64,000 bases of DNA, from IMG/VR virus record IMGVR_UViG_3300022555_003212. The stretch is one strand, 5' to 3'. Shown here one piece after another: positions 1-64,000 of the stretch. The position numbers were made by a program, and so were the translations under genes. The notes beneath the pieces are model-generated. The model was not told where the DNA came from, did no database searches, and saw nothing but the letters and a program-made list of their open reading frames with translations. Numbering within the stretch: position 1 is the stretch's first letter; every line of letters begins with the position of its first letter. The stretch is from an uncultured virus (IMG/VR IMGVR_UViG_3300022555_003212) (taxonomy: Duplodnaviria; Heunggongvirae; Uroviricota; Caudoviricetes).

Positions 1-448
1 CATCTTTTTCACGCTGATAAAGCTTATAAAGATTCTTAACTGGGTCAATATGACCATTTTCTTTTACAATATATGTACAATAATTTAAAAACACTTTTTT
101 TACAACCTCTTCCAGCAATTCTGTTCTTTTAACCAGTGTGTATTCATCACCCCTATCAAATGCCATATAATCTGCTTCCCCAAACATCCAGCCTTCGTGT
201 CCAGTTATTCCAACAAATTCTATCCAAGTATAATCTTTTGACAATGGTTCGGATTTATTCACTCTTTTTTCACCTTTAACTTCAACTTTTATAGTTTTTC
301 CTGATGAATTAGTAACCTTAAAATCAAAATGTTCATAAATGTTTTGGCGGTCACTTGAATCAATCACATTTAAGCCTTTAGATTCAGCATAAGTTCTGAA
401 TTTTTCTTCTACTTCTTTACCATACTTTTTATCTTTTGCATAAATCAT
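1..448 (-). CDS. PD-(D/E)XK-like phage nuclease (partial, runs off window)
   Basis: Manual translation MIYAKDKKYGKEVEEKF...HFDFKV...VEVKG...WIEF...GWMFGEADYMAF; D...ExK pattern. Confidence 0.55.
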   Translation of the reverse strand, partial: MIYAKDKKYGKEVEEKFRTYAESKGLNVIDSSDRQNIYEHFDFKVTNSSGKTIKVEVKGEKRVNKSEPLSKDYTWIEFVGITGHEGWMFGEADYMAFDRGDEYTLVKRTELLEEVVKKVFLNYCTYIVKENGHIDPVKNLYKLYQREKD

Positions 449-508
449 ACATATTAGATTGTTTTTATGTATATACATAGTTAGATATGATAAATAAGTT
501 TTCGTTTT

Positions 509-517
509 AAATATATA
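509..517 (+). promoter_or_regulatory. putative phage late promoter (T/A)AATATATA
   Basis: AAATATATA 4 nt before ATG 522; motif recurs before N-tagged operons. Confidence 0.6.
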
Positions 518-521
518 CTGT

Positions 522-878
522 ATGATCAAAATATTTGAAGATTTTGTTTTATATAAACTTGATTTAAAAAAAGGTGATTATGTTGTCACCTACAGGGAAA
601 AATTTTTGGATGCTTTATTCTTAAGAATGATTGACGTGGATACTAAGCACGGCAATTCTTTAGGCGATCATCAATATCACTGGGACATAATTGATTCTGT
701 TGGGTGGGAAAAGAACCCTGATCTTATGAAGGGTAGAACACGTTGGATGTTTTTGCCAAACACCGAGACTGAAACACTATTATACTCTGGATCGATCTAT
801 GGTAAAGCTCAGGATGCATTTGATCAAGCAAAATTAACTATACAAAGACTGGCAAGTACGAGGAGGTTTGACTTATGA
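522..878 (+). CDS. class A tagged protein, paralog of 16182
   Basis: MIKIFE...RRFDL. Confidence 0.85.
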   Translation: MIKIFEDFVLYKLDLKKGDYVVTYREKFLDALFLRMIDVDTKHGNSLGDHQYHWDIIDSVGWEKNPDLMKGRTRWMFLPNTETETLLYSGSIYGKAQDAFDQAKLTIQRLASTRRFDL

Positions 879-1225
879 TAACTAATTTCAAACTATTTGA
901 AACCAATTTGGTTCATACCATCGTTAAAGATAAATTTCTCTGTGTTAAATCTGATGCCCCCGAATTTACGGCTGGTAAAATTTATGATTGCTATGAAGAA
1001 AAATCCAATTTTATACTAATCGTAAATGATCATGGTCGAGAAGAAAAAATAATTGAGAATCATTGGTTGTTCAATAAAAAACATAATACAATTTCAACTC
1101 ACCACTATTCATACATGAAGCAAACATCATCAGTTACAGCAAATTTTTTGTATGCCTATTTTATGAAGAATAAAACGTTAGAAGAATATGAAAAAATGCA
1201 AAGAGAAAAAAGATTTGATTTATAA
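875..1225 (+). CDS. class A tagged protein (LCxK..FTxGKxY family)
   Basis: MITNFKLFE...KRFDL. Confidence 0.85.
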   Translation: MITNFKLFETNLVHTIVKDKFLCVKSDAPEFTAGKIYDCYEEKSNFILIVNDHGREEKIIENHWLFNKKHNTISTHHYSYMKQTSSVTANFLYAYFMKNKTLEEYEKMQREKRFDL

Positions 1226-1241
1226 AAAATAATAACTAATT

Positions 1242-1444
1242 ATGAAATACTTAAGTCGTATTAATGAAAATACAACAATAAAGAAGGACCTTAAACAACG
1301 TTCAGAATATATAACTGTTGAGGTTATATCTGATTCTTTATACTTTTTGCCAACTTTAAAATGGGGGTGCGCTTTTTTATCATGTTTATCATTTCTAACA
1401 CACAATATTAAATCTTCTTCTTTTAATGTATCAAATGTTTTCAT
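1242..1444. pseudogene. 5' halves of two convergent genes joined, 3' ends apparently deleted
   Basis: + strand MKYLSRINE from 1242 and - strand MKTFD..LILCV..FKVGKKY from 1444 run into each other near 1330; neither has a tail tag. Confidence 0.5.
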
Positions 1445-1460
1445 ACATTCTAATTTTCAA

Positions 1461-1533
1461 CAAATATACAAACAACTATTCAAATAAAAAAATCAAACAA
1501 ATTTTTTTTTCTCATATAATAGTTGTACATTTG
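1461..1533. promoter_or_regulatory. divergent Bacteroidota-type -7 promoters (TAnnTTTG)
   Basis: TATATTTG on - strand 1461-1468; TACATTTG on + strand 1526-1533. Confidence 0.65.
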
Positions 1534-1550
1534 TACTTTAATTCAACTAT

Positions 1551-1892
1551 ATGGTAGCCAAAGGAGAATATCTGATCATTAAACCAACTAACCGCTGGGA
1601 AACAAATCCAGATACAAAACCGCCACGACTTATTCGTATTGAATCAGGCCCTATATTAGATATGGGTATTAATAATGGTGAACCTGTTGAAGTTACTAAC
1701 CCACTTGGAATAAAGCATGCACTTGCAGACAGAAACATTTGGGGTGGATCGTGTGCTTTATATTTTGACCCATTCGGTAGGTACTGGTCGGGTAATGGAA
1801 ATGATTATGAAATACTTTGGAGAGGATTCGATCTTGATGAAGCAAACAGGAATTTGATTTCAATTGTTAATGGTAATAGATTCGACTTATGA
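1551..1892 (+). CDS. FDL-tailed protein, no N-tag
   Basis: MVAKGEY...NRFDL. Confidence 0.85.
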   Translation: MVAKGEYLIIKPTNRWETNPDTKPPRLIRIESGPILDMGINNGEPVEVTNPLGIKHALADRNIWGGSCALYFDPFGRYWSGNGNDYEILWRGFDLDEANRNLISIVNGNRFDL

Positions 1893-2221
1893 TAGGTAAA
1901 ACTCCATCACAACGTAAGCATGAACGCCTAATTAAAAGACGTGCTGCTATGGATTTAAAAAATCCTAAGAAACCTGAATTTAAAGAGGGTGAAATTGTAT
2001 ATTGTAAGCATGAACTGGATAGTTCCCTAATATTTGGTGAAACTTATACAATTGGAACAATTACAAAAAATATTACTTCAGTATATTCTTATTGGGTAAT
2101 AGGTAAGCTTTCAAACGGTCACGAAGAAGGTGGTAATTTTGCTGAATATAGATTTACCAATTCTAAAGATATAATTGAAAAAATAAAAAAATATAGAATT
2201 CAAAAAAGATTTGACTTATGA
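1889..2221 (+). CDS. FDL-tailed protein, no N-tag (GExVYC family)
   Basis: ...KRFDL. Confidence 0.85.
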   Translation: MIGKTPSQRKHERLIKRRAAMDLKNPKKPEFKEGEIVYCKHELDSSLIFGETYTIGTITKNITSVYSYWVIGKLSNGHEEGGNFAEYRFTNSKDIIEKIKKYRIQKRFDL

Positions 2222-2547
2222 TACTCAACAAAAGCTTTGATGATGTTGATATAATGTATATGAAATTGCTTTGCGTTAAGTCTGATCATTTGGCAAATTC
2301 TACACATAAATTTACAACTGGTAAAAAATATAAAACTGAGTTTCACATTAACCATCACAATGAAGATGGTAAGCTTCCATTTCTTTTTATTTTAACTGCA
2401 ACAAATATTTTACCTGATGTTACAACAATATCACTATATCAATTGAACGACTATACTTACTATGATAAGGATAGTGATAGTTTGTTTACTCACTTATCAT
2501 TAGAATCATACAACAAAATATTAATTACTGATAGGTTCGACTTATGA
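2218..2547 (+). CDS. FDL-tailed protein, no clear N-tag (LCxK..FTxGKxY family)
   Basis: ...DRFDL. Confidence 0.85.
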   Translation: MILNKSFDDVDIMYMKLLCVKSDHLANSTHKFTTGKKYKTEFHINHHNEDGKLPFLFILTATNILPDVTTISLYQLNDYTYYDKDSDSLFTHLSLESYNKILITDRFDL

Positions 2548-2906
2548 TACAATCAGATAATATTGAGGATGACTTTTGGGATGAACTGGAAGCTCCTAAA
2601 ATAGACCTTAGCAAGCCCCAGATAGGAGATTATGTGATATGTGATATACCACACCATCCTGAAAATAGATTCATCTCAGCCAGTATAGGAAAGATATTTA
2701 ATGCTGAACGAATGCTTGTAAAAGCAACAGTAAAAGATTTACAGGGTCGTGAATATACCGATTGGGTACGTGGTAAGGAAATAATTTACAAAATCAGATG
2801 GGAAAATAAACTTGAACTTGAGGTAGAGCTGGAATACATTAAACATTTTTCGTGGCGAAAAAAGAAATTGGTACGACTACTGAGAGAACAGCGGTTCGAT
2901 TTATAA
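2544..2906 (+). CDS. FDL-tailed protein, no clear N-tag (PxxGDYVIC family)
   Basis: ...QRFDL. Confidence 0.85.
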   Translation: MIQSDNIEDDFWDELEAPKIDLSKPQIGDYVICDIPHHPENRFISASIGKIFNAERMLVKATVKDLQGREYTDWVRGKEIIYKIRWENKLELEVELEYIKHFSWRKKKLVRLLREQRFDL

Positions 2907-2911
2907 GAATT

Positions 2912-2937
2912 GGTGAGAAAGTTTCTCACCTTTTTTT
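2912..2937 (+). terminator. intrinsic terminator
   Basis: GGTGAGAA-agt-TTCTCACC followed by T7. Confidence 0.8.
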
Positions 2938-2949
2938 ATATATACCACC

Positions 2950-3303
2950 ATGAAGTATTTAAAACTGTTTGAAGCAAGCCACCCATATCCAGACACTTTG
3001 CTATGCATTAAAAAGTCTAAGCAAAAATACAAATTTACAGACGGTAAATCATATAAAGTTTATAATGCTACAACAGCCAGATGGTTTGCGCCATACGGGG
3101 TATATGATGAATTTATGCTGCGCCCAGACGATGACGAAAATGGTACGCAATATAAATTGGTGCATGCTTATTTGGAACATTCAACAGGAGTTAATTCATT
3201 CAAATATTATTACATGGGTAGTGATGATGGTGGCGCATTATTCACAACAGAAACACTCGAAGAATATAAAAAAAGAACAGCACAAGAAAGATTTGACCTA
3301 TGA
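2950..3303 (+). CDS. class A tagged protein (LCxK..FTxGKxY family)
   Basis: TTATATATA 5 nt upstream; MKYLKLFE...ERFDL. Confidence 0.85.
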   Translation: MKYLKLFEASHPYPDTLLCIKKSKQKYKFTDGKSYKVYNATTARWFAPYGVYDEFMLRPDDDENGTQYKLVHAYLEHSTGVNSFKYYYMGSDDGGALFTTETLEEYKKRTAQERFDL

Positions 3304-3677
3304 TTATATCATTTAGCATATATGAGAAACTAAAGCCAGCCACAGAAGCCAAAATAGGCGATTATATCCTCTTTGAGACACTTTCTTATGAAAATGATAG
3401 AGAACTATCAAAAAGGATAATACCATTCTTAAAAGGTACCGTAGGAAAGATTATAGATATAAAAGCTGGGACAACAATTGTAGTTGCGTGGTATATTCAA
3501 GATTCATTCAATGATGATTTTTTCAATGAACATGGAAATAACTTATATTCACATGAATTTAATGCGTTCAATCCATTCAATATGAAAACTATTGAAAAAA
3601 ATGATCACACATATTTTGTTTCATCTAATAAAAAAGAATTGGAAAAACTTTTAGTACAAAAAAGATTTGACCTATGA
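3300..3677 (+). CDS. class A tagged protein (GDY family)
   Basis: MIISFSIYE...KRFDL. Confidence 0.85.
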   Translation: MIISFSIYEKLKPATEAKIGDYILFETLSYENDRELSKRIIPFLKGTVGKIIDIKAGTTIVVAWYIQDSFNDDFFNEHGNNLYSHEFNAFNPFNMKTIEKNDHTYFVSSNKKELEKLLVQKRFDL

Positions 3678-4043
3678 TAACAGATTTTAATGTTTTTGAA
3701 AATAATTCAAAACCTCAGGTTGGTGATTATGTAATTGTTGAAGATAAAACTCTTTCTGGGTTTGCTGGATTAAACAATTCAGAAGCAGAGGCACATGACT
3801 TCATCTTAGGATCAGTTGGGCAAATAGTTTATATTGGAGATTATCAAAACGATAGTTCACATCCATATCTGGTTAGATTCAAACATGTACCTGAACATTT
3901 AACTGGATTCTTTCCAGTAGAAGCTGAAGGTGAAAGTACACCAAGTGGGAATAAGATTGTTTGCAGAAAGTGAAATAAAATTCTTTGGTAAATCTGAGTT
4001 AGTAGTTAAGGCCCAACAAAAAGGAAATCGATTTGATTTATGA
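3674..4043 (+). pseudogene. class A gene with 1-nt frameshift near 3947
   Basis: MITDFNVFE...; alternative frame from 3951 gives IRLFAESEIKFFGKSELVVKAQQKGNRFDL-stop. Confidence 0.75.
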
Positions 4044-4453
4044 TACATATTAAATTATACAAAGAATCTAAGCAATATGAATATGAAATAGATATGAAAA
4101 CTCTGTTAAATTTCTGTGCAAAAATGGATGGGTTTGTAAAATTTTTTAGTTATTTTATGGATGATTTGTTTTTAAAACGTAAAGTGGAATTTTATTGTAA
4201 TCAATGTGGCACTATGCACACTGGGGTTGTAAATCATGTTGCATATGAAATTTGGGATGATGTAGATGATCATAGCAAATTTTTCTGGGATAGATTACAG
4301 TTTCAATTAAACGAATGGAAAGATGATGAAATTTGGAATCATCAAACTGATGTAAATTATTCTGTTACTATCAGAAGTAAATTACCAGAAAGATTTACAA
4401 AAATTTTAGATTATGCTAAAAAGGATAAAACATTTCAGCAATTCGATTTATAA
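4040..4453 (+). CDS. class A tagged protein
   Basis: MIHIKLYKE...QQFDL. Confidence 0.85.
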   Translation: MIHIKLYKESKQYEYEIDMKTLLNFCAKMDGFVKFFSYFMDDLFLKRKVEFYCNQCGTMHTGVVNHVAYEIWDDVDDHSKFFWDRLQFQLNEWKDDEIWNHQTDVNYSVTIRSKLPERFTKILDYAKKDKTFQQFDL

Positions 4454-4912
4454 ATCGAACTGTTCTTCTTTCAATTTTTGATTGTAAAAATTTACATTGA
4501 TATTCGGAATATCCTTTCTATCAAATATTATGTCACTGTAATCAGTTAGCATCTTCAAATTCTTTAATATTAGTGTTCTTTTTTCAATATCAAAATTTAA
4601 AGCTATTAATAATTTTGTTGTACAATCAATTCTAAATGTTGCATCTTTTTCATTGGTGCCATGCCAACTTATAGCTAAATTAAATTCTTTTCTATTCACT
4701 GAATTAATTTTAACCATCATAACAGTTCCACCTCTTCGTTGAAGACTTATTCTTTTTGGTATTGTGCCGCCAATTGTACTTGGGTTTATATTTGAACTGA
4801 CATCAAATGATTGAAAAAATGCCTTAATATTATTAAAAAAATCTTCCATATCATATACAGCTTTATCTGCGGCTGCATCTTCAACTTGATTATATTCACG
4901 CAAAAATTTCAT
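4448..4912 (-). CDS. class A tagged protein
   Basis: MKFLREYNQVE...EQFDL; tail-to-tail with 4040. Confidence 0.85.
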   Translation of the reverse strand: MKFLREYNQVEDAAADKAVYDMEDFFNNIKAFFQSFDVSSNINPSTIGGTIPKRISLQRRGGTVMMVKINSVNRKEFNLAISWHGTNEKDATFRIDCTTKLLIALNFDIEKRTLILKNLKMLTDYSDIIFDRKDIPNINVNFYNQKLKEEQFDL

Positions 4913-4916
4913 GATC

Positions 4917-4932
4917 TATATATTAATATATA
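4917..4932. promoter_or_regulatory. palindromic bidirectional late-type promoter
   Basis: Perfect palindrome TATATATTAATATATA between divergent tagged genes (ATG 4912 - and 4944 +). Confidence 0.65.
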
Positions 4933-4943
4933 CTCGTGAAATT

Positions 4944-5369
4944 ATGAGATATATTAAACATTACGAAAAAGTAGAAGAGCAACAACCATTTATCAAAGGT
5001 GAGTATATGATATGGAAAATGGTTGAGGATAAAATTAAGTTGCCATCAAATATGTATCAAGGAATATCACCAGAAGAAGGTAATAATTTTTTCTTAGTTC
5101 AGACATTAAAAGGCGGAAAAAAACAAGCTGGCACTGGATATCCTAAACCTAAGAATGAGTATGCCAATGGTCAAATTTTAAATGTTAGGTGGTCAACACC
5201 AGATTTTATGATCAGAATTAATGTTTTATATGATTATAAAGATGAATCATATTACGATGAAGGTGGTAAACTTGGAGGTAGATGGAAATTAGTTTGGAGA
5301 GGTACGAATTTGAAAAAAGCAAAAGAAAAATTAAAAATGATGCCAGCAGAAAATAGATTTGATTTATGA
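4944..5369 (+). CDS. class A tagged protein
   Basis: Start moved to MRYIKHYE;...NRFDL. Confidence 0.8.
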   Translation: MRYIKHYEKVEEQQPFIKGEYMIWKMVEDKIKLPSNMYQGISPEEGNNFFLVQTLKGGKKQAGTGYPKPKNEYANGQILNVRWSTPDFMIRINVLYDYKDESYYDEGGKLGGRWKLVWRGTNLKKAKEKLKMMPAENRFDL

Positions 5370-5632
5370 TAACAAAATTTAAACTATTTGAAAATTTAAA
5401 TGCCCCCAAAAAAGGATATTATGCCATGGTTAGTGAGGTACAACTTAAAGATAAAGTATTCACTGATCATATTGGAATTATAAAGAAAGTTCACAATGAT
5501 GATGAAATCTTTGTGGAATTTGAAGAAGAACCAAATACTTGGATTGAATTTTTACCTTTTGAAGTATTAGCATGGGGTAAGACTAAAGATGATGTGAAAA
5601 AAATTGTAATACAAGACAGATTCGACCTATGA
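5366..5632 (+). CDS. class A tagged protein (GDY family)
   Basis: MITKFKLFE...DRFDL. Confidence 0.85.
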   Translation: MITKFKLFENLNAPKKGYYAMVSEVQLKDKVFTDHIGIIKKVHNDDEIFVEFEEEPNTWIEFLPFEVLAWGKTKDDVKKIVIQDRFDL

Positions 5633-5937
5633 TAACTAACTATAAATTGTTTGAAACAATTGAAAAATATAAAGCTTTTTTTGTAACATGCATAATCAAA
5701 AGACATGGATCAATTAGTGATTTTATATTCACAAACAATAAAGAATACAAAATAACTCCGCACCCAGTGGGGAATTGGAAATTTTCACTGATTGATGATG
5801 TTGGAACAACTAAATATTTGGTACAAATTAATGCAAATGAATTTAAATCTAAGGATTCTCTTACCGATTATATAATATTTGTTAAAGATGTTGAAACTTA
5901 TAGAAAGAATTGTATCGAAAAAGAATTTGATCTATGA
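5629..5937 (+). CDS. class A tagged protein
   Basis: MITNYKLFE...KEFDL. Confidence 0.85.
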   Translation: MITNYKLFETIEKYKAFFVTCIIKRHGSISDFIFTNNKEYKITPHPVGNWKFSLIDDVGTTKYLVQINANEFKSKDSLTDYIIFVKDVETYRKNCIEKEFDL

Positions 5938-6203
5938 TAACCAACTATAAATTATTTGAAGGCAAAAATTTTCCAACAAAAGGTGATTATGTTATGATAT
6001 CATTTCCAGAATTTTTTAAAGATAAATGGGGATTAATAACAGATGTTAGAGCATCTGGTGATCATTTTTTTGTAAAGTTTGAATTCGCTATTCATTCTAT
6101 TAATCGTAATGATATTGTAACATGGACAAAAACTAAAAAAGAACGAGAGTTAGTAAGGATAGAAATTGAAAAACAAAAAATAAAAAAGCAATTTGATTTA
6201 TGA
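5934..6203 (+). CDS. class A tagged protein (GDY family)
   Basis: MITNYKLFE...KQFDL. Confidence 0.85.
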   Translation: MITNYKLFEGKNFPTKGDYVMISFPEFFKDKWGLITDVRASGDHFFVKFEFAIHSINRNDIVTWTKTKKERELVRIEIEKQKIKKQFDL

Positions 6204-6493
6204 TAACCAGCTATAAAATATTTGAATCATTACATAATCATGTATTACTTATAACAGAGCCGCATTCAGACTATTATCGCAAATTTACATATGGGAAACT
6301 GTATAAATTATATGATAGTGGGAAAGCTGGATTAAGATTAAAAGATGATAATGGTAAGTTTGATAATCTTTGGATACATGATGTTCGGGAGGTTCCTATC
6401 ATATTTACAAATGGGGCTCGGTATTCGTTTACAAGAGATAAAAGTATTGAAGCATATAAAAGAAGATTAACACAGCAACAATTTGATCTATAA
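6200..6493 (+). CDS. class A tagged protein
   Basis: MITSYKIFE...QQFDL. Confidence 0.85.
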   Translation: MITSYKIFESLHNHVLLITEPHSDYYRKFTYGKLYKLYDSGKAGLRLKDDNGKFDNLWIHDVREVPIIFTNGARYSFTRDKSIEAYKRRLTQQQFDL

Positions 6494-6793
6494 GTCAAAT
6501 CTTTTACCTACGAGCATAGATTCAATACTCCTTCTATTACTTGAGTGAAATACAATCTTATTTTTATTGAACCTTTTTATATGATAATTACCATCATTTT
6601 TGAAATAATGCTTAGCTAAAAACTCTGGGAAGTTTTCATCATAGAAAACAACAACGTATTCGTTTTTGACTACGGTGGAGATTTGCCCAATATGAGTTGC
6701 CAGATATGATGTCATAATCTTATCACCTATGCTTTCTTTGCATAGAACGAATTCCCCCGCTTCACAATATACTGGTTCCCCTTGAATTTTCAT
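6488..6793 (-). CDS. FDL-tailed protein, no N-tag (GDY family)
   Basis: Start MKIQGEP at 6793 after TATTTTTG (6809-6816);...KRFDL. Confidence 0.8.
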   Translation of the reverse strand: MKIQGEPVYCEAGEFVLCKESIGDKIMTSYLATHIGQISTVVKNEYVVVFYDENFPEFLAKHYFKNDGNYHIKRFNKNKIVFHSSNRRSIESMLVGKRFDL

Positions 6794-6859
6794 ATCGAAT
6801 AATTTTTGCAAAAATACAACAATAATTCGAATAAAAAAAATTTTAAAGAATAAAAAAAT

Positions 6860-7360
6860 TTAAAGGCTATTAATTCGTTTCAATTTTTCAATACGTGATC
6901 CTTTAATCCGCTTACCTACATTCTCAGGCTTCATATATATGTCATAATCACCATAAATGAAAAAACCATGTTTTTCTGACAATTCATCACGCTTTAACTC
7001 ATTTTGTATGCTACGTATATGTTGATCCATCAGGTCGTCATCAACAGTAAACATAATAATTTCACGAAAAGGACTAAAGCATAACTGAGACAGAAAATTT
7101 TCTGCTAACTTGTTCTCTTTTGTGGTTTCCGATAAATTATATGATACATCCATTATATAATTTAAAACGTAACATATACGGGAGCCGCTTAGTTTCATGA
7201 CTTCATTTGTAAAATTATTCATGTCCTTTGGCGAAGCTGTGGCTGGTATATTTGGCTGGTTGAAAACTTTAATCAGAATAAATTCAACAAAATCAACAAC
7301 AATCTGATTTTCCTTTTTATTAGAAATTTGATTGATATAAACATCAAGAATATTTTCCAT
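6860..7360 (-). CDS. hypothetical protein, paralog of 20474, class B-like tail
   Basis: MENILDVY...FLSQLCFSPFR...SRIEKLKRI. Confidence 0.8.
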   Translation of the reverse strand: MENILDVYINQISNKKENQIVVDFVEFILIKVFNQPNIPATASPKDMNNFTNEVMKLSGSRICYVLNYIMDVSYNLSETTKENKLAENFLSQLCFSPFREIIMFTVDDDLMDQHIRSIQNELKRDELSEKHGFFIYGDYDIYMKPENVGKRIKGSRIEKLKRINSL

Positions 7361-7689
7361 TATTTTAATCTGTTTAACATTATCATTTTTTGATCTGGAA
7401 ACAATTTTATATATGCTTCAAGCGGTGATAATCTGTTATCACCTCTCAAATTTTTATCCTTTCGTAGTTTGGATAGGTCCAATCCTTCGGTTATAATTTC
7501 GTCAGATGTAATAACACATGGGCAACAACGCATTTCAAGTTTCATTACCCTTTTAGTGTAGCCTATTGGCACCAAATCATTATAAATATCTGATGATTCA
7601 TTCAATCGCTCCCTTGATTCTACATGAGCGTAATAGTGCAACCATTGTATTTCAATATCAATAAGTTTGCATAGTTCATTTAATTCCAT
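7360..7689 (-). CDS. hypothetical protein
   Basis: 109 aa ORF; TATATTTG at 7694-7701. Confidence 0.75.
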   Translation of the reverse strand: MELNELCKLIDIEIQWLHYYAHVESRERLNESSDIYNDLVPIGYTKRVMKLEMRCCPCVITSDEIITEGLDLSKLRKDKNLRGDNRLSPLEAYIKLFPDQKMIMLNRLK

Positions 7690-7749
7690 TAAGCAAATAT
7701 AATGAATATTTCTTATAAAAAAAAGTTGAGTGAATTTTATATATACAAT

Positions 7750-8113
7750 ATGAGATATTTAAAGCTATTCGAAGACAGATTATAATCCAGACAATGAAAA
7801 TACAATTGAAGAAGATGATTATGTAGATTTTGGTAGAAATAAAATTGGTAAATGCTATCATGTATTTGTCAATCATATGTCTGAAATAGATGGTTATATT
7901 AACCCAAAGGCTACTCTTCAAGGTAAAAAAATAAAGGTTAGAACAGGATACTTCAAAACTATCATAATTGATGGAAATGGATATGGTGTAGAAGAACTTG
8001 AAGAAATATTTCCACTTGACTATAAAAAACCACCAAAAGCAACACCAGAACAAATAAAAGAATATGATAAAATAGAATTCAGAAATAAAACAGAAAAGCG
8101 ATTTGACTTATGA
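7750..8113 (+). pseudogene. class A gene frameshifted just after N-tag
   Basis: MRYLKLFEDRL-stop from 7750; other frame open from about 7775 to KRFDL. Confidence 0.7.
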
Positions 8114-8448
8114 CATATATTAAATTATTCGAAAGCAAAATAGGAGACATAGAATATACACCTACTGGAACGTATTTATTATGTGTAAAATCACCAGATG
8201 AGGTTTCATCTGGAATGATGGTAACCATATGGAAAAAATATAACCTTCTGAGTAAATTTAATAGGTTTAGTGAAAGAGCAACCCTTGCTATAAAAGATGA
8301 TATGGGTAACTATAGAGGTATACAACCATCTTGGACTAATGATTGTGAGTATACAAGAGGAAACATTAATCAATCAGTAATATTCACAACAGACAATTCA
8401 ATGGAAGCATATAAAAAAAGAAAAGCACAAGATAGATTTGACCTATGA
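8110..8448 (+). CDS. class A tagged protein (LCxK family)
   Basis: MTYIKLFE...DRFDL. Confidence 0.85.
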   Translation: MTYIKLFESKIGDIEYTPTGTYLLCVKSPDEVSSGMMVTIWKKYNLLSKFNRFSERATLAIKDDMGNYRGIQPSWTNDCEYTRGNINQSVIFTTDNSMEAYKKRKAQDRFDL

Positions 8449-8810
8449 TATATCTACACAAATACAATGAAATTGTTGATCATACAATACTCAAAAAAAT
8501 GTATGTTGAATATCGTATTAAAGATAACGGAATAATTCATATTCAGGGAAGATGGGCAAAACATCCAAATACATCTTCAATGAATGTGATCATAGATGGG
8601 CATGAAATAGCAACTGCGATTGTACAGCAATACTATTGGAGCGGTCAAAGACATAAATGGGCTGGGTATATTATATCACCTATTGAAGCTCAAATGGATT
8701 ATTTTTTCTTAGATCAACCAAATGAAAAGTGGAAAGAATGGGATGACCCAACACCTGAAGAAATAACAATATATAATAAACTTAAAATAACTAAGCGATT
8801 CGATCTATGA
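8445..8810 (+). CDS. class A tagged protein
   Basis: MIYLHKYNE...KRFDL. Confidence 0.85.
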   Translation: MIYLHKYNEIVDHTILKKMYVEYRIKDNGIIHIQGRWAKHPNTSSMNVIIDGHEIATAIVQQYYWSGQRHKWAGYIISPIEAQMDYFFLDQPNEKWKEWDDPTPEEITIYNKLKITKRFDL

Positions 8811-9079
8811 TAACGCAATTTAAATTATTCGAAAATATTATAAATGGTATTAACGAAGATTATAATGACTGGAAAGTTGGGGATGATGTATATTGTGTTC
8901 ATATGTTTAAGAGTACTCCAATAGCACCACAAATAGGTAAAAAATATGAAATCGAAAGTATAAGAGAAGATCATCTTGTAATAACAGTACTTGGGTTTTC
9001 ATTACCAATTGATTGGTTTACTAAAAACCCAAATCATCCAGCGTTAGTTTCGCTAAGAACAAAACAATTTGACTTATAA
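8807..9079 (+). CDS. class A tagged protein (GDxVYC family)
   Basis: MITQFKLFE...KQFDL. Confidence 0.85.
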   Translation: MITQFKLFENIINGINEDYNDWKVGDDVYCVHMFKSTPIAPQIGKKYEIESIREDHLVITVLGFSLPIDWFTKNPNHPALVSLRTKQFDL

Positions 9080-9094
9080 TTTAATATATATCCT

Positions 9095-9544
9095 ATGATT
9101 ACAGAATTTAAATTATTTGAAACTAAATGGATTTATAATCTCAATTTGAGGGACTTAATTGTAGATGAATTCAATGAACTAAACCTTCCATATGATAATC
9201 ATGGTAGAAAACCAGGGACGGATCATTATAGAATTAGTAGGGAGGAACGATTAACAAAACTTTTAGTTGGAAAATATATTTCATTCTACTATGATATCAG
9301 GATTCTTAATAATCATGGGCATGATCTTGGTGAAGATGAGAAAAATGAATTGATTAGTGGAGAATGTGAAGTTCTAACATTTAAAGAAGAAGAAAGCCTT
9401 AATAATAGACCAGTGCGTAATGTGCTTACAGTACAAATAAAACACGTGGATGAAGATAATGAGATTTTCAGTTACTATTTGGATTGGACAAAGCCGATAA
9501 CAATAAACAATATAAAAAAAACAACAGCAAGGTTCGATCTATGA
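9095..9544 (+). CDS. class A tagged protein
   Basis: TAATATATA 9082-9090; MITEFKLFE...ARFDL. Confidence 0.85.
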   Translation: MITEFKLFETKWIYNLNLRDLIVDEFNELNLPYDNHGRKPGTDHYRISREERLTKLLVGKYISFYYDIRILNNHGHDLGEDEKNELISGECEVLTFKEEESLNNRPVRNVLTVQIKHVDEDNEIFSYYLDWTKPITINNIKKTTARFDL

Positions 9545-9978
9545 TAACTAATTTTAGATTATTCGAAGATACTTTATACCAGCAAAAATATACGGCTAAG
9601 AAATTTCCATCAATATTGGAACTTTGGATGGAATTACATAAATATGGAGCAACCGCCAACTGGATATCAAAATATATGGAAGCAATTGTAATGAATAAAA
9701 ATGTACTCTACAACATTTGGAAAGATATAAATCTTGATATGAATGCGGCACCTGTAAGTTATCAAAAAACTCAAATTATAAAAAACTTTAAATGCGAACT
9801 TGACGATGAACGTCATAAAAGCATATTAGAAGGCGAATATTTGGAAACAGATATATTATTCTTTAATGATGAATCGGTTGATTATTTTAACCCAATGTAC
9901 ATCTATAATTATGAGGTACCAATTGCTCTTGAAGAAGAACTCAATAAAATGAAAACACAAAGTCGTTTTGATCTATGA
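9541..9978 (+). CDS. class A tagged protein
   Basis: Start moved to MITNFRLFE;...SRFDL. Confidence 0.85.
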   Translation: MITNFRLFEDTLYQQKYTAKKFPSILELWMELHKYGATANWISKYMEAIVMNKNVLYNIWKDINLDMNAAPVSYQKTQIIKNFKCELDDERHKSILEGEYLETDILFFNDESVDYFNPMYIYNYEVPIALEEELNKMKTQSRFDL

Positions 9979-10781
9979 TAACACAATTCAAATTATTTGA
10001 AGCTACAACTTATCCATTCGAAAAAGTAAAAGGTAACAATATAACCTATACTTTTAAAAATAAAAACGGTACAAAGTATATCGTAAAATTTCAAGATGGA
10101 CAGATGTACTATCAAACAGATGTAATGGGGATGGGAGAAACAAACGAATTCGATCTTATAAATGTGTTCACCACCCTTGCCGCAATAGTCTATGATTATC
10201 TACAAAACTATGATAATGAGGTTTTTATTGAAAATATTTTATCTAAAAAAGAAACAGATAGAATTTTAAGAAAAGTTGATAACCATAAAGGGAAGGCTTT
10301 AAGTATCAGTCGAACAATAACAAATAGTAGGACAGAGAATATGTTGATATACTTGAAAAAAATACTTCCAAAAGAATATAAAATAGAAATTCCATTTACA
10401 ATTGATGTAAATATTATTCATGTTTATTTAGAAGGAACTTCTCAGACTTTCGAATCAATATCTTCAGAGCCAAAAATTAATGATTATGTAATTTGTAAGG
10501 ATACTTATATTGATGATTTTATTCTTGATGATTTTCTGGGGTCAAACATTGGAATTATATTATTAATTGATCCAGAACATCCAGAACATCCAGCATTTCC
10601 ATATACTGTACAATACGAAAATATTCCCGAAAATATTCAGCAGTACTTTAGTATAACTTCTTCTTTTTTAGGTGAGTCCCCAAACAGCACCAGAAAATTT
10701 AATAGGAATGAAATAGTGCATTTCTCAGAAGATAAATCAGACATCCAAAGAATCCTAACACAAAAAAGATTCGATCTATGA
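9975..10781 (+). CDS. class A two-unit fusion protein
   Basis: MITQFKLFE...internal QTFE then EPKINDYVIC unit...KRFDL. Confidence 0.85.
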   Translation: MITQFKLFEATTYPFEKVKGNNITYTFKNKNGTKYIVKFQDGQMYYQTDVMGMGETNEFDLINVFTTLAAIVYDYLQNYDNEVFIENILSKKETDRILRKVDNHKGKALSISRTITNSRTENMLIYLKKILPKEYKIEIPFTIDVNIIHVYLEGTSQTFESISSEPKINDYVICKDTYIDDFILDDFLGSNIGIILLIDPEHPEHPAFPYTVQYENIPENIQQYFSITSSFLGESPNSTRKFNRNEIVHFSEDKSDIQRILTQKRFDL

Positions 10782-11122
10782 TAACACAATTCAAATTATA
10801 TGAAAATTTAGCAGACCCAAAAGTAAATGATTATGTTATTTGCTGCGAAAGCGATCCTTTAGGTAGATACCCAATGCTTGACAAATTCCTTAGATCAAGT
10901 ATTGGTGTAATAGTAACTATTGGAAATTCAACTGATGATTACCCATATACCGTACACTATGAAAATATCCCAGAATGTATTGAACAATATTTCAGCAAAA
11001 CAATTCCTCGACAATCTATAACATCCAATACAAGGAATTTTAATGTTAAAGAAATACTGAGCATATCTGAAAATAGAAATGACTTGGAAAAAATACTAAC
11101 ACAACAAAGATTCGATCTATGA
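10778..11122 (+). CDS. class A tagged protein (DYVIC family)
   Basis: MITQFKLYE...QRFDL. Confidence 0.85.
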   Translation: MITQFKLYENLADPKVNDYVICCESDPLGRYPMLDKFLRSSIGVIVTIGNSTDDYPYTVHYENIPECIEQYFSKTIPRQSITSNTRNFNVKEILSISENRNDLEKILTQQRFDL

Positions 11123-11484
11123 TAACACAATTCAAATTATATGAAAATTTAGCAGAGCCAAATGTTTATGATTATGTCATTTGTGTTGAGGATCATGGCC
11201 CACTGATTCCTGACGAGCAAATGGATAGTTTCCTTAATTCAAATATTGGAAGAATAATAGGAATCGATCAAGGCTATGCTGTTGATAAATTAATAACGGT
11301 ATGCTACGAAAATATACCAGACGAAACATTTAATAAATATTTTTTTAAAAGAACAAAGAATAGCGTCATAGGGCAGGGCATCAGAAAATTTAATAGGAAA
11401 GATATACTATACTTTTCAGAAAATATATCAGATATTCAAAGAATAATAACACAAAGAATGAGGGAAAAAAGATTTGATCTATAA
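11119..11484 (+). CDS. class A tagged protein (DYVIC family)
   Basis: MITQFKLYE...KRFDL. Confidence 0.85.
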   Translation: MITQFKLYENLAEPNVYDYVICVEDHGPLIPDEQMDSFLNSNIGRIIGIDQGYAVDKLITVCYENIPDETFNKYFFKRTKNSVIGQGIRKFNRKDILYFSENISDIQRIITQRMREKRFDL

Positions 11485-11826
11485 ATCAAATCTTTCGGTT
11501 GCCTTACGTGTTTGATAAGCTTTTAAATTTTCATCGGTTGTAAAGAAAGTGAATTCTCTATTCTTTGAATCTACAATACCCCATTCCATTTTATTTAACG
11601 GATTTTTCCATATGGTGTGTAATTTATCATTGTCATCCTTAACTAAATATGCTATCTGATTTGGTTGATCTTGAAAAATTCCAATAATATTCTTATATAA
11701 ATCATAGCGTCTACCAACAGTTATATTCTTAAATTTCCAATGCTTATTATTAACACATAGTAAATACGCATCAGTTATTTCATTTTTAACCTGATCATTT
11801 GTTTTATATTCTTTAATATATTTCAT
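11479..11826 (-). CDS. class A tagged protein (LCxx..TVGRxY family)
   Basis: MKYIKEY...ERFDL. Confidence 0.85.
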   Translation of the reverse strand: MKYIKEYKTNDQVKNEITDAYLLCVNNKHWKFKNITVGRRYDLYKNIIGIFQDQPNQIAYLVKDDNDKLHTIWKNPLNKMEWGIVDSKNREFTFFTTDENLKAYQTRKATERFDL

Positions 11827-12233
11827 AAATCAAATTTACTTCCTGTTGTTCTGGCATTCATTGCTTTCTCAGCCCTGAGAAATTTTTCAATTTCTCTATC
11901 ATTTGCTTGGCGAACATAGCTTATAGTTTTGGTTAAAGTATCTTCAAAGTTCGCATTATCATAATCAACTTTTGATTTATCAGAATATAATTGAACGAAA
12001 CGTTGTGCTGTCCAGTGATAATTTTCAACATCCTTAAGTTTAATAGGTTCTATATTTTCCACACGAAACTTTATACCATCAAAGAAAAAATCGGCAGCAT
12101 CAACTCTCTTACATTTCATGATTATTTTTTGAATATTTCCCCATGACTTAAAATACTGTGTCCAATATGATCCAACCATCATTCGGAATACATCATCGTT
12201 TGCTTCGTCTTCGTATGTTTTAATATATCTCAT
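11823..12233 (-). CDS. class A tagged protein
   Basis: MRYIKTYE...SKFDL. Confidence 0.85.
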   Translation of the reverse strand: MRYIKTYEDEANDDVFRMMVGSYWTQYFKSWGNIQKIIMKCKRVDAADFFFDGIKFRVENIEPIKLKDVENYHWTAQRFVQLYSDKSKVDYDNANFEDTLTKTISYVRQANDREIEKFLRAEKAMNARTTGSKFDL

Positions 12234-12658
12234 AGATCAAATCTTGTTGTTGCTTGTAATTTAGGATAGCCAACCTTTATATCATCAATTAACCTTTTAA
12301 CCTTACTGGTTCCAATTATATAGTAAATTTCGGATGTGGTAACCTTCTGATAATCTAAATAATCGATTGTATTTAAAAATTGCATCATTAAATTTATAAA
12401 ATCAAATCTATTCGAATTGCAATATATTTCTATTTTATTGCTGACTTTTTTTATTTGAATTGGGGTTCCACCGTTACCGTTTATACCTAAAGATAATCCC
12501 TGTATTTTGAAAGTATTATCCGATTGGTCTTTAATTGCGCTGTATTTTTTATTTTTAAACTCTAACTCAGGAAATATACTCAAGAACACATCAGCCAAGT
12601 CATTAAGGCATTTGTCAATAACCGCATCTCGGCTTTCTAAAAATATCTGGTATTTCAT
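12230..12658 (-). CDS. class A tagged protein
   Basis: MKYQIFLE...TRFDL; TAATATATA 5 nt upstream. Confidence 0.85.
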   Translation of the reverse strand: MKYQIFLESRDAVIDKCLNDLADVFLSIFPELEFKNKKYSAIKDQSDNTFKIQGLSLGINGNGGTPIQIKKVSNKIEIYCNSNRFDFINLMMQFLNTIDYLDYQKVTTSEIYYIIGTSKVKRLIDDIKVGYPKLQATTRFDL

Positions 12659-12718
12659 TGTCATATATATTAAATCTACCTAACAATAAATTGCATCATC
12701 ATTTTAATATATACTTTT

Positions 12719-13231
12719 ATGATAACCAAATTCGAATTGTATGAGGATCATCGGGAAGATATGGATGCGAAAGGTGTGTTCTTAAATAAAGTAGCAGAAG
12801 TGTTTGCACAATTTATTAAGGATACTCTGGGTTACTGTACAAAAAGTTTAAAATCCCCCCAATATTCAATTGGAACCAATGGTGTTGCTGGTGAAATAAA
12901 TGCTAAATACAGATTCAGTGAAAAAGAATCTTTTCCGATTTCATCTTTAGTATTGCGCTTAGCCTATCGAGATGCTGAAAATTATAACAAATTAGCTAAT
13001 AGAAAAGAATATGATGAAGATTGTATTTTATGTAACTTCATACCAACAACAGATGATGCAGATCAGTTTATTTGTGATTTGAAAGGATACTTGGATACTA
13101 TTGGTATTAAATCACCATTAGATTCTGATAAGCATTATACATTAACAATTTCAAAAGATATTCCAAAACTATATACTATATCAGCAAAGAATTTCTTTGC
13201 ATATAAAAAAGGTAGTCAATTTGATCTATGA
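12719..13231 (+). CDS. class A tagged protein
   Basis: TAATATATA 12705-12713; MITKFELYE...SQFDL. Confidence 0.85.
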   Translation: MITKFELYEDHREDMDAKGVFLNKVAEVFAQFIKDTLGYCTKSLKSPQYSIGTNGVAGEINAKYRFSEKESFPISSLVLRLAYRDAENYNKLANRKEYDEDCILCNFIPTTDDADQFICDLKGYLDTIGIKSPLDSDKHYTLTISKDIPKLYTISAKNFFAYKKGSQFDL

Positions 13232-13686
13232 TAACTAACTTTAAAATATTTGAAAATATAAATGGCACCATTAATCTAAAGGTTCTTCATAAATATTTTA
13301 TAGACGGTTTTCCTAAATATTTAAATCAGGGTGAACGTGAATATTACAAATTTCTTGACAAAATATTAACAGGTAAAAGAATACTATTTTTTTCTGATGT
13401 AGATGATAAAATTATTAGTGTGTTAGTGAATAAAGTTTTTAGTTCAACCGCAGATGGACTACATATAATTGTAAATAAGGACCCAACTTTAAAAAATGTG
13501 GATGATTGGATGAAAACCACAACCTTCCCAATTCCACGTCTTCATGGTATCTATGGAGAAAATGAATTGGATATTTGTATAAAATATGATAATAGTGATG
13601 TTATAATAGAAGACCCATCAGAAGAAACTAAGAAATATTTGAAAGATATTTTTTCACAATTAAAAGGTAAGCAATTCGATCTATGA
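13228..13686 (+). CDS. class A tagged protein
   Basis: MITNFKIFE...KQFDL. Confidence 0.85.
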   Translation: MITNFKIFENINGTINLKVLHKYFIDGFPKYLNQGEREYYKFLDKILTGKRILFFSDVDDKIISVLVNKVFSSTADGLHIIVNKDPTLKNVDDWMKTTTFPIPRLHGIYGENELDICIKYDNSDVIIEDPSEETKKYLKDIFSQLKGKQFDL

Positions 13687-14123
13687 TAACAATTTTTAAA
13701 ATATTTGAATCTGGCGAATATAAGCATAATATGGCTGATGATCCTGAAATCCCTAACGCAATGTATGAATATCTTGGGAAGCCAAAATCACATTTATTAT
13801 GCGCCAAAACTGTAAATATGCCATATCTAAATCTGGATGTATTTACAGTTGGAAACAAATATGAATTCTATTATTCACATGCAGTAAATCCTCTATTAGA
13901 TGTACAGGATTTTGATTGGAAAAGAAGGTTATGGGAATTTAAGTTTTATATTAAACTTGATGATAGTAAAATGTATGAAGCAGTATTTGACCATAAATAT
14001 TCAATATTCTATTGTAAAATAAAGTATAAAGGTGATCTTAGATTAATGGGGGTTGAATTCACAAATGATGATTCAATGCAAGAATATGAAAAACGAATGA
14101 GAGAAAAAAGATTTGATCTATGA
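13683..14123 (+). CDS. class A tagged protein (LCxK..FTVGxxY family)
   Basis: MITIFKIFE...KRFDL. Confidence 0.85.
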   Translation: MITIFKIFESGEYKHNMADDPEIPNAMYEYLGKPKSHLLCAKTVNMPYLNLDVFTVGNKYEFYYSHAVNPLLDVQDFDWKRRLWEFKFYIKLDDSKMYEAVFDHKYSIFYCKIKYKGDLRLMGVEFTNDDSMQEYEKRMREKRFDL

Positions 14124-14977
14124 TAACAAAATTCAAACTGTTTGAAGACAGTGTAAAATCATTTGAGAAGGATGATATCTATCGTGATAGTAGATGGGTT
14201 GTTGTTAGACCATTAAATCAACGGGCAGCCATGAAATATGGTGCCAATACCAATTGGTGCACAGCTACATCCGATCCTAAATATATGGGCTGGTATAATA
14301 ATGAGCACAGCTTCTTCATTTATATAATAGACAGATCAAAAACACCGCCATCACTTGACGTTAGAAATGCAAAGATTAAAAGATACCAACAACTATACAA
14401 TGATAACGAATTAGATTCATTGGACGATAAAGAAGATGCGGTTGGTATTGATATGAGTAGAATAGCGATTCTTATTCACTGGGAAAATCCAGAGTCGGAA
14501 GAATATCCAGATATTTCTATGTATGATGCTAACAATATAGACCTATATGAATTTGATTATTATGGATTGGAATCATTAGATATCCCAGAAAATGTAAAGG
14601 GTGCTATTGGTACCTATATTGATAATTGGGTTAAATCATATCAAAATAAAATGGCATTAACGGAATCTTTAAATAAGCCTTTAAATCATGAAGAGCCTCA
14701 AGAAAATGATTATATATTGGCTCATAATGATCATAATATAGAATACAATAAGTATCTTCAAAATCATATTGGTCAAATTTATAAAATAACCAGTTTAACA
14801 TACAAATCTGGAAACAAACAAAAAATATATAATGCGTACTTTGATAAATTACCACTACAATTTCAACATATTGCTGGCTCATATAAAAGAAGATTCACAT
14901 TTAATGATATAGACTATTGGTCACCAAATAAAGCAGACTTGGAACAAATATTTACAGAAAGAAGATTTGATTTATGA
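14120..14977 (+). CDS. class A fusion: YGxxTxWCTA phage domain plus DY/HIG unit
   Basis: MITKFKLFE...AMKYGANTNWCTA...ALTE...EPQENDYIL...RRFDL. Confidence 0.85.
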   Translation: MITKFKLFEDSVKSFEKDDIYRDSRWVVVRPLNQRAAMKYGANTNWCTATSDPKYMGWYNNEHSFFIYIIDRSKTPPSLDVRNAKIKRYQQLYNDNELDSLDDKEDAVGIDMSRIAILIHWENPESEEYPDISMYDANNIDLYEFDYYGLESLDIPENVKGAIGTYIDNWVKSYQNKMALTESLNKPLNHEEPQENDYILAHNDHNIEYNKYLQNHIGQIYKITSLTYKSGNKQKIYNAYFDKLPLQFQHIAGSYKRRFTFNDIDYWSPNKADLEQIFTERRFDL

Positions 14978-15174
14978 TAACAAAATTTAACTTATTTGAA
15001 AATATAAATGTAAATGATATTAATACTTATGATAAAGTTATTTATAATAAAGACTCAATAAGAATAAGATTAACATCTGGTCGGCTAAGTATTGAATTCC
15101 CAGATGGAAACTCAACTGGTAAAATAAAAAACAGAATAGAAATATTAAAAAGAATTAAGAGATTTGACCTATGA
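14974..15174 (+). CDS. short class A tagged protein
   Basis: MITKFNLFE...KRFDL, 66 aa. Confidence 0.75.
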   Translation: MITKFNLFENINVNDINTYDKVIYNKDSIRIRLTSGRLSIEFPDGNSTGKIKNRIEILKRIKRFDL

Positions 15175-15482
15175 TAATTAAATTTAAGCTATTTGAATTA
15201 ACCCTCTCTGAAGAGGGTAAACGTAGAATCCTGATGTATGAAAACGATGGGCCTGAAGAAGGAGATTGGGTTTATTGTGAAGTTGAAGGTACCTTAGCAC
15301 CCGAATCACTAAATGGTATATTTCAACTATTGAGTAAATCAACTAATTCTTATTATACGCCTAATTTGGGATGGAGATCAAAAGAAATGTTTTTACCTCA
15401 CATCGTATGTTGGGGGCACACTAAAGAAGAAGTAGAACAAAAATTAAAGCGATTACGTGACCAAAATAGATTTGACTTATGA
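15171..15482 (+). CDS. class A tagged protein (GDWVYC)
   Basis: MIIKFKLFE...NRFDL. Confidence 0.85.
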   Translation: MIIKFKLFELTLSEEGKRRILMYENDGPEEGDWVYCEVEGTLAPESLNGIFQLLSKSTNSYYTPNLGWRSKEMFLPHIVCWGHTKEEVEQKLKRLRDQNRFDL

Positions 15483-15844
15483 TGACACAGTTTAAATTAT
15501 TTGAAGGAAAAAAATATCCAAAGGTTGGCGATTACGTTATTTGTGAGTTAGAACTATACAATTCAGATGCCAAAGAGCAAGCAACTAAATTTTTAAATAA
15601 TTCAATTGGACGAATTGTTGATGATGAAGATGCTCAGGTAGATTTTGTTAGTAGAATTAAAATAAAATCATATAAAATAGAATTTTTTAATGTTCCATCA
15701 GATGTACAAAGAGAATATTTTGCTACCTATAGCAATGCATTTCCGATATATGATAGTTGGGTTGTGTTTGGTGATATTAGATACTGGTCAGAAGATAAAA
15801 AAGAATTAGAAAGAATACTTACAGAAAGAAGATTTGACCTATGA
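15479..15844 (+). CDS. class A tagged protein (GDYVIC family)
   Basis: MMTQFKLFE...RRFDL. Confidence 0.85.
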   Translation: MMTQFKLFEGKKYPKVGDYVICELELYNSDAKEQATKFLNNSIGRIVDDEDAQVDFVSRIKIKSYKIEFFNVPSDVQREYFATYSNAFPIYDSWVVFGDIRYWSEDKKELERILTERRFDL

Positions 15845-16185
15845 TAACTAACTTTAAATTATTTGAGGGCAAAACAGACATATATCTTGTTTGTATTAAA
15901 TTTGATGAACTGGCAAAAGCATTTGGGTTGAACTTTACAGTCGGTAAAAGATATCAATTATATATAACTGGTGACCCAAATGGGGTTTTAGTTCCAACAT
16001 ACAGACTTAGAAATGATATTGGAAAATTTAAAGAAATAATTGATACTCACAAAAGTCGTGGTCATCAACATCCCGCTGAAAATGTATCAATATTCACCGC
16101 TTTCATAACATTTGATTGCCTATTTACAACAGAAACATGGGAAGAATATCAAAAACGAACACAAATAGAAAGATTTGACCTATGA
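15841..16185 (+). CDS. class A tagged protein (LxCIK..FTVGKRY family)
   Basis: MITNFKLFE...ERFDL. Confidence 0.85.
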   Translation: MITNFKLFEGKTDIYLVCIKFDELAKAFGLNFTVGKRYQLYITGDPNGVLVPTYRLRNDIGKFKEIIDTHKSRGHQHPAENVSIFTAFITFDCLFTTETWEEYQKRTQIERFDL

Positions 16186-16601
16186 TAACTAACTTTAAAT
16201 TATTTGAAAATAGAATATCAGACTCAATGTGGAGTAAATTAACAATGGATTCATCATCTCCAACACATTATTTGAAACCAAATGTACTAAAAGATGGTGA
16301 CTATATTGTAGAGTATAGAGAAAAATTTTTGGATGGTCTCTTATTACAATACTTAGGATTAAATAAAACCAGTGGCTCAATAAGATTTCCATATTATAAT
16401 TTTAAAGTTATAGATGAATTAGGATGGTACCATAAAAATGGATTTTATAGAGTAGGAAAGACCCATGGATCATTTGGTCCAGCATAAGAATTGGATACAG
16501 TATTATATATCGGTACTGATTTAGAAGAAGCGAAATTAGCATTTCAAAAAGTACGAGAAATTGTTGGAAAATTAAAAACAATAAATCGATTCGACCTATG
16601 A
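16182..16601 (+). pseudogene. class A gene with in-frame TAA at 16485-16487
   Basis: Same frame continues ELDTVLYIG...INRFDL; aligns with paralog 522. Confidence 0.8.
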
Positions 16602-16934
16602 TAACACAATTCTATTTATTTGAATCATCTATTGATATACCAGATTTAATCTGTATATTATCTTTAAATAAAACAATATTTACGGTAGGTAGAATTTATC
16701 CTATTGAGCATCACCTATCCCAATTTTCTACCAAAATTAAAAATAATAAATATAAATATATATGATGATGATTTTGTCAAAATTAAAATAGATACACTTA
16801 AAAATAATGGCTACAATATACCATCAAATTTAAAATTATACACCACTTGGAAGAGCGGTGAATTTGTTATTTTCTCAGACGAAACTATAGATCAATATCA
16901 AAAACGATTAAAAGAAGAACAATTTGATCTATAA
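16598..16934 (+). pseudogene. class A gene, frameshift near 16755
   Basis: MITQFYLFE..LICI..FTVGRIY in one frame, ...EEQFDL in another. Confidence 0.75.
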
Positions 16935-16985
16935 ATTTTTTTTATTCGATATCCTTTCATACATTTGTGCTTTATTTAAATAATT

Positions 16986-17306
16986 ATGAAATATATCAAA
17001 TTTACGTGCGTTGATAATGGTACTGAACTGATAGGAAAACTACATAAAGTATTTTCTATTGGTGAATATAGTGCAGAATTTAATAGTTTTGTTATATTTA
17101 AAAATACGCTCCTTCCACCATTCCCTATAGTTGAAATTGTTAAGAACTTTGAATATTTTCTACCAAACGATATAGCAAAGGATTTGCCTACTCATATAAA
17201 TTTAAGAAGATTTGTTGGTGAAAAAGTTTATATTTTGAACATTCCAAGTCAAAAAGAAATAGATAAATATGAAAGAACTATAAGTACAAATCGTTTTGAC
17301 TTATGA
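16986..17306 (+). CDS. FDL-tailed protein without Glu-ending N-tag
   Basis: TACATTTG 16960-16967;...NRFDL. Confidence 0.85.
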   Translation: MKYIKFTCVDNGTELIGKLHKVFSIGEYSAEFNSFVIFKNTLLPPFPIVEIVKNFEYFLPNDIAKDLPTHINLRRFVGEKVYILNIPSQKEIDKYERTISTNRFDL

Positions 17307-17761
17307 TGGAAGTACAAAAAATAGTTAAAAGCTCATCTTCTGGTCGGACCAAAGAGATTGAAATCGTCTACTTTGATGAAAATCTTAGTAGTAAATCTCG
17401 TGCTGCCTATATACTTCTTAAGGATGAATTAAGGTTACAAGATGTAGATTATATCGAAACATTATCATTCAGATCAGAAGAAATTGAATTCAGTAGAAAC
17501 TATCTAACCAAAGAAAAAGAATTAAATGGTGATTTAGTTTGCTCATACTGTGGCAGACCGCATTTGGAAATTGAATATGAAGGAATGCTTATACCAGAAA
17601 GGAAAAAAGCTACAGTAGATCATATTGTGCCAGTGTCTAAAGGCGGGGATAAATTTAATATAAAAAATATAAGAGTAGCATGTTCTCCATGCAATACAAA
17701 AAAAAGTGATAAAGATGCTGATGTTTTTATAAAAAATGTTAGACATTTTATGGAGTTATAA
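17303..17761 (+). CDS. HNH endonuclease (McrA/HNH_5-like)
   Basis: CSYCG...ATVDHIVPVSKGG...NIRVACSPCNTKK. Confidence 0.85.
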   Translation: MMEVQKIVKSSSSGRTKEIEIVYFDENLSSKSRAAYILLKDELRLQDVDYIETLSFRSEEIEFSRNYLTKEKELNGDLVCSYCGRPHLEIEYEGMLIPERKKATVDHIVPVSKGGDKFNIKNIRVACSPCNTKKSDKDADVFIKNVRHFMEL

Positions 17762-17910
17762 ATCGAATTGTTTTTCCTTCATTCTCCTCATATAACCTTC
17801 GTGTGATGCATCAGTGGTAAATATTGCTTCAAACTTACCACCTTGGTCATAAACCTTTTCCTTGACAAGATCATCGAAATGGGTTCGCTTTAGATTTTTG
17901 GTTAATACTA
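17756..17910 (-). pseudogene. 5'-truncated FDL-tailed gene
   Basis: AIFTTDASHEGYMRRMKEKQFDL; TATTTTTG promoter at 17920-17927 but no in-frame ATG after it. Confidence 0.6.
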
Positions 17911-17977
17911 ATTGAATTGCAAAAATATAAATTGTTTTTGAATAAAAAAAAGTTATAATCATTTTAATATATACCTC

Positions 17978-18334
17978 ATGATCACTAAATTTCAACTGTA
18001 CGAAAATTTCAAACCATTTGAAGGTACCAAGGAAAACGATTGGATAATCTTGAAAAAATTATACCCATATAGGAACGCATCAGACATTGAACTAATTAAA
18101 ACTGTGCAATATAAAATAGGTAAAGTGTTTCTAACATCCAATACTGAGAAATTTGGAAAAACTGTCTGGATAAAATATTACGAACCACTACCAACTTTCG
18201 CCAAAACCGTACCATATGATGATAAAAATGTATCTGTTATTAAATTGGATGCCGCAGATATATCAAAAGCATTTGTATCTAAGAATAAAAAGGACCTACA
18301 AAAAATATTACACCAAGACCAATTCGACCTATGA
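17978..18334 (+). CDS. class A tagged protein
   Basis: TAATATATA 17965-17973; MITKFQLYE...DQFDL. Confidence 0.85.
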   Translation: MITKFQLYENFKPFEGTKENDWIILKKLYPYRNASDIELIKTVQYKIGKVFLTSNTEKFGKTVWIKYYEPLPTFAKTVPYDDKNVSVIKLDAADISKAFVSKNKKDLQKILHQDQFDL

Positions 18335-18399
18335 TAACAAAATTTCAACTATACGAAAAAATTAGGGCACAACAAAAAGGAAATCAATTTGACCTATGA
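18331..18399 (+). CDS. tag-only mini-ORF (22 aa), not in ORF track
   Basis: MITKFQLYEKIRAQQKGNQFDL with ATGA overlaps on both sides. Confidence 0.75.
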   Translation: MITKFQLYEKIRAQQKGNQFDL

Positions 18400-18680
18400 A
18401 ATATCTGAAACTATTTGAAAATAATCTGGATGATTTCTCTCAATGGGAAAAAGGTGATATGGTCTATTATATTGGAACAGATAATTTATTCCCGTATGGC
18501 TCAAAACTTACAATTCAAGGAATAATATTTGATAAAGAAACAAAGGAGCCTGAACGTTTTAATAGATGTATTCAATTAGATGATAGACCTGTTTACTATT
18601 CAATATTTGGGTTACTTAAAGATGAACAACGATTCACTAAAGATATAAGAAAAATTCATCAACAAAGATTCGACCTATGA
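18396..18680 (+). CDS. class A tagged protein (GDxVY family)
   Basis: MKYLKLFE...QRFDL. Confidence 0.85.
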   Translation: MKYLKLFENNLDDFSQWEKGDMVYYIGTDNLFPYGSKLTIQGIIFDKETKEPERFNRCIQLDDRPVYYSIFGLLKDEQRFTKDIRKIHQQRFDL

Positions 18681-19018
18681 AATATTTAATAACATATGAA
18701 AATAAAATAAAAAAATTCAAATTTACCAAATTTAAAGTTGGGGATGAAGTTTATTTAATATCTCTTCCAAATGGTCATACAAATCTAACTAATGTTGCAT
18801 CTGAAATACCTAATCTTGGTCAAAAATATAAAATAAAAGAAATATCACCAACACGTGAGGATGATATCGTTTGTGATGATACTTCACCACACTTCTTAGA
18901 ATACCATATTTATCTACATGGGCTACCAATTTATCAATACTTTTTACCAGATCAATTAACAACAAATCTTAAACACCCAGCATTCAAAAAAATACATCAA
19001 CAGAGATTTGACCTATGA
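18677..19018 (+). CDS. class A tagged protein (GDxVY family)
   Basis: MKYLITYE...QRFDL. Confidence 0.85.
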   Translation: MKYLITYENKIKKFKFTKFKVGDEVYLISLPNGHTNLTNVASEIPNLGQKYKIKEISPTREDDIVCDDTSPHFLEYHIYLHGLPIYQYFLPDQLTTNLKHPAFKKIHQQRFDL

Positions 19019-19143
19019 TAACTAACTTTAAACTATTTGAATCAAAGAAATCGGGACTGGTTAGATTCAAAACGATTTACTACCGATCCAATAGTAATTG
19101 CAGAATTTAAAAGAAAACAAACACAACAAAGATTCGATTTATG
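19015..19143 (+). pseudogene. class A remnant, internal out-of-frame deletion
   Basis: MITNFKLFESK head; tail WLDSKRFTTDPIVIAEFKRKQTQQRFDL in another frame. Confidence 0.75.
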
Positions 19144-19159
19144 AAATATATTAAAGAAA

Positions 19160-19327
19160 TTAATCAATTCCCACATAAAAAACGAAGAGTGGTGAGCAAA
19201 CAATCCACCACGACCAGCCTATTACTCCAGCACCCTTTAAAAAAAACATAACAAATGCTGATAAAAAACAACCAGCAATAGTGAATCCTATTTGCCAACC
19301 ATCGTCCAACTTTTTTTCCTTAGCCAT
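19160..19327 (-). CDS. small membrane protein (WSWWxVxSP type)
   Basis: MAKEKK...hydrophobic...GVIGWSWWIVCSP; TATCTTTG 19346-19353. Confidence 0.65.
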   Translation of the reverse strand: MAKEKKLDDGWQIGFTIAGCFLSAFVMFFLKGAGVIGWSWWIVCSPLFVFYVGID

Positions 19328-19370
19328 TTCTTTTGAATTATAATCCAAAGATAACAAATATTCATAAATA

Positions 19371-19401
19371 AAAAAAGGAAGTATTGCTACTTCCTTTTTT
19401 T
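19371..19401. terminator. bidirectional-looking intrinsic terminator
   Basis: AAAAAAGGAAGTA-ttgc-TACTTCCTTTTTT. Confidence 0.8.
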
Positions 19402-19414
19402 CATCAACGTCATC

Positions 19415-20077
19415 TTATTGTATATTTGTAGCTGGGAGAGTTCTTAGAATTGGAACAGCTTCTGGTGTAGTAAATGTTAAATCACTACCATAAACAGTGC
19501 TACTGCCATAAACACCTTTAATGCGGTAATGATACGTTTTACCAGGTTCAAGGAACGATGTAGGATTTTGTACACCAGATATCGCAGTAAGCTTGAGACT
19601 GATCAAAACAACATCGGAGCCTGTAACAGTACCATATTGTACTTCATGACCATATGTGGTATCCTCGCCAACTTCAAATGAAACAAGCGTTGGTTGACCT
19701 AATGGATTACATGATCCATTTAATGTAACATATGGTGGACTAACAACATTCCATGTAGTCATGGCTGGCAAGTATTGAGGAACAGATTTCCACTTTCTTT
19801 GATTCTCTGGAACTTGTTCTATTGTGAGGGAATCCCACACCTCAATCTTATATGCGCCACAAGGCAATCCTGTAACGGATACTACACCTTCTCCGTTTTC
19901 ATCATCTGGGATATTCTCCAGCGTACTTAGTATGACACCATCAACAGACGTGACAACCTTATAAGGCGGCTGCCCATTGTAGATAGTGAAATCAACGTGT
20001 GCATCAGCAACACCAAATGTGGTTACGTTAAATACGGAACCATTCAATGACATATTGTATTCGGGGTTTTTGTACAT
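19415..20077 (-). CDS. SprB-repeat-like plus FN3-like protein, probable virion surface protein
   Basis: NGQPPY...GLPCGAYKIEVWDS and LNGSCNP...TTYG...LEPGKTYHYRI...FTT; TAATATATA upstream. Confidence 0.6.
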   Translation of the reverse strand: MYKNPEYNMSLNGSVFNVTTFGVADAHVDFTIYNGQPPYKVVTSVDGVILSTLENIPDDENGEGVVSVTGLPCGAYKIEVWDSLTIEQVPENQRKWKSVPQYLPAMTTWNVVSPPYVTLNGSCNPLGQPTLVSFEVGEDTTYGHEVQYGTVTGSDVVLISLKLTAISGVQNPTSFLEPGKTYHYRIKGVYGSSTVYGSDLTFTTPEAVPILRTLPATNIQ

Positions 20078-20191
20078 AGTTTTTTATTCTATATATTAAT
20101 TAATAGTTCTATTAAATAGTCATATTAATTTTAATATCAGGCATTGATGAAAAATTGATCACTCATTTTAATATATATTCCCATACGACCT

Positions 20192-20479
20192 ATGAGATAT
20201 CTAAAGACATATGAAATGAATAATGAAGAATCACCTATCTTGAATAGGACACACTCCACATTAAGTAATTTCCTACATAACGTCCTTGATCCTATTGCAT
20301 CAGATAATTTTCTTGAACATAATAAATTTGATACAGAATTTAAAAGCACAGATAAATATTTCTTCACAATTCGAACTGAAAAGAAATCTGATGGTATTGT
20401 ATATTTCTATTTTAAACGTTCATTAGCCGTCAAAGATATGGCAAATTCGCTGCAACTAATACAACTTTCTCGATCATGA
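20192..20479 (+). CDS. N-tagged protein lacking FDL tail (possibly truncated)
   Basis: MRYLKTYE; TAATATATA 20169-20177; orphan GACCT before ATG. Confidence 0.7.
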   Translation: MRYLKTYEMNNEESPILNRTHSTLSNFLHNVLDPIASDNFLEHNKFDTEFKSTDKYFFTIRTEKKSDGIVYFYFKRSLAVKDMANSLQLIQLSRS

Positions 20480-20926
20480 CTCACCAAATAATTTCTGAAG
20501 CTTCTCACGCCTATTCTTTTTTATATTCAACTCAGCTTCACGAAAGTTATCATAATCTTGATAATAATTAAATCCCAATTTTTTTGACAACTCCTTATGT
20601 AATTCAATATCTTCCATAGGAGCCACAATCAATTTTCTGAACTTGCTAAAACATGGCTGTGCTAAAAACTTCTTAGAACCGCTACGAGTTATTGAATCCT
20701 CAGATAAATTAAAATATTGATCAAGAACATGTAATAATATGTGATTGATTCTGGAATTACTCAATTTCAAAACCGCATTGGTAAGCTTACTCACAACACC
20801 AGACCTTTCCCATGGAATTTCTTTCTCATTGAAAAGATTATACACAAACTCATTAATAAAATTGTATAACGGCTTGCCTTCTTCAGTACTATAACTGAGA
20901 ACATAAACATCAAGTATTGTCTTCAT
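20474..20926 (-). CDS. hypothetical protein, paralog of 6860, class B-like tail
   Basis: MKTILDVY...FLAQPCFSKFR...NRREKLQKL. Confidence 0.8.
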   Translation of the reverse strand: MKTILDVYVLSYSTEEGKPLYNFINEFVYNLFNEKEIPWERSGVVSKLTNAVLKLSNSRINHILLHVLDQYFNLSEDSITRSGSKKFLAQPCFSKFRKLIVAPMEDIELHKELSKKLGFNYYQDYDNFREAELNIKKNRREKLQKLFGES

Positions 20927-20927
20927 A

Positions 20928-21611
20928 CTACTTCCTTTCTTGATACCTTTTAATGATATGCATCTTCATTGCCTTCTTGCTCCACATATCAGCATAATCC
21001 AAACACGTATCACCACTGGCATCCTTGGCATATGGATCAGCACCACGATCCATCAGCATATCAACAATGACAATCTGCTCGGCTGACCTATATTTATTCC
21101 CAGAAATGAAATGCAGTGGTGTTGCCCTTGATATTGATATATCAATAGGCTTATTAACATCAGCACCAGCCGAAATTAACATCTTGGCAATCTCATATGA
21201 CTTGCAGTCAATCGCAAGGCACAACAGCGTCCATCCAGCGGGCCAATGATCACCGTTCTTTGTCAATGCATCAACATCACCACCAGAATCCATGTATGAC
21301 TTCACAAATGCAATATCATTCTGATAAATTGCTGTCTCAATTGACTTACCATTTGAATCACCACCAATAAGATATTCCAAAAAAGAATCAGAATCGGAAA
21401 ACCTTAACTTGTCAACCTCAATGGTTGCACTACATTCATCCGAACAATCACCATGACATTCAAACATGGAATCTTCTAACCCGTCCTTCTTCAACTTGGC
21501 TATGATAGATTGATTTACATTCTTAGGATCAATAATAAACGTGCCCTTCTTTTTAGAACCACACACTATTAAAATGTTGGAAGACCCACAGGTATTACAT
21601 TTAACTCTCAT
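20928..21611 (-). CDS. ankyrin-repeat protein with N-terminal Cys-rich (Zn) domain
   Basis: MRVKCNTCG; GWTLLCLAI...LISAGADVN; TPLHF...GADPYAKDASGDTCLDYA. Confidence 0.85.
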   Translation of the reverse strand: MRVKCNTCGSSNILIVCGSKKKGTFIIDPKNVNQSIIAKLKKDGLEDSMFECHGDCSDECSATIEVDKLRFSDSDSFLEYLIGGDSNGKSIETAIYQNDIAFVKSYMDSGGDVDALTKNGDHWPAGWTLLCLAIDCKSYEIAKMLISAGADVNKPIDISISRATPLHFISGNKYRSAEQIVIVDMLMDRGADPYAKDASGDTCLDYADMWSKKAMKMHIIKRYQERK

Positions 21612-21711
21612 AGGGATAACGTTTTTCGTATATATTACAAATATAAACAAAATGTTTAAACAAAAAAAATCACTCACCTTTTTAATATATACTAAAAAAT
21701 AATTACACCCA

Positions 21712-22032
21712 ATGAAACATCTTAAATCAATCAACGAATTTGCTCAACCAGATTATGATACAGTGAACCAAGTGTTCGATGCCCCACAAGAAGAGAATAT
21801 AACACCAGAGGAATTTCAATCATTTGCTGATAAAATATTAGATAAAGTCCCAACCGTTGGGTTTGATCGGGCAACAGCGGAAATGTCAGATTTACTTAAA
21901 AAATTCCCTTGGCTTAAAACCGCCCCAGAATATTCTGACATATATCAAACATTTTTAACTCAATGGCATAAGTTTAAATTTGGAGGAGAATTTCGATGGA
22001 ATACAGGAGGAGGAGAACCTATTGTTCATTAA
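21712..22032 (+). CDS. N-tagged protein without FDL tail
   Basis: MKHLKSINE; TAATATATA 21683-21691. Confidence 0.8.
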   Translation: MKHLKSINEFAQPDYDTVNQVFDAPQEENITPEEFQSFADKILDKVPTVGFDRATAEMSDLLKKFPWLKTAPEYSDIYQTFLTQWHKFKFGGEFRWNTGGGEPIVH

Positions 22033-22045
22033 AATGAATCAACAT

Positions 22046-22360
22046 ATGAAAAATTATCAACTGTTCACCGAAGACCTTATTACTAAGCAAATGGCTAAAT
22101 CAGCCCTGAAACTAATTCAAAAAGAAATTTCAGATAAAGCTAAACTCATAGGCGGATTCGGTAAAGGTAAAACAACATCAATGCATGATATAGATATTCT
22201 TATTCCATTCATGAAATTTGATACAGAACTAAAAAATAAACTCAAAAATCTACTCAATGCCAAATCAGTTACAAATACAGACTGGGGTGGATGGTATTTT
22301 ACTGGTACAGATTTCGGTGACGTTGATATATTCTATACAACAAAAGATTTTGACTATTAA
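22046..22360 (+). CDS. N-tagged minimal nucleotidyltransferase (Pol beta fold)
   Basis: MKNYQLFTE; LIGG-x9-HDIDILI and distal DVDIF. Confidence 0.6.
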   Translation: MKNYQLFTEDLITKQMAKSALKLIQKEISDKAKLIGGFGKGKTTSMHDIDILIPFMKFDTELKNKLKNLLNAKSVTNTDWGGWYFTGTDFGDVDIFYTTKDFDY

Positions 22361-22533
22361 AAATAATAGACCACGCTGATATAACCAAAAATCATCTATG
22401 TAATGGATATGAAATACAAGATATTGATACAGGTATAAAAGAAGATGCTTCACCAGAATATGTTGAAATGTATTATGTATTGGATGTAGTCTATCAAAGA
22501 AAAGAAAAATTAAAAATACTATATCAAAAATAA
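22354..22533 (+). pseudogene. 5'-truncated class B gene
   Basis: KIIDHAD...YYVLDVVYQRKEKLKIL, resembles 44252/44499; no start. Confidence 0.55.
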
Positions 22534-22543
22534 TATATAGTAC

Positions 22544-23167
22544 ATGAAGTATTTAAAAATGTTCGAAATGAAATCAATTGCTGAACCAATAGAAAGAAGT
22601 ATATGTTACTATAGTAAAAATCCTACAAAATTCACGGTAGGTAAATCATATAAGCAATACTCAAATAATACATCGCCCCCACCATTTTCAAAAGGATATT
22701 GGACATTTAATAATAACGGGGTCAGCCAAGATACATACTTTAACTGGGATCATTTCACAAAACAAGATCATAGCGCATTATTTACACAAGCAAAATCACT
22801 GACGGAAATGCGTAGTTGGATAAGACCTGTTGGGCAATTCTTTAAATTTGTTTGCCCAGAAACAATATTACAAATAGGTTATATGGACTTTTTAGAATTA
22901 GTATACAAACCATTAAATGGTACTATAGGTCAAATTATAGAACACGCAAAAATCGGTGATAATGATTATATGACAAAAGGTAAAGTTTTATTTTATAATT
23001 TTGATTATGATAAATATATGAAACAAGATAGACACTTCACACACGCAATTCAAGAAACTCCAGAAGGACACACAGCATGGATATCATATTACGATCTCAG
23101 ACCATCAATAACTTTATCTGATAAAGAAGTAAAAGTTTTGTTATCAACTAAACAATTTGATCTGTAA
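22544..23167 (+). CDS. class A tagged two-unit protein
   Basis: TAATATATA 22531-22539; MKYLKMFE...KQFDL. Confidence 0.85.
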   Translation: MKYLKMFEMKSIAEPIERSICYYSKNPTKFTVGKSYKQYSNNTSPPPFSKGYWTFNNNGVSQDTYFNWDHFTKQDHSALFTQAKSLTEMRSWIRPVGQFFKFVCPETILQIGYMDFLELVYKPLNGTIGQIIEHAKIGDNDYMTKGKVLFYNFDYDKYMKQDRHFTHAIQETPEGHTAWISYYDLRPSITLSDKEVKVLLSTKQFDL

Positions 23168-23181
23168 AATAAAATAAAATT

Positions 23182-23559
23182 ATGAAACACCTGAAAACAT
23201 ATGAAGTCAATAAACAATATCATAATGATACATCATTCAGTGACAAAGAATTATCTGATATTGAATCTCAAATAAAAACATCAACAAAAATAGATAATAT
23301 AGAAATAGATTATATACCAAGAAACACTATTAATTCTGAAATATTTGTAATCAATATAATCAATGGTGAACAACTAAATTTATCAAAAGAAGAACTATTA
23401 GATGCTATAGAAAAAATTAGAACTATACTTAGTATAAGAGATAACTATAGGTTTAATCAGAATAAGTCTGGAATAAAAGATGATGGTACAATTGTTCTAC
23501 ACTTTAGTGACACTCAACATAAAGCATTTCAAGATATGTGGAGTGGAATAATGAAATGA
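23182..23559 (+). CDS. N-tagged protein without FDL tail
   Basis: MKHLKTYE. Confidence 0.8.
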   Translation: MKHLKTYEVNKQYHNDTSFSDKELSDIESQIKTSTKIDNIEIDYIPRNTINSEIFVINIINGEQLNLSKEELLDAIEKIRTILSIRDNYRFNQNKSGIKDDGTIVLHFSDTQHKAFQDMWSGIMK

Positions 23560-23562
23560 AAT

Positions 23563-24353
23563 CAAAGAGCACCGCCTTCGTGCCTATTGTTGAGATACTA
23601 TTTTATTACGCTTAACATACCTATTGACATAACTACATAACGGCTGCAAATTCGTATAATGCCATAATCTAAGTAATTCTTCATCCGTATTTGCAGTTGA
23701 TAAAGGAGTAATGTGGTCAATATCCCACCCATAATTTAACTCACCATTATATTTACCATAATTATCCCAGTTCATCCACGGCTCAAAAAGAAACTCCAAA
23801 TATTCTATTAAATATTTATACTCACACCCAATTACATCATGTGTTCTGGATTTTTTAGTATAACCACCATTTTTTATTGAACTACGTAAATTTTTACCAA
23901 TTTTTCTTTTCATCCTATAAACAATATTGGTCTCAAACTGGGTTTTCCTGTATATATTCTGTTTATCACGAATCCTCGCACGATTCTTTTTGTAATAATC
24001 TTTTTTATATTCAGATACCTTATCTTTATTGTTATCCTTATACTTTTTAACACGCTTATTTACCTCATCCTTATTTTCAACATAATATTTCTTAGCATAT
24101 TCAGATATTTTATCCTTATTCTCTTTTCGATATATCCTGTGAGATTCACATAATTCATTTCTATTCTCTTTATAATATTTCTTTTTTTGTTCTGCTATGG
24201 ATTCTTTTTTTCCCTCATTCCTAATCCTATCATATGCTGCCTTTTTTATCTTGTCCCTCATTCATATCAATTATTTTTCATATGTTAATAATTATATATG
24301 ATTTCCACTCAAAAGTTGTGATATTATGCAACAAAGAGCACCGCCTTCGTGCC
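23563..24353 (+). repeat. 22-bp direct repeat flanking HNH gene
   Basis: CAAAGAGCACCGCCTTCGTGCC at 23563-23584 and 24332-24353. Confidence 0.9.
23584..24261 (-). CDS. HNH-type homing endonuclease with basic helical repeats
   Basis: KKYYxENK repeats; IGC...WMNWDNYG...WDIDHITPLS...HYTNLQPL. Confidence 0.85.
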   Translation of the reverse strand: MRDKIKKAAYDRIRNEGKKESIAEQKKKYYKENRNELCESHRIYRKENKDKISEYAKKYYVENKDEVNKRVKKYKDNNKDKVSEYKKDYYKKNRARIRDKQNIYRKTQFETNIVYRMKRKIGKNLRSSIKNGGYTKKSRTHDVIGCEYKYLIEYLEFLFEPWMNWDNYGKYNGELNYGWDIDHITPLSTANTDEELLRLWHYTNLQPLCSYVNRYVKRNKIVSQQ

Positions 24354-25200
24354 AATTTTGCATTACCCGAAAAAACACCCAAATATTTTCCTTAAACATA
24401 CCAAAAATAACACGAAAAACACTGAAAAAATGGCTCAAAGTGGAGGAATGTGGAGGGAAATTTTTACTATTTAAGAATCAAGTACTTATAAAAACTCGTC
24501 TGGCTAACGAATATCAAGGTTTTTTATAATTATCTTAAAATAAGTCTCTGTATCTCAACATCCATAAGGGTTTCCAATTGCCGCAATCCCGCTGGTACCA
24601 AGGCTTTCGGAGTACCATAACAAATTGATAATAAGAACATTACAACAACCTAACAAAAACCTAACTGAACATAACATTTTCCATTAAGTCCCAAATTAGC
24701 ACAAACTCGTGCGACTTGGGGAAAACTAATCAATCCTGATCAATTCTTCCCAGCTCGTCCAGAATTTCCAATATACGTTTGGCTTCTTCATCTGTCGGCT
24801 CATATATAATGAACTTCAACAGGTACATAATCAATTTCAATTTTCGTATCATAATAGTCTTTTATTATATTAACGAAATTGATCTGGAAAGGTAACGCAA
24901 AATCCATATAAATTTTTATATTCTCCAGAGGCACAGCCTTCGTGCGAATTGAGGATCAATTAATTATATTCTTATTTAGAATGTTATTTTTATTTAGTCC
25001 AGACTATTTCTGAAAAATTGCTCTTATTTAGAATGAACCTAACAATTTATTTTTATATTTATTTAGATTAAATCCAGATAGTATTGTATTATGAATCAAT
25101 TACTTATCTTTGTAGTTATCATAACCTGGATTATAAGACTTACATAAGGTATTCTTAAATCGATAGATTATCCAAATTAAGACAAACTTTTTTAATATAT
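24354..25200. other. long non-coding region with repeats; candidate replication origin/control region
   Basis: No convincing ORF; GCAC-N6/7-GTGC at 24699 and 24931; TTATTTAG x4 (24972, 24990, 25024, 25059). Confidence 0.4.
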
Positions 25201-25216
25201 ACTACTAAAAGATTGT

Positions 25217-26866
25217 ATGAAAAAGTATTTAAATATTAACACAGACGATGTTGCCACAATGTATCAACTCTCTGGGATGACCCTAAAAGAGATCGGAGAA
25301 CACTATGGTTGCTCTCCAGAAAACATTCAATACATATTAAACAAAAAATGCTGCATATGGACCGAAGGGCAAAAGAAAAAAATATGGTATTGTAAGCAGC
25401 CAAATAAATCACTTAAGAAAAACCTTAACCTCAAAAAAGATATATTGGAAAACATGTACTATAAATTAGATATGTCTTTGGAAGATATAGGAAATTATTA
25501 TAACTGTTCCAGAGTAAATATTATGTATATGTTTGAAAAATTTCAAATACCACTACGATCTAAATCGGAATCCAGAGAGCTAACTTACACCAAGGGAAAG
25601 ATTAATGTGAATAGAACTTATAACCGTGAGTTTTTTAAAACATGGTCACCCCAGATGGCTTATGCACTGGGACTATTATATACAGATGGAAATATAATGT
25701 GTCATAAAGGTAAAAATAAAACATATAAACGATTCTCATTCTCTCAAACGGACAACCAATTATTTAATACATTCTGTAATATATTATCTTTCTCTGGAAA
25801 AACTTATATCAATAAGAAAAACAATTGTAATACAATTATGATATCCAACATTGATATGGTTAATGATCTTGAAAGATTGGGATTACACCCAAATAAAAGT
25901 TTCACTATAAAATTTCCAAACATACCAACAGAATATTTGCCACATTTTATCAGAGGAATATTCGATGGTGATGGATGTAAAACAAAACAAAAAGTTTCTA
26001 TTATATCAGCTTCAAAAGAATTCATAGATTCAATTTCACAAGTATTATTTAACAATGATATTAATAATTATGTTTATTCTAAAAAATATCATACAGTAGT
26101 AATTAGTAAACAATCTGAAATGAAAAAGTTCTTTGATTTTATTTATAAAGATAAAGGTGATATATACTTCGAAAAAAAATATGCAAAGTTTATGATCGTG
26201 TATAATAAGAAAGTAAGAGAAACTAATAATACATATGATCATGAATTGTTTAAGTTGTGGTCCCCAAAGATGGCATATGTTCTTGGTCTCCTATATACCG
26301 ATGGAAGCATAACGTACACACAAGGAAAAAATAAGACATATAAGCGATTCTCATTCTCACAGACAGATAAACAATTATTCAATACAGTATGCGAACTATT
26401 ATCATTCTCTGGTAAAACGTATGTCAATAAGAAGAATAATTGTAATACTATTATGATATCTAATACTGATATGGTTAATGATCTTGAAATATTGGGGCTT
26501 TATCCAAATAAAAGTTTAACGTTAAAGTTTCCTATTGTGCCCACAGAATTCATATCACACTTTATTCGTGGGGTGTTTGATGGTGATGGGTGTAAAACAA
26601 CACAGAAAGTAAATATTGTATCAGCATCTAAAGATTTTATATTTCCATTATCTCAAATATTATTAGACCTTGGAATATACAATAAGATATATTCATATAA
26701 ATATCATGAGCTGAGAATTGCAAGGCAACCAGAAATAAAGAAGTTCTTCAAGCTCATTTATAAAGATAAAGGTGATATGTTCTTTGAAAAAAAGTATGCT
26801 AAGTTCTTTGATCCTTTAGTTTATTCAAGAATACAAAAGCTTCAGCAAATAAAAAAGTCTGTATAA
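25217..26866 (+). CDS. LAGLIDADG endonuclease with N-terminal HTH repeats and tandemly duplicated two-motif unit
   Basis: AYALGLLYTDG/FIRGIFDGDG then AYVLGLLYTDG/FIRGVFDGDG. Confidence 0.9.
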   Translation: MKKYLNINTDDVATMYQLSGMTLKEIGEHYGCSPENIQYILNKKCCIWTEGQKKKIWYCKQPNKSLKKNLNLKKDILENMYYKLDMSLEDIGNYYNCSRVNIMYMFEKFQIPLRSKSESRELTYTKGKINVNRTYNREFFKTWSPQMAYALGLLYTDGNIMCHKGKNKTYKRFSFSQTDNQLFNTFCNILSFSGKTYINKKNNCNTIMISNIDMVNDLERLGLHPNKSFTIKFPNIPTEYLPHFIRGIFDGDGCKTKQKVSIISASKEFIDSISQVLFNNDINNYVYSKKYHTVVISKQSEMKKFFDFIYKDKGDIYFEKKYAKFMIVYNKKVRETNNTYDHELFKLWSPKMAYVLGLLYTDGSITYTQGKNKTYKRFSFSQTDKQLFNTVCELLSFSGKTYVNKKNNCNTIMISNTDMVNDLEILGLYPNKSLTLKFPIVPTEFISHFIRGVFDGDGCKTTQKVNIVSASKDFIFPLSQILLDLGIYNKIYSYKYHELRIARQPEIKKFFKLIYKDKGDMFFEKKYAKFFDPLVYSRIQKLQQIKKSV

Positions 26867-26894
26867 ATATTAATATATACTAATAAATTGCCAA

Positions 26895-27260
26895 ATGGAA
26901 ACAGGAATACTTCTCACAGGTTTGGGCCTACTTATTCTACTTTGTATGATGTATATCATTAAACTCATAAAGAATACAACAGATCAAATAACAAAACAAT
27001 TGCAATTAAAAGTTATGGAGTTAAGAGAACTCATTGAATACCGTAAAGGTTTAGAATTCGATTTACTTGAATATCGTAAAAAACATGACATTGATTTATT
27101 GGCAGCCGAATTACAAACTTACCGTAAAGCTATATTAGATGATCTAAATGACTATAACAAAAGAATAAAAGATGATATTGATTTACTGGCTTCCGAACTA
27201 AAAACCTATCGGGAGAACTTAGCTAAAGACCTACAGGATTATCGTAATTCAATGAAGTAA
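26895..27260 (+). CDS. membrane-anchored coiled-coil protein
   Basis: N-terminal TM helix; DIDLLAxELxTYR repeated; TAATATATA 26871-26879. Confidence 0.8.
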   Translation: METGILLTGLGLLILLCMMYIIKLIKNTTDQITKQLQLKVMELRELIEYRKGLEFDLLEYRKKHDIDLLAAELQTYRKAILDDLNDYNKRIKDDIDLLASELKTYRENLAKDLQDYRNSMK

Positions 27261-27398
27261 ATTCTTGTACCCACAAATTTTTTTAAACTTTCTTCTCATC
27301 ATTAAATATAATTGGCTGAGAGTTGTTAACTAACTCTTTTATATTAGTTAACCGAGTTGCTTAATTAATAACCCATTATTAAAAATAACTAAATAAAT

Positions 27399-28271
27399 AT
27401 GAGTAAATCAAAAAAAGTGTTTGGCACATTTACATTTAATGGTCAAACTATTACGTATGGTGGAAGTCGTGTTGTACTTGATAGATACAAACTCTTCCTT
27501 ATGCAATTTATAGTTGATTATAATAACCTACTCCTTCAAGGTGATAGAGTAGATAAATATACTCTTCATATAAATAGTATATTAAATCCAAAGACAGTCG
27601 GAATCGGAAATAGAAAAGCAAAAGGTACCGCAAATTCAGTCCCCCAAGCATTGTACGATATTGGATTCTTTATCAAAAATCCAAACGGAGATGGTACAAT
27701 AACATGTTCATGCCCAGTTATAGATGACAATTATGCATCAAAACTTTTGTATCAACAAAATATTGTAGCAACAGCTAATAAGCAAAGAGTGGCAAATAAT
27801 AAATTAAATCAGACCCATGTTCAACAAACAGTCATGCCATTTCCAACAGGAACAATTGTAAAACAAGAAGAACTACAAACTATTATAGAAAGGGATAATA
27901 AGGAACTTTTTGATAAAGTAAAATTCTTAAAAGAAAATAATTATGATGAAGCTCTTCGTAATCAGTCGCTTTCCGAATATACGATTGCACTTGGGAATGA
28001 TAAATCTTTAACGAGTAGTTATTTTTTAGAACATCTTTATACAAAATATCCAGAAGCTTGTGCCAATGCTGTTAATAAAGTATATAATGGAATTGTCAAT
28101 AAGAATCTTACAGAAAATGATATAAAAATAAAATATCAAAAGGAAAAAGAAGCGGCAGCTAAAGCATCGGATATTATTATTTCAGAGGCAACTCGAAAAT
28201 TTAAGGAATTAGAAAAAGAAGTTGCAAAAAAAGAAGCGGAAGAAATAGCAGCTCTTAGAATGAAGAAGTAA
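27399..28271 (+). CDS. hypothetical protein with C-terminal coiled coil
   Basis: 290 aa ORF. Confidence 0.8.
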   Translation: MSKSKKVFGTFTFNGQTITYGGSRVVLDRYKLFLMQFIVDYNNLLLQGDRVDKYTLHINSILNPKTVGIGNRKAKGTANSVPQALYDIGFFIKNPNGDGTITCSCPVIDDNYASKLLYQQNIVATANKQRVANNKLNQTHVQQTVMPFPTGTIVKQEELQTIIERDNKELFDKVKFLKENNYDEALRNQSLSEYTIALGNDKSLTSSYFLEHLYTKYPEACANAVNKVYNGIVNKNLTENDIKIKYQKEKEAAAKASDIIISEATRKFKELEKEVAKKEAEEIAALRMKK

Positions 28272-28289
28272 AACACCTTCGTACCCACA

Positions 28290-28337
28290 AAAAGAATCCC
28301 CCAGTTGCACGAACTTGTGCGAGTTGGGGATTCTTTT
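28290..28337. terminator. bidirectional hairpin between convergent genes
   Basis: AAAAGAATCCCC...GCAC-gaactt-GTGC...GGGGATTCTTTT. Confidence 0.8.
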
Positions 28338-28525
28338 CATTTAGGCTTACTAAGTTCCTGTAGCTTCCGTTTACGCAACTCTGGGACAGTTATACATACG
28401 ACCTTACCGAAGCATAGTTTAGCACACTTATCATCCATCTCATGTGGAGCGCAATGGGCGCAACCTTGAGTGAAAACATCGAACTTATGCATGCAAGTAT
28501 TGTATGATTGGCATATACCTTTCAT
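28337..28525 (-). CDS. class B Cys/His mini-protein
   Basis: CAHCAPH; LRKRKLQEL. Confidence 0.8.
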   Translation of the reverse strand: MKGICQSYNTCMHKFDVFTQGCAHCAPHEMDDKCAKLCFGKVVCITVPELRKRKLQELSKPK

Positions 28526-28737
28526 AATGACTGGAGCTTATTAAGTTTATCCTTACGTATCTTGGATAGTGATACACAACAACACATAATACCGACCCGA
28601 AATACGCAGGCCCCATAATGATACATATTCTCATTATCTGGGTCATTGTATGCTGTATGAGGGTTGTGATGATCACATCGTCCGTTGTATGGGCATGTAT
28701 CATGTAACTCACACACTATCGTTATATGATTCCTCAT
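28522..28737 (-). CDS. class B Cys/His mini-protein
   Basis: CDHHNPH; IRKDKLNKL. Confidence 0.8.
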   Translation of the reverse strand: MRNHITIVCELHDTCPYNGRCDHHNPHTAYNDPDNENMYHYGACVFRVGIMCCCVSLSKIRKDKLNKLQSL

Positions 28738-28949
28738 AACCCAATCTCCTTAAGCTTAGCCATGTGCAGGGTTGATAGTGGTACAACCTTACACTGACAC
28801 ACCATGTTAGGGGTAAATAGATGTGGGCACTGACCTCTATGGTATGGCGGGAGGTAATCATACTCCTCCTCTAACCCCAATGCATGGGGTGCATGATGGG
28901 CACACTGTCTAATGACACAGGTACTGCTATGCTCACAGGCTACTAACAT
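28734..28949 (-). CDS. class B Cys/His mini-protein
   Basis: CAHHAPH; LHMAKLKEI. Confidence 0.75.
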   Translation of the reverse strand: MLVACEHSSTCVIRQCAHHAPHALGLEEEYDYLPPYHRGQCPHLFTPNMVCQCKVVPLSTLHMAKLKEIGL

Positions 28950-29155
28950 ATACCCATCTCCTTAAGCTTAGCTGTGCGTAGCGTATGTACAGGCACACAG
29001 GCGCACCATATACTCTCATGGAATAGCTGATCACGTAGCTGACACACACCATGACATGACTGGGGCTCCCCATCCTCTGGGTGGGCTACCTTATGATGCT
29101 TGCACACTGTCTTATCTATTGGGCATGTAGCTGCCAGCTCACACACTACTAACAT
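28943..29155 (-). CDS. class B Cys/His mini-protein
   Basis: MLVVCE..CKHHKVAH; LRTAKLKEM. Confidence 0.75.
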   Translation of the reverse strand: MLVVCELAATCPIDKTVCKHHKVAHPEDGEPQSCHGVCQLRDQLFHESIWCACVPVHTLRTAKLKEMGIC

Positions 29156-29332
29156 CTGCAATACGTTTAAGCTTAGCCATCCTTATATCTTTAGTGGACA
29201 TACATAGGTATGTACCGTCATGCTTACCGCAGTTGGATGAGCACTCACCACGGTAGCTGGTATGGGGGACAGCATACACTGGTCACCCCACTGGCAATCC
29301 CCTCCTGTATACATAGGGCTGATCGTTGGCAT
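29139..29332 (-). pseudogene. frameshifted class B Cys/His gene
   Basis: 194 nt; tail LCMSTKDIRMAKLKRI out of frame with ATG. Confidence 0.6.
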
Positions 29333-29669
29333 ATCAATAGCATAACACTCTCATATTCAAAGGTGATACATATATAACTTTTTGTATATCAAACATGACC
29401 TGTATCCCCATAGGAGGGCAGCCAAAAAAATTCCCTAAGGGCTGATGGACATATTGGGAAGCCAACATATGTCCATGAGTGCCATATGGGGACTCAGGGG
29501 CCATAGGGGGTACCCCCTCCTCTATAGGGGGGACAGGGGTCATAGATATGGAAAACGAAAAAAAGTTTTCCAGGTTTGAAAGGGTAAAATTGGTTTTTAA
29601 AATGTTTTGCATATGGCAAATTGAAAAATTTTTTTTGGTAAAAAATTCGGATTTTTCCATAGAAAATTT

Positions 29670-30008
29670 TTATCCAGTTCCAGTTAAAGGTTGTACTGGT
29701 TCCCAAAGAATATAATTTTTCGATAAGAGATCAGCCAATGGTTTATACTGGACATATTTCAGTTTATCCACTTTAATCAATTTAAGTTTCCTGATTAATT
29801 TATTGGGAATGATATAATATGGATTTTTGCATATATGAGATAACTGTTGATGGAGTTGTATTTCATTTCGGTATTTGACACAAGTGGCAACTATAAGAGC
29901 TTGGGCAGAATCCAAATCATTGTAATTTTCATCTACATGAAATACTGAATATAGTCCTGATATTGCAGGGTTAATTTGGTTCCATAAATCGTTCATATCG
30001 TGTTCCAT
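29670..30008 (-). CDS. class B protein (internal tag)
   Basis: IRKLKLIKV. Confidence 0.65.
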   Translation of the reverse strand: MEHDMNDLWNQINPAISGLYSVFHVDENYNDLDSAQALIVATCVKYRNEIQLHQQLSHICKNPYYIIPNKLIRKLKLIKVDKLKYVQYKPLADLLSKNYILWEPVQPLTGTG

Positions 30009-30053
30009 AATTATCAAAATGGTAAAGTGAAAAATTTTTTTTTGGTAAAAATT

Positions 30054-30353
30054 TTAGGATTTTTTATTTTGGATTTTTAATAGTTTAAGCATTCTTAATT
30101 CTTTTTCGGTATAGAAATGTGAATGAAATTGTTCCTCAGTAAAGAAGTCTGCTACGTCACCATATTCATCTATGCAAATTGAAATACAATTATCATTTAT
30201 GAAGAAATTATGGAGATCAAGATCGTAAGGCAAAATTGGATCATCAGGATATTCACTTTTAACACTATCCACAGTATACCAGATGTCTTTATAAAATGGG
30301 CCAGAATTTATATCCTTAAAGCAATAAACTTTATCTCCACGTTTTATATTCAT
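30054..30353 (-). CDS. class B GDxxYC family
   Basis: GDKVYC; FYTEKELRMLKL. Confidence 0.8.
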   Translation of the reverse strand: MNIKRGDKVYCFKDINSGPFYKDIWYTVDSVKSEYPDDPILPYDLDLHNFFINDNCISICIDEYGDVADFFTEEQFHSHFYTEKELRMLKLLKIQNKKS

Positions 30354-30532
30354 TTTTCTGTCAGACTATTTAATTTTTTCAGCTTCAATTGACGAACAGT
30401 AATGCATTTTGTGTTACGGTACAGTTTTGTACATTCGAGATTACATCCACGGTGGTAGTCATGTTCAAATCGATGGGAGCATTCAATGCAATATTCACTA
30501 TGTGTTAATTGCTCTTCACAAATGAGTTTCAT
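30350..30532 (-). CDS. class B Cys/His mini-protein
   Basis: CSHRFEH; VRQLKLKKL. Confidence 0.8.
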   Translation of the reverse strand: MKLICEEQLTHSEYCIECSHRFEHDYHRGCNLECTKLYRNTKCITVRQLKLKKLNSLTEK

Positions 30533-30792
30533 ATTCCAAGTTGTTTTAGTTTAGCTTTACGATATTCTTTTTCGGTATAGAAGTATTTTCCTATATACAG
30601 GCGGCTTTCTTTATTAGAGCAATTAAATGTTGATCCAAGCTGATGTCTAAATCCAATATTTGCAAATATCTGGCTTCTATTTCCAGTCATCGCATCATGG
30701 TACATTTCTATATGTAAGATAGGAACACGATCACCTATTTTCCATAATCCTTCAACATTTTGTTTAACGATTAAGATATCACCATCTTTCAT
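30529..30792 (-). CDS. class B GD family
   Basis: MKDGDIL; YRKAKLKQL. Confidence 0.8.
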   Translation of the reverse strand: MKDGDILIVKQNVEGLWKIGDRVPILHIEMYHDAMTGNRSQIFANIGFRHQLGSTFNCSNKESRLYIGKYFYTEKEYRKAKLKQLGI

Positions 30793-30793
30793 A

Positions 30794-31057
30794 TTATTGT
30801 ATTCCAAGTTGTTTCAGTTTAAGTTTTCTACATTCAGTAAGCGGCATGATATGTAATTTTTGAAATATTTCAGATTGCATTTCAACTTTAGTTATTCCCT
30901 GTCCAACTGTTTTACCATCTTTTGTAATTCTATACCATTCTGAATTATTAACAATTTCGATTAGGACAATATCACCAGCGATAAAGTGTTCTGATGTTTT
31001 AAAGCAGATATATTTTACTACATTTTGCATATGGCAAAATGGAAATGTTTTGGTCAT
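30794..31057 (-). CDS. class B protein, recent duplicate of 3' half of 31230
   Basis: KYICFKTSEHFIAGD; CRKLKLKQL. Confidence 0.8.
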   Translation of the reverse strand: MTKTFPFCHMQNVVKYICFKTSEHFIAGDIVLIEIVNNSEWYRITKDGKTVGQGITKVEMQSEIFQKLHIMPLTECRKLKLKQLGIQ

Positions 31058-31233
31058 ACAATTTTCTCCAGACGTTTTAATTTAAATTTACGGACGTTAT
31101 AACAATTTGCACTACCATTAACTTTTGAACAGGGGCAGCTATTACATTCTACTATTTTATCATGTTCCATTGTATGGTAGCAAAGTGGGTGATTACAGAC
31201 CCCAGTAATTTTATGTTCGCAGACAACCTTCAT
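31054..31233 (-). CDS. class B Cys/His mini-protein (59 aa, not in track)
   Basis: MKVVCEHKITGVCNHPLCYHTMEH...VRKFKLKRLEKIV. Confidence 0.8.
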   Translation of the reverse strand: MKVVCEHKITGVCNHPLCYHTMEHDKIVECNSCPCSKVNGSANCYNVRKFKLKRLEKIV

Positions 31234-31733
31234 ATTCCAAGTTGTTTTAGTTTCAGTCTACGGGATTCTTTCAGTGGCATGATATTTAGTTCTTGGAATA
31301 TTTCAGATTGCATTTCAACTTTGGTTATTCCAAGACCAATGGAAGCACATTTTATTGTTTTGCCATCTTTTGTAATTCTATACCAATTTGAATTATCAAC
31401 CACTTCAACAAAAACTATATCACCAGCGGTAAAATGTTGTGAAGTTTTAAAGCAGACATATTTGACCGCTTTCGATCTAAGTTTTTGAAGTTTTAATTTT
31501 CGCATTTCTTGGTTTGTATAAAAAACATCATAAAGATAATTTTGAGCAAATGTTTTCATAGTACAGAAGTGATATGGTACATCTTTAAATCTTACCCAAG
31601 TTTTAGAATCTCCATCGTGCCATATTTTATTTATGGTATAATACCTATTGAAATGTGGATCAACACGGTCATCATCCCAGTAACTTTTTTTACACAATAT
31701 TTTATCACCTACTTTATGTTCACAAATGCTCAT
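31230..31733 (-). CDS. class B two-unit fusion with two tags
   Basis: MRKLKLQKL internal and SRRLKLKQL terminal. Confidence 0.8.
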   Translation of the reverse strand: MSICEHKVGDKILCKKSYWDDDRVDPHFNRYYTINKIWHDGDSKTWVRFKDVPYHFCTMKTFAQNYLYDVFYTNQEMRKLKLQKLRSKAVKYVCFKTSQHFTAGDIVFVEVVDNSNWYRITKDGKTIKCASIGLGITKVEMQSEIFQELNIMPLKESRRLKLKQLGI

Positions 31734-31909
31734 ACAATTTTCTCCAGACGTTTTAATTTAAATTTACGGATGGTGATACATTTGGCATTGTTATCATCTG
31801 AATGACAGCATCCCAATGAGCAACTAAAGCTTTTATTATGCTCAACTGAATGATAGCATCTTGGGTTTCTACAAATGATAGTACCTTTAAGTTCACAGAT
31901 ATATTTCAT
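31730..31909 (-). CDS. class B Cys/His mini-protein (59 aa, not in track)
   Basis: MKYICELKGTIICRNPRCYHSVEH...IRKFKLKRLEKIV. Confidence 0.8.
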   Translation of the reverse strand: MKYICELKGTIICRNPRCYHSVEHNKSFSCSLGCCHSDDNNAKCITIRKFKLKRLEKIV

Positions 31910-32183
31910 TTATTCGATTAAGTTTCAATTTCCGTAATTGTGGTTCGGTATAGAAGTGTTCTTCAAATTCCTGTTTTTTTAGAAAGAAATAGTTTAATGA
32001 TGCGTCTGTGTATAATGTAATATAAAATATATTTGGATTGGCAGAACTGAATTTTTCAATATGTTCATTTCTGGGAGTATCATAAACTTTATAGTAACAA
32101 TTCTTTTTGAATATTAGTATATGATTATCGAATCCAGCAAAATAATCTTTAATACAATATACTTTACTACCGTGCAATATCAT
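31893..32183 (-). CDS. class B GxxVYC family
   Basis: LRKLKLNRI. Confidence 0.8.
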   Translation of the reverse strand: MILHGSKVYCIKDYFAGFDNHILIFKKNCYYKVYDTPRNEHIEKFSSANPNIFYITLYTDASLNYFFLKKQEFEEHFYTEPQLRKLKLNRINEIYL

Positions 32184-32416
32184 GCTCTTTCTCTTTTAAT
32201 AATATTCCAACCATATCCAAAATATTGTCTGCCACCCTTACACGAATCCATATACTCATGAAACTCATTTTTATAAGATTCCCAGACACGTGTTTCTGTA
32301 TAATATTCGAACCAGATTAAATCGCCATTAGTCATAATAGTTGGAAGATATGCATATTTTTTTACGGTTTCTTTAAATCCAACATTTTCTTTTCCTAATT
32401 TTCTTCCTATTTTCAT
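32180..32416 (-). CDS. untagged hypothetical phage protein
   Basis: YAYLP..G.LIWFEY; coupled to neighbours. Confidence 0.75.
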   Translation of the reverse strand: MKIGRKLGKENVGFKETVKKYAYLPTIMTNGDLIWFEYYTETRVWESYKNEFHEYMDSCKGGRQYFGYGWNIIKRERA

Positions 32417-32664
32417 AATCCCAATTGATTTAATTTCATTTTACGATATTCTTGAAGTGGTACAATATTAAGTTCTTTAAATTCTTCAGATTTGGAATAG
32501 AAATGGCTTATACCAAGGAGAATTATTTTTCCACGGCTTTCATGTTTTAGCCAGACCTGATTTTCGCTAAGGATTTTAACTGGTATAACATCTCCTTTTT
32601 TAAAGAATTCAGAATCTTTATAGCAAAAATAATCAACGGTTCCAGTGCCCATAGAATTTTTCAT
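32413..32664 (-). CDS. class B protein
   Basis: YFCYKDSEFFKKGD; YRKMKLNQL. Confidence 0.8.
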   Translation of the reverse strand: MKNSMGTGTVDYFCYKDSEFFKKGDVIPVKILSENQVWLKHESRGKIILLGISHFYSKSEEFKELNIVPLQEYRKMKLNQLGL

Positions 32665-32866
32665 ATTTTTTCGGTCCCAATTTCAATTTAAGCTCAAGTT
32701 CTTCCATTTTAACTTTTCTAACATCTATGCAACTTATTTTATCTCCATGAAATTGACAATATACATTGCATCTATTATCTTCCATTTCTTCATGACCTAT
32801 TGCATGAGGGCATTCTTTACGAACATTACAGCTATTATAGCTTGGGCATATTATCAGGTTTCCCAT
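32633..32866 (-). CDS. class B Cys/His mini-protein
   Basis: CPHAIGH; VRKVKMEEL. Confidence 0.8.
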   Translation of the reverse strand: MGNLIICPSYNSCNVRKECPHAIGHEEMEDNRCNVYCQFHGDKISCIDVRKVKMEELELKLKLGPKKYEKFYGHWNR

Positions 32867-32930
32867 AGTTGATTCAACTTCAGTTAATTGATTTAGTGAT
32901 TAGTATACTACCTTTATGTAATTTCATAAG

Positions 32931-32938
32931 CAAAGATA
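32931..32938 (-). promoter_or_regulatory. Bacteroidota-type -7 promoter
   Basis: TATCTTTG in intergenic gap. Confidence 0.55.
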
Positions 32939-32939
32939 G

Positions 32940-33212
32940 TTAAAGTTGATCAATTTTTTTCAATTTAATTTTACGGTATTCTGATAATGTATAGAAATAA
33001 TTCCATAGATACAAACTACTTTCTTTATCAGTACAATTAAATGCGAAATAATTTTCATCTGATAATTTTATTGTCACATATAGATCACCAGCCTGTGTTG
33101 AATCAAGAAGTTGAGCATGTCCAACGCTATAAACTGATAGTATTTCTTCAGGCTTGGATAATCCATCGGTTCCTTTAGCGACTAATAGGCTGCCTTTTTT
33201 TATTGAGTTCAT
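32940..33212 (-). CDS. class B protein
   Basis: YRKIKLKKI. Confidence 0.8.
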   Translation of the reverse strand: MNSIKKGSLLVAKGTDGLSKPEEILSVYSVGHAQLLDSTQAGDLYVTIKLSDENYFAFNCTDKESSLYLWNYFYTLSEYRKIKLKKIDQL

Positions 33213-33390
33213 TTTCCAATAATTGTTTCAATTTAAATTTTCTGGTACATATACATTTTACATTTTTAGACAGCACCATACACTGGGATTCTTCGCAACC
33301 AACGGAAAACGCTTCATGCTCAGTTTTATGGCGGCATGTTGTTTTAGTTTGGTTACACTCTTTATATTTTATACAGATGACTCTTTGCAT
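33175..33390 (-). CDS. class B Cys/His mini-protein
   Basis: CRHKTEH; TRKFKLKQL. Confidence 0.8.
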   Translation of the reverse strand: MQRVICIKYKECNQTKTTCRHKTEHEAFSVGCEESQCMVLSKNVKCICTRKFKLKQLLENELNKKRQPISR

Positions 33391-33559
33391 TTTTTGTTAA
33401 TTGTTTCAGTTTAAATTTTCTGGGGTTTACGCATTTTACAACTCTATTAGTACTGTTACAATGTTCATTACCACAAATATTCACAGGATCATGTTCAGTT
33501 TTATGGGGGCAATTATTTCTATTACAGTTTTTATATTTTGAGCAAATTACTTTTGGCAT
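33362..33559 (-). CDS. class B Cys/His mini-protein
   Basis: CPHKTEH; PRKFKLKQL. Confidence 0.8.
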   Translation of the reverse strand: MPKVICSKYKNCNRNNCPHKTEHDPVNICGNEHCNSTNRVVKCVNPRKFKLKQLTKNAKSHLYKI

Positions 33560-33731
33560 TTTTTTCCAATTTTTTCAATTTGAATTTTCTGGTACTTACG
33601 CAGCATACATTTTTACCAATCCAATTACAATGAGTTCCGATTGGGCCGCAAATAGAACCCATGGTGTCATGATCCGTTTTATGTCGGCATGCACCTGTAC
33701 ATGTTTTATATTTTACACAAATGACTGTCAT
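33531..33731 (-). CDS. class B Cys/His mini-protein
   Basis: CRHKTDH; TRKFKLKKL. Confidence 0.8.
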   Translation of the reverse strand: MTVICVKYKTCTGACRHKTDHDTMGSICGPIGTHCNWIGKNVCCVSTRKFKLKKLEKNAKSNLLKI

Positions 33732-33736
33732 TTTAG

Positions 33737-34327
33737 TTAGCGACCCAATTCATCAGCTACCCTCGGTTTTGGGTCAAGTTTATCATCAATTAATTTCAAT
33801 TTGAATTTTCTTTTTGATATTTCAGTTGGTGCATAATATAGTTCTGAGATATATTGTTTTTCGCTATATTTTCCTTTGGAATAATTAATTGAAACAAACA
33901 GGTTATAAAACGGTGCTGTTTTAAGTACATCAAAAAGATTTTTATTATGATAAGAGCTAACAACAATATGGTCATGATCTTCCCAAACTGCGTATCCACT
34001 GAATTCTTTGGTGTTCCATAAAAAATCGGCAAAATCGTCTGAGAAATAATCGTGGGTTCTTCCATCGAGGGATTTCCAAAGAAAATCTTGTATTTCTTTT
34101 GCGTGTCTTTGATATGGTTCTTCGTGTATCCAGACTCTGACGCTATTTCTATAGGTACCACTTATGTATAAATATTCGATGGGAATTGTTTTAGTAGCAT
34201 GTTCTATGAACATATGTATATCTTTTCTTGGAATATAGAAGTCATGGAAATTCCAGACGTTATTATAGGAGTAGCTGGATATTTTAAATTCGCTACAATC
34301 AACAGATAACCCATTTTTAAGTGTCAT
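33737..34327 (-). CDS. class B protein
   Basis: KRKFKLKLI. Confidence 0.8.
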   Translation of the reverse strand: MTLKNGLSVDCSEFKISSYSYNNVWNFHDFYIPRKDIHMFIEHATKTIPIEYLYISGTYRNSVRVWIHEEPYQRHAKEIQDFLWKSLDGRTHDYFSDDFADFLWNTKEFSGYAVWEDHDHIVVSSYHNKNLFDVLKTAPFYNLFVSINYSKGKYSEKQYISELYYAPTEISKRKFKLKLIDDKLDPKPRVADELGR

Positions 34328-34545
34328 ATTTTTTTTAATTTACTAAGTTTTTCTTTACGAATATCCTGAGCGAACATTGCTTCTATTTGAAGTTTCAATT
34401 TTTTCTGAGTTTCTGGGGTTAATCCCATCCACATGAAATTATCATCAATAAATTTTTTTACATCACCCTCACGAGGTTTAAACAAATGAAATGGTACATC
34501 GATTTCGATTTCATTCTTATTTATTGATATTATTGTGGTTGACAT
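34324..34545 (-). CDS. class B protein
   Basis: IRKEKLSKL. Confidence 0.8.
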   Translation of the reverse strand: MSTTIISINKNEIEIDVPFHLFKPREGDVKKFIDDNFMWMGLTPETQKKLKLQIEAMFAQDIRKEKLSKLKKI

Positions 34546-34769
34546 AATTTATTGATTTTCAGTCTTCTGAGTTCTGATTCTGTATAGAAATATTTTTTAA
34601 AATCTTTTTTAGTAAACAGGTGGAATTCATCGTATGATTTTTTTATACCTAATAATGAAACGTGGGATGTTGATCCATCAATGTTTTGGGTGCTGAATAC
34701 TTCATACCATTTATTTTTTTTAAAGACCATATAGCCTTTATAGCAATATACTTTATCATGTGGTTTCAC
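34530..34769 (-). CDS. class B DxVYC family
   Basis: LRRLKINKL. Confidence 0.8.
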   Translation of the reverse strand: MKPHDKVYCYKGYMVFKKNKWYEVFSTQNIDGSTSHVSLLGIKKSYDEFHLFTKKDFKKYFYTESELRRLKINKLCQPQ

Positions 34770-35014
34770 ATCAATTTTTTTAATTTTTCTTTTCTTTCTC
34801 GTTTAATGATATCGAAGTAATATTCAAATATTTCTCTTGGCATTCTGATATATCCGCCATAATAATCGACAACAACTTTGTATAATAATCCTTCTGGAGT
34901 TTGTTGAATTCTGTATGGATATATTTGTCCTACGGTAAAAGAGTTATTACCCCTTATACATTTAACTACTTTATTAGGGTTATTGGCAGTAATTACTTCA
35001 TCAATTTTCATCAT
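34766..35014 (-). CDS. class B C..FTVG..Y family
   Basis: ERKEKLKKL. Confidence 0.8.
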   Translation of the reverse strand: MMKIDEVITANNPNKVVKCIRGNNSFTVGQIYPYRIQQTPEGLLYKVVVDYYGGYIRMPREIFEYYFDIIKRERKEKLKKLM

Positions 35015-35229
35015 TTCATCAATTTTTTAATTTTAAGTTTTCTGACTTCTTGTTCGGTATAGAAGTATAAAACATATGCAACTGAGAACGTAGTCATCCA
35101 AATGGTACCGATTTTAAATCTCTTAAGATTGGCATTATAATCTAATATTTCATATGCATGACCTTTTTTAAAATGACAGGTATGCAATTTGAAATCACTT
35201 TTACAATATATTATATCACCTATTTTCAT
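35011..35229 (-). CDS. class B GDxxYC family
   Basis: VRKLKIKKL. Confidence 0.8.
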   Translation of the reverse strand: MKIGDIIYCKSDFKLHTCHFKKGHAYEILDYNANLKRFKIGTIWMTTFSVAYVLYFYTEQEVRKLKIKKLMK

Positions 35230-35452
35230 TAAGTTGTTTCAGTTTTTGTTTTCTGGTTTCTTTTATTGTACTGAAATGTTCTTCAAAGAATTCACTATAT
35301 GATGTCATCCAGAGGTCACCAATTAAGAATCTATCAAAAACCTTCTCATATTCTAACACAGCATACCACTGACCTTTTTCATAGGTATACACGCCATTTT
35401 CTATGTATTCGTGGCAATCTTTTTTACAGTATACGATATCACCTTTTTTCAT
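35216..35452 (-). CDS. class B GDxxYC family
   Basis: TRKQKLKQL. Confidence 0.8.
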   Translation of the reverse strand: MKKGDIVYCKKDCHEYIENGVYTYEKGQWYAVLEYEKVFDRFLIGDLWMTSYSEFFEEHFSTIKETRKQKLKQLNENR

Positions 35453-35696
35453 CGAGTTGTTTGAGTTTTAATTTTCTGGTTTCTTTTTCCGAATAGAAAA
35501 GTTCATAAAAGAATGTTGTGGTTGTTAATAACCAGAGTTCACAAATTTTAACTCTTTCATATTGCGGGTCATAATCGGTTACTGAATATGCTTTATCTTT
35601 TTCAAAAGTGAAGAATTTAGTTGGTCCTCCAATGGTAAAGAAATCAATAGCTTCTTGACAATCTTTTTTACAGTATAGTATATCACCTTTTTTCAT
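35439..35696 (-). CDS. class B GDxxYC family
   Basis: MKKGDILYC; TRKLKLKQL. Confidence 0.8.
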   Translation of the reverse strand: MKKGDILYCKKDCQEAIDFFTIGGPTKFFTFEKDKAYSVTDYDPQYERVKICELWLLTTTTFFYELFYSEKETRKLKLKQLDEKR

Positions 35697-35916
35697 CGAG
35701 TTTGGCAATTTTATTCAGTTTCAATTTTCGTATATCTTTAATGCTTGTTAAATAATCTATATGTATTAAATCATTCCAATCGCCATCTACTATTATTGGT
35801 TTATCCAATTTTGCTAATTTGAGGGTATGATCAATAAAAACAATTCTTCGCTTAAATGGTGTTGTCCAAATCCTATAATAGTTAGAATTTGGCTCAACCA
35901 TATCACCTATTTTCAT
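35683..35916 (-). CDS. class B GD family
   Basis: IRKLKLNKI. Confidence 0.8.
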   Translation of the reverse strand: MKIGDMVEPNSNYYRIWTTPFKRRIVFIDHTLKLAKLDKPIIVDGDWNDLIHIDYLTSIKDIRKLKLNKIAKLDEKR

Positions 35917-36112
35917 TGAGTTGTTTCATTTTAAGGTTTCTTGTTTCTTTAGTAGAAATGAAGTAATCACACCAGAAAGATTCAACTCTATCATTATCTG
36001 CAATAACATTGATATAAAAATCTGGGGTTCTTGGTATGTTGATAATTTCATTATCTTTTATTTCATGTTCAACCCATCCAGTGGTACTATGGAATGAGAA
36101 TGATAGGGCCAT
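35903..36112 (-). CDS. class B protein
   Basis: TRNLKMKQL. Confidence 0.7.
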   Translation of the reverse strand: MALSFSFHSTTGWVEHEIKDNEIINIPRTPDFYINVIADNDRVESFWCDYFISTKETRNLKMKQLNENR

Positions 36113-36540
36113 ACCAATAGTCCTTGAGTGTCGATTAGGTAGCCTATATAAACACCACCTAAAATTTTTTCCTGTTCTGTAAGTGTACCAGATATTTTTT
36201 TGAGTTTTAATTTTCTGGTAAGAATTTCACTACCGAATTTGATATAGTTATCAGTCCATTTTTGGTATGGATCAACAAACAGTTGAAGGTGACCTATATT
36301 ACCAAATGGGTATATCATTCCTTTATTTTGAAGCACGGCACCAACCTTTGGAGCGAACCCCATTAAATCCATCAGAACGGATGCTATATTACCATTTGTG
36401 ATGATACTGGTAGATTTCAGCTCATAAGCTTTTTTCATAACAGTGTCAAAGAAGGCACGTTGGACTGAATGGGTGGTATATCCGCCAGTTAAAAGGCTCG
36501 GATTATTAAGTAACTCATCCACACTAAATAGTACGTTCAT
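36058..36540 (-). CDS. gp23-like major capsid protein fragment with class B tag
   Basis: IITNGNIASVLMD..GF...IYPFGNIGHLQLFVDPYQKWTD; TRKLKLKKI. Confidence 0.55.
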   Translation of the reverse strand: MNVLFSVDELLNNPSLLTGGYTTHSVQRAFFDTVMKKAYELKSTSIITNGNIASVLMDLMGFAPKVGAVLQNKGMIYPFGNIGHLQLFVDPYQKWTDNYIKFGSEILTRKLKLKKISGTLTEQEKILGGVYIGYLIDTQGLLVWPYHSHSIVPLDGLNMK

Positions 36541-36779
36541 TTCAGTTTATTTAATTTTTCTTTACGTTCTTTCATTAATTTCAATCGATCAAATTCTTCA
36601 TCGGTTATAACAGCATTACAATTTTCGCACTGGTAGAATGGTATTCCATCTGAGTTCCAGAATTCGTCATAGTGGAATAGTCCACCTTCTTCGTTACATT
36701 TGGGGCATATATCGCCACCGATAGCAGTTACTTCAACAACTTGTATGTTATTACTTTTTTTATTCTTCTTCCACCACAT
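36537..36779 (-). CDS. class B Zn-ribbon protein
   Basis: CPKC...CENC; ERKEKLNKL. Confidence 0.8.
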   Translation of the reverse strand: MWWKKNKKSNNIQVVEVTAIGGDICPKCNEEGGLFHYDEFWNSDGIPFYQCENCNAVITDEEFDRLKLMKERKEKLNKLK

Positions 36780-37008
36780 ATAACAGATGAATTAATTTTC
36801 GTTGTCTAAGTTCTTTTAATGGTATCACTTTAAATTTTAAACTAAAATTATAATTGCTTATAATGAATTTTTGTTTTGAGTCATTTTTAATTATCGTAAT
36901 ACTCAACAAATCTCCAGGGTTTCTGAATATATATTTTACTGTAAAGATATCATATTTTTTAAAGACATCAAAGTCTTTAATGCATAATATATTATCACCT
37001 TTTTTCAT
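36760..37008 (-). CDS. class B GDxxxC family
   Basis: LRQRKLIHL. Confidence 0.8.
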   Translation of the reverse strand: MKKGDNILCIKDFDVFKKYDIFTVKYIFRNPGDLLSITIIKNDSKQKFIISNYNFSLKFKVIPLKELRQRKLIHLLYVVEEE

Positions 37009-37010
37009 AG

Positions 37011-37292
37011 TCACCGACCCGATTTATCGAGCACTTTTTCAATTTGGGTTAACTTTTGTTTTCTAACTTCTGATAGTGATATTTTAAAGAAATTTCCGAT
37101 AATATAGTATGAACTTAATTCATAAGTTTCGTTTGTATTGATTTTAGTTATGGATATCATTTCAAAGAAATCGCTTTGCACTGGGGTTATTTTATCTATT
37201 CTAAAGATATCGGTTTTTGATGTCTTAATACCTATATCTATTACGACATTTTTTGTGCAGCGTAAGTGATCACCGATTTTAATACTTTCCAT
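37011..37292 (-). CDS. class B GDxxxC family
   Basis: VRKQKLTQI...VLDKSGR. Confidence 0.8.
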   Translation of the reverse strand: MESIKIGDHLRCTKNVVIDIGIKTSKTDIFRIDKITPVQSDFFEMISITKINTNETYELSSYYIIGNFFKISLSEVRKQKLTQIEKVLDKSGR

Positions 37293-37294
37293 AG

Positions 37295-37606
37295 TTACCG
37301 ACCCGATTTATCGAGCACTTTTAGTTTAAACTTTCTTACCAATTTGGTATCAAAGACATTTATATCATCATCATAATAAAAGAATTTTCTACTGATGGTT
37401 CTAAAACCTTCAAATTTGTAAGCTGGTTTATTTGAAATATATATTGGGTAAGTTAAATTTATTTCAGGATACCATAAACCAGTTTCATATGCTCTATCTC
37501 CACCCCAAGTATATCCTTGAGCGAAGAGTGCTGTTTGAGCATTAAGTAGTTCTTTCAAACTATTAATTTCCTGTAAAAAATCTGGAAAGTTATCTATCTG
37601 ATCCAT
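37295..37606 (-). CDS. class B Q..L...G..W family
   Basis: VRKFKLKVLDKSGR. Confidence 0.8.
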   Translation of the reverse strand: MDQIDNFPDFLQEINSLKELLNAQTALFAQGYTWGGDRAYETGLWYPEINLTYPIYISNKPAYKFEGFRTISRKFFYYDDDINVFDTKLVRKFKLKVLDKSGR

Positions 37607-37850
37607 CAAATACTTTTTTCAATTTGGCTTTTCTTATATTTACTAAAGGTTTAAAAGTATCTTGAGTGGATAAATAGTTTCCATGACCTTTATCATCCAT
37701 TTTTATGATATAATAAGGAACACTCATTTTAGTTCCACTTGAGACAAAAAAATAATTGGAATTAGAAATTTCAACATCATATATTTTACCCAATGTAAAT
37801 GACTTGTCTTTTACCCATGGGGCTCCTTCACTCACACAAACTACTTTCAT
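37590..37850 (-). CDS. class B C..FTxGKxY..DDxG family
   Basis: IRKAKLKKV. Confidence 0.8.
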   Translation of the reverse strand: MKVVCVSEGAPWVKDKSFTLGKIYDVEISNSNYFFVSSGTKMSVPYYIIKMDDKGHGNYLSTQDTFKPLVNIRKAKLKKVFDGSDR

Positions 37851-38085
37851 AGATATTTTTTAGTTTCATTTTTCTTTGTTCTTTCAAAGGAATGAATAGA
37901 GATTGTTCACAACGATATCCACCTTTGCCATTATCATCAGCCATAATAGTATAGCAGTGAATATTTATTATATTATAGTTTAGGTCTGTTAACTCAAAAT
38001 CATCGGCTGGAAAAACGTCATAGGTTTTACCAACAGTAAGATTATGATCTTGTGGATGACCTTTATCTACACAAACCGCCTTCAT
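37828..38085 (-). CDS. class B C..LTxGKxY..DDxG family
   Basis: QRKMKLKNI. Confidence 0.8.
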   Translation of the reverse strand: MKAVCVDKGHPQDHNLTVGKTYDVFPADDFELTDLNYNIINIHCYTIMADDNGKGGYRCEQSLFIPLKEQRKMKLKNIYESSLCE

Positions 38086-38341
38086 ATATTTCTTTTAGTT
38101 TCAATTTACGCATTTCTTTTGTAGAAAAAAAATATTCATAGAAATGATAGAACGGCCCGTCCCAGAAAGCGAAATGGACTTTATTGGTAAATTCGTCCAT
38201 TATATTTATTCTTTCATCGTGCCCAGGATACATTTCATATGATATTACATCATACCTTTTACCTTCAATAAAATGAGCTTTATTAAGACGGTATAATGTT
38301 TTTTTACAAATTACCGTTTTTATATATCTTTCAGATACCAT
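38063..38341 (-). CDS. class B protein
   Basis: MRKLKLKEI. Confidence 0.8.
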   Translation of the reverse strand: MVSERYIKTVICKKTLYRLNKAHFIEGKRYDVISYEMYPGHDERINIMDEFTNKVHFAFWDGPFYHFYEYFFSTKEMRKLKLKEIYEGGLCR

Positions 38342-38936
38342 TGATTTTTTTAATTTTTCGTTTTCTGATATCTTTTACTGTATCGAGTTCAACTTTAACT
38401 GGGGCATTTGGTGAAGTCAAGCTTATTGAAGATGCTACTGAAACATTTGATTTATTATCATTTTCTTTCCAGAATTCGTGTCTGATCACCTGAATGATAT
38501 CGAATGCTTCACGGCATTCTGGAACCATTGGATGATGAATTCCAAGGGATTGATTTGTGGAATAAGTCGGATCATTCATAATTGTTCTATTAACCTCATT
38601 AAGTAGAAATTTTATACGATCTTTACTTGAATGATATATATTCCAATTGGGGGATATTTGAATATTTTCGAGATCGGTCCATTTTTTTATTTCTTCTTTT
38701 TTACCCCAAGTTCCTTTTGTTTTGATATAACCTTTACCAATTTCAACTACAACTCCTCTCATCGTTTCTGTACCTATTTTAATTTCTTTATCTGGTGTAC
38801 ATTTATCGTGTATGATTCTATCTATTGATTGATGTTCAATGATATTATCAAGTTGTAGTATGCCTATTCTTGAATAGAGTTCAAGGGCATTTTGAATAAG
38901 TTTAAGTTGCTTATTGGTTAGTTCTATTTTTGCCAT
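38331..38936 (-). CDS. class B-tailed hypothetical phage protein
   Basis: ALELYSRIG; IRKRKIKKI. Confidence 0.85.
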   Translation of the reverse strand: MAKIELTNKQLKLIQNALELYSRIGILQLDNIIEHQSIDRIIHDKCTPDKEIKIGTETMRGVVVEIGKGYIKTKGTWGKKEEIKKWTDLENIQISPNWNIYHSSKDRIKFLLNEVNRTIMNDPTYSTNQSLGIHHPMVPECREAFDIIQVIRHEFWKENDNKSNVSVASSISLTSPNAPVKVELDTVKDIRKRKIKKINGI

Positions 38937-39247
38937 GGTATTTCATTTAATTTTCTTTTTCTGATATCTTTAATTGAGGTTGCGAAGTAATCACTGATGC
39001 ATGTGCCATGGTTGAAAGCACAAAAGTCTAACGTATCGGTTAAAATCCAAATACTGTATTCGACTACTGGTTCCGAATCACTAAATCTTTTTGAAACATG
39101 TGTATTTGCCCACACACTATATTTTTTTCCAAGGGTAAAAGTTTTTTCGTTATATCCACGTCTAATACAATACAGTTCTGATATCTTTTTATTGATTATA
39201 TCACGAGCCATTTGATTATCCATCAATATTTTTTCAGTTGGTATCAT
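38924..39247 (-). CDS. class B C..FTxGKxY family
   Basis: IRKRKLNEI. Confidence 0.8.
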   Translation of the reverse strand: MIPTEKILMDNQMARDIINKKISELYCIRRGYNEKTFTLGKKYSVWANTHVSKRFSDSEPVVEYSIWILTDTLDFCAFNHGTCISDYFATSIKDIRKRKLNEIPWQK

Positions 39248-39473
39248 TTAATTTTTGTAATTTCAATTTTTGTAATTTCAATTTTCTTAATTGATTATGT
39301 GAGCAAGCGTCATTTTTGTGAATACAATCGCCTTTATGTCTACCAGAAACAACTGAATATCTATCATTACTATCTGAAGGATATTCAGTATCTACAGTAA
39401 AGAGCTTACCAATATGGTTTTTATACCAATACGATTCTTTTTGGCAACTGATTATTATCACCTGTATTATCAT
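39234..39473 (-). CDS. class B WY..IG..F family
   Basis: LRKLKLQKLKLQKL (15-bp tandem duplication in tag). Confidence 0.8.
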   Translation of the reverse strand: MIIQVIIISCQKESYWYKNHIGKLFTVDTEYPSDSNDRYSVVSGRHKGDCIHKNDACSHNQLRKLKLQKLKLQKLNDTN

Positions 39474-39697
39474 CCCCAGATTTTACTTAATTTATTTTTT
39501 CTTATCTGCCGAACCCCATAGCTAAAATCTAAATCCTTTGCATGAAGAAGACTACCTTTATGAACCCCATCAACAATTAAACGTCCTATTGCAAAATGTG
39601 GATATGGCTGGGAATCTATGATAAATACTTGCCCAATAAGGTTACGGTACCAGAAAGTTTCGCCATGGCATTTTATTATTTTTACCTGTATTACCAT
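39470..39697 (-). CDS. class B WY..IG..F family
   Basis: IRKNKLSKI. Confidence 0.8.
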   Translation of the reverse strand: MVIQVKIIKCHGETFWYRNLIGQVFIIDSQPYPHFAIGRLIVDGVHKGSLLHAKDLDFSYGVRQIRKNKLSKIWG

Positions 39698-39972
39698 TTA
39701 AATCGTTTATTAAGTCTTTTGAGTTTTTCGGCTCTTATTTCTTTGATGTTGTGTAGGGTTTTTGTCCTCTGATCTTTATTCATCCTATAATCAGTATGTG
39801 ATTTAAGCAGCAGCCAAATTGGAACCAGTCCTATAATAAGGATCTGGAACCACCAATCTGTTTTTGGCATTGAAAGCATATTAACAAGCATGATAATAGC
39901 TACAATACTGATGATCTTAACAAATTTTCTCCAGTTTACAGCCTCAGCGAAGCTTCTTTTTACTTGTACCAT
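39691..39972 (-). CDS. class B two-TM membrane protein
   Basis: two hydrophobic segments; IRAEKLKRL. Confidence 0.8.
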   Translation of the reverse strand: MVQVKRSFAEAVNWRKFVKIISIVAIIMLVNMLSMPKTDWWFQILIIGLVPIWLLLKSHTDYRMNKDQRTKTLHNIKEIRAEKLKRLNKRFKW

Positions 39973-40210
39973 TTAGTTTTTTAAGTTTCAATTTTCTTAA
40001 TTCTTGTTGATTACAGAAGCATTCATGAAAACGGGTTTCATCGAACCATATTATAGTATTGAAATCGTCCTTAATTCCAATTCGATAAATTTTTGAAGCG
40101 GATAAAAACCCAAGCACTTCAATTGTAGTATACCATTTACCAGCGGTGAAATAATGATTTCTTTTATACCCATCAGATGTTTTACAAAAAATTTTATCAC
40201 CTTTTTTCAT
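39944..40210 (-). CDS. class B GDxxxC family
   Basis: LRKLKLKKL. Confidence 0.8.
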   Translation of the reverse strand: MKKGDKIFCKTSDGYKRNHYFTAGKWYTTIEVLGFLSASKIYRIGIKDDFNTIIWFDETRFHECFCNQQELRKLKLKKLNGTSKKKLR

Positions 40211-40457
40211 CTAATTGTTTCAGTTTAAGTTTTCTGGCTTCTTGTATGGAGCAGAAATATTCATCGAAGTTTATATACCAAATTTTAAAAGACATATCCC
40301 AGTGAATCATACCAACATCTGCGGATGAATAGATATTAACGCCAATAGAATCCGTAGAATTCACAACATAAATATAGCTTTTTTTAAAGCGTATAGTATT
40401 ATCTTCAGATATCCAATCTTTTTTACAGAATACCTGATCACCTTTGCGTGGGATCAT
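40197..40457 (-). CDS. class B GDxxxC family
   Basis: ARKLKLKQL. Confidence 0.8.
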   Translation of the reverse strand: MIPRKGDQVFCKKDWISEDNTIRFKKSYIYVVNSTDSIGVNIYSSADVGMIHWDMSFKIWYINFDEYFCSIQEARKLKLKQLDEKR

Positions 40458-40675
40458 TTCAATTTATTGAGTTTATCGATTCTATGTTTTTTAATAACAT
40501 AGGGGCAATCCTTTGAAGCGAAAGTAACTTGGGTGTAGATATCTTTATCTTTGACCATAGCACTTCCAGTCAGAAGACCTTGATGTGGTTTTAGTTTTGT
40601 GCAATAAGCTCCCAAGATCATACAGTTATCAAATAGAAGGTATTTACAATTGTCACATAAGTATACTGGTGTCAT
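40454..40675 (-). CDS. class B CxxC..C..CP protein
   Basis: HRIDKLNKL. Confidence 0.8.
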   Translation of the reverse strand: MTPVYLCDNCKYLLFDNCMILGAYCTKLKPHQGLLTGSAMVKDKDIYTQVTFASKDCPYVIKKHRIDKLNKLK

Positions 40676-40896
40676 AGTTGTATTATATTATCCCAATCTT
40701 TCAAAAAATCCATAATTCCCCAGTAGCATATTCTTGTGAAATTATCCACGGCTTCAATTTTATTAGCAGAGAAGCATTTACCCTGTTCTTTAAGAATAGC
40801 AATTTCATATTCCTTACCGACAGTATAATCGATACACCCAGAAAATTTTCCTAAGAATGTGGCTTTTACGTTTATTTTAACATCTTTTATTTTCAT
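40672..40896 (-). CDS. untagged hypothetical protein
   Basis: 74 aa ORF, coupled. Confidence 0.7.
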   Translation of the reverse strand: MKIKDVKINVKATFLGKFSGCIDYTVGKEYEIAILKEQGKCFSANKIEAVDNFTRICYWGIMDFLKDWDNIIQL

Positions 40897-40935
40897 TTTC
40901 CAGTTGTTTTAATTTAAATTTGTATAGAAGAATTA

Positions 40936-41154
40936 TCAGTCATTGCCAATTTGTTTTAGTTTATCTTTGCGGGTTTGTTTTAATAATAACGGGCATTCAA
41001 TAGGTGTTTCATTATTAAATATTACAATTTCAGATAGATCGTTAATATCAAATAATAATTGGCACCAATAGATATAACCACCTCTATATCTTGTGTGCTT
41101 ACAATTCTTGCAAGTATATTTAGCTGGTATTAGGGTTGGGCCTTCAGTTTTCAT
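40936..41154 (-). CDS. class B CxxC..C..CP protein
   Basis: TRKDKLKQI. Confidence 0.8.
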   Translation of the reverse strand: MKTEGPTLIPAKYTCKNCKHTRYRGGYIYWCQLLFDINDLSEIVIFNNETPIECPLLLKQTRKDKLKQIGND

Positions 41155-41159
41155 ATCAA

Positions 41160-41429
41160 TTAAATATTTGTTTCAAATAATTGTTTAAATTTCATTTTTC
41201 TAATTTCTTGATTTGTATTAAAATAATCTCCCAAGTAATTTTTACCAAGTAACTTTATGACTGAGAAGTGAAGTTCACATTCTTCAAATTCTACCCAATA
41301 ACAAGAATAATTAGGTTCATACCATACCCGTTTAATCGTATAATACCTTAAAGATATATTGTGTAATTTATAACGATTCTTAAAAGGCATGTTATCTATT
41401 TTACAACGAAGTTTATCCCCCTTTTTCAT
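41160..41429 (-). CDS. class B GDxxxC family
   Basis: IRKMKFKQL. Confidence 0.8.
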   Translation of the reverse strand: MKKGDKLRCKIDNMPFKNRYKLHNISLRYYTIKRVWYEPNYSCYWVEFEECELHFSVIKLLGKNYLGDYFNTNQEIRKMKFKQLFETNI

Positions 41430-41734
41430 ATAGTTTCAAATAATCGTTCTAATTTTAATTTTCTAAGTTCTTTAGGTGAGTAAAAATATTCGAATGGATT
41501 ATATTGTCCCATTTCAGAAAACCACAATCCTTGATTTTCTGCGTGATCAGTTTCATCATATTCACTTAAGATAAACATTTCAATATATTCTGGTTTCAGG
41601 AGATGGCTCACTTTTCTGTGAATTTTATAGAACCTTCCAACATAAAAAGTTCTATAATGCTGTACATAATCTAAGTTATAGCTCCTCGGAACACATATTT
41701 CTTTTTTACAAAGAAGTTTATCCCCAGCGGTCAT
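41426..41734 (-). CDS. class B GDxxxC family
   Basis: LRKLKLERL. Confidence 0.8.
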   Translation of the reverse strand: MTAGDKLLCKKEICVPRSYNLDYVQHYRTFYVGRFYKIHRKVSHLLKPEYIEMFILSEYDETDHAENQGLWFSEMGQYNPFEYFYSPKELRKLKLERLFETI

Positions 41735-42008
41735 TTAGTTTTTTTAATTTAGATTTACGAATTTCTTGTTTGGTAGAGAAGTGTTTTTCAAGGATAAACA
41801 ATGATAGAGTCCATGTTGCCTCTGTTATAGTTCTAAAACGTCCAGTTTTAACCAATTCCGAAATTGGTGGAAATGCTATATGAACATGATCATTGTCATC
41901 TTTTATGCGTTCCATTTCATACCAGACACCTTTTTCAAATTTAATTTCCGCAGAATTTATTGGTAGAATAAGTTCTGTATGGCAATATACGAATTCCTTA
42001 TTTTTCAT
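41718..42008 (-). CDS. class B VYC family
   Basis: IRKSKLKKL. Confidence 0.8.
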   Translation of the reverse strand: MKNKEFVYCHTELILPINSAEIKFEKGVWYEMERIKDDNDHVHIAFPPISELVKTGRFRTITEATWTLSLFILEKHFSTKQEIRKSKLKKLNDRWG

Positions 42009-42194
42009 TTAATTTTTCAAGTTTTAATTTTCTAAGAATACTTTTCAAGTATGGGCACCAATCTGGGGTCACCCACCAGCCCATGAGAACTTCAGAACTT
42101 TAACTTCCGTTAGAATTTCTTGTACATAAATTATTCGAAAGATCGGGTCACCTTCTATGAGGTCTGACCACTTTTTTGGTTTTGAATTTTTCAT
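42005..42194 (-). pseudogene. out-of-frame chimera of two genes
   Basis: Head MKNSKPKKW..EGD; tail TPDWCPYLKSILRKLKLEKL in another frame. Confidence 0.6.
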
Positions 42195-42454
42195 AATAGA
42201 TCGTGTAAATTATTTGACCAGAAGTACTCACAAATTCCATCATCTTCGATTTCTAAGATGAATTTTCCATCTACCATGGCGAATATTTGTTTATTGTCAC
42301 AGGTAAGAATTTTTTTCTTGATCGGTTTTTTTATTTTCGGATCGTTGGAATAGAATTCACCTTCGGTGATCACAAATTCGCCACTGTCTGTTCTTGAGAT
42401 ATCCAGCATATTTTCTACTGACATATCATATCTGTTACTCAATTCTTTTTTCAT
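42191..42454 (-). CDS. untagged hypothetical protein
   Basis: 87 aa ORF. Confidence 0.7.
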   Translation of the reverse strand: MKKELSNRYDMSVENMLDISRTDSGEFVITEGEFYSNDPKIKKPIKKKILTCDNKQIFAMVDGKFILEIEDDGICEYFWSNNLHDLL

Positions 42455-42546
42455 TTTTCAAGTTGTTTTAATTTATAATTTATAATTTAATTCTCCCTCA
42501 AATGAGAAATTTTCCTTACAAACAAGTTTATCGTGAAGTTTAACTA

Positions 42547-42729
42547 TCATCTGCATCGTCTGAGTTTTTGTAGTTTCTTTTTACGTGAGTTTTCCACAGG
42601 TTCACATTGTGGCATATTGTCCAAAATACAAATGCTTGGGCTAATATGCCTATCATGTGGTCTGATATGACGGCACCAGCCCCACCCTTTACAAAAACAG
42701 TATTCAGAATTTATGCATTGAACTTTCAT
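42547..42729 (-). CDS. class B Cys/His mini-protein
   Basis: CRHIRPH; SRKKKLQKL. Confidence 0.75.
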   Translation of the reverse strand: MKVQCINSEYCFCKGWGWCRHIRPHDRHISPSICILDNMPQCEPVENSRKKKLQKLRRCR

Positions 42730-43009
42730 ACCATTTTTTATATTCCAGCATCGACAATTTCTTTTTCCTTAATGTTTTTTTGTCACAGAAATAACCAGGA
42801 AATTCGGAAATTCCAACCCCCCACGAATTTTCTATTCCATCCTTTATTTTTCCAGTAAAATTTTCAGCAACTGGGTTTGCATAAATATATACATGATGTG
42901 AATCTGCGTGTAGTACTATATACCAATAACCTTTTGTAAAGTGTGATGTTCCACGCATGCTTACACCCCAATGATCCTTATAACAATAGTATGTTTCAAG
43001 ACTGATCAT
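42704..43009 (-). CDS. class B YC..FTKG family
   Basis: LRKKKLSML. Confidence 0.8.
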   Translation of the reverse strand: MISLETYYCYKDHWGVSMRGTSHFTKGYWYIVLHADSHHVYIYANPVAENFTGKIKDGIENSWGVGISEFPGYFCDKKTLRKKKLSMLEYKKWYESSMHKF

Positions 43010-43346
43010 ATAATTTTTGTAATTTTATTCTTCTAATTTCTGAAAGAGATTTTGAATATGGGAATTCACCTATGACCCGAACATCATCTGGCGGGGTTGA
43101 ACTGTCCAACACAACAATTTTAAATTCTCCCAGCGGCATAGGCTGTATTATACAGTTACAATCATCATAATTACCGTCTGACCCAAATTTTTGATAATTA
43201 AATTTGGGTGATTGAATATTGCCTTGAGCATATACAATTGTTCCACTCATCGATACATTTACGGCATAAGGTGCAATACCTCCTTGGATGTGCATTCTTA
43301 ACGACCCATCTGGAAATCTTTGCCCCCACAATTTCAGCTCATTCAT
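42996..43346 (-). CDS. class B protein with SprB-repeat-like body
   Basis: IQGGIAPY...PLGEFKIVVLDS; IRRIKLQKL; TATATTTG 43362-43369. Confidence 0.7.
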   Translation of the reverse strand: MNELKLWGQRFPDGSLRMHIQGGIAPYAVNVSMSGTIVYAQGNIQSPKFNYQKFGSDGNYDDCNCIIQPMPLGEFKIVVLDSSTPPDDVRVIGEFPYSKSLSEIRRIKLQKLYDQS

Positions 43347-43392
43347 TAGTTAACTTTAAAGCAAATATAATTAAAAATTTTATATATATGGT

Positions 43393-43977
43393 ATGCACAT
43401 TCAAAGATTTTTTGAAACGTTTTACCCTGTTGGAAACGTTAAGGTAAAATATGTTGGGGATTTTATTAAACTAACCCCTAAGTGGTTTTATAATAATGAT
43501 GAAGCTGGTGAAAGTGCTGCTGAAGTATTATATGATAATGCGGCATTAAATGATGACGAATATGATTTCACAAGAATATGTAAATGTATTGACCTTCGGC
43601 ATAAATTTGCATTATGGGTATATTTCAATGGTGATGACGGTCAACCTAACTGGAATAGAATGGGTACATTTGATTCTAAGGAAGATGCAAAAATTGAAGT
43701 TGAACGTTGGGCATTAGAAAATAATGTGGCTGTGACCCCAGACATTGATAAATCTGGATATAGAATTTTAAAGTATAATATAAGTTTTGTAGACAATAAG
43801 GGAGTATTTCAATGTGTAACTATAGACCGTGGTAATGATTTTGGGAAGATTCAGGAATTTACAATCTATCCTTTAAATGAACAATATTTTTTTAAACCTA
43901 CATTGAAGGAGATTGCGTTATTCAACAAGTTGTTTACATCTGGAATACATGCTAAGACATCAAGATTCGATCTTTAG
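43393..43977 (+). CDS. solitary class A tagged gene inside class B array
   Basis: TTATATATA 4 nt upstream; MHIQRFFE...SRFDL. Confidence 0.85.
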   Translation: MHIQRFFETFYPVGNVKVKYVGDFIKLTPKWFYNNDEAGESAAEVLYDNAALNDDEYDFTRICKCIDLRHKFALWVYFNGDDGQPNWNRMGTFDSKEDAKIEVERWALENNVAVTPDIDKSGYRILKYNISFVDNKGVFQCVTIDRGNDFGKIQEFTIYPLNEQYFFKPTLKEIALFNKLFTSGIHAKTSRFDL

Positions 43978-44258
43978 TATGAACGAGCAATTTGATTCAA
44001 TTTTAATTTTCTTTCTTTGCGTCTTATTTCTATCATTTCAATTTCGGTAAAAAAGTTATCCCTCAGTTCACATTTGTCAATTATACGTTTTTTACCTTTG
44101 TGATTCATAATAACATATAATCCATGATGCGGTGGGGTTAGTATATCAGAAATAAAGAACCAATCACCAATATGGCAATCAAATTGTTGAACTGGGTAAT
44201 GCTTACTTTCTGGAAGCTCTTCCTTGCACAAAAGAATTGTATAATAATGATCTACCAT
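43974..44258 (-). CDS. class B protein
   Basis: ERKLKLNQI. Confidence 0.8.
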   Translation of the reverse strand: MVDHYYTILLCKEELPESKHYPVQQFDCHIGDWFFISDILTPPHHGLYVIMNHKGKKRIIDKCELRDNFFTEIEMIEIRRKERKLKLNQIARSY

Positions 44259-44509
44259 ACCTTTTCAAGTTGTGTTAGTTTTAGTTTTCTTAATATTTTA
44301 ATATCCAGTTCATAAATTTTATCCACAATATCAACTACAAGAAATTTGTACTGATGCCCATCTAAATAATAATCCTTACCTTTAGCTGGTTCACACATGT
44401 AGCATTTCAGTGATGATTCTGTTTGCTCAATTTTTATAATTCTGTGGGGCACCATTTCATGAGGTTTCCCTTTTTTCAGAATAATTATATCGTTTATTTT
44501 AAATCTCAT
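44252..44509 (-). CDS. class B FKxNDII family
   Basis: LRKLKLTQL. Confidence 0.8.
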   Translation of the reverse strand: MRFKINDIIILKKGKPHEMVPHRIIKIEQTESSLKCYMCEPAKGKDYYLDGHQYKFLVVDIVDKIYELDIKILRKLKLTQLEKVW

Positions 44510-44729
44510 TGAGTCTTTGGAGTTTTTGCTTCCTCATTGCTATAGCATCCAATTCATAATTAAATTCCACTATTTCTTTATCAAGCATGATATCGCCATC
44601 TACCGAATTTACTGTATAAACTTCTGATGCTGGATAAAATGTATAATATCCAGTAACTCTATATCTAAATATATCTGGTGCTCCTTTTCGAACAATAATA
44701 TCGTTTAATTTGAATTTATAATATTCCAT
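44499..44729 (-). CDS. class B FKxNDII family
   Basis: MRKQKLQRL. Confidence 0.8.
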   Translation of the reverse strand: MEYYKFKLNDIIVRKGAPDIFRYRVTGYYTFYPASEVYTVNSVDGDIMLDKEIVEFNYELDAIAMRKQKLQRLNEI

Positions 44730-44985
44730 TTATTTTTTGTAGTTTAAGTTTACGAAAATCATTTGCAGAAGCAAAATGAGATTTGAGTATTTCTTCAGTT
44801 TGCAATCTGACTGTGTACATAGTAACATTTATTCTATTTGGCGCAGAAATAATGGCGTAGCAGTTTTCTGATATATTCAGATCGATCAATTTACAATCGT
44901 CACCGACATAGAAGTCCAACCTAAACACCGTGTCAACAGTTGCTTTGAACTGTTTTATACAATATATTTTATCCCCGACTTTCAA
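44716..44985 (-). CDS. class B GDxxYC family
   Basis: FRKLKLQKI. Confidence 0.8.
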   Translation of the reverse strand: MKVGDKIYCIKQFKATVDTVFRLDFYVGDDCKLIDLNISENCYAIISAPNRINVTMYTVRLQTEEILKSHFASANDFRKLKLQKINGIL

Positions 44986-45424
44986 TTTGCTTTAGTTTTT
45001 CTTTTCGTTCATTAATAAACATCATTGATATAAGTTGCTTATCTGAAAAATAATATCGTTGCCAACTTTTAGAATTCATTAGATTATAACTTTCAACTTT
45101 TTGGTGAGCTTTTTCTAATATCCTTCTTAGGGCTATTGGTGGGACGTGCCTACAATCTATAGGTATCATTGGGATGAATTGTGGCATATCAACAAGATAG
45201 TCTTCCGATACACATCGGCAAGCATTGATTTCGAATTTTTTAAAAAATCCCCTTTCGGTGAAAAGTGTAAGACTTTCAGGGTGTCTGTATAATTTTTCTA
45301 CGTCTGGATTGGTGAAATTTACATAAGCAATATCTAATAATATACCTTTACTACAAGATGGACAGGTATAACCAATCCTATAACCCTGACATTCATCAAA
45401 ACATTTATTACAAATTGTTCTCAT
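44969..45424 (-). CDS. class B Zn-ribbon protein
   Basis: MRTICNKC...CPSC; ERKEKLKQI. Confidence 0.8.
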   Translation of the reverse strand: MRTICNKCFDECQGYRIGYTCPSCSKGILLDIAYVNFTNPDVEKLYRHPESLTLFTERGFFKKFEINACRCVSEDYLVDMPQFIPMIPIDCRHVPPIALRRILEKAHQKVESYNLMNSKSWQRYYFSDKQLISMMFINERKEKLKQIESRG

Positions 45425-45670
45425 TTTTGTGATATAACTTATTAAGTTTAAGTTTTCTATACTTTTTTGGTGTAGCAAAATATTTCATTTTCTCGGAAGA
45501 CATTATATATCAACCTGAATTTTTTGGATCATATACTACAAGAGAATCAATCAGAGTTCCATCAATTTTAGAATAAATTCCTCACCAACTTTAAATGTAC
45601 GATCTTCCCAGCCTTTAGCACTACGAAAAGTGTATTCCGCAATACAAATTATCTTAACACCTGTTTCCAT
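45408..45670 (-). pseudogene. class B gene with frameshift and internal TGA
   Basis: METGVKIIC..FKVG head; tail YFATPKKYRKLKLNKL. Confidence 0.65.
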
Positions 45671-45956
45671 AAAGCTTTTTTAATTTATGCTGTCTTCTTA
45701 ATTGTTGATACGATAAAAATTTATAAAATGATGGGTCTCCTTTTAATGCTACCTGTGCTATGTCAAAATCACCAACTGTCCATCTCATCGCATTATCTTC
45801 TATTATAATGTTGATCGGATATTGAGCAGGGCCCCACGTTGATAGCATTTCTCTTTCCGATTGATACCAGCCAATATTTCTATTAATCATAAATATCTCA
45901 ACGAATCGGAATTCTTCTTCAGTTTCGCATCTGATTATTTTACATTCGTAATTCAT
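45654..45956 (-). CDS. class B CxTxEE..W family
   Basis: RRQHKLKKL. Confidence 0.8.
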   Translation of the reverse strand: MNYECKIIRCETEEEFRFVEIFMINRNIGWYQSEREMLSTWGPAQYPINIIIEDNAMRWTVGDFDIAQVALKGDPSFYKFLSYQQLRRQHKLKKLYGNRC

Positions 45957-46194
45957 GATTCATAATTTTTTGTAATTTCAATTTTCGTCTGCCAGCAGCA
46001 GTAGCGAAATGCTCATTTAATTCCTCTGGGGTAACAAGAAAGGCATGAACATCATTTTTAATAGTCCTAAAATCAGCACCAGTTCCAAATTCATTTAGAA
46101 CATATTCATCATCAATTTCAATAAGCACAGTCATTGTTTTTGAGTATTCTATACTTAATGGTTTTATACAATATATTTTATCTCCGATCTTCAA
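45940..46194 (-). CDS. class B GDxxYC family
   Basis: RRKLKLQKI. Confidence 0.8.
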   Translation of the reverse strand: MKIGDKIYCIKPLSIEYSKTMTVLIEIDDEYVLNEFGTGADFRTIKNDVHAFLVTPEELNEHFATAAGRRKLKLQKIMNHELRM

Positions 46195-46396
46195 TTTGTT
46201 TAAGTTTTTGTTTTCTTACCCAAGCAACTGTGGCGAAGCAATAAGATAGAACATTAGAATGAACGCCAAGGTCATTTATAACCGTGTAGTAAGGCAATCC
46301 ACCCTGAGTGAATGTACTTGAGGCAATAACATCGTAGGCTCGTCCTACGGTCAGCAAATTGGTATTTCTATCTTCTTTGGTGTAGATCAGTTTCAT
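46178..46396 (-). CDS. class B LTVGxxY..NDxG family
   Basis: VRKQKLKQI. Confidence 0.8.
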   Translation of the reverse strand: MKLIYTKEDRNTNLLTVGRAYDVIASSTFTQGGLPYYTVINDLGVHSNVLSYCFATVAWVRKQKLKQIEDRR

Positions 46397-46628
46397 CGAT
46401 TTTATTAAGCTTTAATTTTCTTACTTCTGATTTTGTATAAAAGTTTGCTTTAAATTCTTCTTTATCAAAAAAATAGGCACAATAATTTGAATATAATACT
46501 GTAGCGTATGTCGATGGTGGCTCAGAGTTTAATTGAACAGAAAACACCTCATACCACGAATTTTTTTTAAATGTGTTGGTAGACATGTAGCATTCATTAT
46601 GGCAAAAAACTTTATCCCCCTTTTTCAT
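46368..46628 (-). CDS. class B GDxxxC family
   Basis: VRKLKLNKI. Confidence 0.8.
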   Translation of the reverse strand: MKKGDKVFCHNECYMSTNTFKKNSWYEVFSVQLNSEPPSTYATVLYSNYCAYFFDKEEFKANFYTKSEVRKLKLNKIDETDLHQRR

Positions 46629-46878
46629 TTTTCTTATAATAAAAAACCATTCCGACCCATATTGCGTTCATTATAAAGATGACCATACATCCCAGAAAAC
46701 TGTATATTTGAGTAATACTTATATAGTAGTACAAACTCCAAATTCCCCAGATAGTGGAATACATGGTTGGTATCCAAGACACCCCCATTATTTTCTTTTC
46801 TCGCTTTAACTTGATAATATTGATAAGACATAATAGACCAAATCCAAATTCAAAGAGCCCATTTACAAAATCAATCAT
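46612..46878 (-). CDS. PQ-loop/SemiSWEET-like 3-TM membrane protein
   Basis: NGLFE...KKIMGVS...WGIW.LYYY...Q..SF, three TM segments. Confidence 0.6.
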   Translation of the reverse strand: MIDFVNGLFEFGFGLLCLINIIKLKREKKIMGVSWIPTMYSTIWGIWSLYYYISITQIYSFLGCMVIFIMNAIWVGMVFYYKKNEKGG

Positions 46879-47134
46879 ATTTTTGAATTTCTTTTAATTT
46901 ACGCTTTCTTAGGTCCTTCAAACTAATAAAATAATCGTGAAAATATAATTCGAATGTTCCTTCAACTGTTGTTAGCCATATATGACCATGTTTAAGACCT
47001 TTTTTTTCATGTTCAAGCCTATCATATCCTATTGGTGCAACAGCTACCCAATTCTCGTTACTGTATTTAATTTCATATATTTTTCCAACGGCAAAATCGT
47101 ACACTTTATATTTACAAACAACAAGTTCACCCAT
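46871..47134 (-). CDS. class B C..FxVGKxY family
   Basis: LRKRKLKEI. Confidence 0.8.
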   Translation of the reverse strand: MGELVVCKYKVYDFAVGKIYEIKYSNENWVAVAPIGYDRLEHEKKGLKHGHIWLTTVEGTFELYFHDYFISLKDLRKRKLKEIQKYD

Positions 47135-47445
47135 TAATATTTACCAATTTTAGAAAATGAAAAGTTAGGTTGAATAACTGGTGGAGGTGGATTAATAGCA
47201 TTTTCAAGCTTCTGAAGTTTTATTTTTCTAAACTTTTTGATGTCACAAAAAAATAAATGTAGATTACCGTTGGTGAATACAATTACATCACCGTTATCAC
47301 AAGTTATAAATGCTGTATCCAAATCCTCCACCCTAACAGTATAGCATTCACCTTCTCGGATAGTGGCACTTCTTTCCTCGAATGCTGATTCGAACTGGGC
47401 GGTCCGCCAACAATATAATTTATCGCCAGTTTTCAAGTTTTTCAA
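47134..47445 (-). CDS. class B GDxxYC family
   Basis: FRKIKLQKL. Confidence 0.8.
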   Translation of the reverse strand: MKNLKTGDKLYCWRTAQFESAFEERSATIREGECYTVRVEDLDTAFITCDNGDVIVFTNGNLHLFFCDIKKFRKIKLQKLENAINPPPPVIQPNFSFSKIGKY

Positions 47446-47683
47446 GTTTTAGCCTTCTATGTTCCGAAATTGTAAAAAAATGTGATTTGAAATCATTCAT
47501 ACTAAGTTTTACCATCCAAAGTTGAAATCCAGTATATAAAATAACGTAACTTTCATATTTTGATGTTGCTGGTAATACATTAACGTGGTCAAGTTTATAT
47601 TTGCTACCCATTAAGAATTTACCACCCTGAAAGGTATAAGATTTTTTGCAATATACTATATCACCCGTTTTCAATTTTTTCAA
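47420..47683 (-). CDS. class B GDxxYC family
   Basis: HRRLKLEKL. Confidence 0.8.
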   Translation of the reverse strand: MKKLKTGDIVYCKKSYTFQGGKFLMGSKYKLDHVNVLPATSKYESYVILYTGFQLWMVKLSMNDFKSHFFTISEHRRLKLEKLENWR

Positions 47684-47903
47684 GTTTGAGTTTTCTCAAC
47701 TCCTTTTCGGTACAGAAATGATTTCCAAAATTCTCCATTAGCACTTTAACCATTCCAAATGCGCCAGTGTAAATGTAAACGTAATTATTTATTGGATTTG
47801 AAGACCTACGTATAGATTCAATATCATAATATGAATTTTGCTTGAAAATTCCAGTATCATACTTAAGGCTTTTTTTACAGTATATTCGGTCACCGTCTTT
47901 CAT
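47661..47903 (-). CDS. class B GDxxYC family
   Basis: LRKLKLEKI. Confidence 0.8.
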   Translation of the reverse strand: MKDGDRIYCKKSLKYDTGIFKQNSYYDIESIRRSSNPINNYVYIYTGAFGMVKVLMENFGNHFCTEKELRKLKLEKIENG

Positions 47904-48118
47904 TTCCACTGAGTGCTTCTATTGTGTTTCCATGTCTTATACATTCTGATCTGATAAGACATTATTCGTTTTGTTGGATTCTTAACCCCACTTCTATACA
48001 TAGGATAAAATGGCACACCCTCAAATCCATATCGTTCTTTTAATCCTTGGGCTTCAACTTTATACTCTAATCGGTACGTTGTTGTTTTTGCGATCTTTGA
48101 TGTTTTGTAAGGTTTCAT
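47900..48118 (-). CDS. untagged basic phage protein
   Basis: ends WKHNRSTQWK. Confidence 0.75.
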   Translation of the reverse strand: MKPYKTSKIAKTTTYRLEYKVEAQGLKERYGFEGVPFYPMYRSGVKNPTKRIMSYQIRMYKTWKHNRSTQWK

Positions 48119-48178
48119 AAGATTGAGTTATTTTTTTAACTCAATACTTATCGTCTTTCTTTTTCATGAATTATATAG

Positions 48179-48415
48179 TTAAATATCGCAATTTAGTTTT
48201 TTCAATTTTTCTATTCGAAGTTCTTTCTTGCTTATATCATAGCAATAATAAAATTTTGCATATGAATGAACATTGTTATCTTTACGTGTTTCGTAGGCAA
48301 CCCAAGCCTCAGCTCCAGATGTCATTAATTCAATTTCCCACGTAAGGTCTTTTCGACCATTCATATAAAACCTACTTACACCCTTACCCAATTTAGTCAA
48401 TACTGGAACTCGCAA
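48179..48415 (-). CDS. class B protein
   Basis: LRIEKLKKL. Confidence 0.75.
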   Translation of the reverse strand: MRVPVLTKLGKGVSRFYMNGRKDLTWEIELMTSGAEAWVAYETRKDNNVHSYAKFYYCYDISKKELRIEKLKKLNCDI

Positions 48416-48623
48416 TTTTTTCCAATTTTAGTGCTCGCAATTCTTTTTCTGTAACACAATCACCACAAATTACAGATTCCCCATTAGCTCCAAATACTTC
48501 GATCTGATTTTTAGTGCAAAAACTATTTTTTCTATGCTGTTTTTTATGTGGGCAATTCTTCATTACGCATGTGGTTGGGCATATAACTGGTGTATATTCA
48601 CCCCAAATGTCATCGTATGTCAT
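48393..48623 (-). CDS. class B Cys/His mini-protein
   Basis: CPHKKQH; LRALKLEKI. Confidence 0.8.
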   Translation of the reverse strand: MTYDDIWGEYTPVICPTTCVMKNCPHKKQHRKNSFCTKNQIEVFGANGESVICGDCVTEKELRALKLEKIASSSID

Positions 48624-49135
48624 TTTATTTTATCAAGCTTGAGCTTGCGTTGAAATTGAACATTTTCACCAATCATTTTTGCTACAGCATCATCTTCGGA
48701 TTTAAATTTTTCATTTCTTTTTTCTTGATACGATAGCCATCTTAATTTAAAGTATTTGGAGAAAACCTTTGGGTGGATACAATTGAATGCGATCATGAAT
48801 ATTGCCCAAAATGGAACAATAAATCTCATACATATTACAAACACATAATAAGTCATCGCCCATGTTTGTATCGGTAGCTTTGATAATAAATAAACAATAA
48901 AACTTACCAGAACGAGCAATACAAACATCCAAGGCTTTAAAAAGATTCCCATTAATACTGAATCCCTGTTGGGTAATTTGGCTTTAAGAGTATCTACAAA
49001 AAAATATTTTTGAATTCGAAATTCATTGTTAGATATTCTATCACTATTTAAGTATCCACAATTTGACGAATCATATGATTCAGTTTTTGAATGGATAAAT
49101 AATTGACGTAATATTTTTTTATTCCTCAGTCGCAT
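48620..49135 (-). CDS. class B two-TM membrane protein
   Basis: QRKLKLDKI. Confidence 0.8.
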   Translation of the reverse strand: MRLRNKKILRQLFIHSKTESYDSSNCGYLNSDRISNNEFRIQKYFFVDTLKAKLPNRDSVLMGIFLKPWMFVLLVLVSFIVYLLSKLPIQTWAMTYYVFVICMRFIVPFWAIFMIAFNCIHPKVFSKYFKLRWLSYQEKRNEKFKSEDDAVAKMIGENVQFQRKLKLDKIK

Positions 49136-49314
49136 GATTAATTTGTTTAATTTTTTCTGATCTATTTGCTTTTAATATGTATGGGCAATTTTTTGGTGTT
49201 TCTGGCAAATTATGATATATTTTTTCATTATGATCAATTTCTAAAACAAGACATCTGAAGTATATTGATGCTTCGGCAATCTACGCACGTAAATATTCGT
49301 TTCGGTCCTTTCAT
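49119..49314 (-). pseudogene. frameshifted class B CxxC..CP gene
   Basis: MKGPKRIFTCVDC head; ETPKNCPYILKANRSEKIKQI tail out of frame. Confidence 0.6.
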
Positions 49315-49481
49315 AGTTTTTCACCGCACTTTGTGCAATACTTCGCTTGTTCTGTTTTAGCACGTTCCCCACAGTTTGGGCAATATCTTATCTTTGGTTG
49401 ATGAGATAAGCTTAAGAATGCTAACAGTGCCACAAACCCAATGGTTCCCAACGCTAAACTAATTTTGTCTTTTTTTGTCAT
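49311..49481 (-). CDS. TM-anchored zinc-ribbon protein (56 aa, not in track)
   Basis: TM then YCPNCG...YCTKCGEKL. Confidence 0.75.
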   Translation of the reverse strand: MTKKDKISLALGTIGFVALLAFLSLSHQPKIRYCPNCGERAKTEQAKYCTKCGEKL

Positions 49482-49486
49482 TATCT

Positions 49487-49690
49487 CTATTTTTTATTTT
49501 CTATCCAAAATTTCATTATTTCTGCAATTTGATCCAGCCCTATGAATTCAGCATCAAAATCATAATGACCATTATCCATATACTTAATTGTTAATTCACC
49601 GAAATATCCATTGTCGGTTGACCAAGAAAGCCTTGTAATTTTTTCACCAAATTTTTCTTCGGTGACATCAATTATTTTTCCGTTTTTCAT
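49487..49690 (-). CDS. untagged hypothetical protein
   Basis: 67 aa ORF. Confidence 0.7.
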   Translation of the reverse strand: MKNGKIIDVTEEKFGEKITRLSWSTDNGYFGELTIKYMDNGHYDFDAEFIGLDQIAEIMKFWIENKK

Positions 49691-49808
49691 TTATTTTTTG
49701 TAGTTTTAATTTTCTAAATTGTTGTACAGTTACGCATAAGCACCCATATGTATCGTTACTCAGTGTGCATGGTGATTTTGTACAATCTGTAAGTTGGGGC
49801 AAATTAAT

Positions 49809-50186
49809 TCAATCATATTTCGATGGTACTCTTAATTTTTTATTAAGAGCGTCCATTTTTTCTTCAACTTCCTTCATTTCTTTACGATGCTTGCTATAGT
49901 CCGTGTAATGCTTAGCCAGTTGATCCAGCATTTTTATTTGATCATCATCAATTCTGGTTAGCATCAAATCACCGTTAGAGTGGAGATAATGAACTTTTAT
50001 TTTGGTTCCTAATTTGGCACCGCTCAATCGTTTTTTTAACGAATCTATTATTCTCATCTTTAAAAGATCAGATAATGGATGATAGAGCTTTTTCCCAATG
50101 AGCTGTTCATCCCCATAGTAATGCGGGCCGTATGTTGGCATGTTATCTGCGCTATCATACCACATAAAATATTTTTCTTCTTCCAT
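49809..50186 (-). CDS. untagged hypothetical protein
   Basis: 125 aa ORF. Confidence 0.75.
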   Translation of the reverse strand: MEEEKYFMWYDSADNMPTYGPHYYGDEQLIGKKLYHPLSDLLKMRIIDSLKKRLSGAKLGTKIKVHYLHSNGDLMLTRIDDDQIKMLDQLAKHYTDYSKHRKEMKEVEEKMDALNKKLRVPSKYD

Positions 50187-50188
50187 TA

Positions 50189-50473
50189 TTATTTATTTTT
50201 TAATTTTTCAAGTTTAGCTAAACGGAGTTCCTTTTTTGTATAAAAATATTGACCATATTCAAAATCGTATCTTAGTAGTCGGCATACGCAATTTTCATCA
50301 ATTACAAATGGATTACCAAGTGGGCTAAATTTTACTAAATACCATTTTCCTTTTTTTAAAGCAAGTGTATTTGAATATAGATTTTGTTGATATGTTGAAT
50401 TTTCACTACGTGGTGGATTTATAAAATCCTTTTTACAAAAAATAACATCACCATATTGTAAACCCTCAAGCAT
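50189..50473 (-). CDS. class B GDxxxC family
   Basis: LRLAKLEKL. Confidence 0.8.
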   Translation of the reverse strand: MLEGLQYGDVIFCKKDFINPPRSENSTYQQNLYSNTLALKKGKWYLVKFSPLGNPFVIDENCVCRLLRYDFEYGQYFYTKKELRLAKLEKLKNK

Positions 50474-50784
50474 TATATTTCAGTGTATTTTTCGTTTAAA
50501 TATTCTTCGTTACAACAGGATAGCGGGTATACGTCATTGTACAAATCGATAACAATATAATTACCAACATATGCATAAAATGTAGATTGTGTTTTATCTT
50601 CTCGTTCATGAATTAAACAAAGAACCTTATCAGGATTAAATGGGTTTGTTTTTATAATGCTAAATTTTTCACACTTAGATTCGGCTGTTATTCTATCAAG
50701 TTCTTTTTTAACATCGGCAATGATTGATTCTTTGCCAGTCCATTGGATCGCCAGAACCTCCTTTTTGTTTCTATATTTTTTCAT
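50473..50784 (-). CDS. untagged phage protein (V.AIQWTG family)
   Basis: KYR.K..V.AIQWTG...GNYIV...YP. Confidence 0.75.
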   Translation of the reverse strand: MKKYRNKKEVLAIQWTGKESIIADVKKELDRITAESKCEKFSIIKTNPFNPDKVLCLIHEREDKTQSTFYAYVGNYIVIDLYNDVYPLSCCNEEYLNEKYTEI

Positions 50785-51163
50785 TTGATTCTTGTATTTT
50801 TTTAAGCTTCAACTTTCTGGCATCTTTTAATGTGCAGAAGTTATTGGTCATTTTTTCAAACCTAAAATAAAGTGATCTTTTTGTTCTTGTAATTTTATCA
50901 TACCCATACTGAATATACCAAACAACATACGGTGTTTTTGTAGCGTAATTGTTACTGTAAGTGTATTTTTCTTCAATTCTAATTACCTTATAAGAAAATC
51001 CTTCTTTAAATAATACAGCAATTCCGTCATATCCAGTTAAGGCTGATATTGGTTTATAACCAGCTAAATTGATAGAATAGGTTTTTTTACAATAAAGTAG
51101 ATCGCCTTCTTTGGGCTGATTATTATTTGTAATCGGTATTATTTTTTTAGGTTTTTTAGCCAT
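50771..51163 (-). CDS. class B GDxxYC family
   Basis: ARKLKLKKI. Confidence 0.8.
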   Translation of the reverse strand: MAKKPKKIIPITNNNQPKEGDLLYCKKTYSINLAGYKPISALTGYDGIAVLFKEGFSYKVIRIEEKYTYSNNYATKTPYVVWYIQYGYDKITRTKRSLYFRFEKMTNNFCTLKDARKLKLKKIQESNEKI

Positions 51164-51268
51164 TTATTCGTCCCAAAGCAACGGGTCTTTTTTATATAAC
51201 AGAGTATGTGTCAAAATGAACCTCTGTTACGATAGCTTCTTTAGCTATTTCGAATGGATATTTTTCTT

Positions 51269-51451
51269 TCATAGTTTTTTTATATCATTAAAGAATTTTT
51301 TCCAACTCCAAGTTTTGATTCCATTTATAAATTCATCTCTGGAACAGAGTGGTTTGAAAAGATTTAACATAATCAATCCAACCCACAATGATCCCATTAT
51401 GAATGTAACCAACAGTAATATAACTAACGATAATAATAATAACTGTCCCAT
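51269..51451 (-). CDS. small membrane protein
   Basis: long hydrophobic N-terminus; TATATTTG 51467-51474. Confidence 0.6.
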   Translation of the reverse strand: MGQLLLLSLVILLLVTFIMGSLWVGLIMLNLFKPLCSRDEFINGIKTWSWKKFFNDIKKL

Positions 51452-51478
51452 ATAATATATTTTTATCAAATATACGAA

Positions 51479-51706
51479 TTATTTTTCAAATAAAAAACCA
51501 TCTATCTTCTTAAGTTTTTCTTTTCTTAGGTTGATACATTTATGCCCAATTTTTTCATTTGGGTAGTCTTCAAGATGTGCACTCAAGTATTCGTGCATAC
51601 AAAGTTTAACTTCACAATAATTAATACCAATTCCTTTCAATGCATCATGCTCATCAATATGAGGGCATGTTTGATATCGGCATATTTTAAATGATTCACA
51701 GATCAT
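51479..51706 (-). CDS. class B Cys/His mini-protein
   Basis: CPHIDEH; LRKEKLKKI. Confidence 0.8.
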   Translation of the reverse strand: MICESFKICRYQTCPHIDEHDALKGIGINYCEVKLCMHEYLSAHLEDYPNEKIGHKCINLRKEKLKKIDGFLFEK

Positions 51707-51887
51707 TTTCTATTTGTTTAAGTTTAACTTTTCTAAGAGATTCACATTTACAATTACCCAAAGGACAAACTGTATCACAATGAGCGGCACCAGATATCTT
51801 TTTATCGTGATATTTTTCATGCCCACACGACCTCATTAATAATAATGGGCAATTTTTATACCTTGGGCAAATTAGTAACATATCCAT
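51696..51887 (-). CDS. class B Cys/His mini-protein
   Basis: CGHEKYH; LRKVKLKQI. Confidence 0.8.
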   Translation of the reverse strand: MDMLLICPRYKNCPLLLMRSCGHEKYHDKKISGAAHCDTVCPLGNCKCESLRKVKLKQIENDL

Positions 51888-52071
51888 TTATTTCTTCCAA
51901 TTTAATTTTTCGAACATTTGCACATGTACTGTCTATAACTGCGGTCCGACAATAATTCATGGAACATTCATTATCTGGGTCATAATCGTGAGGTTTGACA
52001 TGCTTACAATTACGTTTAGTAATGTTTATATCTTTTGCACATTCTCTATAATTTGTACATATAACTTTCAT
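51856..52071 (-). CDS. class B Cys/His mini-protein
   Basis: CKHVKPH; VRKIKLEEI. Confidence 0.8.
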   Translation of the reverse strand: MKVICTNYRECAKDINITKRNCKHVKPHDYDPDNECSMNYCRTAVIDSTCANVRKIKLEEINGYVTNLPKV

Positions 52072-52367
52072 TTGATATGTTTTTTAAGTTTTTCCAATTT
52101 TTCTTTGCGTATAATTTCTTTAAATTTTACAAAGTTCACTAAGTGCTGATCTACACCAGTTTTACCAAATCTGATCCAGTTTTTCCCCAATGGGGTTAGA
52201 CCCATCCACTCCATGGGTGAAAAAACCCCCATATCAACGTAAATTTTATTTATATCATCCCAATTAAAAACAGTTTCCCCAATCTTATTTAGATAAATTG
52301 CACAATCAATCAATTCTTGTACAGTATCACAAGTTATTGAATACCTATGCTCTTTTAAGTTCTTCAA
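52068..52367 (-). CDS. class B CxTxxE family
   Basis: IRKEKLEKL. Confidence 0.8.
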   Translation of the reverse strand: MKNLKEHRYSITCDTVQELIDCAIYLNKIGETVFNWDDINKIYVDMGVFSPMEWMGLTPLGKNWIRFGKTGVDQHLVNFVKFKEIIRKEKLEKLKKHIK

Positions 52368-52560
52368 TTTTTTTTAGTTTTTGAGTTCTAAGAAACACTT
52401 TTTCGTTAACGCATACATTAGACCTTGCGGAATCATATTTATGATTTTTTAACCAATGTATGCACATTCCATCAGTACATTCTTCATCGATTTCATGCGG
52501 ATGATCATGCATACAATCTATCTCATCACACAAGTTTAGCAATTTTGAATTACAAACCAT
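52345..52560 (-). CDS. class B Cys/His mini-protein
   Basis: CMHDHPH; LRTQKLKKI. Confidence 0.8.
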   Translation of the reverse strand: MVCNSKLLNLCDEIDCMHDHPHEIDEECTDGMCIHWLKNHKYDSARSNVCVNEKVFLRTQKLKKIEELKRA

Positions 52561-52780
52561 TTTTTAATTTACTAAGTTTAATTTTTCGAATATCTGATAA
52601 TTTTATGCACTTAACATGCTGTTGCAGTTTAACACAAAATCCATCACATCCACCAAGATATCCATGATCATCAGCATCATCATCTGTCTCAAAATCATGT
52701 AGTATTTCATGTGGGCATAATTCATTATGCTGAGCATAAAATCCACATAAATCTTTCATCGGACAAATAAATTTACTCAT
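52550..52780 (-). CDS. class B Cys/His mini-protein
   Basis: CPHEILH; IRKIKLSKL. Confidence 0.8.
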   Translation of the reverse strand: MSKFICPMKDLCGFYAQHNELCPHEILHDFETDDDADDHGYLGGCDGFCVKLQQHVKCIKLSDIRKIKLSKLKNGL

Positions 52781-52785
52781 TCTTT

Positions 52786-53766
52786 TTAAATATAATAAAG
52801 TGAACAATTTTTGAACAATTTAATAGTTTCGTATTTTACAGTTTCATCACCAACCGTTAATTCTATTTCATATTTATCAGATATAAATTCACTATTGGTA
52901 ATAGGAATTTTATACAATAATGTTGCTTCAGAATAATATAGAAATTTGTGAAATTCAACATTTTTAATTTTTATTTCAATATCAAGTGGCTCTGTAATAT
53001 CAAAGATAAATAAATAAAGATCATCATCTGACATATTTCCAATAAAATACCTTGAGGATTTTAATATGAATTTATCAAATGGGTTATTCATAACCTGAGC
53101 ATTTGGTAATTTAAATTCAATATCACCAATCATATCCATTGTTGTGTAGAACTCAGATGAATATTCATCATGATTTATATGGATTAAATTCAACCCAGAG
53201 TTTGTTATTTTTTCATAAATATATGATTCAGCCACCTTACCACATTTTTTATATTCTTCGATATTGATATAATTAAAAAATGTGGGAATATTTGAATTTA
53301 TATTCAGTGCTATCAATGTCATATTGATATAACTTTCACCAAAATAAAAAATAACACCATCTGATCTTTTTAATTTTAAGAGGATACTATCTACTAAATT
53401 TTTGGTTATTATAACATCATAATTAATGATGATCACATTATCATATCCAAGTTGAGATACGAAGCCATATCCACGAATCCATTGCTGGAAAACGGTATAT
53501 CCATAATCATCTCTGGGGATATTTAATTTTATCTTTCCAATGAGTTTCCAAAACGCAATATATTTATCGGGGTATCCAAGTATTGGATTTGAATAATCAT
53601 AAATACATTGACTTACTTTATTTTGAATATCTGAATCTACTGGATAATGTGAATAAATACAGACATCTCCAACACCCATATTTTTTAAGTTGTCTACACA
53701 ATTATTCATAGCTAAGACTTTCTTATCGGTATTGCAGTAAGCTGTTATTAAGAAGCAAGTTTTCAT
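52786..53766 (-). CDS. putative GT-A-like (glycosyltransferase-related) protein
   Basis: N-terminal beta-alpha pattern LITAY..SHYPV..IYD..NP and GY...IIINYD. Confidence 0.45.
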   Translation of the reverse strand: MKTCFLITAYCNTDKKVLAMNNCVDNLKNMGVGDVCIYSHYPVDSDIQNKVSQCIYDYSNPILGYPDKYIAFWKLIGKIKLNIPRDDYGYTVFQQWIRGYGFVSQLGYDNVIIINYDVIITKNLVDSILLKLKRSDGVIFYFGESYINMTLIALNINSNIPTFFNYINIEEYKKCGKVAESYIYEKITNSGLNLIHINHDEYSSEFYTTMDMIGDIEFKLPNAQVMNNPFDKFILKSSRYFIGNMSDDDLYLFIFDITEPLDIEIKIKNVEFHKFLYYSEATLLYKIPITNSEFISDKYEIELTVGDETVKYETIKLFKNCSLYYI

Positions 53767-53771
53767 TTCAA

Positions 53772-53954
53772 TTATAGGTTATCCAATTGCTTAAGTTTCT
53801 TCTTTCTTTCCATGGATAAGTTTGTACATACTACTGGTGGTTTATCGATAGCATAATTCATCACATCTATCATGATTATGCTCGTGTAATTTATAATGGG
53901 TACACCCATTATTTTTTGTGTTTTTACAAATATTATGATATGGGCAAATAACAT
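53772..53954 (-). CDS. class B small protein (possibly frameshifted Cys gene)
   Basis: ERKKKLKQL. Confidence 0.55.
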   Translation of the reverse strand: MLFAHIIIFVKTQKIMGVPIINYTSIIMIDVMNYAIDKPPVVCTNLSMERKKKLKQLDNL

Positions 53955-54224
53955 TCATTTTAATTTGTTCAATTTTTTCTTTCGAACTTCTTTTATATCT
54001 GGTACAATATCCAAACTATCTGGGTTATATCCATATCTCAATTTTGACGGTTGCCATCTGACATTTACATCAGGATATCTTGGATCAATTTGATCTTCGA
54101 CAATTCCAACACAATCACCGAATTCGTCAACATGAGCCTTGCAATTGTTTGAAATAAGTCCGTCTTTCAATTGTTGTGACATTTTTACATTGGTACCAGC
54201 TTTAATCTGTTTTATAGTTTTCAA
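53955..54224 (-). CDS. class B protein
   Basis: VRKKKLNKL. Confidence 0.8.
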   Translation of the reverse strand: MKTIKQIKAGTNVKMSQQLKDGLISNNCKAHVDEFGDCVGIVEDQIDPRYPDVNVRWQPSKLRYGYNPDSLDIVPDIKEVRKKKLNKLK

Positions 54225-54402
54225 TTTCTTTTAATTTTAGTTTTCTTAATTCTGACGTAGTGTAGCAATGATTTCCTTCCACCCCCGCACACTCAGATAT
54301 ACAAGAGACAAAATCAAAATCATGATCATAAAAATGATGGCATTCAGACGATTGACATGCGCCATAAGTTGAGCCTTTAAATTTTTTACAACGTGCTATC
54401 AT
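54202..54402 (-). CDS. class B Cys/His mini-protein
   Basis: CHHFYDH; LRKLKLKEI. Confidence 0.8.
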   Translation of the reverse strand: MIARCKKFKGSTYGACQSSECHHFYDHDFDFVSCISECAGVEGNHCYTTSELRKLKLKEIENYKTD

Positions 54403-54839
54403 TTCAGTTTCTTGAGTTTGTATTTACGTTCTGTTTCCAAATCCAAATAATGGATTTTTTTTGTTAAGCTCCTTTTTTCTTTTAGTATTAACTTTCTATC
54501 CTCAGATTTTTGTTTGCGCATTTCAGCTTTGGAAATTCTACTATTTATGTCTGATTTTGCATCATCATAGCAACCATATTCTTCTTTATATAATATTAGA
54601 GTGCATACAAAAAGAATTGGTAATGAAGCGTCAATAATATATAATACTGATGGTATATGAACTTTAGCAAAAAGCATTACAATAAAAGAAATTGTGAACA
54701 CAGCAAATAGTGCTGAATATGCAAGTAAAAACCAAGCAGTCTTTTCCCAGTTATAACTATATATCCAGCCAATAATAGTTTTTCTTTGTATGTAATAATT
54801 ACCTTTTTCTACGATTCGATAGTTTGAATACTTACTCAT
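54399..54839 (-). CDS. class B two-TM membrane protein
   Basis: YRIV..YYIQRK..GW; ERKYKLKKL. Confidence 0.8.
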   Translation of the reverse strand: MSKYSNYRIVEKGNYYIQRKTIIGWIYSYNWEKTAWFLLAYSALFAVFTISFIVMLFAKVHIPSVLYIIDASLPILFVCTLILYKEEYGCYDDAKSDINSRISKAEMRKQKSEDRKLILKEKRSLTKKIHYLDLETERKYKLKKLK

Positions 54840-55023
54840 CACTTTTTAATTTTTGTAATTTTTCTTTTCTGATTTTTTTTATATCTTCACATATATTTAA
54901 TTCGTTATATGCAACATTATAGCAAGGTTCATTGCAATTACTCCACTCAGAATCATTTTCATGAGCATTGTAGTGTGTACATGAATCTTGATCGCAATTA
55001 ATTTTTCGGCAAATTACTATCAA
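54832..55023 (-). CDS. class B Cys/His mini-protein
   Basis: CTHYNAH; IRKEKLQKL. Confidence 0.8.
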   Translation of the reverse strand: MIVICRKINCDQDSCTHYNAHENDSEWSNCNEPCYNVAYNELNICEDIKKIRKEKLQKLKSDE

Positions 55024-55082
55024 TTTTTTTAAGTTTTTCTATGTCTTGTGCTTGTTGATTATCAGTGATATAAATTGCAACA

Positions 55083-55352
55083 TTATTTAAGTTCACGTAA
55101 TTTTTCCTTTCTGATAGCTTGTGTGATATCAATTAAACTATTTGTTGATGAACCATTCACACTCCACGACATTTTTAAATCATGATCAATAAATATATAA
55201 ATAGAATCTAAGGCTTCGAATTTTAAAATCATGGGCTCATTATTAACATTCCAATCGTTGAACCATCTCACACCATTTTTAAGTAAAATAATTTGGGTGT
55301 TAAGTATTTCCGAACCATTTTTACAATAAATTACCGTACCTCTAAAGTCCAT
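55083..55352 (-). CDS. class B Q..L...G..W family
   Basis: IRKEKLREL. Confidence 0.8.
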   Translation of the reverse strand: MDFRGTVIYCKNGSEILNTQIILLKNGVRWFNDWNVNNEPMILKFEALDSIYIFIDHDLKMSWSVNGSSTNSLIDITQAIRKEKLRELK

Positions 55353-55575
55353 TTATTTTATTTAGTTTTTCTTTTCGTAAATCTTTTAATAACTTAAAAT
55401 GCTTAAGATACTCAGCTTGTTCAACTCCATTCCCAGTAACAATTACCTCAATTCCGCCCCAAACGAGTTTTACTGTATATGTGCAACCTTCAACTAAATA
55501 ACAAGATAATTGAGTTGTATATTTATCAGGAACAAAAATAATTTTATCACCTATTTTTACTTCGCTTAATAGCAT
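55342..55575 (-). CDS. class B GD family
   Basis: LRKEKLNKI. Confidence 0.8.
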   Translation of the reverse strand: MLLSEVKIGDKIIFVPDKYTTQLSCYLVEGCTYTVKLVWGGIEVIVTGNGVEQAEYLKHFKLLKDLRKEKLNKINGL

Positions 55576-55595
55576 ATTTTATCTGTTCGATATTA

Positions 55596-56201
55596 TTATT
55601 CGGTTACTGCATCGTGTAGCATTCCCCTTAATTGTGTACGAATGATTGGCTCACCAATAATATCAATCTTAATTTTGAAATCTGAATATTCAGCTTTTGA
55701 AAGTGGCTTCAATTTTTTGTTATCTCTGCGGCTTCGACTGTCACTGGCTTCGTTTAGCCGTGTTATGATATGATTGATCATTTCATTGTTTTGTGCTTTT
55801 TCCTTTTCAGTTTTCTGGTGATCCCTGTTTTCCAGAAGGCAGTGAATGATTGTGTGATGATTGGCGCAAAACGTCTTTTCTGGGGATTGGATAATGGTAT
55901 CCATTTCCGTAAGGACCCTCACACAACCATCAACCATATCCCTGATAATGTTAATATTGGTTGTGATTATTCTTGCTTCTGTGATTGTTGGATTATTCGC
56001 AATTGCGGAAATCATTTTCTGACACTGAATAGATGATACTTCTTTTTCAGGAAAGAAATATGTGTGGGGATCATATTCAATTTCAATATCACCAGTTGAG
56101 TGATATGGTGCTACTAAGCACTTGATTATTTTTCCATACATCATCATTGATGTTTGTTCTTCTTCTTTTGATAAAGTGAACATTTCTTTTGGTAATTTCA
56201 T
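55596..56201 (-). CDS. untagged hypothetical protein
   Basis: 201 aa ORF; FPE...IITTN segment. Confidence 0.8.
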   Translation of the reverse strand: MKLPKEMFTLSKEEEQTSMMMYGKIIKCLVAPYHSTGDIEIEYDPHTYFFPEKEVSSIQCQKMISAIANNPTITEARIITTNINIIRDMVDGCVRVLTEMDTIIQSPEKTFCANHHTIIHCLLENRDHQKTEKEKAQNNEMINHIITRLNEASDSRSRRDNKKLKPLSKAEYSDFKIKIDIIGEPIIRTQLRGMLHDAVTE

Positions 56202-56205
56202 AATT

Positions 56206-56478
56206 TTAAGATTTAAGATTTAATTTACTAAGTTTGGCTTTACGTTGTATTTTTAGAGCTTCAAAAACTCCAGTATATTTATTATTAAATTCGGTATAAG
56301 TTTCACTGTTATTAAAAAATAAAGTACCACCCGTATCTGTAAATATCCAGCAGACCTCATTTGTATCGTCATCTGGGGCTTCGGTTATTTCATGTATTGA
56401 ATATATTTTGTTTTTTGTAAGTTCTTTATATCCACCACCAATCCAACGAACTTTATCACCAACTTTAAATATCCCCAT
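56206..56478 (-). CDS. class B FKxGD..W family
   Basis: QRKAKLSKL. Confidence 0.8.
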   Translation of the reverse strand: MGIFKVGDKVRWIGGGYKELTKNKIYSIHEITEAPDDDTNEVCWIFTDTGGTLFFNNSETYTEFNNKYTGVFEALKIQRKAKLSKLNLKS

Positions 56479-56752
56479 TTTTTAATCGATTGAGTTTTGC
56501 TTTTCGTTCTAATCTTTTGCATTCAAAACAATAATCATAATGTCGTATTGTTATATCATATGTTGACTGGCTTATTAAAATTCTATCTTCTCCGAAATCA
56601 TCTTTTATCCAGCAAACACCGCTTGGATGAGCATCAGAAATTATATATTCTTTCCCTATAGTAAAGTTCGTATGAACATCCATAGTCCTTTTTTTCCAAA
56701 TTATTTTATCCCCTGTTCTAAAAACGTTTATATTTTTTGTCATGTCGATCAT
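56465..56752 (-). CDS. class B FxxGD..W family
   Basis: ERKAKLNRL. Confidence 0.8.
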   Translation of the reverse strand: MIDMTKNINVFRTGDKIIWKKRTMDVHTNFTIGKEYIISDAHPSGVCWIKDDFGEDRILISQSTYDITIRHYDYCFECKRLERKAKLNRLKNGDI

Positions 56753-56997
56753 TACATATCAAACTTAATTGCAACTTTATTTGCAAAATATGCCAATATT
56801 TTCCGATCTCTTGGGTTTTTAGAAAATCTAAACCCCATCCATCGTGACTCGGTTTCAACCAATCTAAATATTTGTATTACTCCACGATTATCAACCATAT
56901 CAATAGTGTACCCTTTACCAATATCCAAGTCTTTCTCAACACCATTATTGTCGATGCAATAAACTCTATCCCCAACTTTATACAGTTTCTTTTTCAT
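56752..56997 (-). CDS. GDxVYC family protein with FDM tail inside class B operon
   Basis: ends RDRKILAYFANKVAIKFDM. Confidence 0.8.
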   Translation of the reverse strand: MKKKLYKVGDRVYCIDNNGVEKDLDIGKGYTIDMVDNRGVIQIFRLVETESRWMGFRFSKNPRDRKILAYFANKVAIKFDM

Positions 56998-57265
56998 TTA
57001 ATTTTTCAAGTTTAGCTAATCTTGTTATTCGCTTACAATCAAAGTATGTATGATGTACCATGACGGCATGGGAGGCAGTTGTATAAACTTGATCAAACTT
57101 TTTGAAATCACCCTCATCATTTTCAATCATACAACACCTATTTTCTATTCTGAAGATAATATAAGATTTATCGATAGTTAATCTTTTATCTCTTGCTATA
57201 TGAGAATTCTTCCAAATTAACCTATCCCCTACTTTATAAATACCCAAATCATTATATTCATCCAT
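56978..57265 (-). CDS. class B YKxGD..W family
   Basis: TRLAKLEKL. Confidence 0.8.
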   Translation of the reverse strand: MDEYNDLGIYKVGDRLIWKNSHIARDKRLTIDKSYIIFRIENRCCMIENDEGDFKKFDQVYTTASHAVMVHHTYFDCKRITRLAKLEKLNEKETV

Positions 57266-57376
57266 ATTTCATAATGCTTCGCCCCTTCAATCCCAGAATT
57301 TATCCTTAGAATTAATATGTAAAGATAATGAAATTGATTGAAATAAAAAACTTTTTCAATAATAATATATAGTGAT

Positions 57377-57733
57377 ATGATAACCAAGTTTAAACTTTTT
57401 GAAATAGTACATGGTCGTACAGATTTAGTTGATATTGATCTATTTAATCACACTATTACCCCCCAAAAAGATAACCCTCAGATTGGGGATTATTGTATTA
57501 TTGAAAATGGTGATGCCGAATTACAAAAATTCCTTTGCATGAACATTGGAAAAATTGTCAATGTTGGACCGCTAACAAATGTAAGTAAAAATGGAGTTAT
57601 TTGGTATGATGTTGAATATGAGAATATACCTGAAGGATATGATAAGATTAGATATGTAACCGAACTTTTATATTGGTCACGAAGTAAAAAAGAACTGGAA
57701 GCGTTCATAAGAGGTAAGCAATTCGATTTATGA
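57377..57733 (+). CDS. class A tagged protein (GDY family)
   Basis: TAATATATA 57363-57371; MITKFKLFE...KQFDL. Confidence 0.85.
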   Translation: MITKFKLFEIVHGRTDLVDIDLFNHTITPQKDNPQIGDYCIIENGDAELQKFLCMNIGKIVNVGPLTNVSKNGVIWYDVEYENIPEGYDKIRYVTELLYWSRSKKELEAFIRGKQFDL

Positions 57734-58048
57734 TAACTAAATATAAAATATTTAATTTTAAATCACAGCCAACAGTTGGAGATTATGCCATTTGCGAAAT
57801 AGATAGTTCTGGATATTTTGAGCCAAGAGCAATAGAAATGGCGCATATTATTAAAAATAACATTGGAGAAATAATAGACTATAAAAAAAAATCTAAATCA
57901 TATCATATTTCATACGAAAATATACCTGATAATTTAAAAGGTGGATGGTTTTTATCATTATATTTTTGATAGAGATGATATTAAATATTGGTCAAAGAAT
58001 AAAGTAGATTTAAAAAAAATATTAACACAACAAAGATTTGACTTATAA
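57730..58048 (+). pseudogene. class A gene, frameshift near 57955
   Basis: tail FDRDDIKYWSKNKVDLKKILTQQRFDL out of frame. Confidence 0.75.
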
Positions 58049-58053
58049 AATTT

Positions 58054-58371
58054 ATGGTAACGAAATTCAAAATATTCGAAGGAGTAGAGCATGATGTTCC
58101 AGAACAGGATGACTGGATTATATTTGCAAAATTTGGTCAACCTACTTGGTCTGAGGGGTTTTGCGATTTTTTGAAAAACAATATAGGTCAAATAATATCA
58201 AGTAGATTAACATCAAGTGATATAGTATATTTTATTCAATATGATAAACGATTTAATAGTAAAAATGAATTTAGTTTGGCAATTGAACATAATGAAATAT
58301 CCAATTTAATATGGAGTTCAGATAGAAAGAAATTAGAAAGAATATTAACACAAAGGCAATTCGATTTATGA
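58054..58371 (+). CDS. class A tagged protein
   Basis: MVTKFKIFE...RQFDL. Confidence 0.85.
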   Translation: MVTKFKIFEGVEHDVPEQDDWIIFAKFGQPTWSEGFCDFLKNNIGQIISSRLTSSDIVYFIQYDKRFNSKNEFSLAIEHNEISNLIWSSDRKKLERILTQRQFDL

Positions 58372-58769
58372 TAACAAAATTTATGATATTCGAAAGGGTG
58401 AATAACGGGGAACCATCCGTTGGTGATTGGATACTGCTTGACTATGAAATTGCCAAATTTTTCATTGGATGGGATTGTGTAGAGGACGAAGAATATGCAT
58501 TAAAGAATTTCGGTAAAATTGTCCGAATAGAAGATTCTGGATTGATCCAAATCAACGTAAATTCTCCAAACACAAAAATACCAATAAAGTCGTATGTTGT
58601 ACAATATGATAGAGAAGATGAAAATGGTGATCTTTTCGAACTCAATCTTGATGTGGTTAATCCATATCGTGATGGTTACATCAAGGATATAAAAGAATTC
58701 TTAAGGTATTGGGGCAGAGATAAAAAAGAAATTGAACGGGCTATGAAAGCCGATCAATTTGACTTATAA
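58368..58769 (+). CDS. class A tagged protein
   Basis: MITKFMIFE...DQFDL. Confidence 0.85.
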   Translation: MITKFMIFERVNNGEPSVGDWILLDYEIAKFFIGWDCVEDEEYALKNFGKIVRIEDSGLIQINVNSPNTKIPIKSYVVQYDREDENGDLFELNLDVVNPYRDGYIKDIKEFLRYWGRDKKEIERAMKADQFDL

Positions 58770-59129
58770 TTATATTCCAAGAAGCTTAATTTCTTCTGGT
58801 GATAATTTACTTTTGATGTTTTCCATTATCTCTTCTCGGTATTTACGATCTTCATCTGTAAATTTACCAAGTTTTTCAACCCTGTAGATAGCACCTTCCG
58901 TTGCGCATACCGCACCGTTATTTTTGTCTGTGAAGAAAACTGCTTTTTTTACAGTTCCATTTCCACCCCAAGCACTTTTGCCTTTAGCATCAATTTCAGC
59001 AATACTTTCATTTTTATATACTCCCATTAGAGATGTATAACTACTTTCGCTTGTTATCCATAATTCATACCCAACTACTTTGTGTAGTACTAATGCTTCT
59101 GGTAACTCCTCACCTTTTTTAATTTCCAT
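58770..59129 (-). CDS. untagged phage protein
   Basis: ends KLSPEEIKLLGI. Confidence 0.8.
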   Translation of the reverse strand: MEIKKGEELPEALVLHKVVGYELWITSESSYTSLMGVYKNESIAEIDAKGKSAWGGNGTVKKAVFFTDKNNGAVCATEGAIYRVEKLGKFTDEDRKYREEIMENIKSKLSPEEIKLLGI

Positions 59130-59466
59130 ATTCTTCTTCTTTTTTTTCTTTCATCCATTGGATGTAACAATATGCACCCCAACCACCCCATAGAATTGTC
59201 CATATAAGCGCAGAAGAGTTCATAGAATGAGTTATCGACATTGAGAATATGAGTATAGCCATTTGAATGAGGCATGTCACCAGAGCGATTATAAACTGCC
59301 ATTTATATGTTGATACATATTTTGGGGTATATGTTGGCAAACTTTGATTAAACATTTTACTGATTCTTATTGAATCTTTGTGAAGCTCTTTTCTTCTTTT
59401 ATCGCTGTAGACGATAAACACCATCATTACAACAAACATGATGGATGCGGCAATTGTTAGTATCAT
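59119..59466 (-). CDS. membrane protein (3 TM)
   Basis: three hydrophobic segments. Confidence 0.8.
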   Translation of the reverse strand: MILTIAASIMFVVMMVFIVYSDKRRKELHKDSIRISKMFNQSLPTYTPKYVSTYKWQFIIALVTCLIQMAILIFSMSITHSMNSSALIWTILWGGWGAYCYIQWMKEKKEEEYGN

Positions 59467-59477
59467 AGTATAAAAAT

Positions 59478-59633
59478 TTATTGATTAAAACGTTCCCATA
59501 TTTTATTCCAAAATCCACCAAGTAGCATCCCATATATCCCCGATATAAGTAATGATAACCACAGTGGGTGTACAAGCATTCCGATAATGAATCCGCCAGC
59601 ACCAGCAACCAAAATCATATTCAGCATTTTCAT
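59478..59633 (-). CDS. small membrane protein (51 aa, not in track)
   Basis: MKMLNMILVAGAGGFIIG...; TATCTTTG 59650-59657. Confidence 0.65.
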   Translation of the reverse strand: MKMLNMILVAGAGGFIIGMLVHPLWLSLLISGIYGMLLGGFWNKIWERFNQ

Positions 59634-59682
59634 ATTGATAATTGTTTTTCAAAGATACATAATTTTTTGGAGATTATAATGG

Positions 59683-59711
59683 GGTGCCAGATTTTACTCT
59701 GGCACCTTTTT
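59683..59711. terminator. hairpin/terminator
   Basis: GGTGCCAGA-ttttac-TCTGGCACC then T5. Confidence 0.65.
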
Positions 59712-59789
59712 AACTAATTCCCAAAATCAAAAATAATCCATTAGGTATTATATAAAAAGTTTGTATTAAAGTTGTAGGTTGGTTAAAAT

Positions 59790-60227
59790 TTATAGATCGA
59801 ATCTATTTGTTGTGATATATTGTTTGTAGTTAGCCAATGTTAATTGGGGTTCTATATTATCCTTTTTACTTAAAGAAATATCAAAATAATCATCATTTTT
59901 ATACGGATCACCATAATGATCTGATTTTGTAATATGCTGAAAAAATTTAAATATGCTTTTATATTCATCTTCTCTTAATGGTGAACATGTCACGTGAAAA
60001 TACTTATTATCTATAAATCCAATTATAATATGCTTATATATTCTTGATGACGATTCTTTCTCTTTAATAAACCCACCATCAATCACAAGTTTACCTTTAT
60101 CTATTGTATAATTATAGCTTCCAGTCACACGTTGGATAAAATCAAATATACTGCGACAAAAATTGAGAAATTCTGGGGTTGGCGATTCATCAAATATTCC
60201 TTCATATATTTCAAATTTAGTTATCAT
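59790..60227 (-). CDS. class A tagged protein
   Basis: MITKFEIYE...NRFDL. Confidence 0.85.
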   Translation of the reverse strand: MITKFEIYEGIFDESPTPEFLNFCRSIFDFIQRVTGSYNYTIDKGKLVIDGGFIKEKESSSRIYKHIIIGFIDNKYFHVTCSPLREDEYKSIFKFFQHITKSDHYGDPYKNDDYFDISLSKKDNIEPQLTLANYKQYITTNRFDL

Positions 60228-60553
60228 AAATCAAACACCTTTCCTTTCAGTAAAGATTTTAAATCTCTTATATCATCAGACCAATACATAATATCTTCTT
60301 TTTTAAATCTTCTGATATTATTTTCGGCATAAATGTTAAGATCATCTGGGATGTTATCATATTTAACTACAAATTCACCAAGCCCGTTACCACTCTTATA
60401 TTCTTTATACCCAATGTGGATAAGTTGACCTATATTTTTAGATAAAAAATAGGCAAATGGGTGAGGATCGATTTCACGACATATAACATAGTCATTTATT
60501 TCAGGTCCTGACACAGGATTTAATCTTTCATATATTTCAAATTTAGTTATCAT
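60224..60553 (-). CDS. class A tagged protein (DYVIC family)
   Basis: MITKFEIYE...KVFDL. Confidence 0.85.
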   Translation of the reverse strand: MITKFEIYERLNPVSGPEINDYVICREIDPHPFAYFLSKNIGQLIHIGYKEYKSGNGLGEFVVKYDNIPDDLNIYAENNIRRFKKEDIMYWSDDIRDLKSLLKGKVFDL

Positions 60554-60933
60554 AAATCAAATCTTTTTGTTACGATCTGTGGTATTCTTTCCAATTCACT
60601 TTTGCTGCTTGACCAATATTTAATATCATAATTATCAAAATTATCCCACCCGCCTATTAATGTCATTGATCCAGTAATATAATTCTGTAAAAAAGTTGGT
60701 GTTAAATATTTACTATTTAAATGGTCTGGAATACCAATATATTGAATTGCAAATGATGATCGATTTGGTATTTTATTTACAACTTGCCCAATATGTGATG
60801 AAATATATTCTTCAAATTCTCTATGACCTTCACCCCTATCAATTTCCAATATAACATAATCTCCAAATTCAGGAAAATTATCATCGGTTACTGAAGTATA
60901 TACTTTTTCGAATAAATATAATTGAGTTATCAT
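60550..60933 (-). CDS. class A tagged protein (GDY family)
   Basis: MITQLYLFE...KRFDL. Confidence 0.85.
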   Translation of the reverse strand: MITQLYLFEKVYTSVTDDNFPEFGDYVILEIDRGEGHREFEEYISSHIGQVVNKIPNRSSFAIQYIGIPDHLNSKYLTPTFLQNYITGSMTLIGGWDNFDNYDIKYWSSSKSELERIPQIVTKRFDL

Positions 60934-61391
60934 AAATCAAATTGCTTTGATTTTTTATATGCATCGTATGCCTTTGGTGTAAGCTTGCTAAGAAATCTTT
61001 CTTTATTTGATATTTTTAAACAAAATGAGCCATGCCCAACTCCATGGTCTGGCTGAATAACTCCAGTCTCAGCGAGGTAGTTAAGATATTCTAATACTTT
61101 TATAGATTCTCCATATTTACCGAAATTTGTGGTCATAATATCTAACCCGTCATTTCTGTAGAAGATATGAACCTTAATACCGAATTCTGTTTCTGGATAA
61201 ATATATGTAGCATCTCTAACCGTACTTTCATCCGATTCGGGAGTCTTTGTATCAACTTCACATGGAACAACATTTTCTATAAATTTGAAAAAATGCTTAG
61301 CTATATCATTAACAGTGCCAACCCTTTCATCGTGAGCACTAACTTTTTTTTCTTTTTCTTTCTCCTCAAATATTTTAAACTTCCTTATCAT
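60930..61391 (-). CDS. class A tagged protein
   Basis: MIRKFKIFE...KQFDL. Confidence 0.85.
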   Translation of the reverse strand: MIRKFKIFEEKEKEKKVSAHDERVGTVNDIAKHFFKFIENVVPCEVDTKTPESDESTVRDATYIYPETEFGIKVHIFYRNDGLDIMTTNFGKYGESIKVLEYLNYLAETGVIQPDHGVGHGSFCLKISNKERFLSKLTPKAYDAYKKSKQFDL

Positions 61392-61759
61392 AAATCGAAT
61401 TGCTTTCCTTTTAGTATTGATTCCAAATCTTCTTTATTATTTGACCAGTATTGTATATCATCCAATTCTGTACTATAAAAATTTGGATGATCACTCCCCC
61501 GCCAAAGATGAAAATAATCATCTATAAGTTCAACTGGAATAGTATCAAAATTATACTCAATAACACACCCCTTATTTGCTCTATTATTTTCATACATGTT
61601 TGCAACCCGACCAATGTGTGTTGTTATGTAACTATTTAAGGCATCAATATTTGGGAATTTATTTGCATTTACCCGCCCCATTGGTCCACAAATAACATAA
61701 TCGTCAGGGATTGGTTCGCCAATATTTATTTTTTCGAATATTTGGAATTTGGTTATCAT
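61388..61759 (-). CDS. class A tagged protein (DYVIC family)
   Basis: TAATATATA 6 nt upstream; MITKFQIFE...KQFDL. Confidence 0.85.
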   Translation of the reverse strand: MITKFQIFEKINIGEPIPDDYVICGPMGRVNANKFPNIDALNSYITTHIGRVANMYENNRANKGCVIEYNFDTIPVELIDDYFHLWRGSDHPNFYSTELDDIQYWSNNKEDLESILKGKQFDL

Positions 61760-61787
61760 ATCAATTATATATTAAATTGATAAACCA

Positions 61788-61831
61788 AAAAAGAAAATGC
61801 CAGACACACATTCGCAAGGTCTATCTGGCAT
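61788..61831 (-). terminator. probable terminator separating class B and class A operons
   Basis: ATGCCAGA...TCTGGCAT stem with U-rich tail on - strand. Confidence 0.55.
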
Positions 61832-61879
61832 AAAAAATAAAATGAATATAGTAATTATATTACTATTTAATGGTAAAGT

Positions 61880-62065
61880 TTATTCTACCTCACGAATTTT
61901 ATTTAGTTTATCTTTTCGTAGTTCAGCGGGTAACAAATTTCGTATAGTACAATTACCTATATCGCATTTAAAAACTGGATCATTCCAATGTAGATGCTGT
62001 TTTTTGCGCCAGCATTTAACTGTACAATCTTTATAATTTTCACAAATGAATAAATATTTATCCAT
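61880..62065 (-). CDS. class B Cys/His mini-protein
   Basis: LRKDKLNKI. Confidence 0.8.
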   Translation of the reverse strand: MDKYLFICENYKDCTVKCWRKKQHLHWNDPVFKCDIGNCTIRNLLPAELRKDKLNKIREVE

Positions 62066-62417
62066 TATCCCTGAATAATTTTTTAAGCTTCATTGATCGT
62101 TCCATCCGTATATTTCTGAATCTGCGTTTGTCAAACCACCCGCCAGTGTATCCGATCATTATATGCTGGTCTGATATTGCGGTAACAGTATATTCATGTT
62201 TTTCTTTCAATGACGGAGAAAATGAACTTGATGTACCTTCATAACAAATTTTGGAGAATATTTCTCTGTCTTTCACGGAAAATGATCGATATTCACCGTC
62301 ATCACACATGACCCAACAAGTATATCCCTCAATCTTAACTATACTGTATGCCTTTCCAACGGTAAAGTATGGTTTTGGGGCTTTAATGCATTTAATTCTA
62401 TCTTTTGTGTTGTACAT
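62058..62417 (-). CDS. class B C..FTVGKxY..DDG family
   Basis: ERSMKLKKL. Confidence 0.8.
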   Translation of the reverse strand: MYNTKDRIKCIKAPKPYFTVGKAYSIVKIEGYTCWVMCDDGEYRSFSVKDREIFSKICYEGTSSSFSPSLKEKHEYTVTAISDQHIMIGYTGGWFDKRRFRNIRMERSMKLKKLFRDNG

Positions 62418-62640
62418 TATTTTTTATTCGTTTAAGTTTTTCTATTCGTGTAATATCTTTAAAATGAAACAATGCCTTATTAAGATTAACTTCTGAAAAG
62501 TGTATAATAACCCCAGAATCGTCAAGAAAGTAATAAATTCCTTTATCAATTTTTGTGATAATATACATCCTACCAACAGTTATTCTGTGTTGATCTTTTA
62601 TAGGCTTGATATATTTTATTACTGACCCAACCGTGAACAT
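62398..62640 (-). CDS. class B ITVGxxY..DDxG family
   Basis: TRIEKLKRI. Confidence 0.8.
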   Translation of the reverse strand: MFTVGSVIKYIKPIKDQHRITVGRMYIITKIDKGIYYFLDDSGVIIHFSEVNLNKALFHFKDITRIEKLKRIKNNVQHKR

Positions 62641-62876
62641 ATTTTTTTAAGTTTTTCTCTTCTTGTTGTTTTAACACATTCAAAATATTTATCAACATTA
62701 TCGAATTGAACTGCCCTTTTTTGTCCATCATCAGCAATCGCCCAATATGCGCCAGAATGAATATCTACAATCGGATATAGTCTATTTAATGATGTTAGAT
62801 AATTAGGTCCATCGTCCATATCTAAGTATACACATCTTAAAACATCTCCAACTTTATATTTTGGTACAGGAGTCAT
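62619..62876 (-). CDS. class B GDxxxC family
   Basis: TRREKLKKI. Confidence 0.8.
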   Translation of the reverse strand: MTPVPKYKVGDVLRCVYLDMDDGPNYLTSLNRLYPIVDIHSGAYWAIADDGQKRAVQFDNVDKYFECVKTTRREKLKKICSRLGQ

Positions 62877-63144
62877 TTAGCATTTTTAATTTTAATTTTC
62901 TGATTCCATTTTTTGAACAATCAAAATAATTATAGATATTCGGCAAATTCTTTTTTCCGCCCACCGTGGTAAATCTTTGAGATGAACGATGATCACCTAA
63001 TATTGTATAATAAGTTTCTTTCCACCCTTTATACCACGTAAACACTTCATAAACTTCACCTTTTGTAAAATGTGGATATGACCATGATCGTTTGAGTGAT
63101 TTTTTACAAAGCAGCACTTTTGTATTTAATGGGTTCATTTCCAT
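62854..63144 (-). CDS. class B LCKK..FTKG family
   Basis: IRKLKLKML. Confidence 0.8.
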   Translation of the reverse strand: MEMNPLNTKVLLCKKSLKRSWSYPHFTKGEVYEVFTWYKGWKETYYTILGDHRSSQRFTTVGGKKNLPNIYNYFDCSKNGIRKLKLKMLNDSCTKI

Positions 63145-63311
63145 ATTTGCCTGAGTTTTTTCTTACGATCATTACGAACTTCTTGAGCATTAGATATCTT
63201 TCTTGCTGAATCTTTGAGTTTTTCATACTGCTGTTCACTTAGAACCATATATCCATTCTTATTTGTTTTTAAATCAAATACCTGAATATTATAAACTTTT
63301 TTAGGACCCAT
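63135..63311 (-). CDS. class B small protein (58 aa, not in track)
   Basis: MGPKKVY...DRKKKLRQI. Confidence 0.7.
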   Translation of the reverse strand: MGPKKVYNIQVFDLKTNKNGYMVLSEQQYEKLKDSARKISNAQEVRNDRKKKLRQIWK

Positions 63312-63645
63312 TATGTGTTATTTTTTTAAGTTTCATTTTCCGTATAGCGACATCAGTTTCAAACCACAGGCAAATACCACAACCATCGATTAGATCATGC
63401 TCTTGATTGAAGTTGTCCGTAATAAAAGCAGTCCATCCGACAACATTCCTTGCTTTATAAAGTTGCTTTGGAAAAACACGATATTTTTTACCTACCGTAT
63501 GACGTGGTCCGACATCTTTATCAAATGTTCCACCAATCCGATCATTCATAAAGTTAGCCCTAATACAAACCAATTGTTTAATTTTACCTTCTATAATAAG
63601 ATTAATCAACTCATGATCTCTCACTTGAATTTCACTTTCTTTCAT
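63301..63645 (-). CDS. class B C..TVGKKY family
   Basis: IRKMKLKKI. Confidence 0.8.
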   Translation of the reverse strand: MKESEIQVRDHELINLIIEGKIKQLVCIRANFMNDRIGGTFDKDVGPRHTVGKKYRVFPKQLYKARNVVGWTAFITDNFNQEHDLIDGCGICLWFETDVAIRKMKLKKITHNGS

Positions 63646-63949
63646 CTAATTTTTTAAGCTTATCCTTTCTTAAACGTATTATGACACCTTTCATAAACGT
63701 GTAAATTTCGCCAACATATTTTTGCTCAGCCATATCATAGTTATCTGGTAAGTTGTCTACAAAATGGATAAAATGTTTATAAACAACTTCATGATCTTTT
63801 ATCCCATATCGGCAATAAATATCCAGCATAACTGGTAAATACCCGCTGTTTTTCAAATCTAATTTAATATGCCTTATTCTTTCTGCTGTGGTTATAATAG
63901 GGGTTGTGTTCAAATGATCATCGCAAGGAAAGCTATATGTAACAATCAA
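63632..63949 (-). CDS. class B protein
   Basis: LRKDKLKKL. Confidence 0.75.
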   Translation of the reverse strand: MIVTYSFPCDDHLNTTPIITTAERIRHIKLDLKNSGYLPVMLDIYCRYGIKDHEVVYKHFIHFVDNLPDNYDMAEQKYVGEIYTFMKGVIIRLRKDKLKKLDERK

Positions 63950-64000
63950 TCTTTCAGCATATACTGCGATTTCTTCATCTGTTGGTAAAACCTTTCGATT

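What the first reader, a model, noticed from the sequence alone, without database searches (positions are those of the whole stretch)
522..23167. Library of about 58 unrelated small proteins sharing an exact C-terminal FDL tag (variable payload plus constant handle)
Seen: about 58 genes or remnants (also at 43393 and 57377-61759) end in a basic helix plus [R/Q/K/E/V]-F-D-L immediately before the stop. Their bodies belong to several unrelated families. The constraint is on the peptide: codons vary synonymously (AGA/AGG/CGT/CGA/CGG, TTT/TTC, GAT/GAC). Leu is TTA/CTA where the ATGA or tail-to-tail overlap requires it, but CTG at 23162 and CTT at 43972. The tag is kept on last-in-operon and convergent genes and on both strands. 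Inference: a free-carboxylate docking motif (fits the Phi-x-Phi-COOH pattern read by PDZ-type clamps) that recruits many different payloads to one common partner, such as a protease/unfoldase, an ejection channel or a scaffold. The logic would resemble F-box or SOCS-box adaptor families. I know of no described phage system of this kind and scale.
Basis: partly seen in the sequence, partly recalled or inferred. Interest (0 to 1): 0.92.

Follow-up and report, generated by a model that had tools for sequence, protein, structure and literature searches.

The report
Megaphage protein library with shared end-tags
A giant uncultured phage devotes about a third of this window to over fifty small, very different proteins that all start and end with the same few amino acids, which look like address labels that hand a whole library of binding proteins to one still unknown partner.

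Summary
51 of 178 called genes in the window end in FDL (0.05 expected). The same 176-kb contig and related metagenome contigs hold 122 unique such proteins. Synonymous sites in the tag vary freely, so selection acts on the peptide. The bodies are not all unrelated. 34 of 52 window members form one divergent SH3/chromo-barrel-like superfamily and 18 stay unlinked. In relatives the same termini sit on ankyrin and leucine-rich repeats. A profile finds 2366 representative proteins in metagenomes. Related giant phages (a 330-kb fragment rated 46% complete) use K[FY]N[LI] instead of [RQ]FDL, uniformly within each contig. Best reading: a diversifying repertoire of binder modules carrying two short terminal docking motifs for a common partner. 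My favoured concrete model, unproven, is prohead loading. The N-terminus resembles the T4 capsid-targeting propeptide (cut after Glu), the C-terminus an encapsulin-type loading peptide, and one tag-bearing relative encodes an S77-like head protease. No partner was identified. This is a new variant of a known kind.

The parts
522..19144 (.). Main array of FDL-tagged genes. It holds 42 ORFs of at least 60 aa on both strands, plus short remnants. It is interrupted by a few untagged genes (6860-7876 minus strand, HNH endonuclease 17303-17761).
15479..15844 (+). Representative member (121 aa): MMTQFKLFE, then an SH3/chromo-barrel-like beta-barrel, then a C-terminal helix (residues 107-119), then RFDL.
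   Evidence: AF2 mean pLDDT 81.7; residues 1-10 average 45; last residue 51. Best fold matches are chromo-barrel, PWWP, Tudor and PsaE at Z 6-6.7.
59790..60227 (-). Member with a different, alpha/beta-type body (145 aa). It was not linked to the main superfamily by the iterated profile search on trimmed bodies.
   Evidence: AF2 pLDDT only 51; order of elements helix-strand-strand-helix-strand-helix
22544..23167 (+). Isolated 207-aa member ending QFDL with Leu = CTG and stop TAA.
43393..43977 (+). Isolated 194-aa member inside the second family's array, ending RFDL with Leu = CTT and stop TAG.
56752..56997 (-). Member ending KFDM. Its body clusters with FDL members 8807-9079 and 18677-19018.
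57377..58769 (+). Three intact members and one frameshifted member (57730-58048).
59790..61759 (-). Five members joined by ATGA overlaps.
3674..4043 (+). Broken member: an N-motif ORF (3674-3973) and a tag-bearing ORF (3930-4043) in another frame.
16182..16934 (+). Two broken members. 16182-16601 has one in-frame stop. 16598-16934 is frameshifted.
4448..4453 (.). Tail-to-tail overlap of two convergent members: both strands read ..TTC GAT TTA TAA inside the palindrome TTCGATTTATAAATCGAA. The same arrangement is at 6488-6493 and 11479-11484.
2907..2937 (+). G+C-rich inverted repeat followed by a T run, directly after the TAA of a tagged gene. It looks like a terminator, so this is a last-in-operon gene that keeps the tag.
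   Evidence: read directly from the sequence printed; no terminator scan was run

Best explanation
The window comes from a very large uncultured tailed phage. It carries a fast-diversifying, tandemly amplified family of small proteins (median 118 aa), all built on one plan. The plan is: a short disordered N-terminal motif (M-I-T-K-F-K-[LI]-[FY]-E or M-K-Y-[IL]-K-x-[FY]-E); a variable protein-binding module; a basic amphipathic helix; and an invariant free C-terminal tetrapeptide [RQK]-[FY]-[DN]-[LI], which is [RQ]FDL in this phage. The variable module is usually an SH3/chromo-barrel-like barrel, sometimes an alpha/beta domain, and in relatives ankyrin or leucine-rich repeats. Both ends behave as short linear motifs under peptide-level selection. 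They most likely dock every member onto one common, probably phage-encoded, partner, while the middle supplies many different specificities. This much is inferred from sequence. My favoured concrete model (about 0.25 on its own) is that the ends are prohead-loading signals. In that model the N-terminal motif acts like the T4 capsid-targeting propeptide and is cut after its Glu by an S77-type head maturation protease. The C-terminal peptide acts like an encapsulin cargo-loading peptide on the capsid or scaffold interior. The phage would then inject a pre-made library of binders (anti-defence or host take-over proteins) together with its DNA. The confidence given is for the general statement: terminal docking motifs on a binder repertoire with a common partner.
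For: Enrichment: 51 of 178 genes end in FDL against 0.05 expected. Peptide-level selection: synonymous sites vary at least as much as in gene bodies, Arg is coded by both AGR and CGN, and the tag is kept in 16 of 56 genes without an overlapping downstream start. The N-motif and the tag co-occur: 36/15/5/122 in the window and 72/31/10/449 in the 330-kb relative. The termini are not part of the fold: pLDDT averages 45 for residues 1-10 and 51 for the last residue in an otherwise confident model, and both ends are below 50 in the second model. The same termini sit on different folds: ankyrin in 11 and LRR in 2 of 106 regex-matched proteins of the relative (a few of the 106 are chance matches), ankyrin also in the FDL lineage, and an SH3-like barrel. 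All of these are protein-binding modules. The tag is lineage-specific but uniform within a genome. The FDL contigs have 119 FDL among 122. The 330-kb relative has KFNL 48, KFNI 43, KYNI 6, KYNL 4. 24 of 24 IMG/VR loci use K[FY]N-type tags only. Seven non-SH3 FDL bodies have relatives that carry the N-type tag. For the loading model: in 54 of 57 class-A N-termini the motif ends (L/I)-[FY]-E, which is the (L/I)-x-E pattern with processing determinants at P3 and P1 described for T4 gp21 and its 10-residue CTS MKTYQEFIAE (PMC9026906 and PMC8442874, passages read). A relative that carries tagged genes encodes portal, major head protein and a 790-aa head maturation protease (phrog_207 E 7e-33; Pfam S77 26.4 bits). 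A 112-aa KYNL-tagged gene lies inside that head module. Encapsulin cargo is loaded by a short C-terminal peptide that is sufficient for loading heterologous proteins (PMC7355545, passages read).
Against: No partner was identified, and no binding, cleavage or virion presence was shown. The head module of the window's own phage was not available. The S77 Pfam match in the relative is just under the curated cut-off (26.4 against 27 bits). It was absent from 9 of 10 fragmentary records searched, though these are only 8-46% complete. The tagged gene in the head module sits next to a homing endonuclease and may be there by chance, since tagged genes are scattered across the 330-kb record. Class-B N-termini lack a consistent aliphatic P3. 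40 of 122 members lack the N-motif as I defined it. The lineage-specific tag could reflect expansion after a single change rather than co-evolution with a partner: the AU test does not reject monophyly of the FDL members of the SH3 subfamily (p = 0.85). The R-to-K and D-to-N differences go with lower G+C in the relatives (20-28% against about 30%). More than 100 different packaged proteins would be unprecedented.
Confidence: 0.55

Rival explanations
1. The free C-terminal aromatic-x-aliphatic peptide is a handle read by a PDZ-type clamp, a protease/unfoldase or its adaptor. The family then works like F-box/SOCS-box/PRANC adaptors, bringing bound host proteins to degradation. Alternatively the tag is a timed degron for the family itself.
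For: The architecture is a variable ankyrin/LRR/SH3-like binding module plus a constant C-terminal handle. The free-carboxylate motif [FY]-x-[LI], preceded by basic residues, is of the type read by PDZ domains and by ClpX-class recognition (from my own knowledge, not tested). Peptide-level selection holds.
Against: No PDZ, TPR, Clp, Lon or tail-specific protease domain was found among 150 untagged proteins of at least 130 aa in the 330-kb relative (44 more were not scanned, and a host partner cannot be excluded). The model does not explain the co-conserved N-terminal motif ending in Glu. No F-box or PRANC-like domain appears in Pfam scans of 52 plus 107 members.
Confidence: 0.13
2. There is no common partner. 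This is simply a lineage-specific expansion of one old small-protein family. The ends are kept because they are needed for folding, for solubility, or for self-association of the members (for example N-terminal strand with C-terminal strand, within or between members).
For: 34 of 52 window members join one superfamily. Tandem arrays with broken copies show birth-and-death evolution. The N-terminal K-F-K-L and the C-terminal R-F-D-L resemble each other and could pair (read directly from the sequences). Jumbo-phage expansions of small families are common (PMC7824862, passage on about 35 zinc-ribbon copies in phage G; earlier scan findings).
Against: The same ends occur on ankyrin and LRR proteins, which need no such elements to fold. 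AF2 leaves the N-terminus unplaced (pLDDT 45) and does not pair it with the C-terminus. 18 of 52 window bodies stay unlinked even by iterated profiles.
Confidence: 0.17
3. The conserved ends are a by-product of nucleic-acid constraints at the gene junction (..TTYGAYYTATGATAAC..). The constraint would be translational coupling or re-initiation at ATGA overlaps, or a recombination junction that lets cassettes duplicate and shuffle.
For: 40 of 56 genes overlap the next start as ATGA. The junction pattern occurs 23 times in the window against 0 in shuffles. The TGA/ATG overlap fixes the third base of the last codon as A and the first base of codon 2 as A, which explains part of M-[IK] and the NTA Leu codons (54 of 56). 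Asp GAC is over-used in the tag relative to bodies (p = 2e-5), which hints at some nucleotide-level preference. An earlier scan finding reports a phage array in which the last codons double as the next gene's ribosome-binding site (e1-6013157; unchecked).
Against: Synonymous positions are not conserved. Arg is AGA/AGG/CGA/CGT/CGG and Gln is CAA/CAG in body-like proportions. The tag is intact in 16 of 56 genes with TAA/TAG stops, in convergent pairs and before a terminator-like hairpin. Phe-to-Tyr and Leu-to-Ile replacements in relatives keep the chemistry rather than the bases. The aromatic and Glu positions of the N-motif are not required by the overlap.
Confidence: 0.08

Closest known systems
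T4 internal proteins (IPI, IPII, IPIII) and their capsid-targeting sequence (CTS)
   Same: Both are sets of otherwise diverse small phage proteins that share only a roughly 10-residue N-terminal peptide ending in Glu (T4: MKTYQEFIAE). In T4 that peptide targets them to the prohead core and is removed by the S77 protease gp21, and IPI* is an injected anti-restriction protein (PMC3012670, PMC9026906, PMC8442874; passages read). Here the N-motif is 8-9 residues, aromatic-rich, ends in Glu, and has L/I at P3 in 54 of 57 class-A members.
   Different: There is no sequence homology to T4 internal proteins: no PHROG hit for 52 members. The family has more than 100 members per genome instead of 3-5. 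It carries an additional invariant C-terminal tetrapeptide that T4 internal proteins are not reported to have. Members here are mostly acidic to neutral (median pI 6.1), whereas T4 internal proteins are described as highly basic (PMC8442874). Packaging and cleavage are untested here.
Encapsulin cargo-loading peptides
   Same: A short peptide at the extreme C-terminus, shared by unrelated cargo proteins, is sufficient to load them into an HK97-fold shell (PMC7355545, passages read).
   Different: Encapsulin cargo genes sit in an operon with the shell gene. Here the genes form large arrays away from the one head module seen. The motif differs, and binding to a capsid protein is untested.
Poxvirus ANK/PRANC, F-box and SOCS-box adaptor families
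   Same: The logic is the same: a variable protein-binding module (ankyrin, LRR) plus a constant C-terminal handle, in large virus-encoded families (architecture seen; the comparison itself rests on my own knowledge).
   Different: Those handles are folded domains of about 40-50 residues that bind Skp1 or Elongin. Here the universal part is 4 residues after a helix, and no such Pfam domain was found. The host is a bacterium without a ubiquitin system.
Lineage-specific multigene expansions of jumbo phages
   Same: Both are tandem, translationally coupled arrays of highly diverged small paralogues with a shared C-terminal motif and birth-and-death turnover. Examples are the roughly 35 zinc-ribbon copies in phage G (PMC7824862, passage read) and several arrays noted earlier in this scan (unchecked AI notes).
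   Different: This case differs in scale: 122 unique members in the FDL contigs, about 100 in a 330-kb fragment, and 2366 representative clusters. It also differs in having two terminal motifs, in the motifs sitting on different folds, and in having lineage-specific tag variants.

Membership tests
T4-type CTS-bearing internal (ejected) head proteins | A short N-terminal propeptide shared by otherwise diverse proteins | tested here: met
   82 of 122 unique members carry [FYW]-E at residues 7-8 or 8-9 after M-I-T-K-F-K or M-K-Y-[IL]-K. The motif is disordered in AF2.
T4-type CTS-bearing internal (ejected) head proteins | The propeptide ends at a gp21-type site: Glu at P1 and an aliphatic residue at P3 | tested here: inconclusive
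   Class A: L/I at P3 in 54 of 57. Class B: P3 is variable (T 7, L 4, others; 25 members). This is a pattern match only; cleavage was not shown.
T4-type CTS-bearing internal (ejected) head proteins | An S77 (gp21-like) prohead protease in the same phage | tested here: inconclusive
   The window's own head module was not available. One relative with tagged genes has a 790-aa head maturation protease (phrog_207 E 7.4e-33; PF03420 26.4 bits against a cut-off of 27). There was no match in 9 other fragmentary records.
T4-type CTS-bearing internal (ejected) head proteins | Sequence homology to known internal proteins | tested here: not met
   No significant PHROG or Pfam family for 52 window members. 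No tblastn hit in 50,697 phage records for two members.
T4-type CTS-bearing internal (ejected) head proteins | Presence in the virion and removal of the propeptide | not testable with these tools
   This needs virion proteomics.
Encapsulin-type cargo with a C-terminal loading peptide | A short extreme C-terminal peptide shared by unrelated cargo | tested here: met
   [RQK][FY][DN][LI]-COOH occurs on SH3-like, alpha/beta, ankyrin and LRR bodies.
Encapsulin-type cargo with a C-terminal loading peptide | The cargo gene lies beside the shell gene, and the peptide binds the HK97-fold shell | tested here: inconclusive
   Only one tagged gene was seen inside a head module; all others lie in separate arrays. 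Binding was not tested.
   F-D-L, F-N-[LI] or Y-N-[LI] directly before the stop codon.
   None among the 150 untagged proteins of the 330-kb relative at E <= 1e-5. 44 proteins and all proteins under 130 aa were not scanned, and host proteins are unknown.
F-box / SOCS-box / PRANC adaptors | A folded C-terminal box domain that binds Skp1 or Elongin C | tested here: not met
   No such Pfam domain in 52 plus 107 members. The universal part is only 4 residues.
Jumbo-phage lineage-specific multigene family | Tandem arrays of diverged paralogues in a large phage genome, with gain and loss of copies | tested here: met
   Arrays with ATGA overlaps; four broken copies; phage genes in relatives; 34 of 52 window members in one superfamily.

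The most novel reading that the evidence does not exclude
Giant phages of this group load more than a hundred different binder proteins (SH3-like, ankyrin, LRR and other modules) into the prohead. Loading would use a two-part address: a cleavable CTS-like N-terminal peptide and a four-residue C-terminal loading peptide. The phage would inject these proteins with its DNA as a pre-made, rapidly evolving arsenal against host defences. The four-residue tag would be the shortest known portable capsid-loading signal, and its variant would be matched to each phage lineage's capsid or scaffold.
Probability: 0.22. Interest if true: 0.9.

Novelty: new variant of a known kind. Interest (0 to 1): 0.74.

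Why it matters
If the ends are docking signals, this is the largest known case in a bacterial virus of the design 'one handle, many payloads'. About 18% of called ORFs in a 330-kb relative (about 100 of 562), 51 of 178 genes in this window, and more than two thousand representative clusters in metagenomes would follow one address code. That would explain part of what very large phage genomes spend their coding capacity on. It would yield a ready-made catalogue of small binders that probably aim at host proteins, possibly defence systems. It would also offer a four-residue tag (plus a nine-residue N-terminal peptide) for directing foreign proteins to the same destination in phage engineering. 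Even without a mechanism, the family deserves a name and a profile, because Pfam and PHROGs hold none.

Tried and rejected
1. Whole-genome access: no genome is held for the window, and the metagenome record is not searchable as a whole. The head genes of the window's own phage could therefore not be examined.

2. Known families: Pfam and PHROGs on 52 members gave nothing above threshold. A PDB sequence profile search gave nothing better than E 0.7. Foldseek against PDB and BFVD gave nothing at E <= 0.001. tblastn and megablast against 50,697 phage records found no match. The exact junction pattern was absent from IMG/VR. No relative was found in 185,579 species genomes with the one peptide pattern that was used.

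4. Test of concerted tag change on a tree of the SH3 subfamily: the D/N state needs 9 changes (shuffled labels about 18-25), but the tree is unresolved and the AU test does not reject one FDL clade (p = 0.85). No conclusion can be drawn.

5. The second AF2 model (alpha/beta type) was poor (pLDDT 51). The ESM Atlas gave only sub-threshold YbjN/CesT-like hints.

6. The complex prediction of two copies of the 15479-15844 protein returned 'no answer' (score 0.01). It is not evidence either way.

7. An idea that the tag is a sliding-clamp-binding tail, and an idea that the phage Hsp70 of the relative reads the N-motif, were considered. Neither was tested. No clamp domain was seen among the proteins scanned.

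8. Literature searches for a description of such a family (terms jumbo phage, ankyrin repeat, paralogous, tandem, huge phages, multigene family, conserved C-terminal, megaphage, expanded gene families) found none. This covers only the open-access library searched.

9. The first run of the iterated-profile script timed out. It was re-run with faster settings.

Full report
**Observation.** A six-frame scan finds 58 FDL-stop sites in the window, out of only 74 FDL tripeptides in all six frames. 57 of these sites close an open frame of at least 36 aa. 52 of 231 ORFs of at least 60 aa end in FDL, and the next commonest C-terminal tripeptide occurs four times. In a non-overlapping gene call, 51 of 178 genes end in FDL against 0.05 expected from composition. 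Internal FDL is not enriched: 4 seen, 5.5 expected. One further member ends in FDM (56752-56997, minus strand).

Most members also share their first nine residues, either M-I-T-K-F-K-[LI]-[FY]-E or, one residue shorter, M-K-Y-[IL]-K-x-[FY]-E.
- The N-motif and the tag go together. In the window 36 genes have both, 15 the tag only, 5 the N-motif only and 122 neither. In a 330-kb relative the counts are 72, 31, 10 and 449.
- Three of the five 'N-motif only' genes are broken copies, whose tag-bearing end follows in another frame or after an in-frame stop (3674-4043, 16182-16601, 16598-16934). A fourth broken copy, 57730-58048, starts MITKYKIFN and so falls outside the N-motif pattern. The family is turning over.
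- Because 40 of 56 genes overlap the next start as ATGA, the tag of one gene and the N-motif of the next form one conserved junction of about 35 nt. That junction matches 23 times in the window and 0 times in shuffles.
- Three convergent pairs overlap tail-to-tail, so that both strands read F-D-L-stop.

**Peptide or DNA?** The evidence points to the peptide.
- Synonymous sites in the tag are at least as free as in the gene bodies. Phe is TTT 35/TTC 21 in the tag against 242/91 in bodies. Asp is GAT 34/GAC 22 against 381/63.
- Arg uses AGA, AGG, CGA, CGT and CGG, and Gln uses CAA and CAG.
- 16 of 56 genes end in TAA or TAG without an overlapping start and still keep the tag. One of them lies just before a terminator-like hairpin.
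- The overlap does fix the third base of the last codon and the first base of codon 2 as A. This explains the NTA Leu codons (54 of 56) and part of the preference for Ile or Lys at residue 2, but nothing else.

**Bodies.**
- With the ends trimmed, BLAST splits the 52 window members into 35 groups. The 122 unique members from the window plus related metagenome loci split into 74 groups.
- Iterated profiles join 34 of the 52 into one superfamily and leave 18 unlinked. 'Unrelated bodies' is therefore overstated, but it is not wrong.
- AF2 on a 27-sequence alignment of the main type gives a confident model (pLDDT 81.7): an SH3-like barrel followed by a C-terminal helix. Residues 1-10 are unplaced (mean 45) and the last residue scores low. 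The nearest folds are chromo-barrel, PWWP, Tudor and PsaE at Z 6-6.7, a generic small barrel.
- A second type (145-170 aa) is predicted as alpha/beta, but with poor confidence (pLDDT 51). Both of its ends again score below 50.
- In the 330-kb relative, 11 tagged proteins have Pfam ankyrin repeats and 2 have leucine-rich repeats. An ankyrin protein with RFDL lies on the window's own contig just outside the window (L010:28-441).
- So the same two ends sit on at least three or four different folds, all of them typical protein-binding modules.

**Distribution.**
- The window is the reverse complement of part of a 176-kb metagenome contig. That contig holds more members on both sides, and near-identical or related contigs occur in other metagenomes.
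- A profile of the main type finds 2366 proteins at E <= 0.001, and 1099 at E <= 1e-10, among 1.84 billion cluster representatives.
- Among the 151 proteins held (150 best hits plus P0002), the N-motif is the same, but the last four residues are KYNL 70, RFDL 16, KYNI 14, KFNI 12, KFNL 11, QFDL 6 and KFGL 5.
- In IMG/VR, 24 of 24 loci use only K[FY]N-type tags.
- A 330-kb record (24% G+C, rated 46% complete by CheckV) has about 100 tagged genes among 562 ORFs: KFNL 48, KFNI 43, KYNI 6 and KYNL 4.
- That record is a giant tailed phage. It has gp32-like SSB, UvsW-like helicase, a split family-B polymerase, topoisomerase II, tail-fibre proteins and many homing endonucleases. It also has Hsp70, IF3, Tad3/Tad4-like and Cas6-like proteins.
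- Completeness estimates for several records (31% for 222 kb) point to genomes of roughly 700 kb.
- No relative was found in the isolate-phage collection or in species genomes.

**Does the tag co-evolve?** The tag is uniform within a genome and differs between lineages. Seven FDL bodies outside the main superfamily have relatives that carry the N-type tag, so several body types changed tag in step. Within the main subfamily, however, the tree is unresolved and one FDL clade is not rejected. In addition, R-to-K and D-to-N are the changes expected from the lower G+C of the relatives. This evidence fits a common reader but does not prove one.

**Mechanism.** Shown: there are two short terminal motifs, they are under selection as peptides, they are not part of the folds, and they are shared by different binding modules. 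Inferred: they are docking signals for one common partner, and the middle supplies the specificity.

The concrete model I favour is loading into the prohead.
- The diverse T4 internal proteins share only a 10-residue N-terminal capsid-targeting sequence (MKTYQEFIAE). It binds the scaffolding core and is cut after Glu by the S77 protease. Targeting determinants lie at residues 4 and 7 and processing determinants at residues 8 and 10. IPI* is an injected anti-restriction protein (PMC3012670, PMC9026906, PMC8442874; passages read).
- Here the N-motif has aromatic residues three apart and ends (L/I)-[FY]-E in 54 of 57 class-A members.
- One relative with tagged genes encodes portal, major head protein and a 790-aa head maturation protease with an S77-like domain. 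A KYNL-tagged 112-aa gene lies inside that head module.
- For the C-terminus, the nearest precedent is the encapsulin cargo-loading peptide, which suffices to load foreign proteins into an HK97-fold shell (PMC7355545).
- Against this model: nothing shows packaging or cleavage; the S77 match is borderline; class-B N-termini fit less well; members are not basic like T4 internal proteins (median pI 6.1); and more than 100 packaged species would be unprecedented.

I put the general reading at 0.55 and the loading model at about 0.22-0.25.

**Novelty.** Tandem expansions of small paralogues with a shared C-terminal motif recur in jumbo phages (PMC7824862; earlier notes of this scan). Variable proteins with one short address are known from T4 and from encapsulins. 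Three things are new here. The first is the scale. The second is the pair of terminal motifs, carried on SH3-like, ankyrin, LRR and other bodies. The third is the lineage-specific four-residue C-terminal tag, in phages whose genomes appear to be among the largest known. I found no description of the family in the searches made, and neither Pfam nor PHROGs holds it.

Noticed in passing
window 28485-57265 and 62058-63949, minus strand: A second, equally large family: 98 small genes (about 55-200 aa) joined by short overlaps. 47 of them fall in one phmmer cluster and 62 carry a basic C-terminal helix motif (..R-K-x-K-L-K-x-L, followed by 0-10 residues). Many begin M-K-K-G-D-K-[IV]-[FY]-C-K. The A1 profile of the FDL family does not hit them. 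The same motif is frequent in the 330-kb relative (55 of 286 genes of at most 120 aa), and members sit beside FDL-type genes in other contigs (L017, L024).
   Followed up: partly
window 25217-26866(+), 17303-17761(+): A free-standing LAGLIDADG homing endonuclease (549 aa) lies here, and an HNH endonuclease (152 aa) lies inside the FDL array. The 330-kb relative has many more, some of them splitting its DNA polymerase gene.
   Followed up: partly
window 20928-21734(-): A 268-aa ankyrin-repeat protein without the FDL tag (Pfam Ank_2 E 4e-13), next to the array. Tagged ankyrin proteins occur just outside the window and in relatives.
   Followed up: partly
window 6860-7360(-), 20474-20926(-); L018 940-1482(+): Three proteins of 150-180 aa begin M-x-x-I-L-D-V-Y and lie embedded in or beside FDL arrays in different contigs. 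They have no Pfam or PHROG match. Their C-termini resemble the second family's basic helix.
   Followed up: no
window, upstream of 1551, 6793(-), 16986, 19327(-), 43346(-), 59633(-): TAnnTTTG lies 23-26 nt upstream of the start codon in 6 of 50 genes that have at least 35 nt of non-coding DNA upstream. Sense-strand density there is 1.9 per kb against 0.83 per kb window-wide. From memory this is the -7 box of Bacteroidota promoters, so it may hint at the host. No statistical test was run beyond these counts.
   Followed up: partly
window 28001-30000: A local G+C bump (0.40 against about 0.30) coincides with small Cys-rich ORFs at 28734-29155 that begin MLV[AV]CE. No tRNA gene was found anywhere in the window.
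   Followed up: no
G001 (L059-L075): The 330-kb relative encodes a full-length Hsp70 (E 5e-200), IF3, a histidyl-tRNA synthetase fragment, Tad3- and Tad4-like Thoeris inhibitors, a Cas6-like protein, an M3 oligopeptidase and NAD-salvage enzymes (NAPRTase, NAD synthase).
   Followed up: no
window 16182-16601(+): A family member, paralogue of 522-878, has a single in-frame stop before an otherwise intact tag-bearing end. It is probably a fresh pseudogene. Read-through was not examined.
   Followed up: partly

What the first reader, a model, noticed from the sequence alone, without database searches (positions are those of the whole stretch)
28337..63949. Second tag system: about 95 small genes with a near-terminal R-K-x-K-L-x-x-[L/I] helix
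Seen: nearly every minus-strand ORF from 28.3-57.3 kb and 61.9-64 kb carries the motif. Bodies include GDxxYC beta-rich proteins, Cys/His mini-proteins, Zn ribbons, 2-TM membrane proteins (39691, 48620, 54399), a capsid fragment and a SprB-like repeat. Outliers 6860, 20474 and 25217 carry it too. None of the array genes has the Glu N-tag, and TAnnTTTG boxes occur in the array (32931, 43362, 51467; variant 57320). Unlike FDL, the motif need not be terminal: residues after it vary and it can be internal (29670, 31230, 36058, 47134). It survives complete recoding in the GC-richer patch (RTAKLKE, RMAKLKR using AAG CTT), so selection is on the peptide. Inference: a second shared docking or localisation signal for early proteins, for example for membrane, nucleic acid, a chaperone/protease or a phage compartment.
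Basis: partly seen in the sequence, partly recalled or inferred. Interest (0 to 1): 0.85.

Follow-up and report, generated by a model that had tools for sequence, protein, structure and literature searches.

The report
Shared C-terminal helix tag, phage proteins
About a hundred small, otherwise unrelated genes of a very large uncultured phage all end in the same short basic helix (Arg-Lys-x-Lys-Leu-x-x-Leu/Ile), which behaves like a portable address label whose reader is still unknown.

Summary
91 of 105 minus-strand ORFs in 28.3-57.3 kb and 61.9-64 kb carry the motif, against 3.4 expected after shuffling. Selection is on the peptide: Arg uses all six codons, Leu all six, and codon use matches the background. 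The motif is a portable module, not the tail of one family. It follows SH3/KOW-like barrels, Cys/His mini-domains, membrane proteins and a conserved 200-aa protein, whose more distant homologues lack it. In a related 330-kb contig it also follows a Tad3 anti-Thoeris domain. That contig comes from a T4-like phage of about 700 kb, and 92 of its 600 ORFs bear the tag. Tag-less relatives have almost no tagged neighbours. Tagged operons tend to have host-type TAnnTTTG boxes. A second tag family (MITKFKLFE...FDL) tends to have a different, late-like box. My best reading, which is inferred, is a shared docking helix that ties diverse early proteins to one common cytoplasmic partner. A membrane anchor and a nucleotide-level signal are disfavoured.

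The parts
28337..57265 (-). Tag2 array A: about 98 tightly packed small ORFs, with 91 motif instances
61880..64000 (-). Tag2 array B: 8 motif instances; the last ORF runs off the window
39974..39997 (-). Example tag RKLKLKKL in class A gene 39944-40210. In the model it is helix 68-82, after an SH3/KOW-like barrel
39944..40210 (-). Class A example: 'MKKGDxIYCKK...FYTxxE' beta barrel plus tag. It heads alignment A3 (19 window sequences plus 58 metagenome homologues); A1 holds 20 window class A members
33362..33559 (-). Class B example: Cys/His mini-protein (C6 C12 C17 H19 H23 C29 C34 C43 conserved) plus tag RKFKLKQL at 33398-33421. 20 window members are in alignment A4
39691..39972 (-). Membrane protein with two hydrophobic segments and tag RAEKLKRL at 39712-39735
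48620..49135 (-). Membrane protein with two hydrophobic segments and tag RKLKLDKI at 48626-48649
54399..54842 (-). Membrane protein with tag RKYKLKKL at 54405-54428. A look-alike with the same N-terminus and the tag lies in L011 at 13775-14227
38331..38936 (-). Conserved 201-aa protein ('P201'): helices, a KOW-like barrel at 47-96, an unstructured stretch at 159-186 and tag helix 187-198 (RKRKIKKI at 38343-38366). More distant homologues lack the tag
31230..31733 (-). Fusion of two tagged units: an internal tag at 31479-31502 and a terminal tag at 31239-31262
28337..29332 (-). GC-richer patch with recoded tags at 28743-28766, 28955-28978 and 29160-29183
43362..43369 (-). TATATTTG box 16 nt before the ATG of 42996-43346, in an intergenic gap: a host-type promoter-like site for a sub-operon
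32931..32938 (-). TATCTTTG box in the gap upstream of 32633-32866
6872..6895 (-). Outlier tag RIEKLKRI in ORF 6860-7360
20489..20512 (-). Outlier tag RREKLQKL in ORF 20474-20926, next to the ankyrin gene 20928-21734
26828..26851 (+). Tag-like RIQKLQQI at the end of the LAGLIDADG endonuclease 25217-26866; this may be a chance match
52786..53766 (-). Untagged 326-aa ORF inside the array. It has no Pfam or PHROG family and no tblastn match in G001
522..19018 (.). Context, the other tag system (Tag1): ORFs that start like MITKFKLFE and end in [RQ]FDL. More lie at 57377-58769 (+), 59790-61759 (-) and 43393-43977 (+)

Best explanation
Tag2 is a portable peptide module of about 12-15 residues, [ST]-x-x-[ED]-[LIV]-R-K-x-K-L-x-x-[LI], predicted to be a helix. 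A clade of very large T4-like phages, probably of Bacteroidota, adds it to the C-terminal end of about 15% of their proteins.

The few residues after the motif (mode 4) are a by-product of the overlap with the next gene.

The bodies are unrelated: SH3/KOW-like barrels, Cys/His mini-domains that probably bind two zinc ions, Zn ribbons, membrane proteins, a conserved 200-aa protein and, in a relative, a Tad3 anti-Thoeris domain.

Most likely the tag is a common docking handle. Each body supplies its own target or activity, and the tag connects all of them to one shared partner on the cytoplasmic side of the infected cell. That partner would be a protein with an acidic and hydrophobic groove, or a polyanion.

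Shown: the excess over chance, the peptide-level constraint, the modularity, and the restriction to one clade together with genome-wide use.

Inferred: the helix, early expression, the cytoplasmic side, and the docking itself.
For: Excess over chance:
- 91 of 105 array ORFs carry the motif against 3.4 +/- 1.8 in shuffles.
- There are 70 exact matches, on the coding strand only.

Peptide-level constraint:
- Arg at position 1 uses AGA 55, CGT 19, CGA 14, CGC 4, AGG 4, CGG 2. Leu at position 5 uses all six codons.
- Codon use in the motif matches the rest of the array genes: Lys AAA 0.88 against 0.86, p=0.39; Leu p=0.08 and 0.52; Ile p=0.64. Arg is marginal at p=0.02.

Modularity:
- Bodies cluster into many unrelated groups; 71 of 81 BLAST clusters are singletons.
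- Class A is an SH3/KOW-like barrel over residues 1-68, followed by helix 68-82.
- Class B has 6 Cys and 2 His conserved.
- Of the 120 best homologues of the 201-aa protein, 90 end in the tag. The other 30 stop just before it or have another tail.
- In the model of that protein the tag helix follows 28 residues without secondary structure.
- Among its 90 tagged homologues, the segment before the tag is variable (consensus frequency 0.1-0.7), while R, K and K are at 0.9 or more and the x positions at 0.4.
- With a profile of class A bodies from which the tag was cut off, 128 of the best 150 of 395 hits still end in the tag.
- A Tad3 domain (117.7 bits, cut-off 27) and a DUF6794 domain carry the tag in G001.

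Genome-wide use within one clade:
- G001 has 92 of 600 ORFs tagged, against 1.5 +/- 1.2 in shuffles.
- Loci whose 201-aa homologue is tagged have 16 of 303 tagged neighbours. Loci with an untagged homologue have 5 of 2227.

Not tied to the next gene:
- 18 of 99 tags have the next called start more than 50 nt away.
- A solitary tagged gene in L001 is followed by a gene on the other strand.

Cytoplasmic side: membrane-protein bearers have the tag on a long basic tail after the last hydrophobic segment. The side is inferred from the positive-inside rule.

Early type: in G001, among ORFs with at least 35 nt of non-coding DNA upstream, Tag2 ORFs have TAnnTTTG in 6 of 19 and the T-tract+ATATA box in 2 of 19. 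Tag1 ORFs have 1 of 16 and 10 of 16.
Against: - No reader was found, and nothing here shows binding.
- The restriction to one clade is confounded by relatedness. All tagged records belong to one group of about 700-kb phages, and many contigs are near-duplicates.
- The 'tag-less' label of 20 records rests on 20-kb loci only, not on the whole records.
- In class A and class B the tag follows the last strand or the last Cys directly, without a linker. There the helix could pack on its own body.
- The tag has low amphipathicity, which fits a nucleic-acid-binding basic helix as well as a protein-docking one.
- Many bodies (KOW/SH3-like, Zn fingers, Zn ribbons) are of kinds that often bind nucleic acids.
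- The promoter evidence is a motif count with small numbers. In the window itself it is not significant: Tag2 2 of 9 and 1 of 9; Tag1 2 of 14 and 4 of 14.
- Gene calls are my own longest-ORF calls, not those of a gene finder.
Confidence: 0.5

Rival explanations
1. The tag is a nucleic-acid tether. It would be a non-specific DNA- or RNA-binding basic helix that holds small early proteins, many with nucleic-acid-type folds, on phage or host DNA, RNA or ribosomes. Strictly this is a special case of docking, with a polyanion as the reader.
For: - Net charge is +3.2 over 11 residues, mean hydrophobicity -0.50 and helical moment only 0.19.
- Bodies include KOW/SH3-like barrels, Cys/His mini-domains and Zn ribbons.
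- The weak Foldseek rows (none at E <= 0.001) include chains of ribosome structures beside SH3 and Tudor domains. That some ribosomal proteins combine an SH3-like barrel with a basic C-terminal helix is recalled, not read from the call.
- An expansion of about 35 Zn-ribbon proteins in Bacillus phage G has been suggested to be transcription factors or structural DNA binders (PMC7824862, passage seen).
Against: - The near-invariant Leu at position 5 and Leu/Ile at position 8, and the single fixed Arg, are not what a generic phosphate binder needs.
- Lys-rich rather than Arg-rich helices are poor specific RNA binders (my own knowledge).
- Membrane proteins and a Tad3 domain, which binds the ThsB protein (PMC13728456, passages seen), also carry the tag.
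- Bodies are on average neutral, with mean net charge 0.07.
Confidence: 0.2
2. The tag is a capsid-targeting or ejection label. Like the T4 capsid targeting sequence, it would load diverse anti-defence proteins into the head for co-injection, for example by copying a scaffold-like coat-binding helix.
For: - T-even internal proteins are a diverse set of defence-countering proteins that share only the capsid targeting sequence (PMC3012670, passage seen).
- One tagged protein is a Tad3 anti-defence domain.
- There are weak hits to phrog_14592 'virion structural protein' for 56465-56752 and 62058-62417.
- The phage is T4-like: gp32, UvsW_N, PolB and topoisomerase II families are present.
Against: - Membrane proteins carry the tag.
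- Tagged operons tend to have host-type boxes rather than the box of the other family.
- The same genomes already hold a better candidate for a capsid targeting sequence: Tag1, an N-terminal M-K-x-L-K-x-F-E on 105 of 600 ORFs of G001. The two tags are almost mutually exclusive, with 1 of 193 and 3 of 600 ORFs carrying both.
- The tag is C-terminal and is not followed by a clear protease site.
Confidence: 0.08
3. The tag is a degron or adaptor tail. It would be read by an unfoldase, protease or chaperone of host or phage. It would either time the removal of early proteins or make the bearers adaptors that deliver their bound targets, in the manner of SspB-type tails.
For: - The architecture is a binding domain plus a short basic and hydrophobic C-terminal peptide. 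In the 201-aa protein the tag follows an unstructured stretch.
- A bearer holds a domain of the Tad3 family; Tad3 binds the host defence protein ThsB.
- A phage Hsp70 (E 5e-200) lies in a tag-rich region of G001 and is also found in G002. It is absent from all 20 tag-less records searched.
Against: - The Hsp70 co-occurrence is confounded by clade and genome size, and 6 small tagged fragments lack it.
- No DnaJ or GrpE was found in 5 tagged records.
- Conservation follows helical spacing (positions 1, 2, 4, 5, 8), not the contiguous extended core that Hsp70 binds (my own knowledge).
- The tail after the motif varies from 1 to 82 residues. This does not fit degrons that need the free C-terminus.
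Confidence: 0.1
4. The tag is a membrane-targeting amphipathic helix that brings soluble early proteins to the inner membrane.
For: It is basic and Leu-containing, and anionic membranes attract such helices.
Against: - The helical hydrophobic moment is 0.19 and mean hydrophobicity -0.50. 0 of 99 tags lie above the surface-seeking line; the line itself is recalled.
- Arg and Lys sit between the Leu residues on the helical wheel.
- Integral membrane proteins carry the tag too.
- The single-residue invariance is stricter than known membrane-targeting sequences need.
Confidence: 0.03
5. The conserved unit is at the nucleotide or translation level. The 24 nt in front of the next start codon would act as an initiation enhancer, coupling signal or repressor site, or the nascent peptide would tune termination and re-initiation.
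For: - The next gene's start lies within -2 to +8 nt of the motif end in 62 of 99 cases, with a mode of +1 nt in 22.
- The motif DNA is A-rich.
Against: - Arg switches between AGA and CGN, and Leu between TTR and CTN, at background frequencies.
- In 18 of 99 cases the next called start is more than 50 nt away.
- Internal tags exist, as does a solitary tagged gene with no co-directional neighbour.
- The tag is kept in phages of 22% and 30% GC.
- The tail length varies, so the distance to the stop codon is not fixed.
Confidence: 0.02
6. There is no shared partner. The helix would be a self-contained structural cap or oligomerisation element, inherited by descent in one fast-diverging superfamily.
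For: - Class A and class B share an N-terminal strand ending in Cys, 'MK..(I/V)(Y/I)C'.
- The tag follows the last strand directly in these classes.
- Class A nearly always has it, 128 of 150.
Against: - The 201-aa family has members with and without the tag.
- The tag is fused to a Tad3 domain and a DUF6794 domain.
- It occurs on membrane proteins.
- The same five residues are kept on different folds.
Confidence: 0.05

Closest known systems
Capsid targeting sequence (CTS) of phage T4 internal proteins IPI-III (PMC3012670, passage; bioRxiv 10.1101/2021.01.19.427310, passage)
   Same: A short peptide is the only thing shared by a diverse, fast-changing set of small phage proteins, several of which counter host defence. 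The phage background is T4-like.
   Different: - The CTS is N-terminal, about 10 residues, and is cut off by the head protease on late, packaged proteins.
- Tag2 is C-terminal and helical.
- It also sits on membrane proteins.
- It is associated with host-type promoter boxes.
- It co-exists with a separate CTS-like N-terminal tag (Tag1) in the same genomes.
Encapsulin cargo-loading peptides (recalled, no call)
   Same: A short C-terminal peptide directs unrelated cargo proteins to one protein shell.
   Different: No encapsulin or other shell family was found among the window ORFs scanned with Pfam. The motif is different and basic, and about 100 bearers is far more than any known cargo set.
SspB-type adaptor tails that bind the ClpX N-domain (recalled, no call)
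   Same: A binding domain is followed by a short basic and hydrophobic C-terminal peptide that plugs into a common machine.
   Different: That is one adaptor per cell, not a hundred. The motif is not the same, and binding to any unfoldase is untested.
Poxvirus ankyrin/PRANC (F-box-like) families (recalled, no call)
   Same: A virus multigene family has variable binding bodies and one conserved C-terminal docking motif for a host hub.
   Different: It is a eukaryotic system with one body type (ankyrin). Here the bodies are unrelated. The ankyrin proteins of these phages carry Tag1, not Tag2.
Membrane-targeting sequences of MinD/FtsA (recalled, no call)
   Same: A short basic C-terminal helix on soluble proteins.
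   Different: Those are strongly amphipathic and loosely conserved. Tag2 has a low hydrophobic moment and fixed residues.
Lineage-specific expansion of about 35 Zn-ribbon proteins in Bacillus phage G (PMC7824862, passage)
   Same: A large expansion of small Zn-binding proteins in a very large phage.
   Different: It is one fold, and no shared portable tag is reported in the passage I saw.

Membership tests
T4-type capsid targeting sequence | The tag lies at the N-terminus, within the first 10 residues or so | tested here: not met
   Tag2 lies 1-9 residues from the C-terminus in 88 of 99 cases.
T4-type capsid targeting sequence | Unrelated bodies share only the tag | tested here: met
T4-type capsid targeting sequence | Bearers are late proteins packaged in the head, and the tag is removed by the head protease | not testable with these tools
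   There is only an indirect hint against this: host-type boxes on Tag2 operons and membrane-protein bearers.
Encapsulin cargo-loading peptide | A shell (encapsulin) gene lies next to the cargo genes | tested here: not met
   No such Pfam family was found among 71 + 106 window ORFs. The rest of the genome was not available.
Membrane-targeting amphipathic helix (MinD/FtsA type) | High helical hydrophobic moment with a clean hydrophobic face | tested here: not met
   Mean moment 0.19, mean hydrophobicity -0.50, and 0 of 99 tags above the recalled surface-seeking line.
SspB-type unfoldase-binding tail | Binds the N-domain of ClpX or another unfoldase | not tested
   The host is unknown and no unfoldase was available.
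SH3/KOW-like small beta barrel (body of class A and of the 201-aa protein) | Five-stranded barrel superposable on known SH3, Tudor or KOW domains | tested here: inconclusive
   - Class A: VIA-align Z 6.5 (RecD2 SH3, rmsd 2.0, 57 aligned) and Z 5.0 (NusG KOW).
- The 201-aa protein: Z 6.6 (NusG KOW, rmsd 1.5, 45 aligned).
- Foldseek gave no match at E <= 0.001.
- Z under 8 may reflect only a common arrangement.
Tad3 (PF25185, Thoeris inhibitor), for the tagged G001 protein L017:16930-17514 | Score above Pfam's gathering cut-off over most of the profile | tested here: met
   117.7 bits against a cut-off of 27; profile positions 1-117 of 119, residues 2-125 of 194. The function was not tested.

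The most novel reading that the evidence does not exclude
These roughly 700-kb phages run a proteome-scale two-label sorting system. Tag1 is an N-terminal M-K-x-L-K-x-F-E together with a C-terminal F-[DN]-[LI]. It is associated with late-type boxes and marks proteins for the capsid and for injection. Tag2, the basic C-terminal helix with host-type boxes, routes about 15% of the proteome to a second destination. That set consists of early takeover and anti-defence modules. The destination would be a so far undescribed phage-encoded hub or compartment in the infected cell. Together the two labels cover 140 of 193 ORFs in this window and 194 of 600 in a related contig.
Probability: 0.25. Interest if true: 0.9.

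Novelty: new variant of a known kind. Interest (0 to 1): 0.8.

Why it matters
Phage genomes are full of small early proteins of unknown function. Here a hundred of them per genome declare by a common label that they belong to one process, which makes them tractable as a set. At least one bearer holds a known anti-defence domain (Tad3), so the tagged set is a ready-made candidate list for new counter-defence and host-takeover modules. It would also provide a portable tag for engineering.

Tried and rejected
- **Known families for the array proteins.** Pfam found none for the 106 array ORFs beyond weak sub-threshold hits. PHROGs gave only scattered unknown-function hits.
- **Megablast against phages.** 20 kb of the array against 50,697 phage records: no match.
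- **tblastn against phages.** The 201-aa protein and a class A protein against the same records: no match. No cultured relative could therefore be named.
- **The window's own genome.** None is held, so the rest of this phage could not be searched for a reader.
- **Bacterial and archaeal genomes.** A scan of genome contigs with class A found no relative, so there is no prophage and no host link.
- **Candidate readers by co-occurrence.**
  - Hsp70 is in 2 of 8 tagged and 0 of 20 tag-less records.
  - Ankyrin repeats are in 7 of 8 and 0 of 20.
  - Both are confounded by clade.
- **Untagged ORFs inside the array as readers.** 52786, 55596 and 43393 have no match in G001 at 1e-5.
- **Co-folding two copies of a class A protein, to test tag-mediated pairing.** The tool gave no verdict (score 0.07, mark 0.42). 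This says nothing either way.
- **ESM Atlas search for the 201-aa protein.** It returned only unnamed viral clusters.
- **Literature.** Full-text searches for the motif strings, and for shared tags or expansions in jumbo or huge phages, found nothing on this motif. Only those searches back the statement that it is not in print.
- **Earlier notes of this scan.** There are none for this genome or this sequence.

Full report
**What is there**

The window has about 30% GC and no tRNA genes. It is packed with small ORFs. On the minus strand, 28337-57265 and 61880-64000 hold about 105 ORFs that abut or overlap. I called genes with my own greedy longest-ORF procedure, so start codons may be over-extended.

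91 of these 105 ORFs contain [RH]x.K[LIFM]..[LIVM] and 71 contain R[KR].K[LI]..[LI]. Shuffling residues within each protein 1000 times gave 3.4 +/- 1.8 and 0.19 +/- 0.44.

It never occurs in the plus frames there and occurs twice in the other 28 kb.

I listed 99 instances, 91 + 8. The extended logo is [YH]-F-x-[TS]-x-[KSQ]-[ED]-[LIV]-R-K-x-K-L-x-x-[LI]. R/H at position 1, K at position 4 and the aliphatic residue at position 5 were demanded by the regex that chose the instances.

**Peptide, not nucleotide**

Arg at position 1 is written with all six Arg codons and Leu at position 5 with all six Leu codons. Codon frequencies inside the motif match those of the remaining codons of the array genes. 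Lys AAA is 0.88 against 0.86 (p=0.39). Leu gives p=0.08 and 0.52, and Ile p=0.64. Arg is marginal at p=0.02, with fewer AGG.

In the GC-richer patch at 28.3-29.3 kb the tag survives in different codons.

The stretch after the motif is 1-9 residues in 88 of 99 cases, with a mode of 4. The next gene's start lies within -2 to +8 nt of the motif end in 62 of 99 cases. In class A neighbours the upstream stop codon falls inside the next gene's conserved Gly-Asp codons. The tail is therefore an overlap by-product, and the functional protein effectively ends with the motif.

The motif does not depend on a downstream gene. 18 of 99 tags have the next called start more than 50 nt away. Four genes have internal tags. 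A solitary tagged gene in locus L001 is followed by a gene on the other strand.

**Bodies**

After removing the tag, BLAST groups the 105 bodies into 81 clusters, of which 71 are singletons. This test is insensitive for such short proteins. Reading the sequences shows the following classes.

- **Class A.** It reads 'MKKGDxIYCKK ... G.WY.V ... FYTxxE' plus the tag. 20 window members are aligned in A1. An AlphaFold2 model built on 77 sequences (pLDDT 83) has four strands, a short helix, a fifth strand and helix 68-82, which is the tag. Foldseek gave nothing at E <= 0.001. VIA-align gave SH3, Tudor and KOW domains at Z 5-6.5, covering residues 1-68. I read this as a small barrel with the helix as an appendage; the fold assignment is only tentative.
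- **Class B.** These are 60-85-aa proteins with C6, C12, C17, H19, H23, C29, C34 and C43 conserved, followed by the tag. A4 holds 20 window members and 2 from L011.
- **Other bodies.**
  - Zn ribbons.
  - Three proteins with hydrophobic segments: 39691, 48620 and 54399.
  - Larger proteins: 33737, 36058, 38331 and 44969.

Pfam and PHROGs name none of the array proteins.

**Relatives**

A profile of class A found 90 metagenomic proteins, all unnamed and all ending in the tag. That profile included the tag, so the result is biased.

With a profile built from bodies with the tag cut off, 395 cluster representatives of 1.84 billion scored E <= 0.001. 128 of the best 150 end in the tag. The other 22 include:
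- truncated proteins;
- multi-domain proteins;
- a few with a variant tail, W-R-[DE]-x-Q-[IL]-x-x-[IL].

IMG/VR loci with class A genes come from contigs of 49-330 kb with 21-24% GC (L001, a 13.8-kb contig, is the exception at 28%). They hold arrays of tagged genes, again with other bodies: a membrane protein, Cys/His minis and a look-alike of 54399.

CheckV completeness of these records implies genomes of about 700 kb: 46% for 330 kb and 36% for 256 kb.

I fetched the 330-kb record G001 whole. Of 600 ORFs, 92 have the tag within 15 residues of the C-terminus, against 1.5 +/- 1.2 in shuffles.

Its larger proteins show a T4-like core: gp32, UvsW_N, a split family B polymerase, topoisomerase II and PhoH. 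It also has Hsp70, peptidase M3, NAD salvage genes, Tad4, Acb3, PARG, ankyrins and a Cas3-like helicase.

No relative was found in 185,579 bacterial and archaeal genomes or in 50,697 deposited phage records.

**Modularity**

Three independent lines show that the tag is a portable module.

1. *The 201-aa protein at 38331-38936.*
   - It has 422 homologues. Of the best 120, 90 end in '...VKVELDTIKDIRKxKLxKI'. The other 30 stop at '...KVEIDK' or carry another tail.
   - The G001 orthologue is 53% identical and keeps the tag.
   - Among the 90 tagged members, the 12 residues before '...VKVELD' are poorly conserved (0.1-0.7). R, K and K of the tag are at 0.9 or more, and the x positions at 0.4.
   - In the model, 28 residues without secondary structure precede the tag helix 187-198. 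The only fold match is a KOW-like barrel at residues 47-96, Z 6.6.
2. *Known domains with the tag in G001.* A Tad3 domain (117.7 bits) with a 70-residue extension ends in the tag, and a DUF6794 domain also carries it. Tad3 is reported to bind the ThsB protein of Thoeris (PMC13728456, passages seen).
3. *Membrane proteins.* They carry the tag at the end of a long basic tail after the last hydrophobic segment.

**One clade, genome-wide**

I used 70 of the 80 loci fetched with the 201-aa family.
- I dropped L037-L041 and L086 as near-identical to L036, and L079 as a duplicate of L076.
- I dropped L105, L106 and L110 as edge fragments.
- Two more loci gave no ORF call.

In the 8 loci with a tagged homologue, 16 of 303 neighbouring ORFs are tagged. 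In the 60 loci with an untagged homologue, 5 of 2227 are.

These loci are related and partly redundant, so the Mann-Whitney p of 1e-11 overstates the evidence. The pattern is nevertheless clear. The tag is either used across a genome or not at all, which is what a label with a genome-encoded or lineage-specific reader would look like.

**A second label and timing**

The left part of the window and 57.4-61.8 kb hold the other family. 53 of 193 ORFs end in F-[DN]-[LI], and 32 of these start like M-I-T-K-F-K-L-F-E. No Tag2 ORF has that start, and one ORF (2544) has both tags.

In G001, 105 of 600 ORFs end in [YF]-[ND]-[ILV], mostly after an M-K-Y-[LI]-K-x-[FY]-E start. All 11 ankyrin ORFs are among them.

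This N-terminus resembles the T4 capsid targeting sequence as printed in bioRxiv 10.1101/2021.01.19.427310.

Among G001 ORFs with at least 35 nt of non-coding DNA upstream:
- Tag1 ORFs have a 'T-tract + ATATA' box in 10 of 16 and TAnnTTTG in 1 of 16.
- Tag2 ORFs have 2 of 19 and 6 of 19.
- Other ORFs have 38 and 40 of 177.

In the window the numbers are too small to tell: Tag1 4 and 2 of 14, Tag2 1 and 2 of 9. That TAnnTTTG is the Bacteroidota housekeeping -7 element is my own knowledge. The inference that Tag2 genes are early and host-transcribed, and Tag1 genes late, is therefore tentative.

**How it most likely works**

The conserved positions (1, 2, 4, 5, 8 and the aliphatic residue before the motif) follow helical spacing. 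The x positions fall on the other side of the helix.

The segment is very basic (+3.2) and hardly amphipathic, with a moment of 0.19. None of the 99 tags lies above the surface-seeking line, which is recalled. This argues against a membrane anchor. It fits a helix gripped by a groove or by a polyanion.

Diverse binding-type bodies plus one fixed handle is the logic of the T4 internal proteins (PMC3012670). It is also the logic of adaptor tails and of viral F-box-like families (both recalled). I therefore read Tag2 as a common docking handle on the cytoplasmic side.

Hsp70 and ankyrins co-occur with the tag, but this is confounded by clade, and the ankyrins carry Tag1. The rivals are weighed in their own section.

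**Comparison and novelty**

No search of the paper library found this motif.

Earlier notes of this scan describe other shared tags on small proteins of uncultured phages. One is an F-K-F-[F/L] end tag in a 316-kb lake phage, which looks like the Tag1 start seen here. These are unchecked leads from the same kind of reader, not independent support.

Tag2 is a new label of a known general kind, namely a short shared peptide on diverse phage proteins. It differs from the T4 precedent in four ways:
- its position;
- its predicted structure;
- its likely timing;
- its scale, about 15% of ORFs, beside a second label on a further 17%.

Noticed in passing
window 522-19018, 22544-23167, 43393-43977, 57377-58769, 59790-61759: This is the other tag system (Tag1).
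- 53 of 193 ORFs end in F-[DN]-[LI], and 32 of them begin like M-I-T-K-F-K-L-F-E.
- In G001, 105 of 600 ORFs end in K-[FY]-N-[IL] after an M-K-Y-[LI]-K-x-[FY]-E start, including all 11 ankyrin ORFs.
- The start resembles the T4 capsid targeting sequence.
- Operon-first genes tend to have a T-tract+ATATA box.
- Together the two tags mark 140 of 193 ORFs of this window.
   Followed up: partly
window 28337-29660: This patch has GC 0.40 against about 0.30 elsewhere. Its Cys/His proteins carry tags written in other codons and with Met or Thr at position 2. It looks like a recent import from a GC-richer relative.
   Followed up: partly
window tags at 42033, 45458, 49163, 35941, 28557, 29183: Tags lie in short frames (17-40 codons open upstream), or in frames overlapping another ORF, just downstream of ORFs that look like the matching body. 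An example is 45551-45670 followed by the tag at 45458. These may be broken genes, frameshifts or sequencing errors.
   Followed up: partly
window 5354, 8433, 15467 (+) and 11838 (-): The codons for x-R-F-D of Tag1 spell TAGATTTG, a match to TAnnTTTG, 5 nt before the next gene's ATG. This could be coincidence or an embedded promoter for leaderless transcripts. It is not conserved in G001, where the ending is K-F-N-L.
   Followed up: no
window 17303-17761, 25217-26866, 20928-21734: An HNH endonuclease, a 549-aa LAGLIDADG endonuclease ending in a tag-like RIQKLQQI, and an ankyrin-repeat protein. Ank_2 matches occur in 7 of 8 tagged records and in 0 of 20 tag-less relatives.
   Followed up: partly
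L002 15187-16358 (G001 about 198.0-199.2 kb): An array of at least 16 direct repeats with a 66-nt period lies next to a Cas3-like HD-helicase, L023:9291-11564. This looks like a phage-borne CRISPR-Cas locus directly after a class A tag array.
   Followed up: partly
G001 (L013-L030): The record holds a phage Hsp70 (E 5e-200), found only in the two largest tagged records of the 28 searched. No DnaJ or GrpE was found in 5 tagged records. It also holds the anti-defence families Tad3, Tad4 and Acb3, as well as NAPRTase, NAD synthase, PARG and seven DUF7487 proteins.
   Followed up: partly
proteins P0242, P0267, P0343, P0345: Some class A homologues end in a variant tail, W-R-[DE]-x-Q-[IL]-x-x-[IL], instead of R-K-x-K-L-x-x-[LI]. 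It may be a diverged tag for a diverged reader.
   Followed up: no
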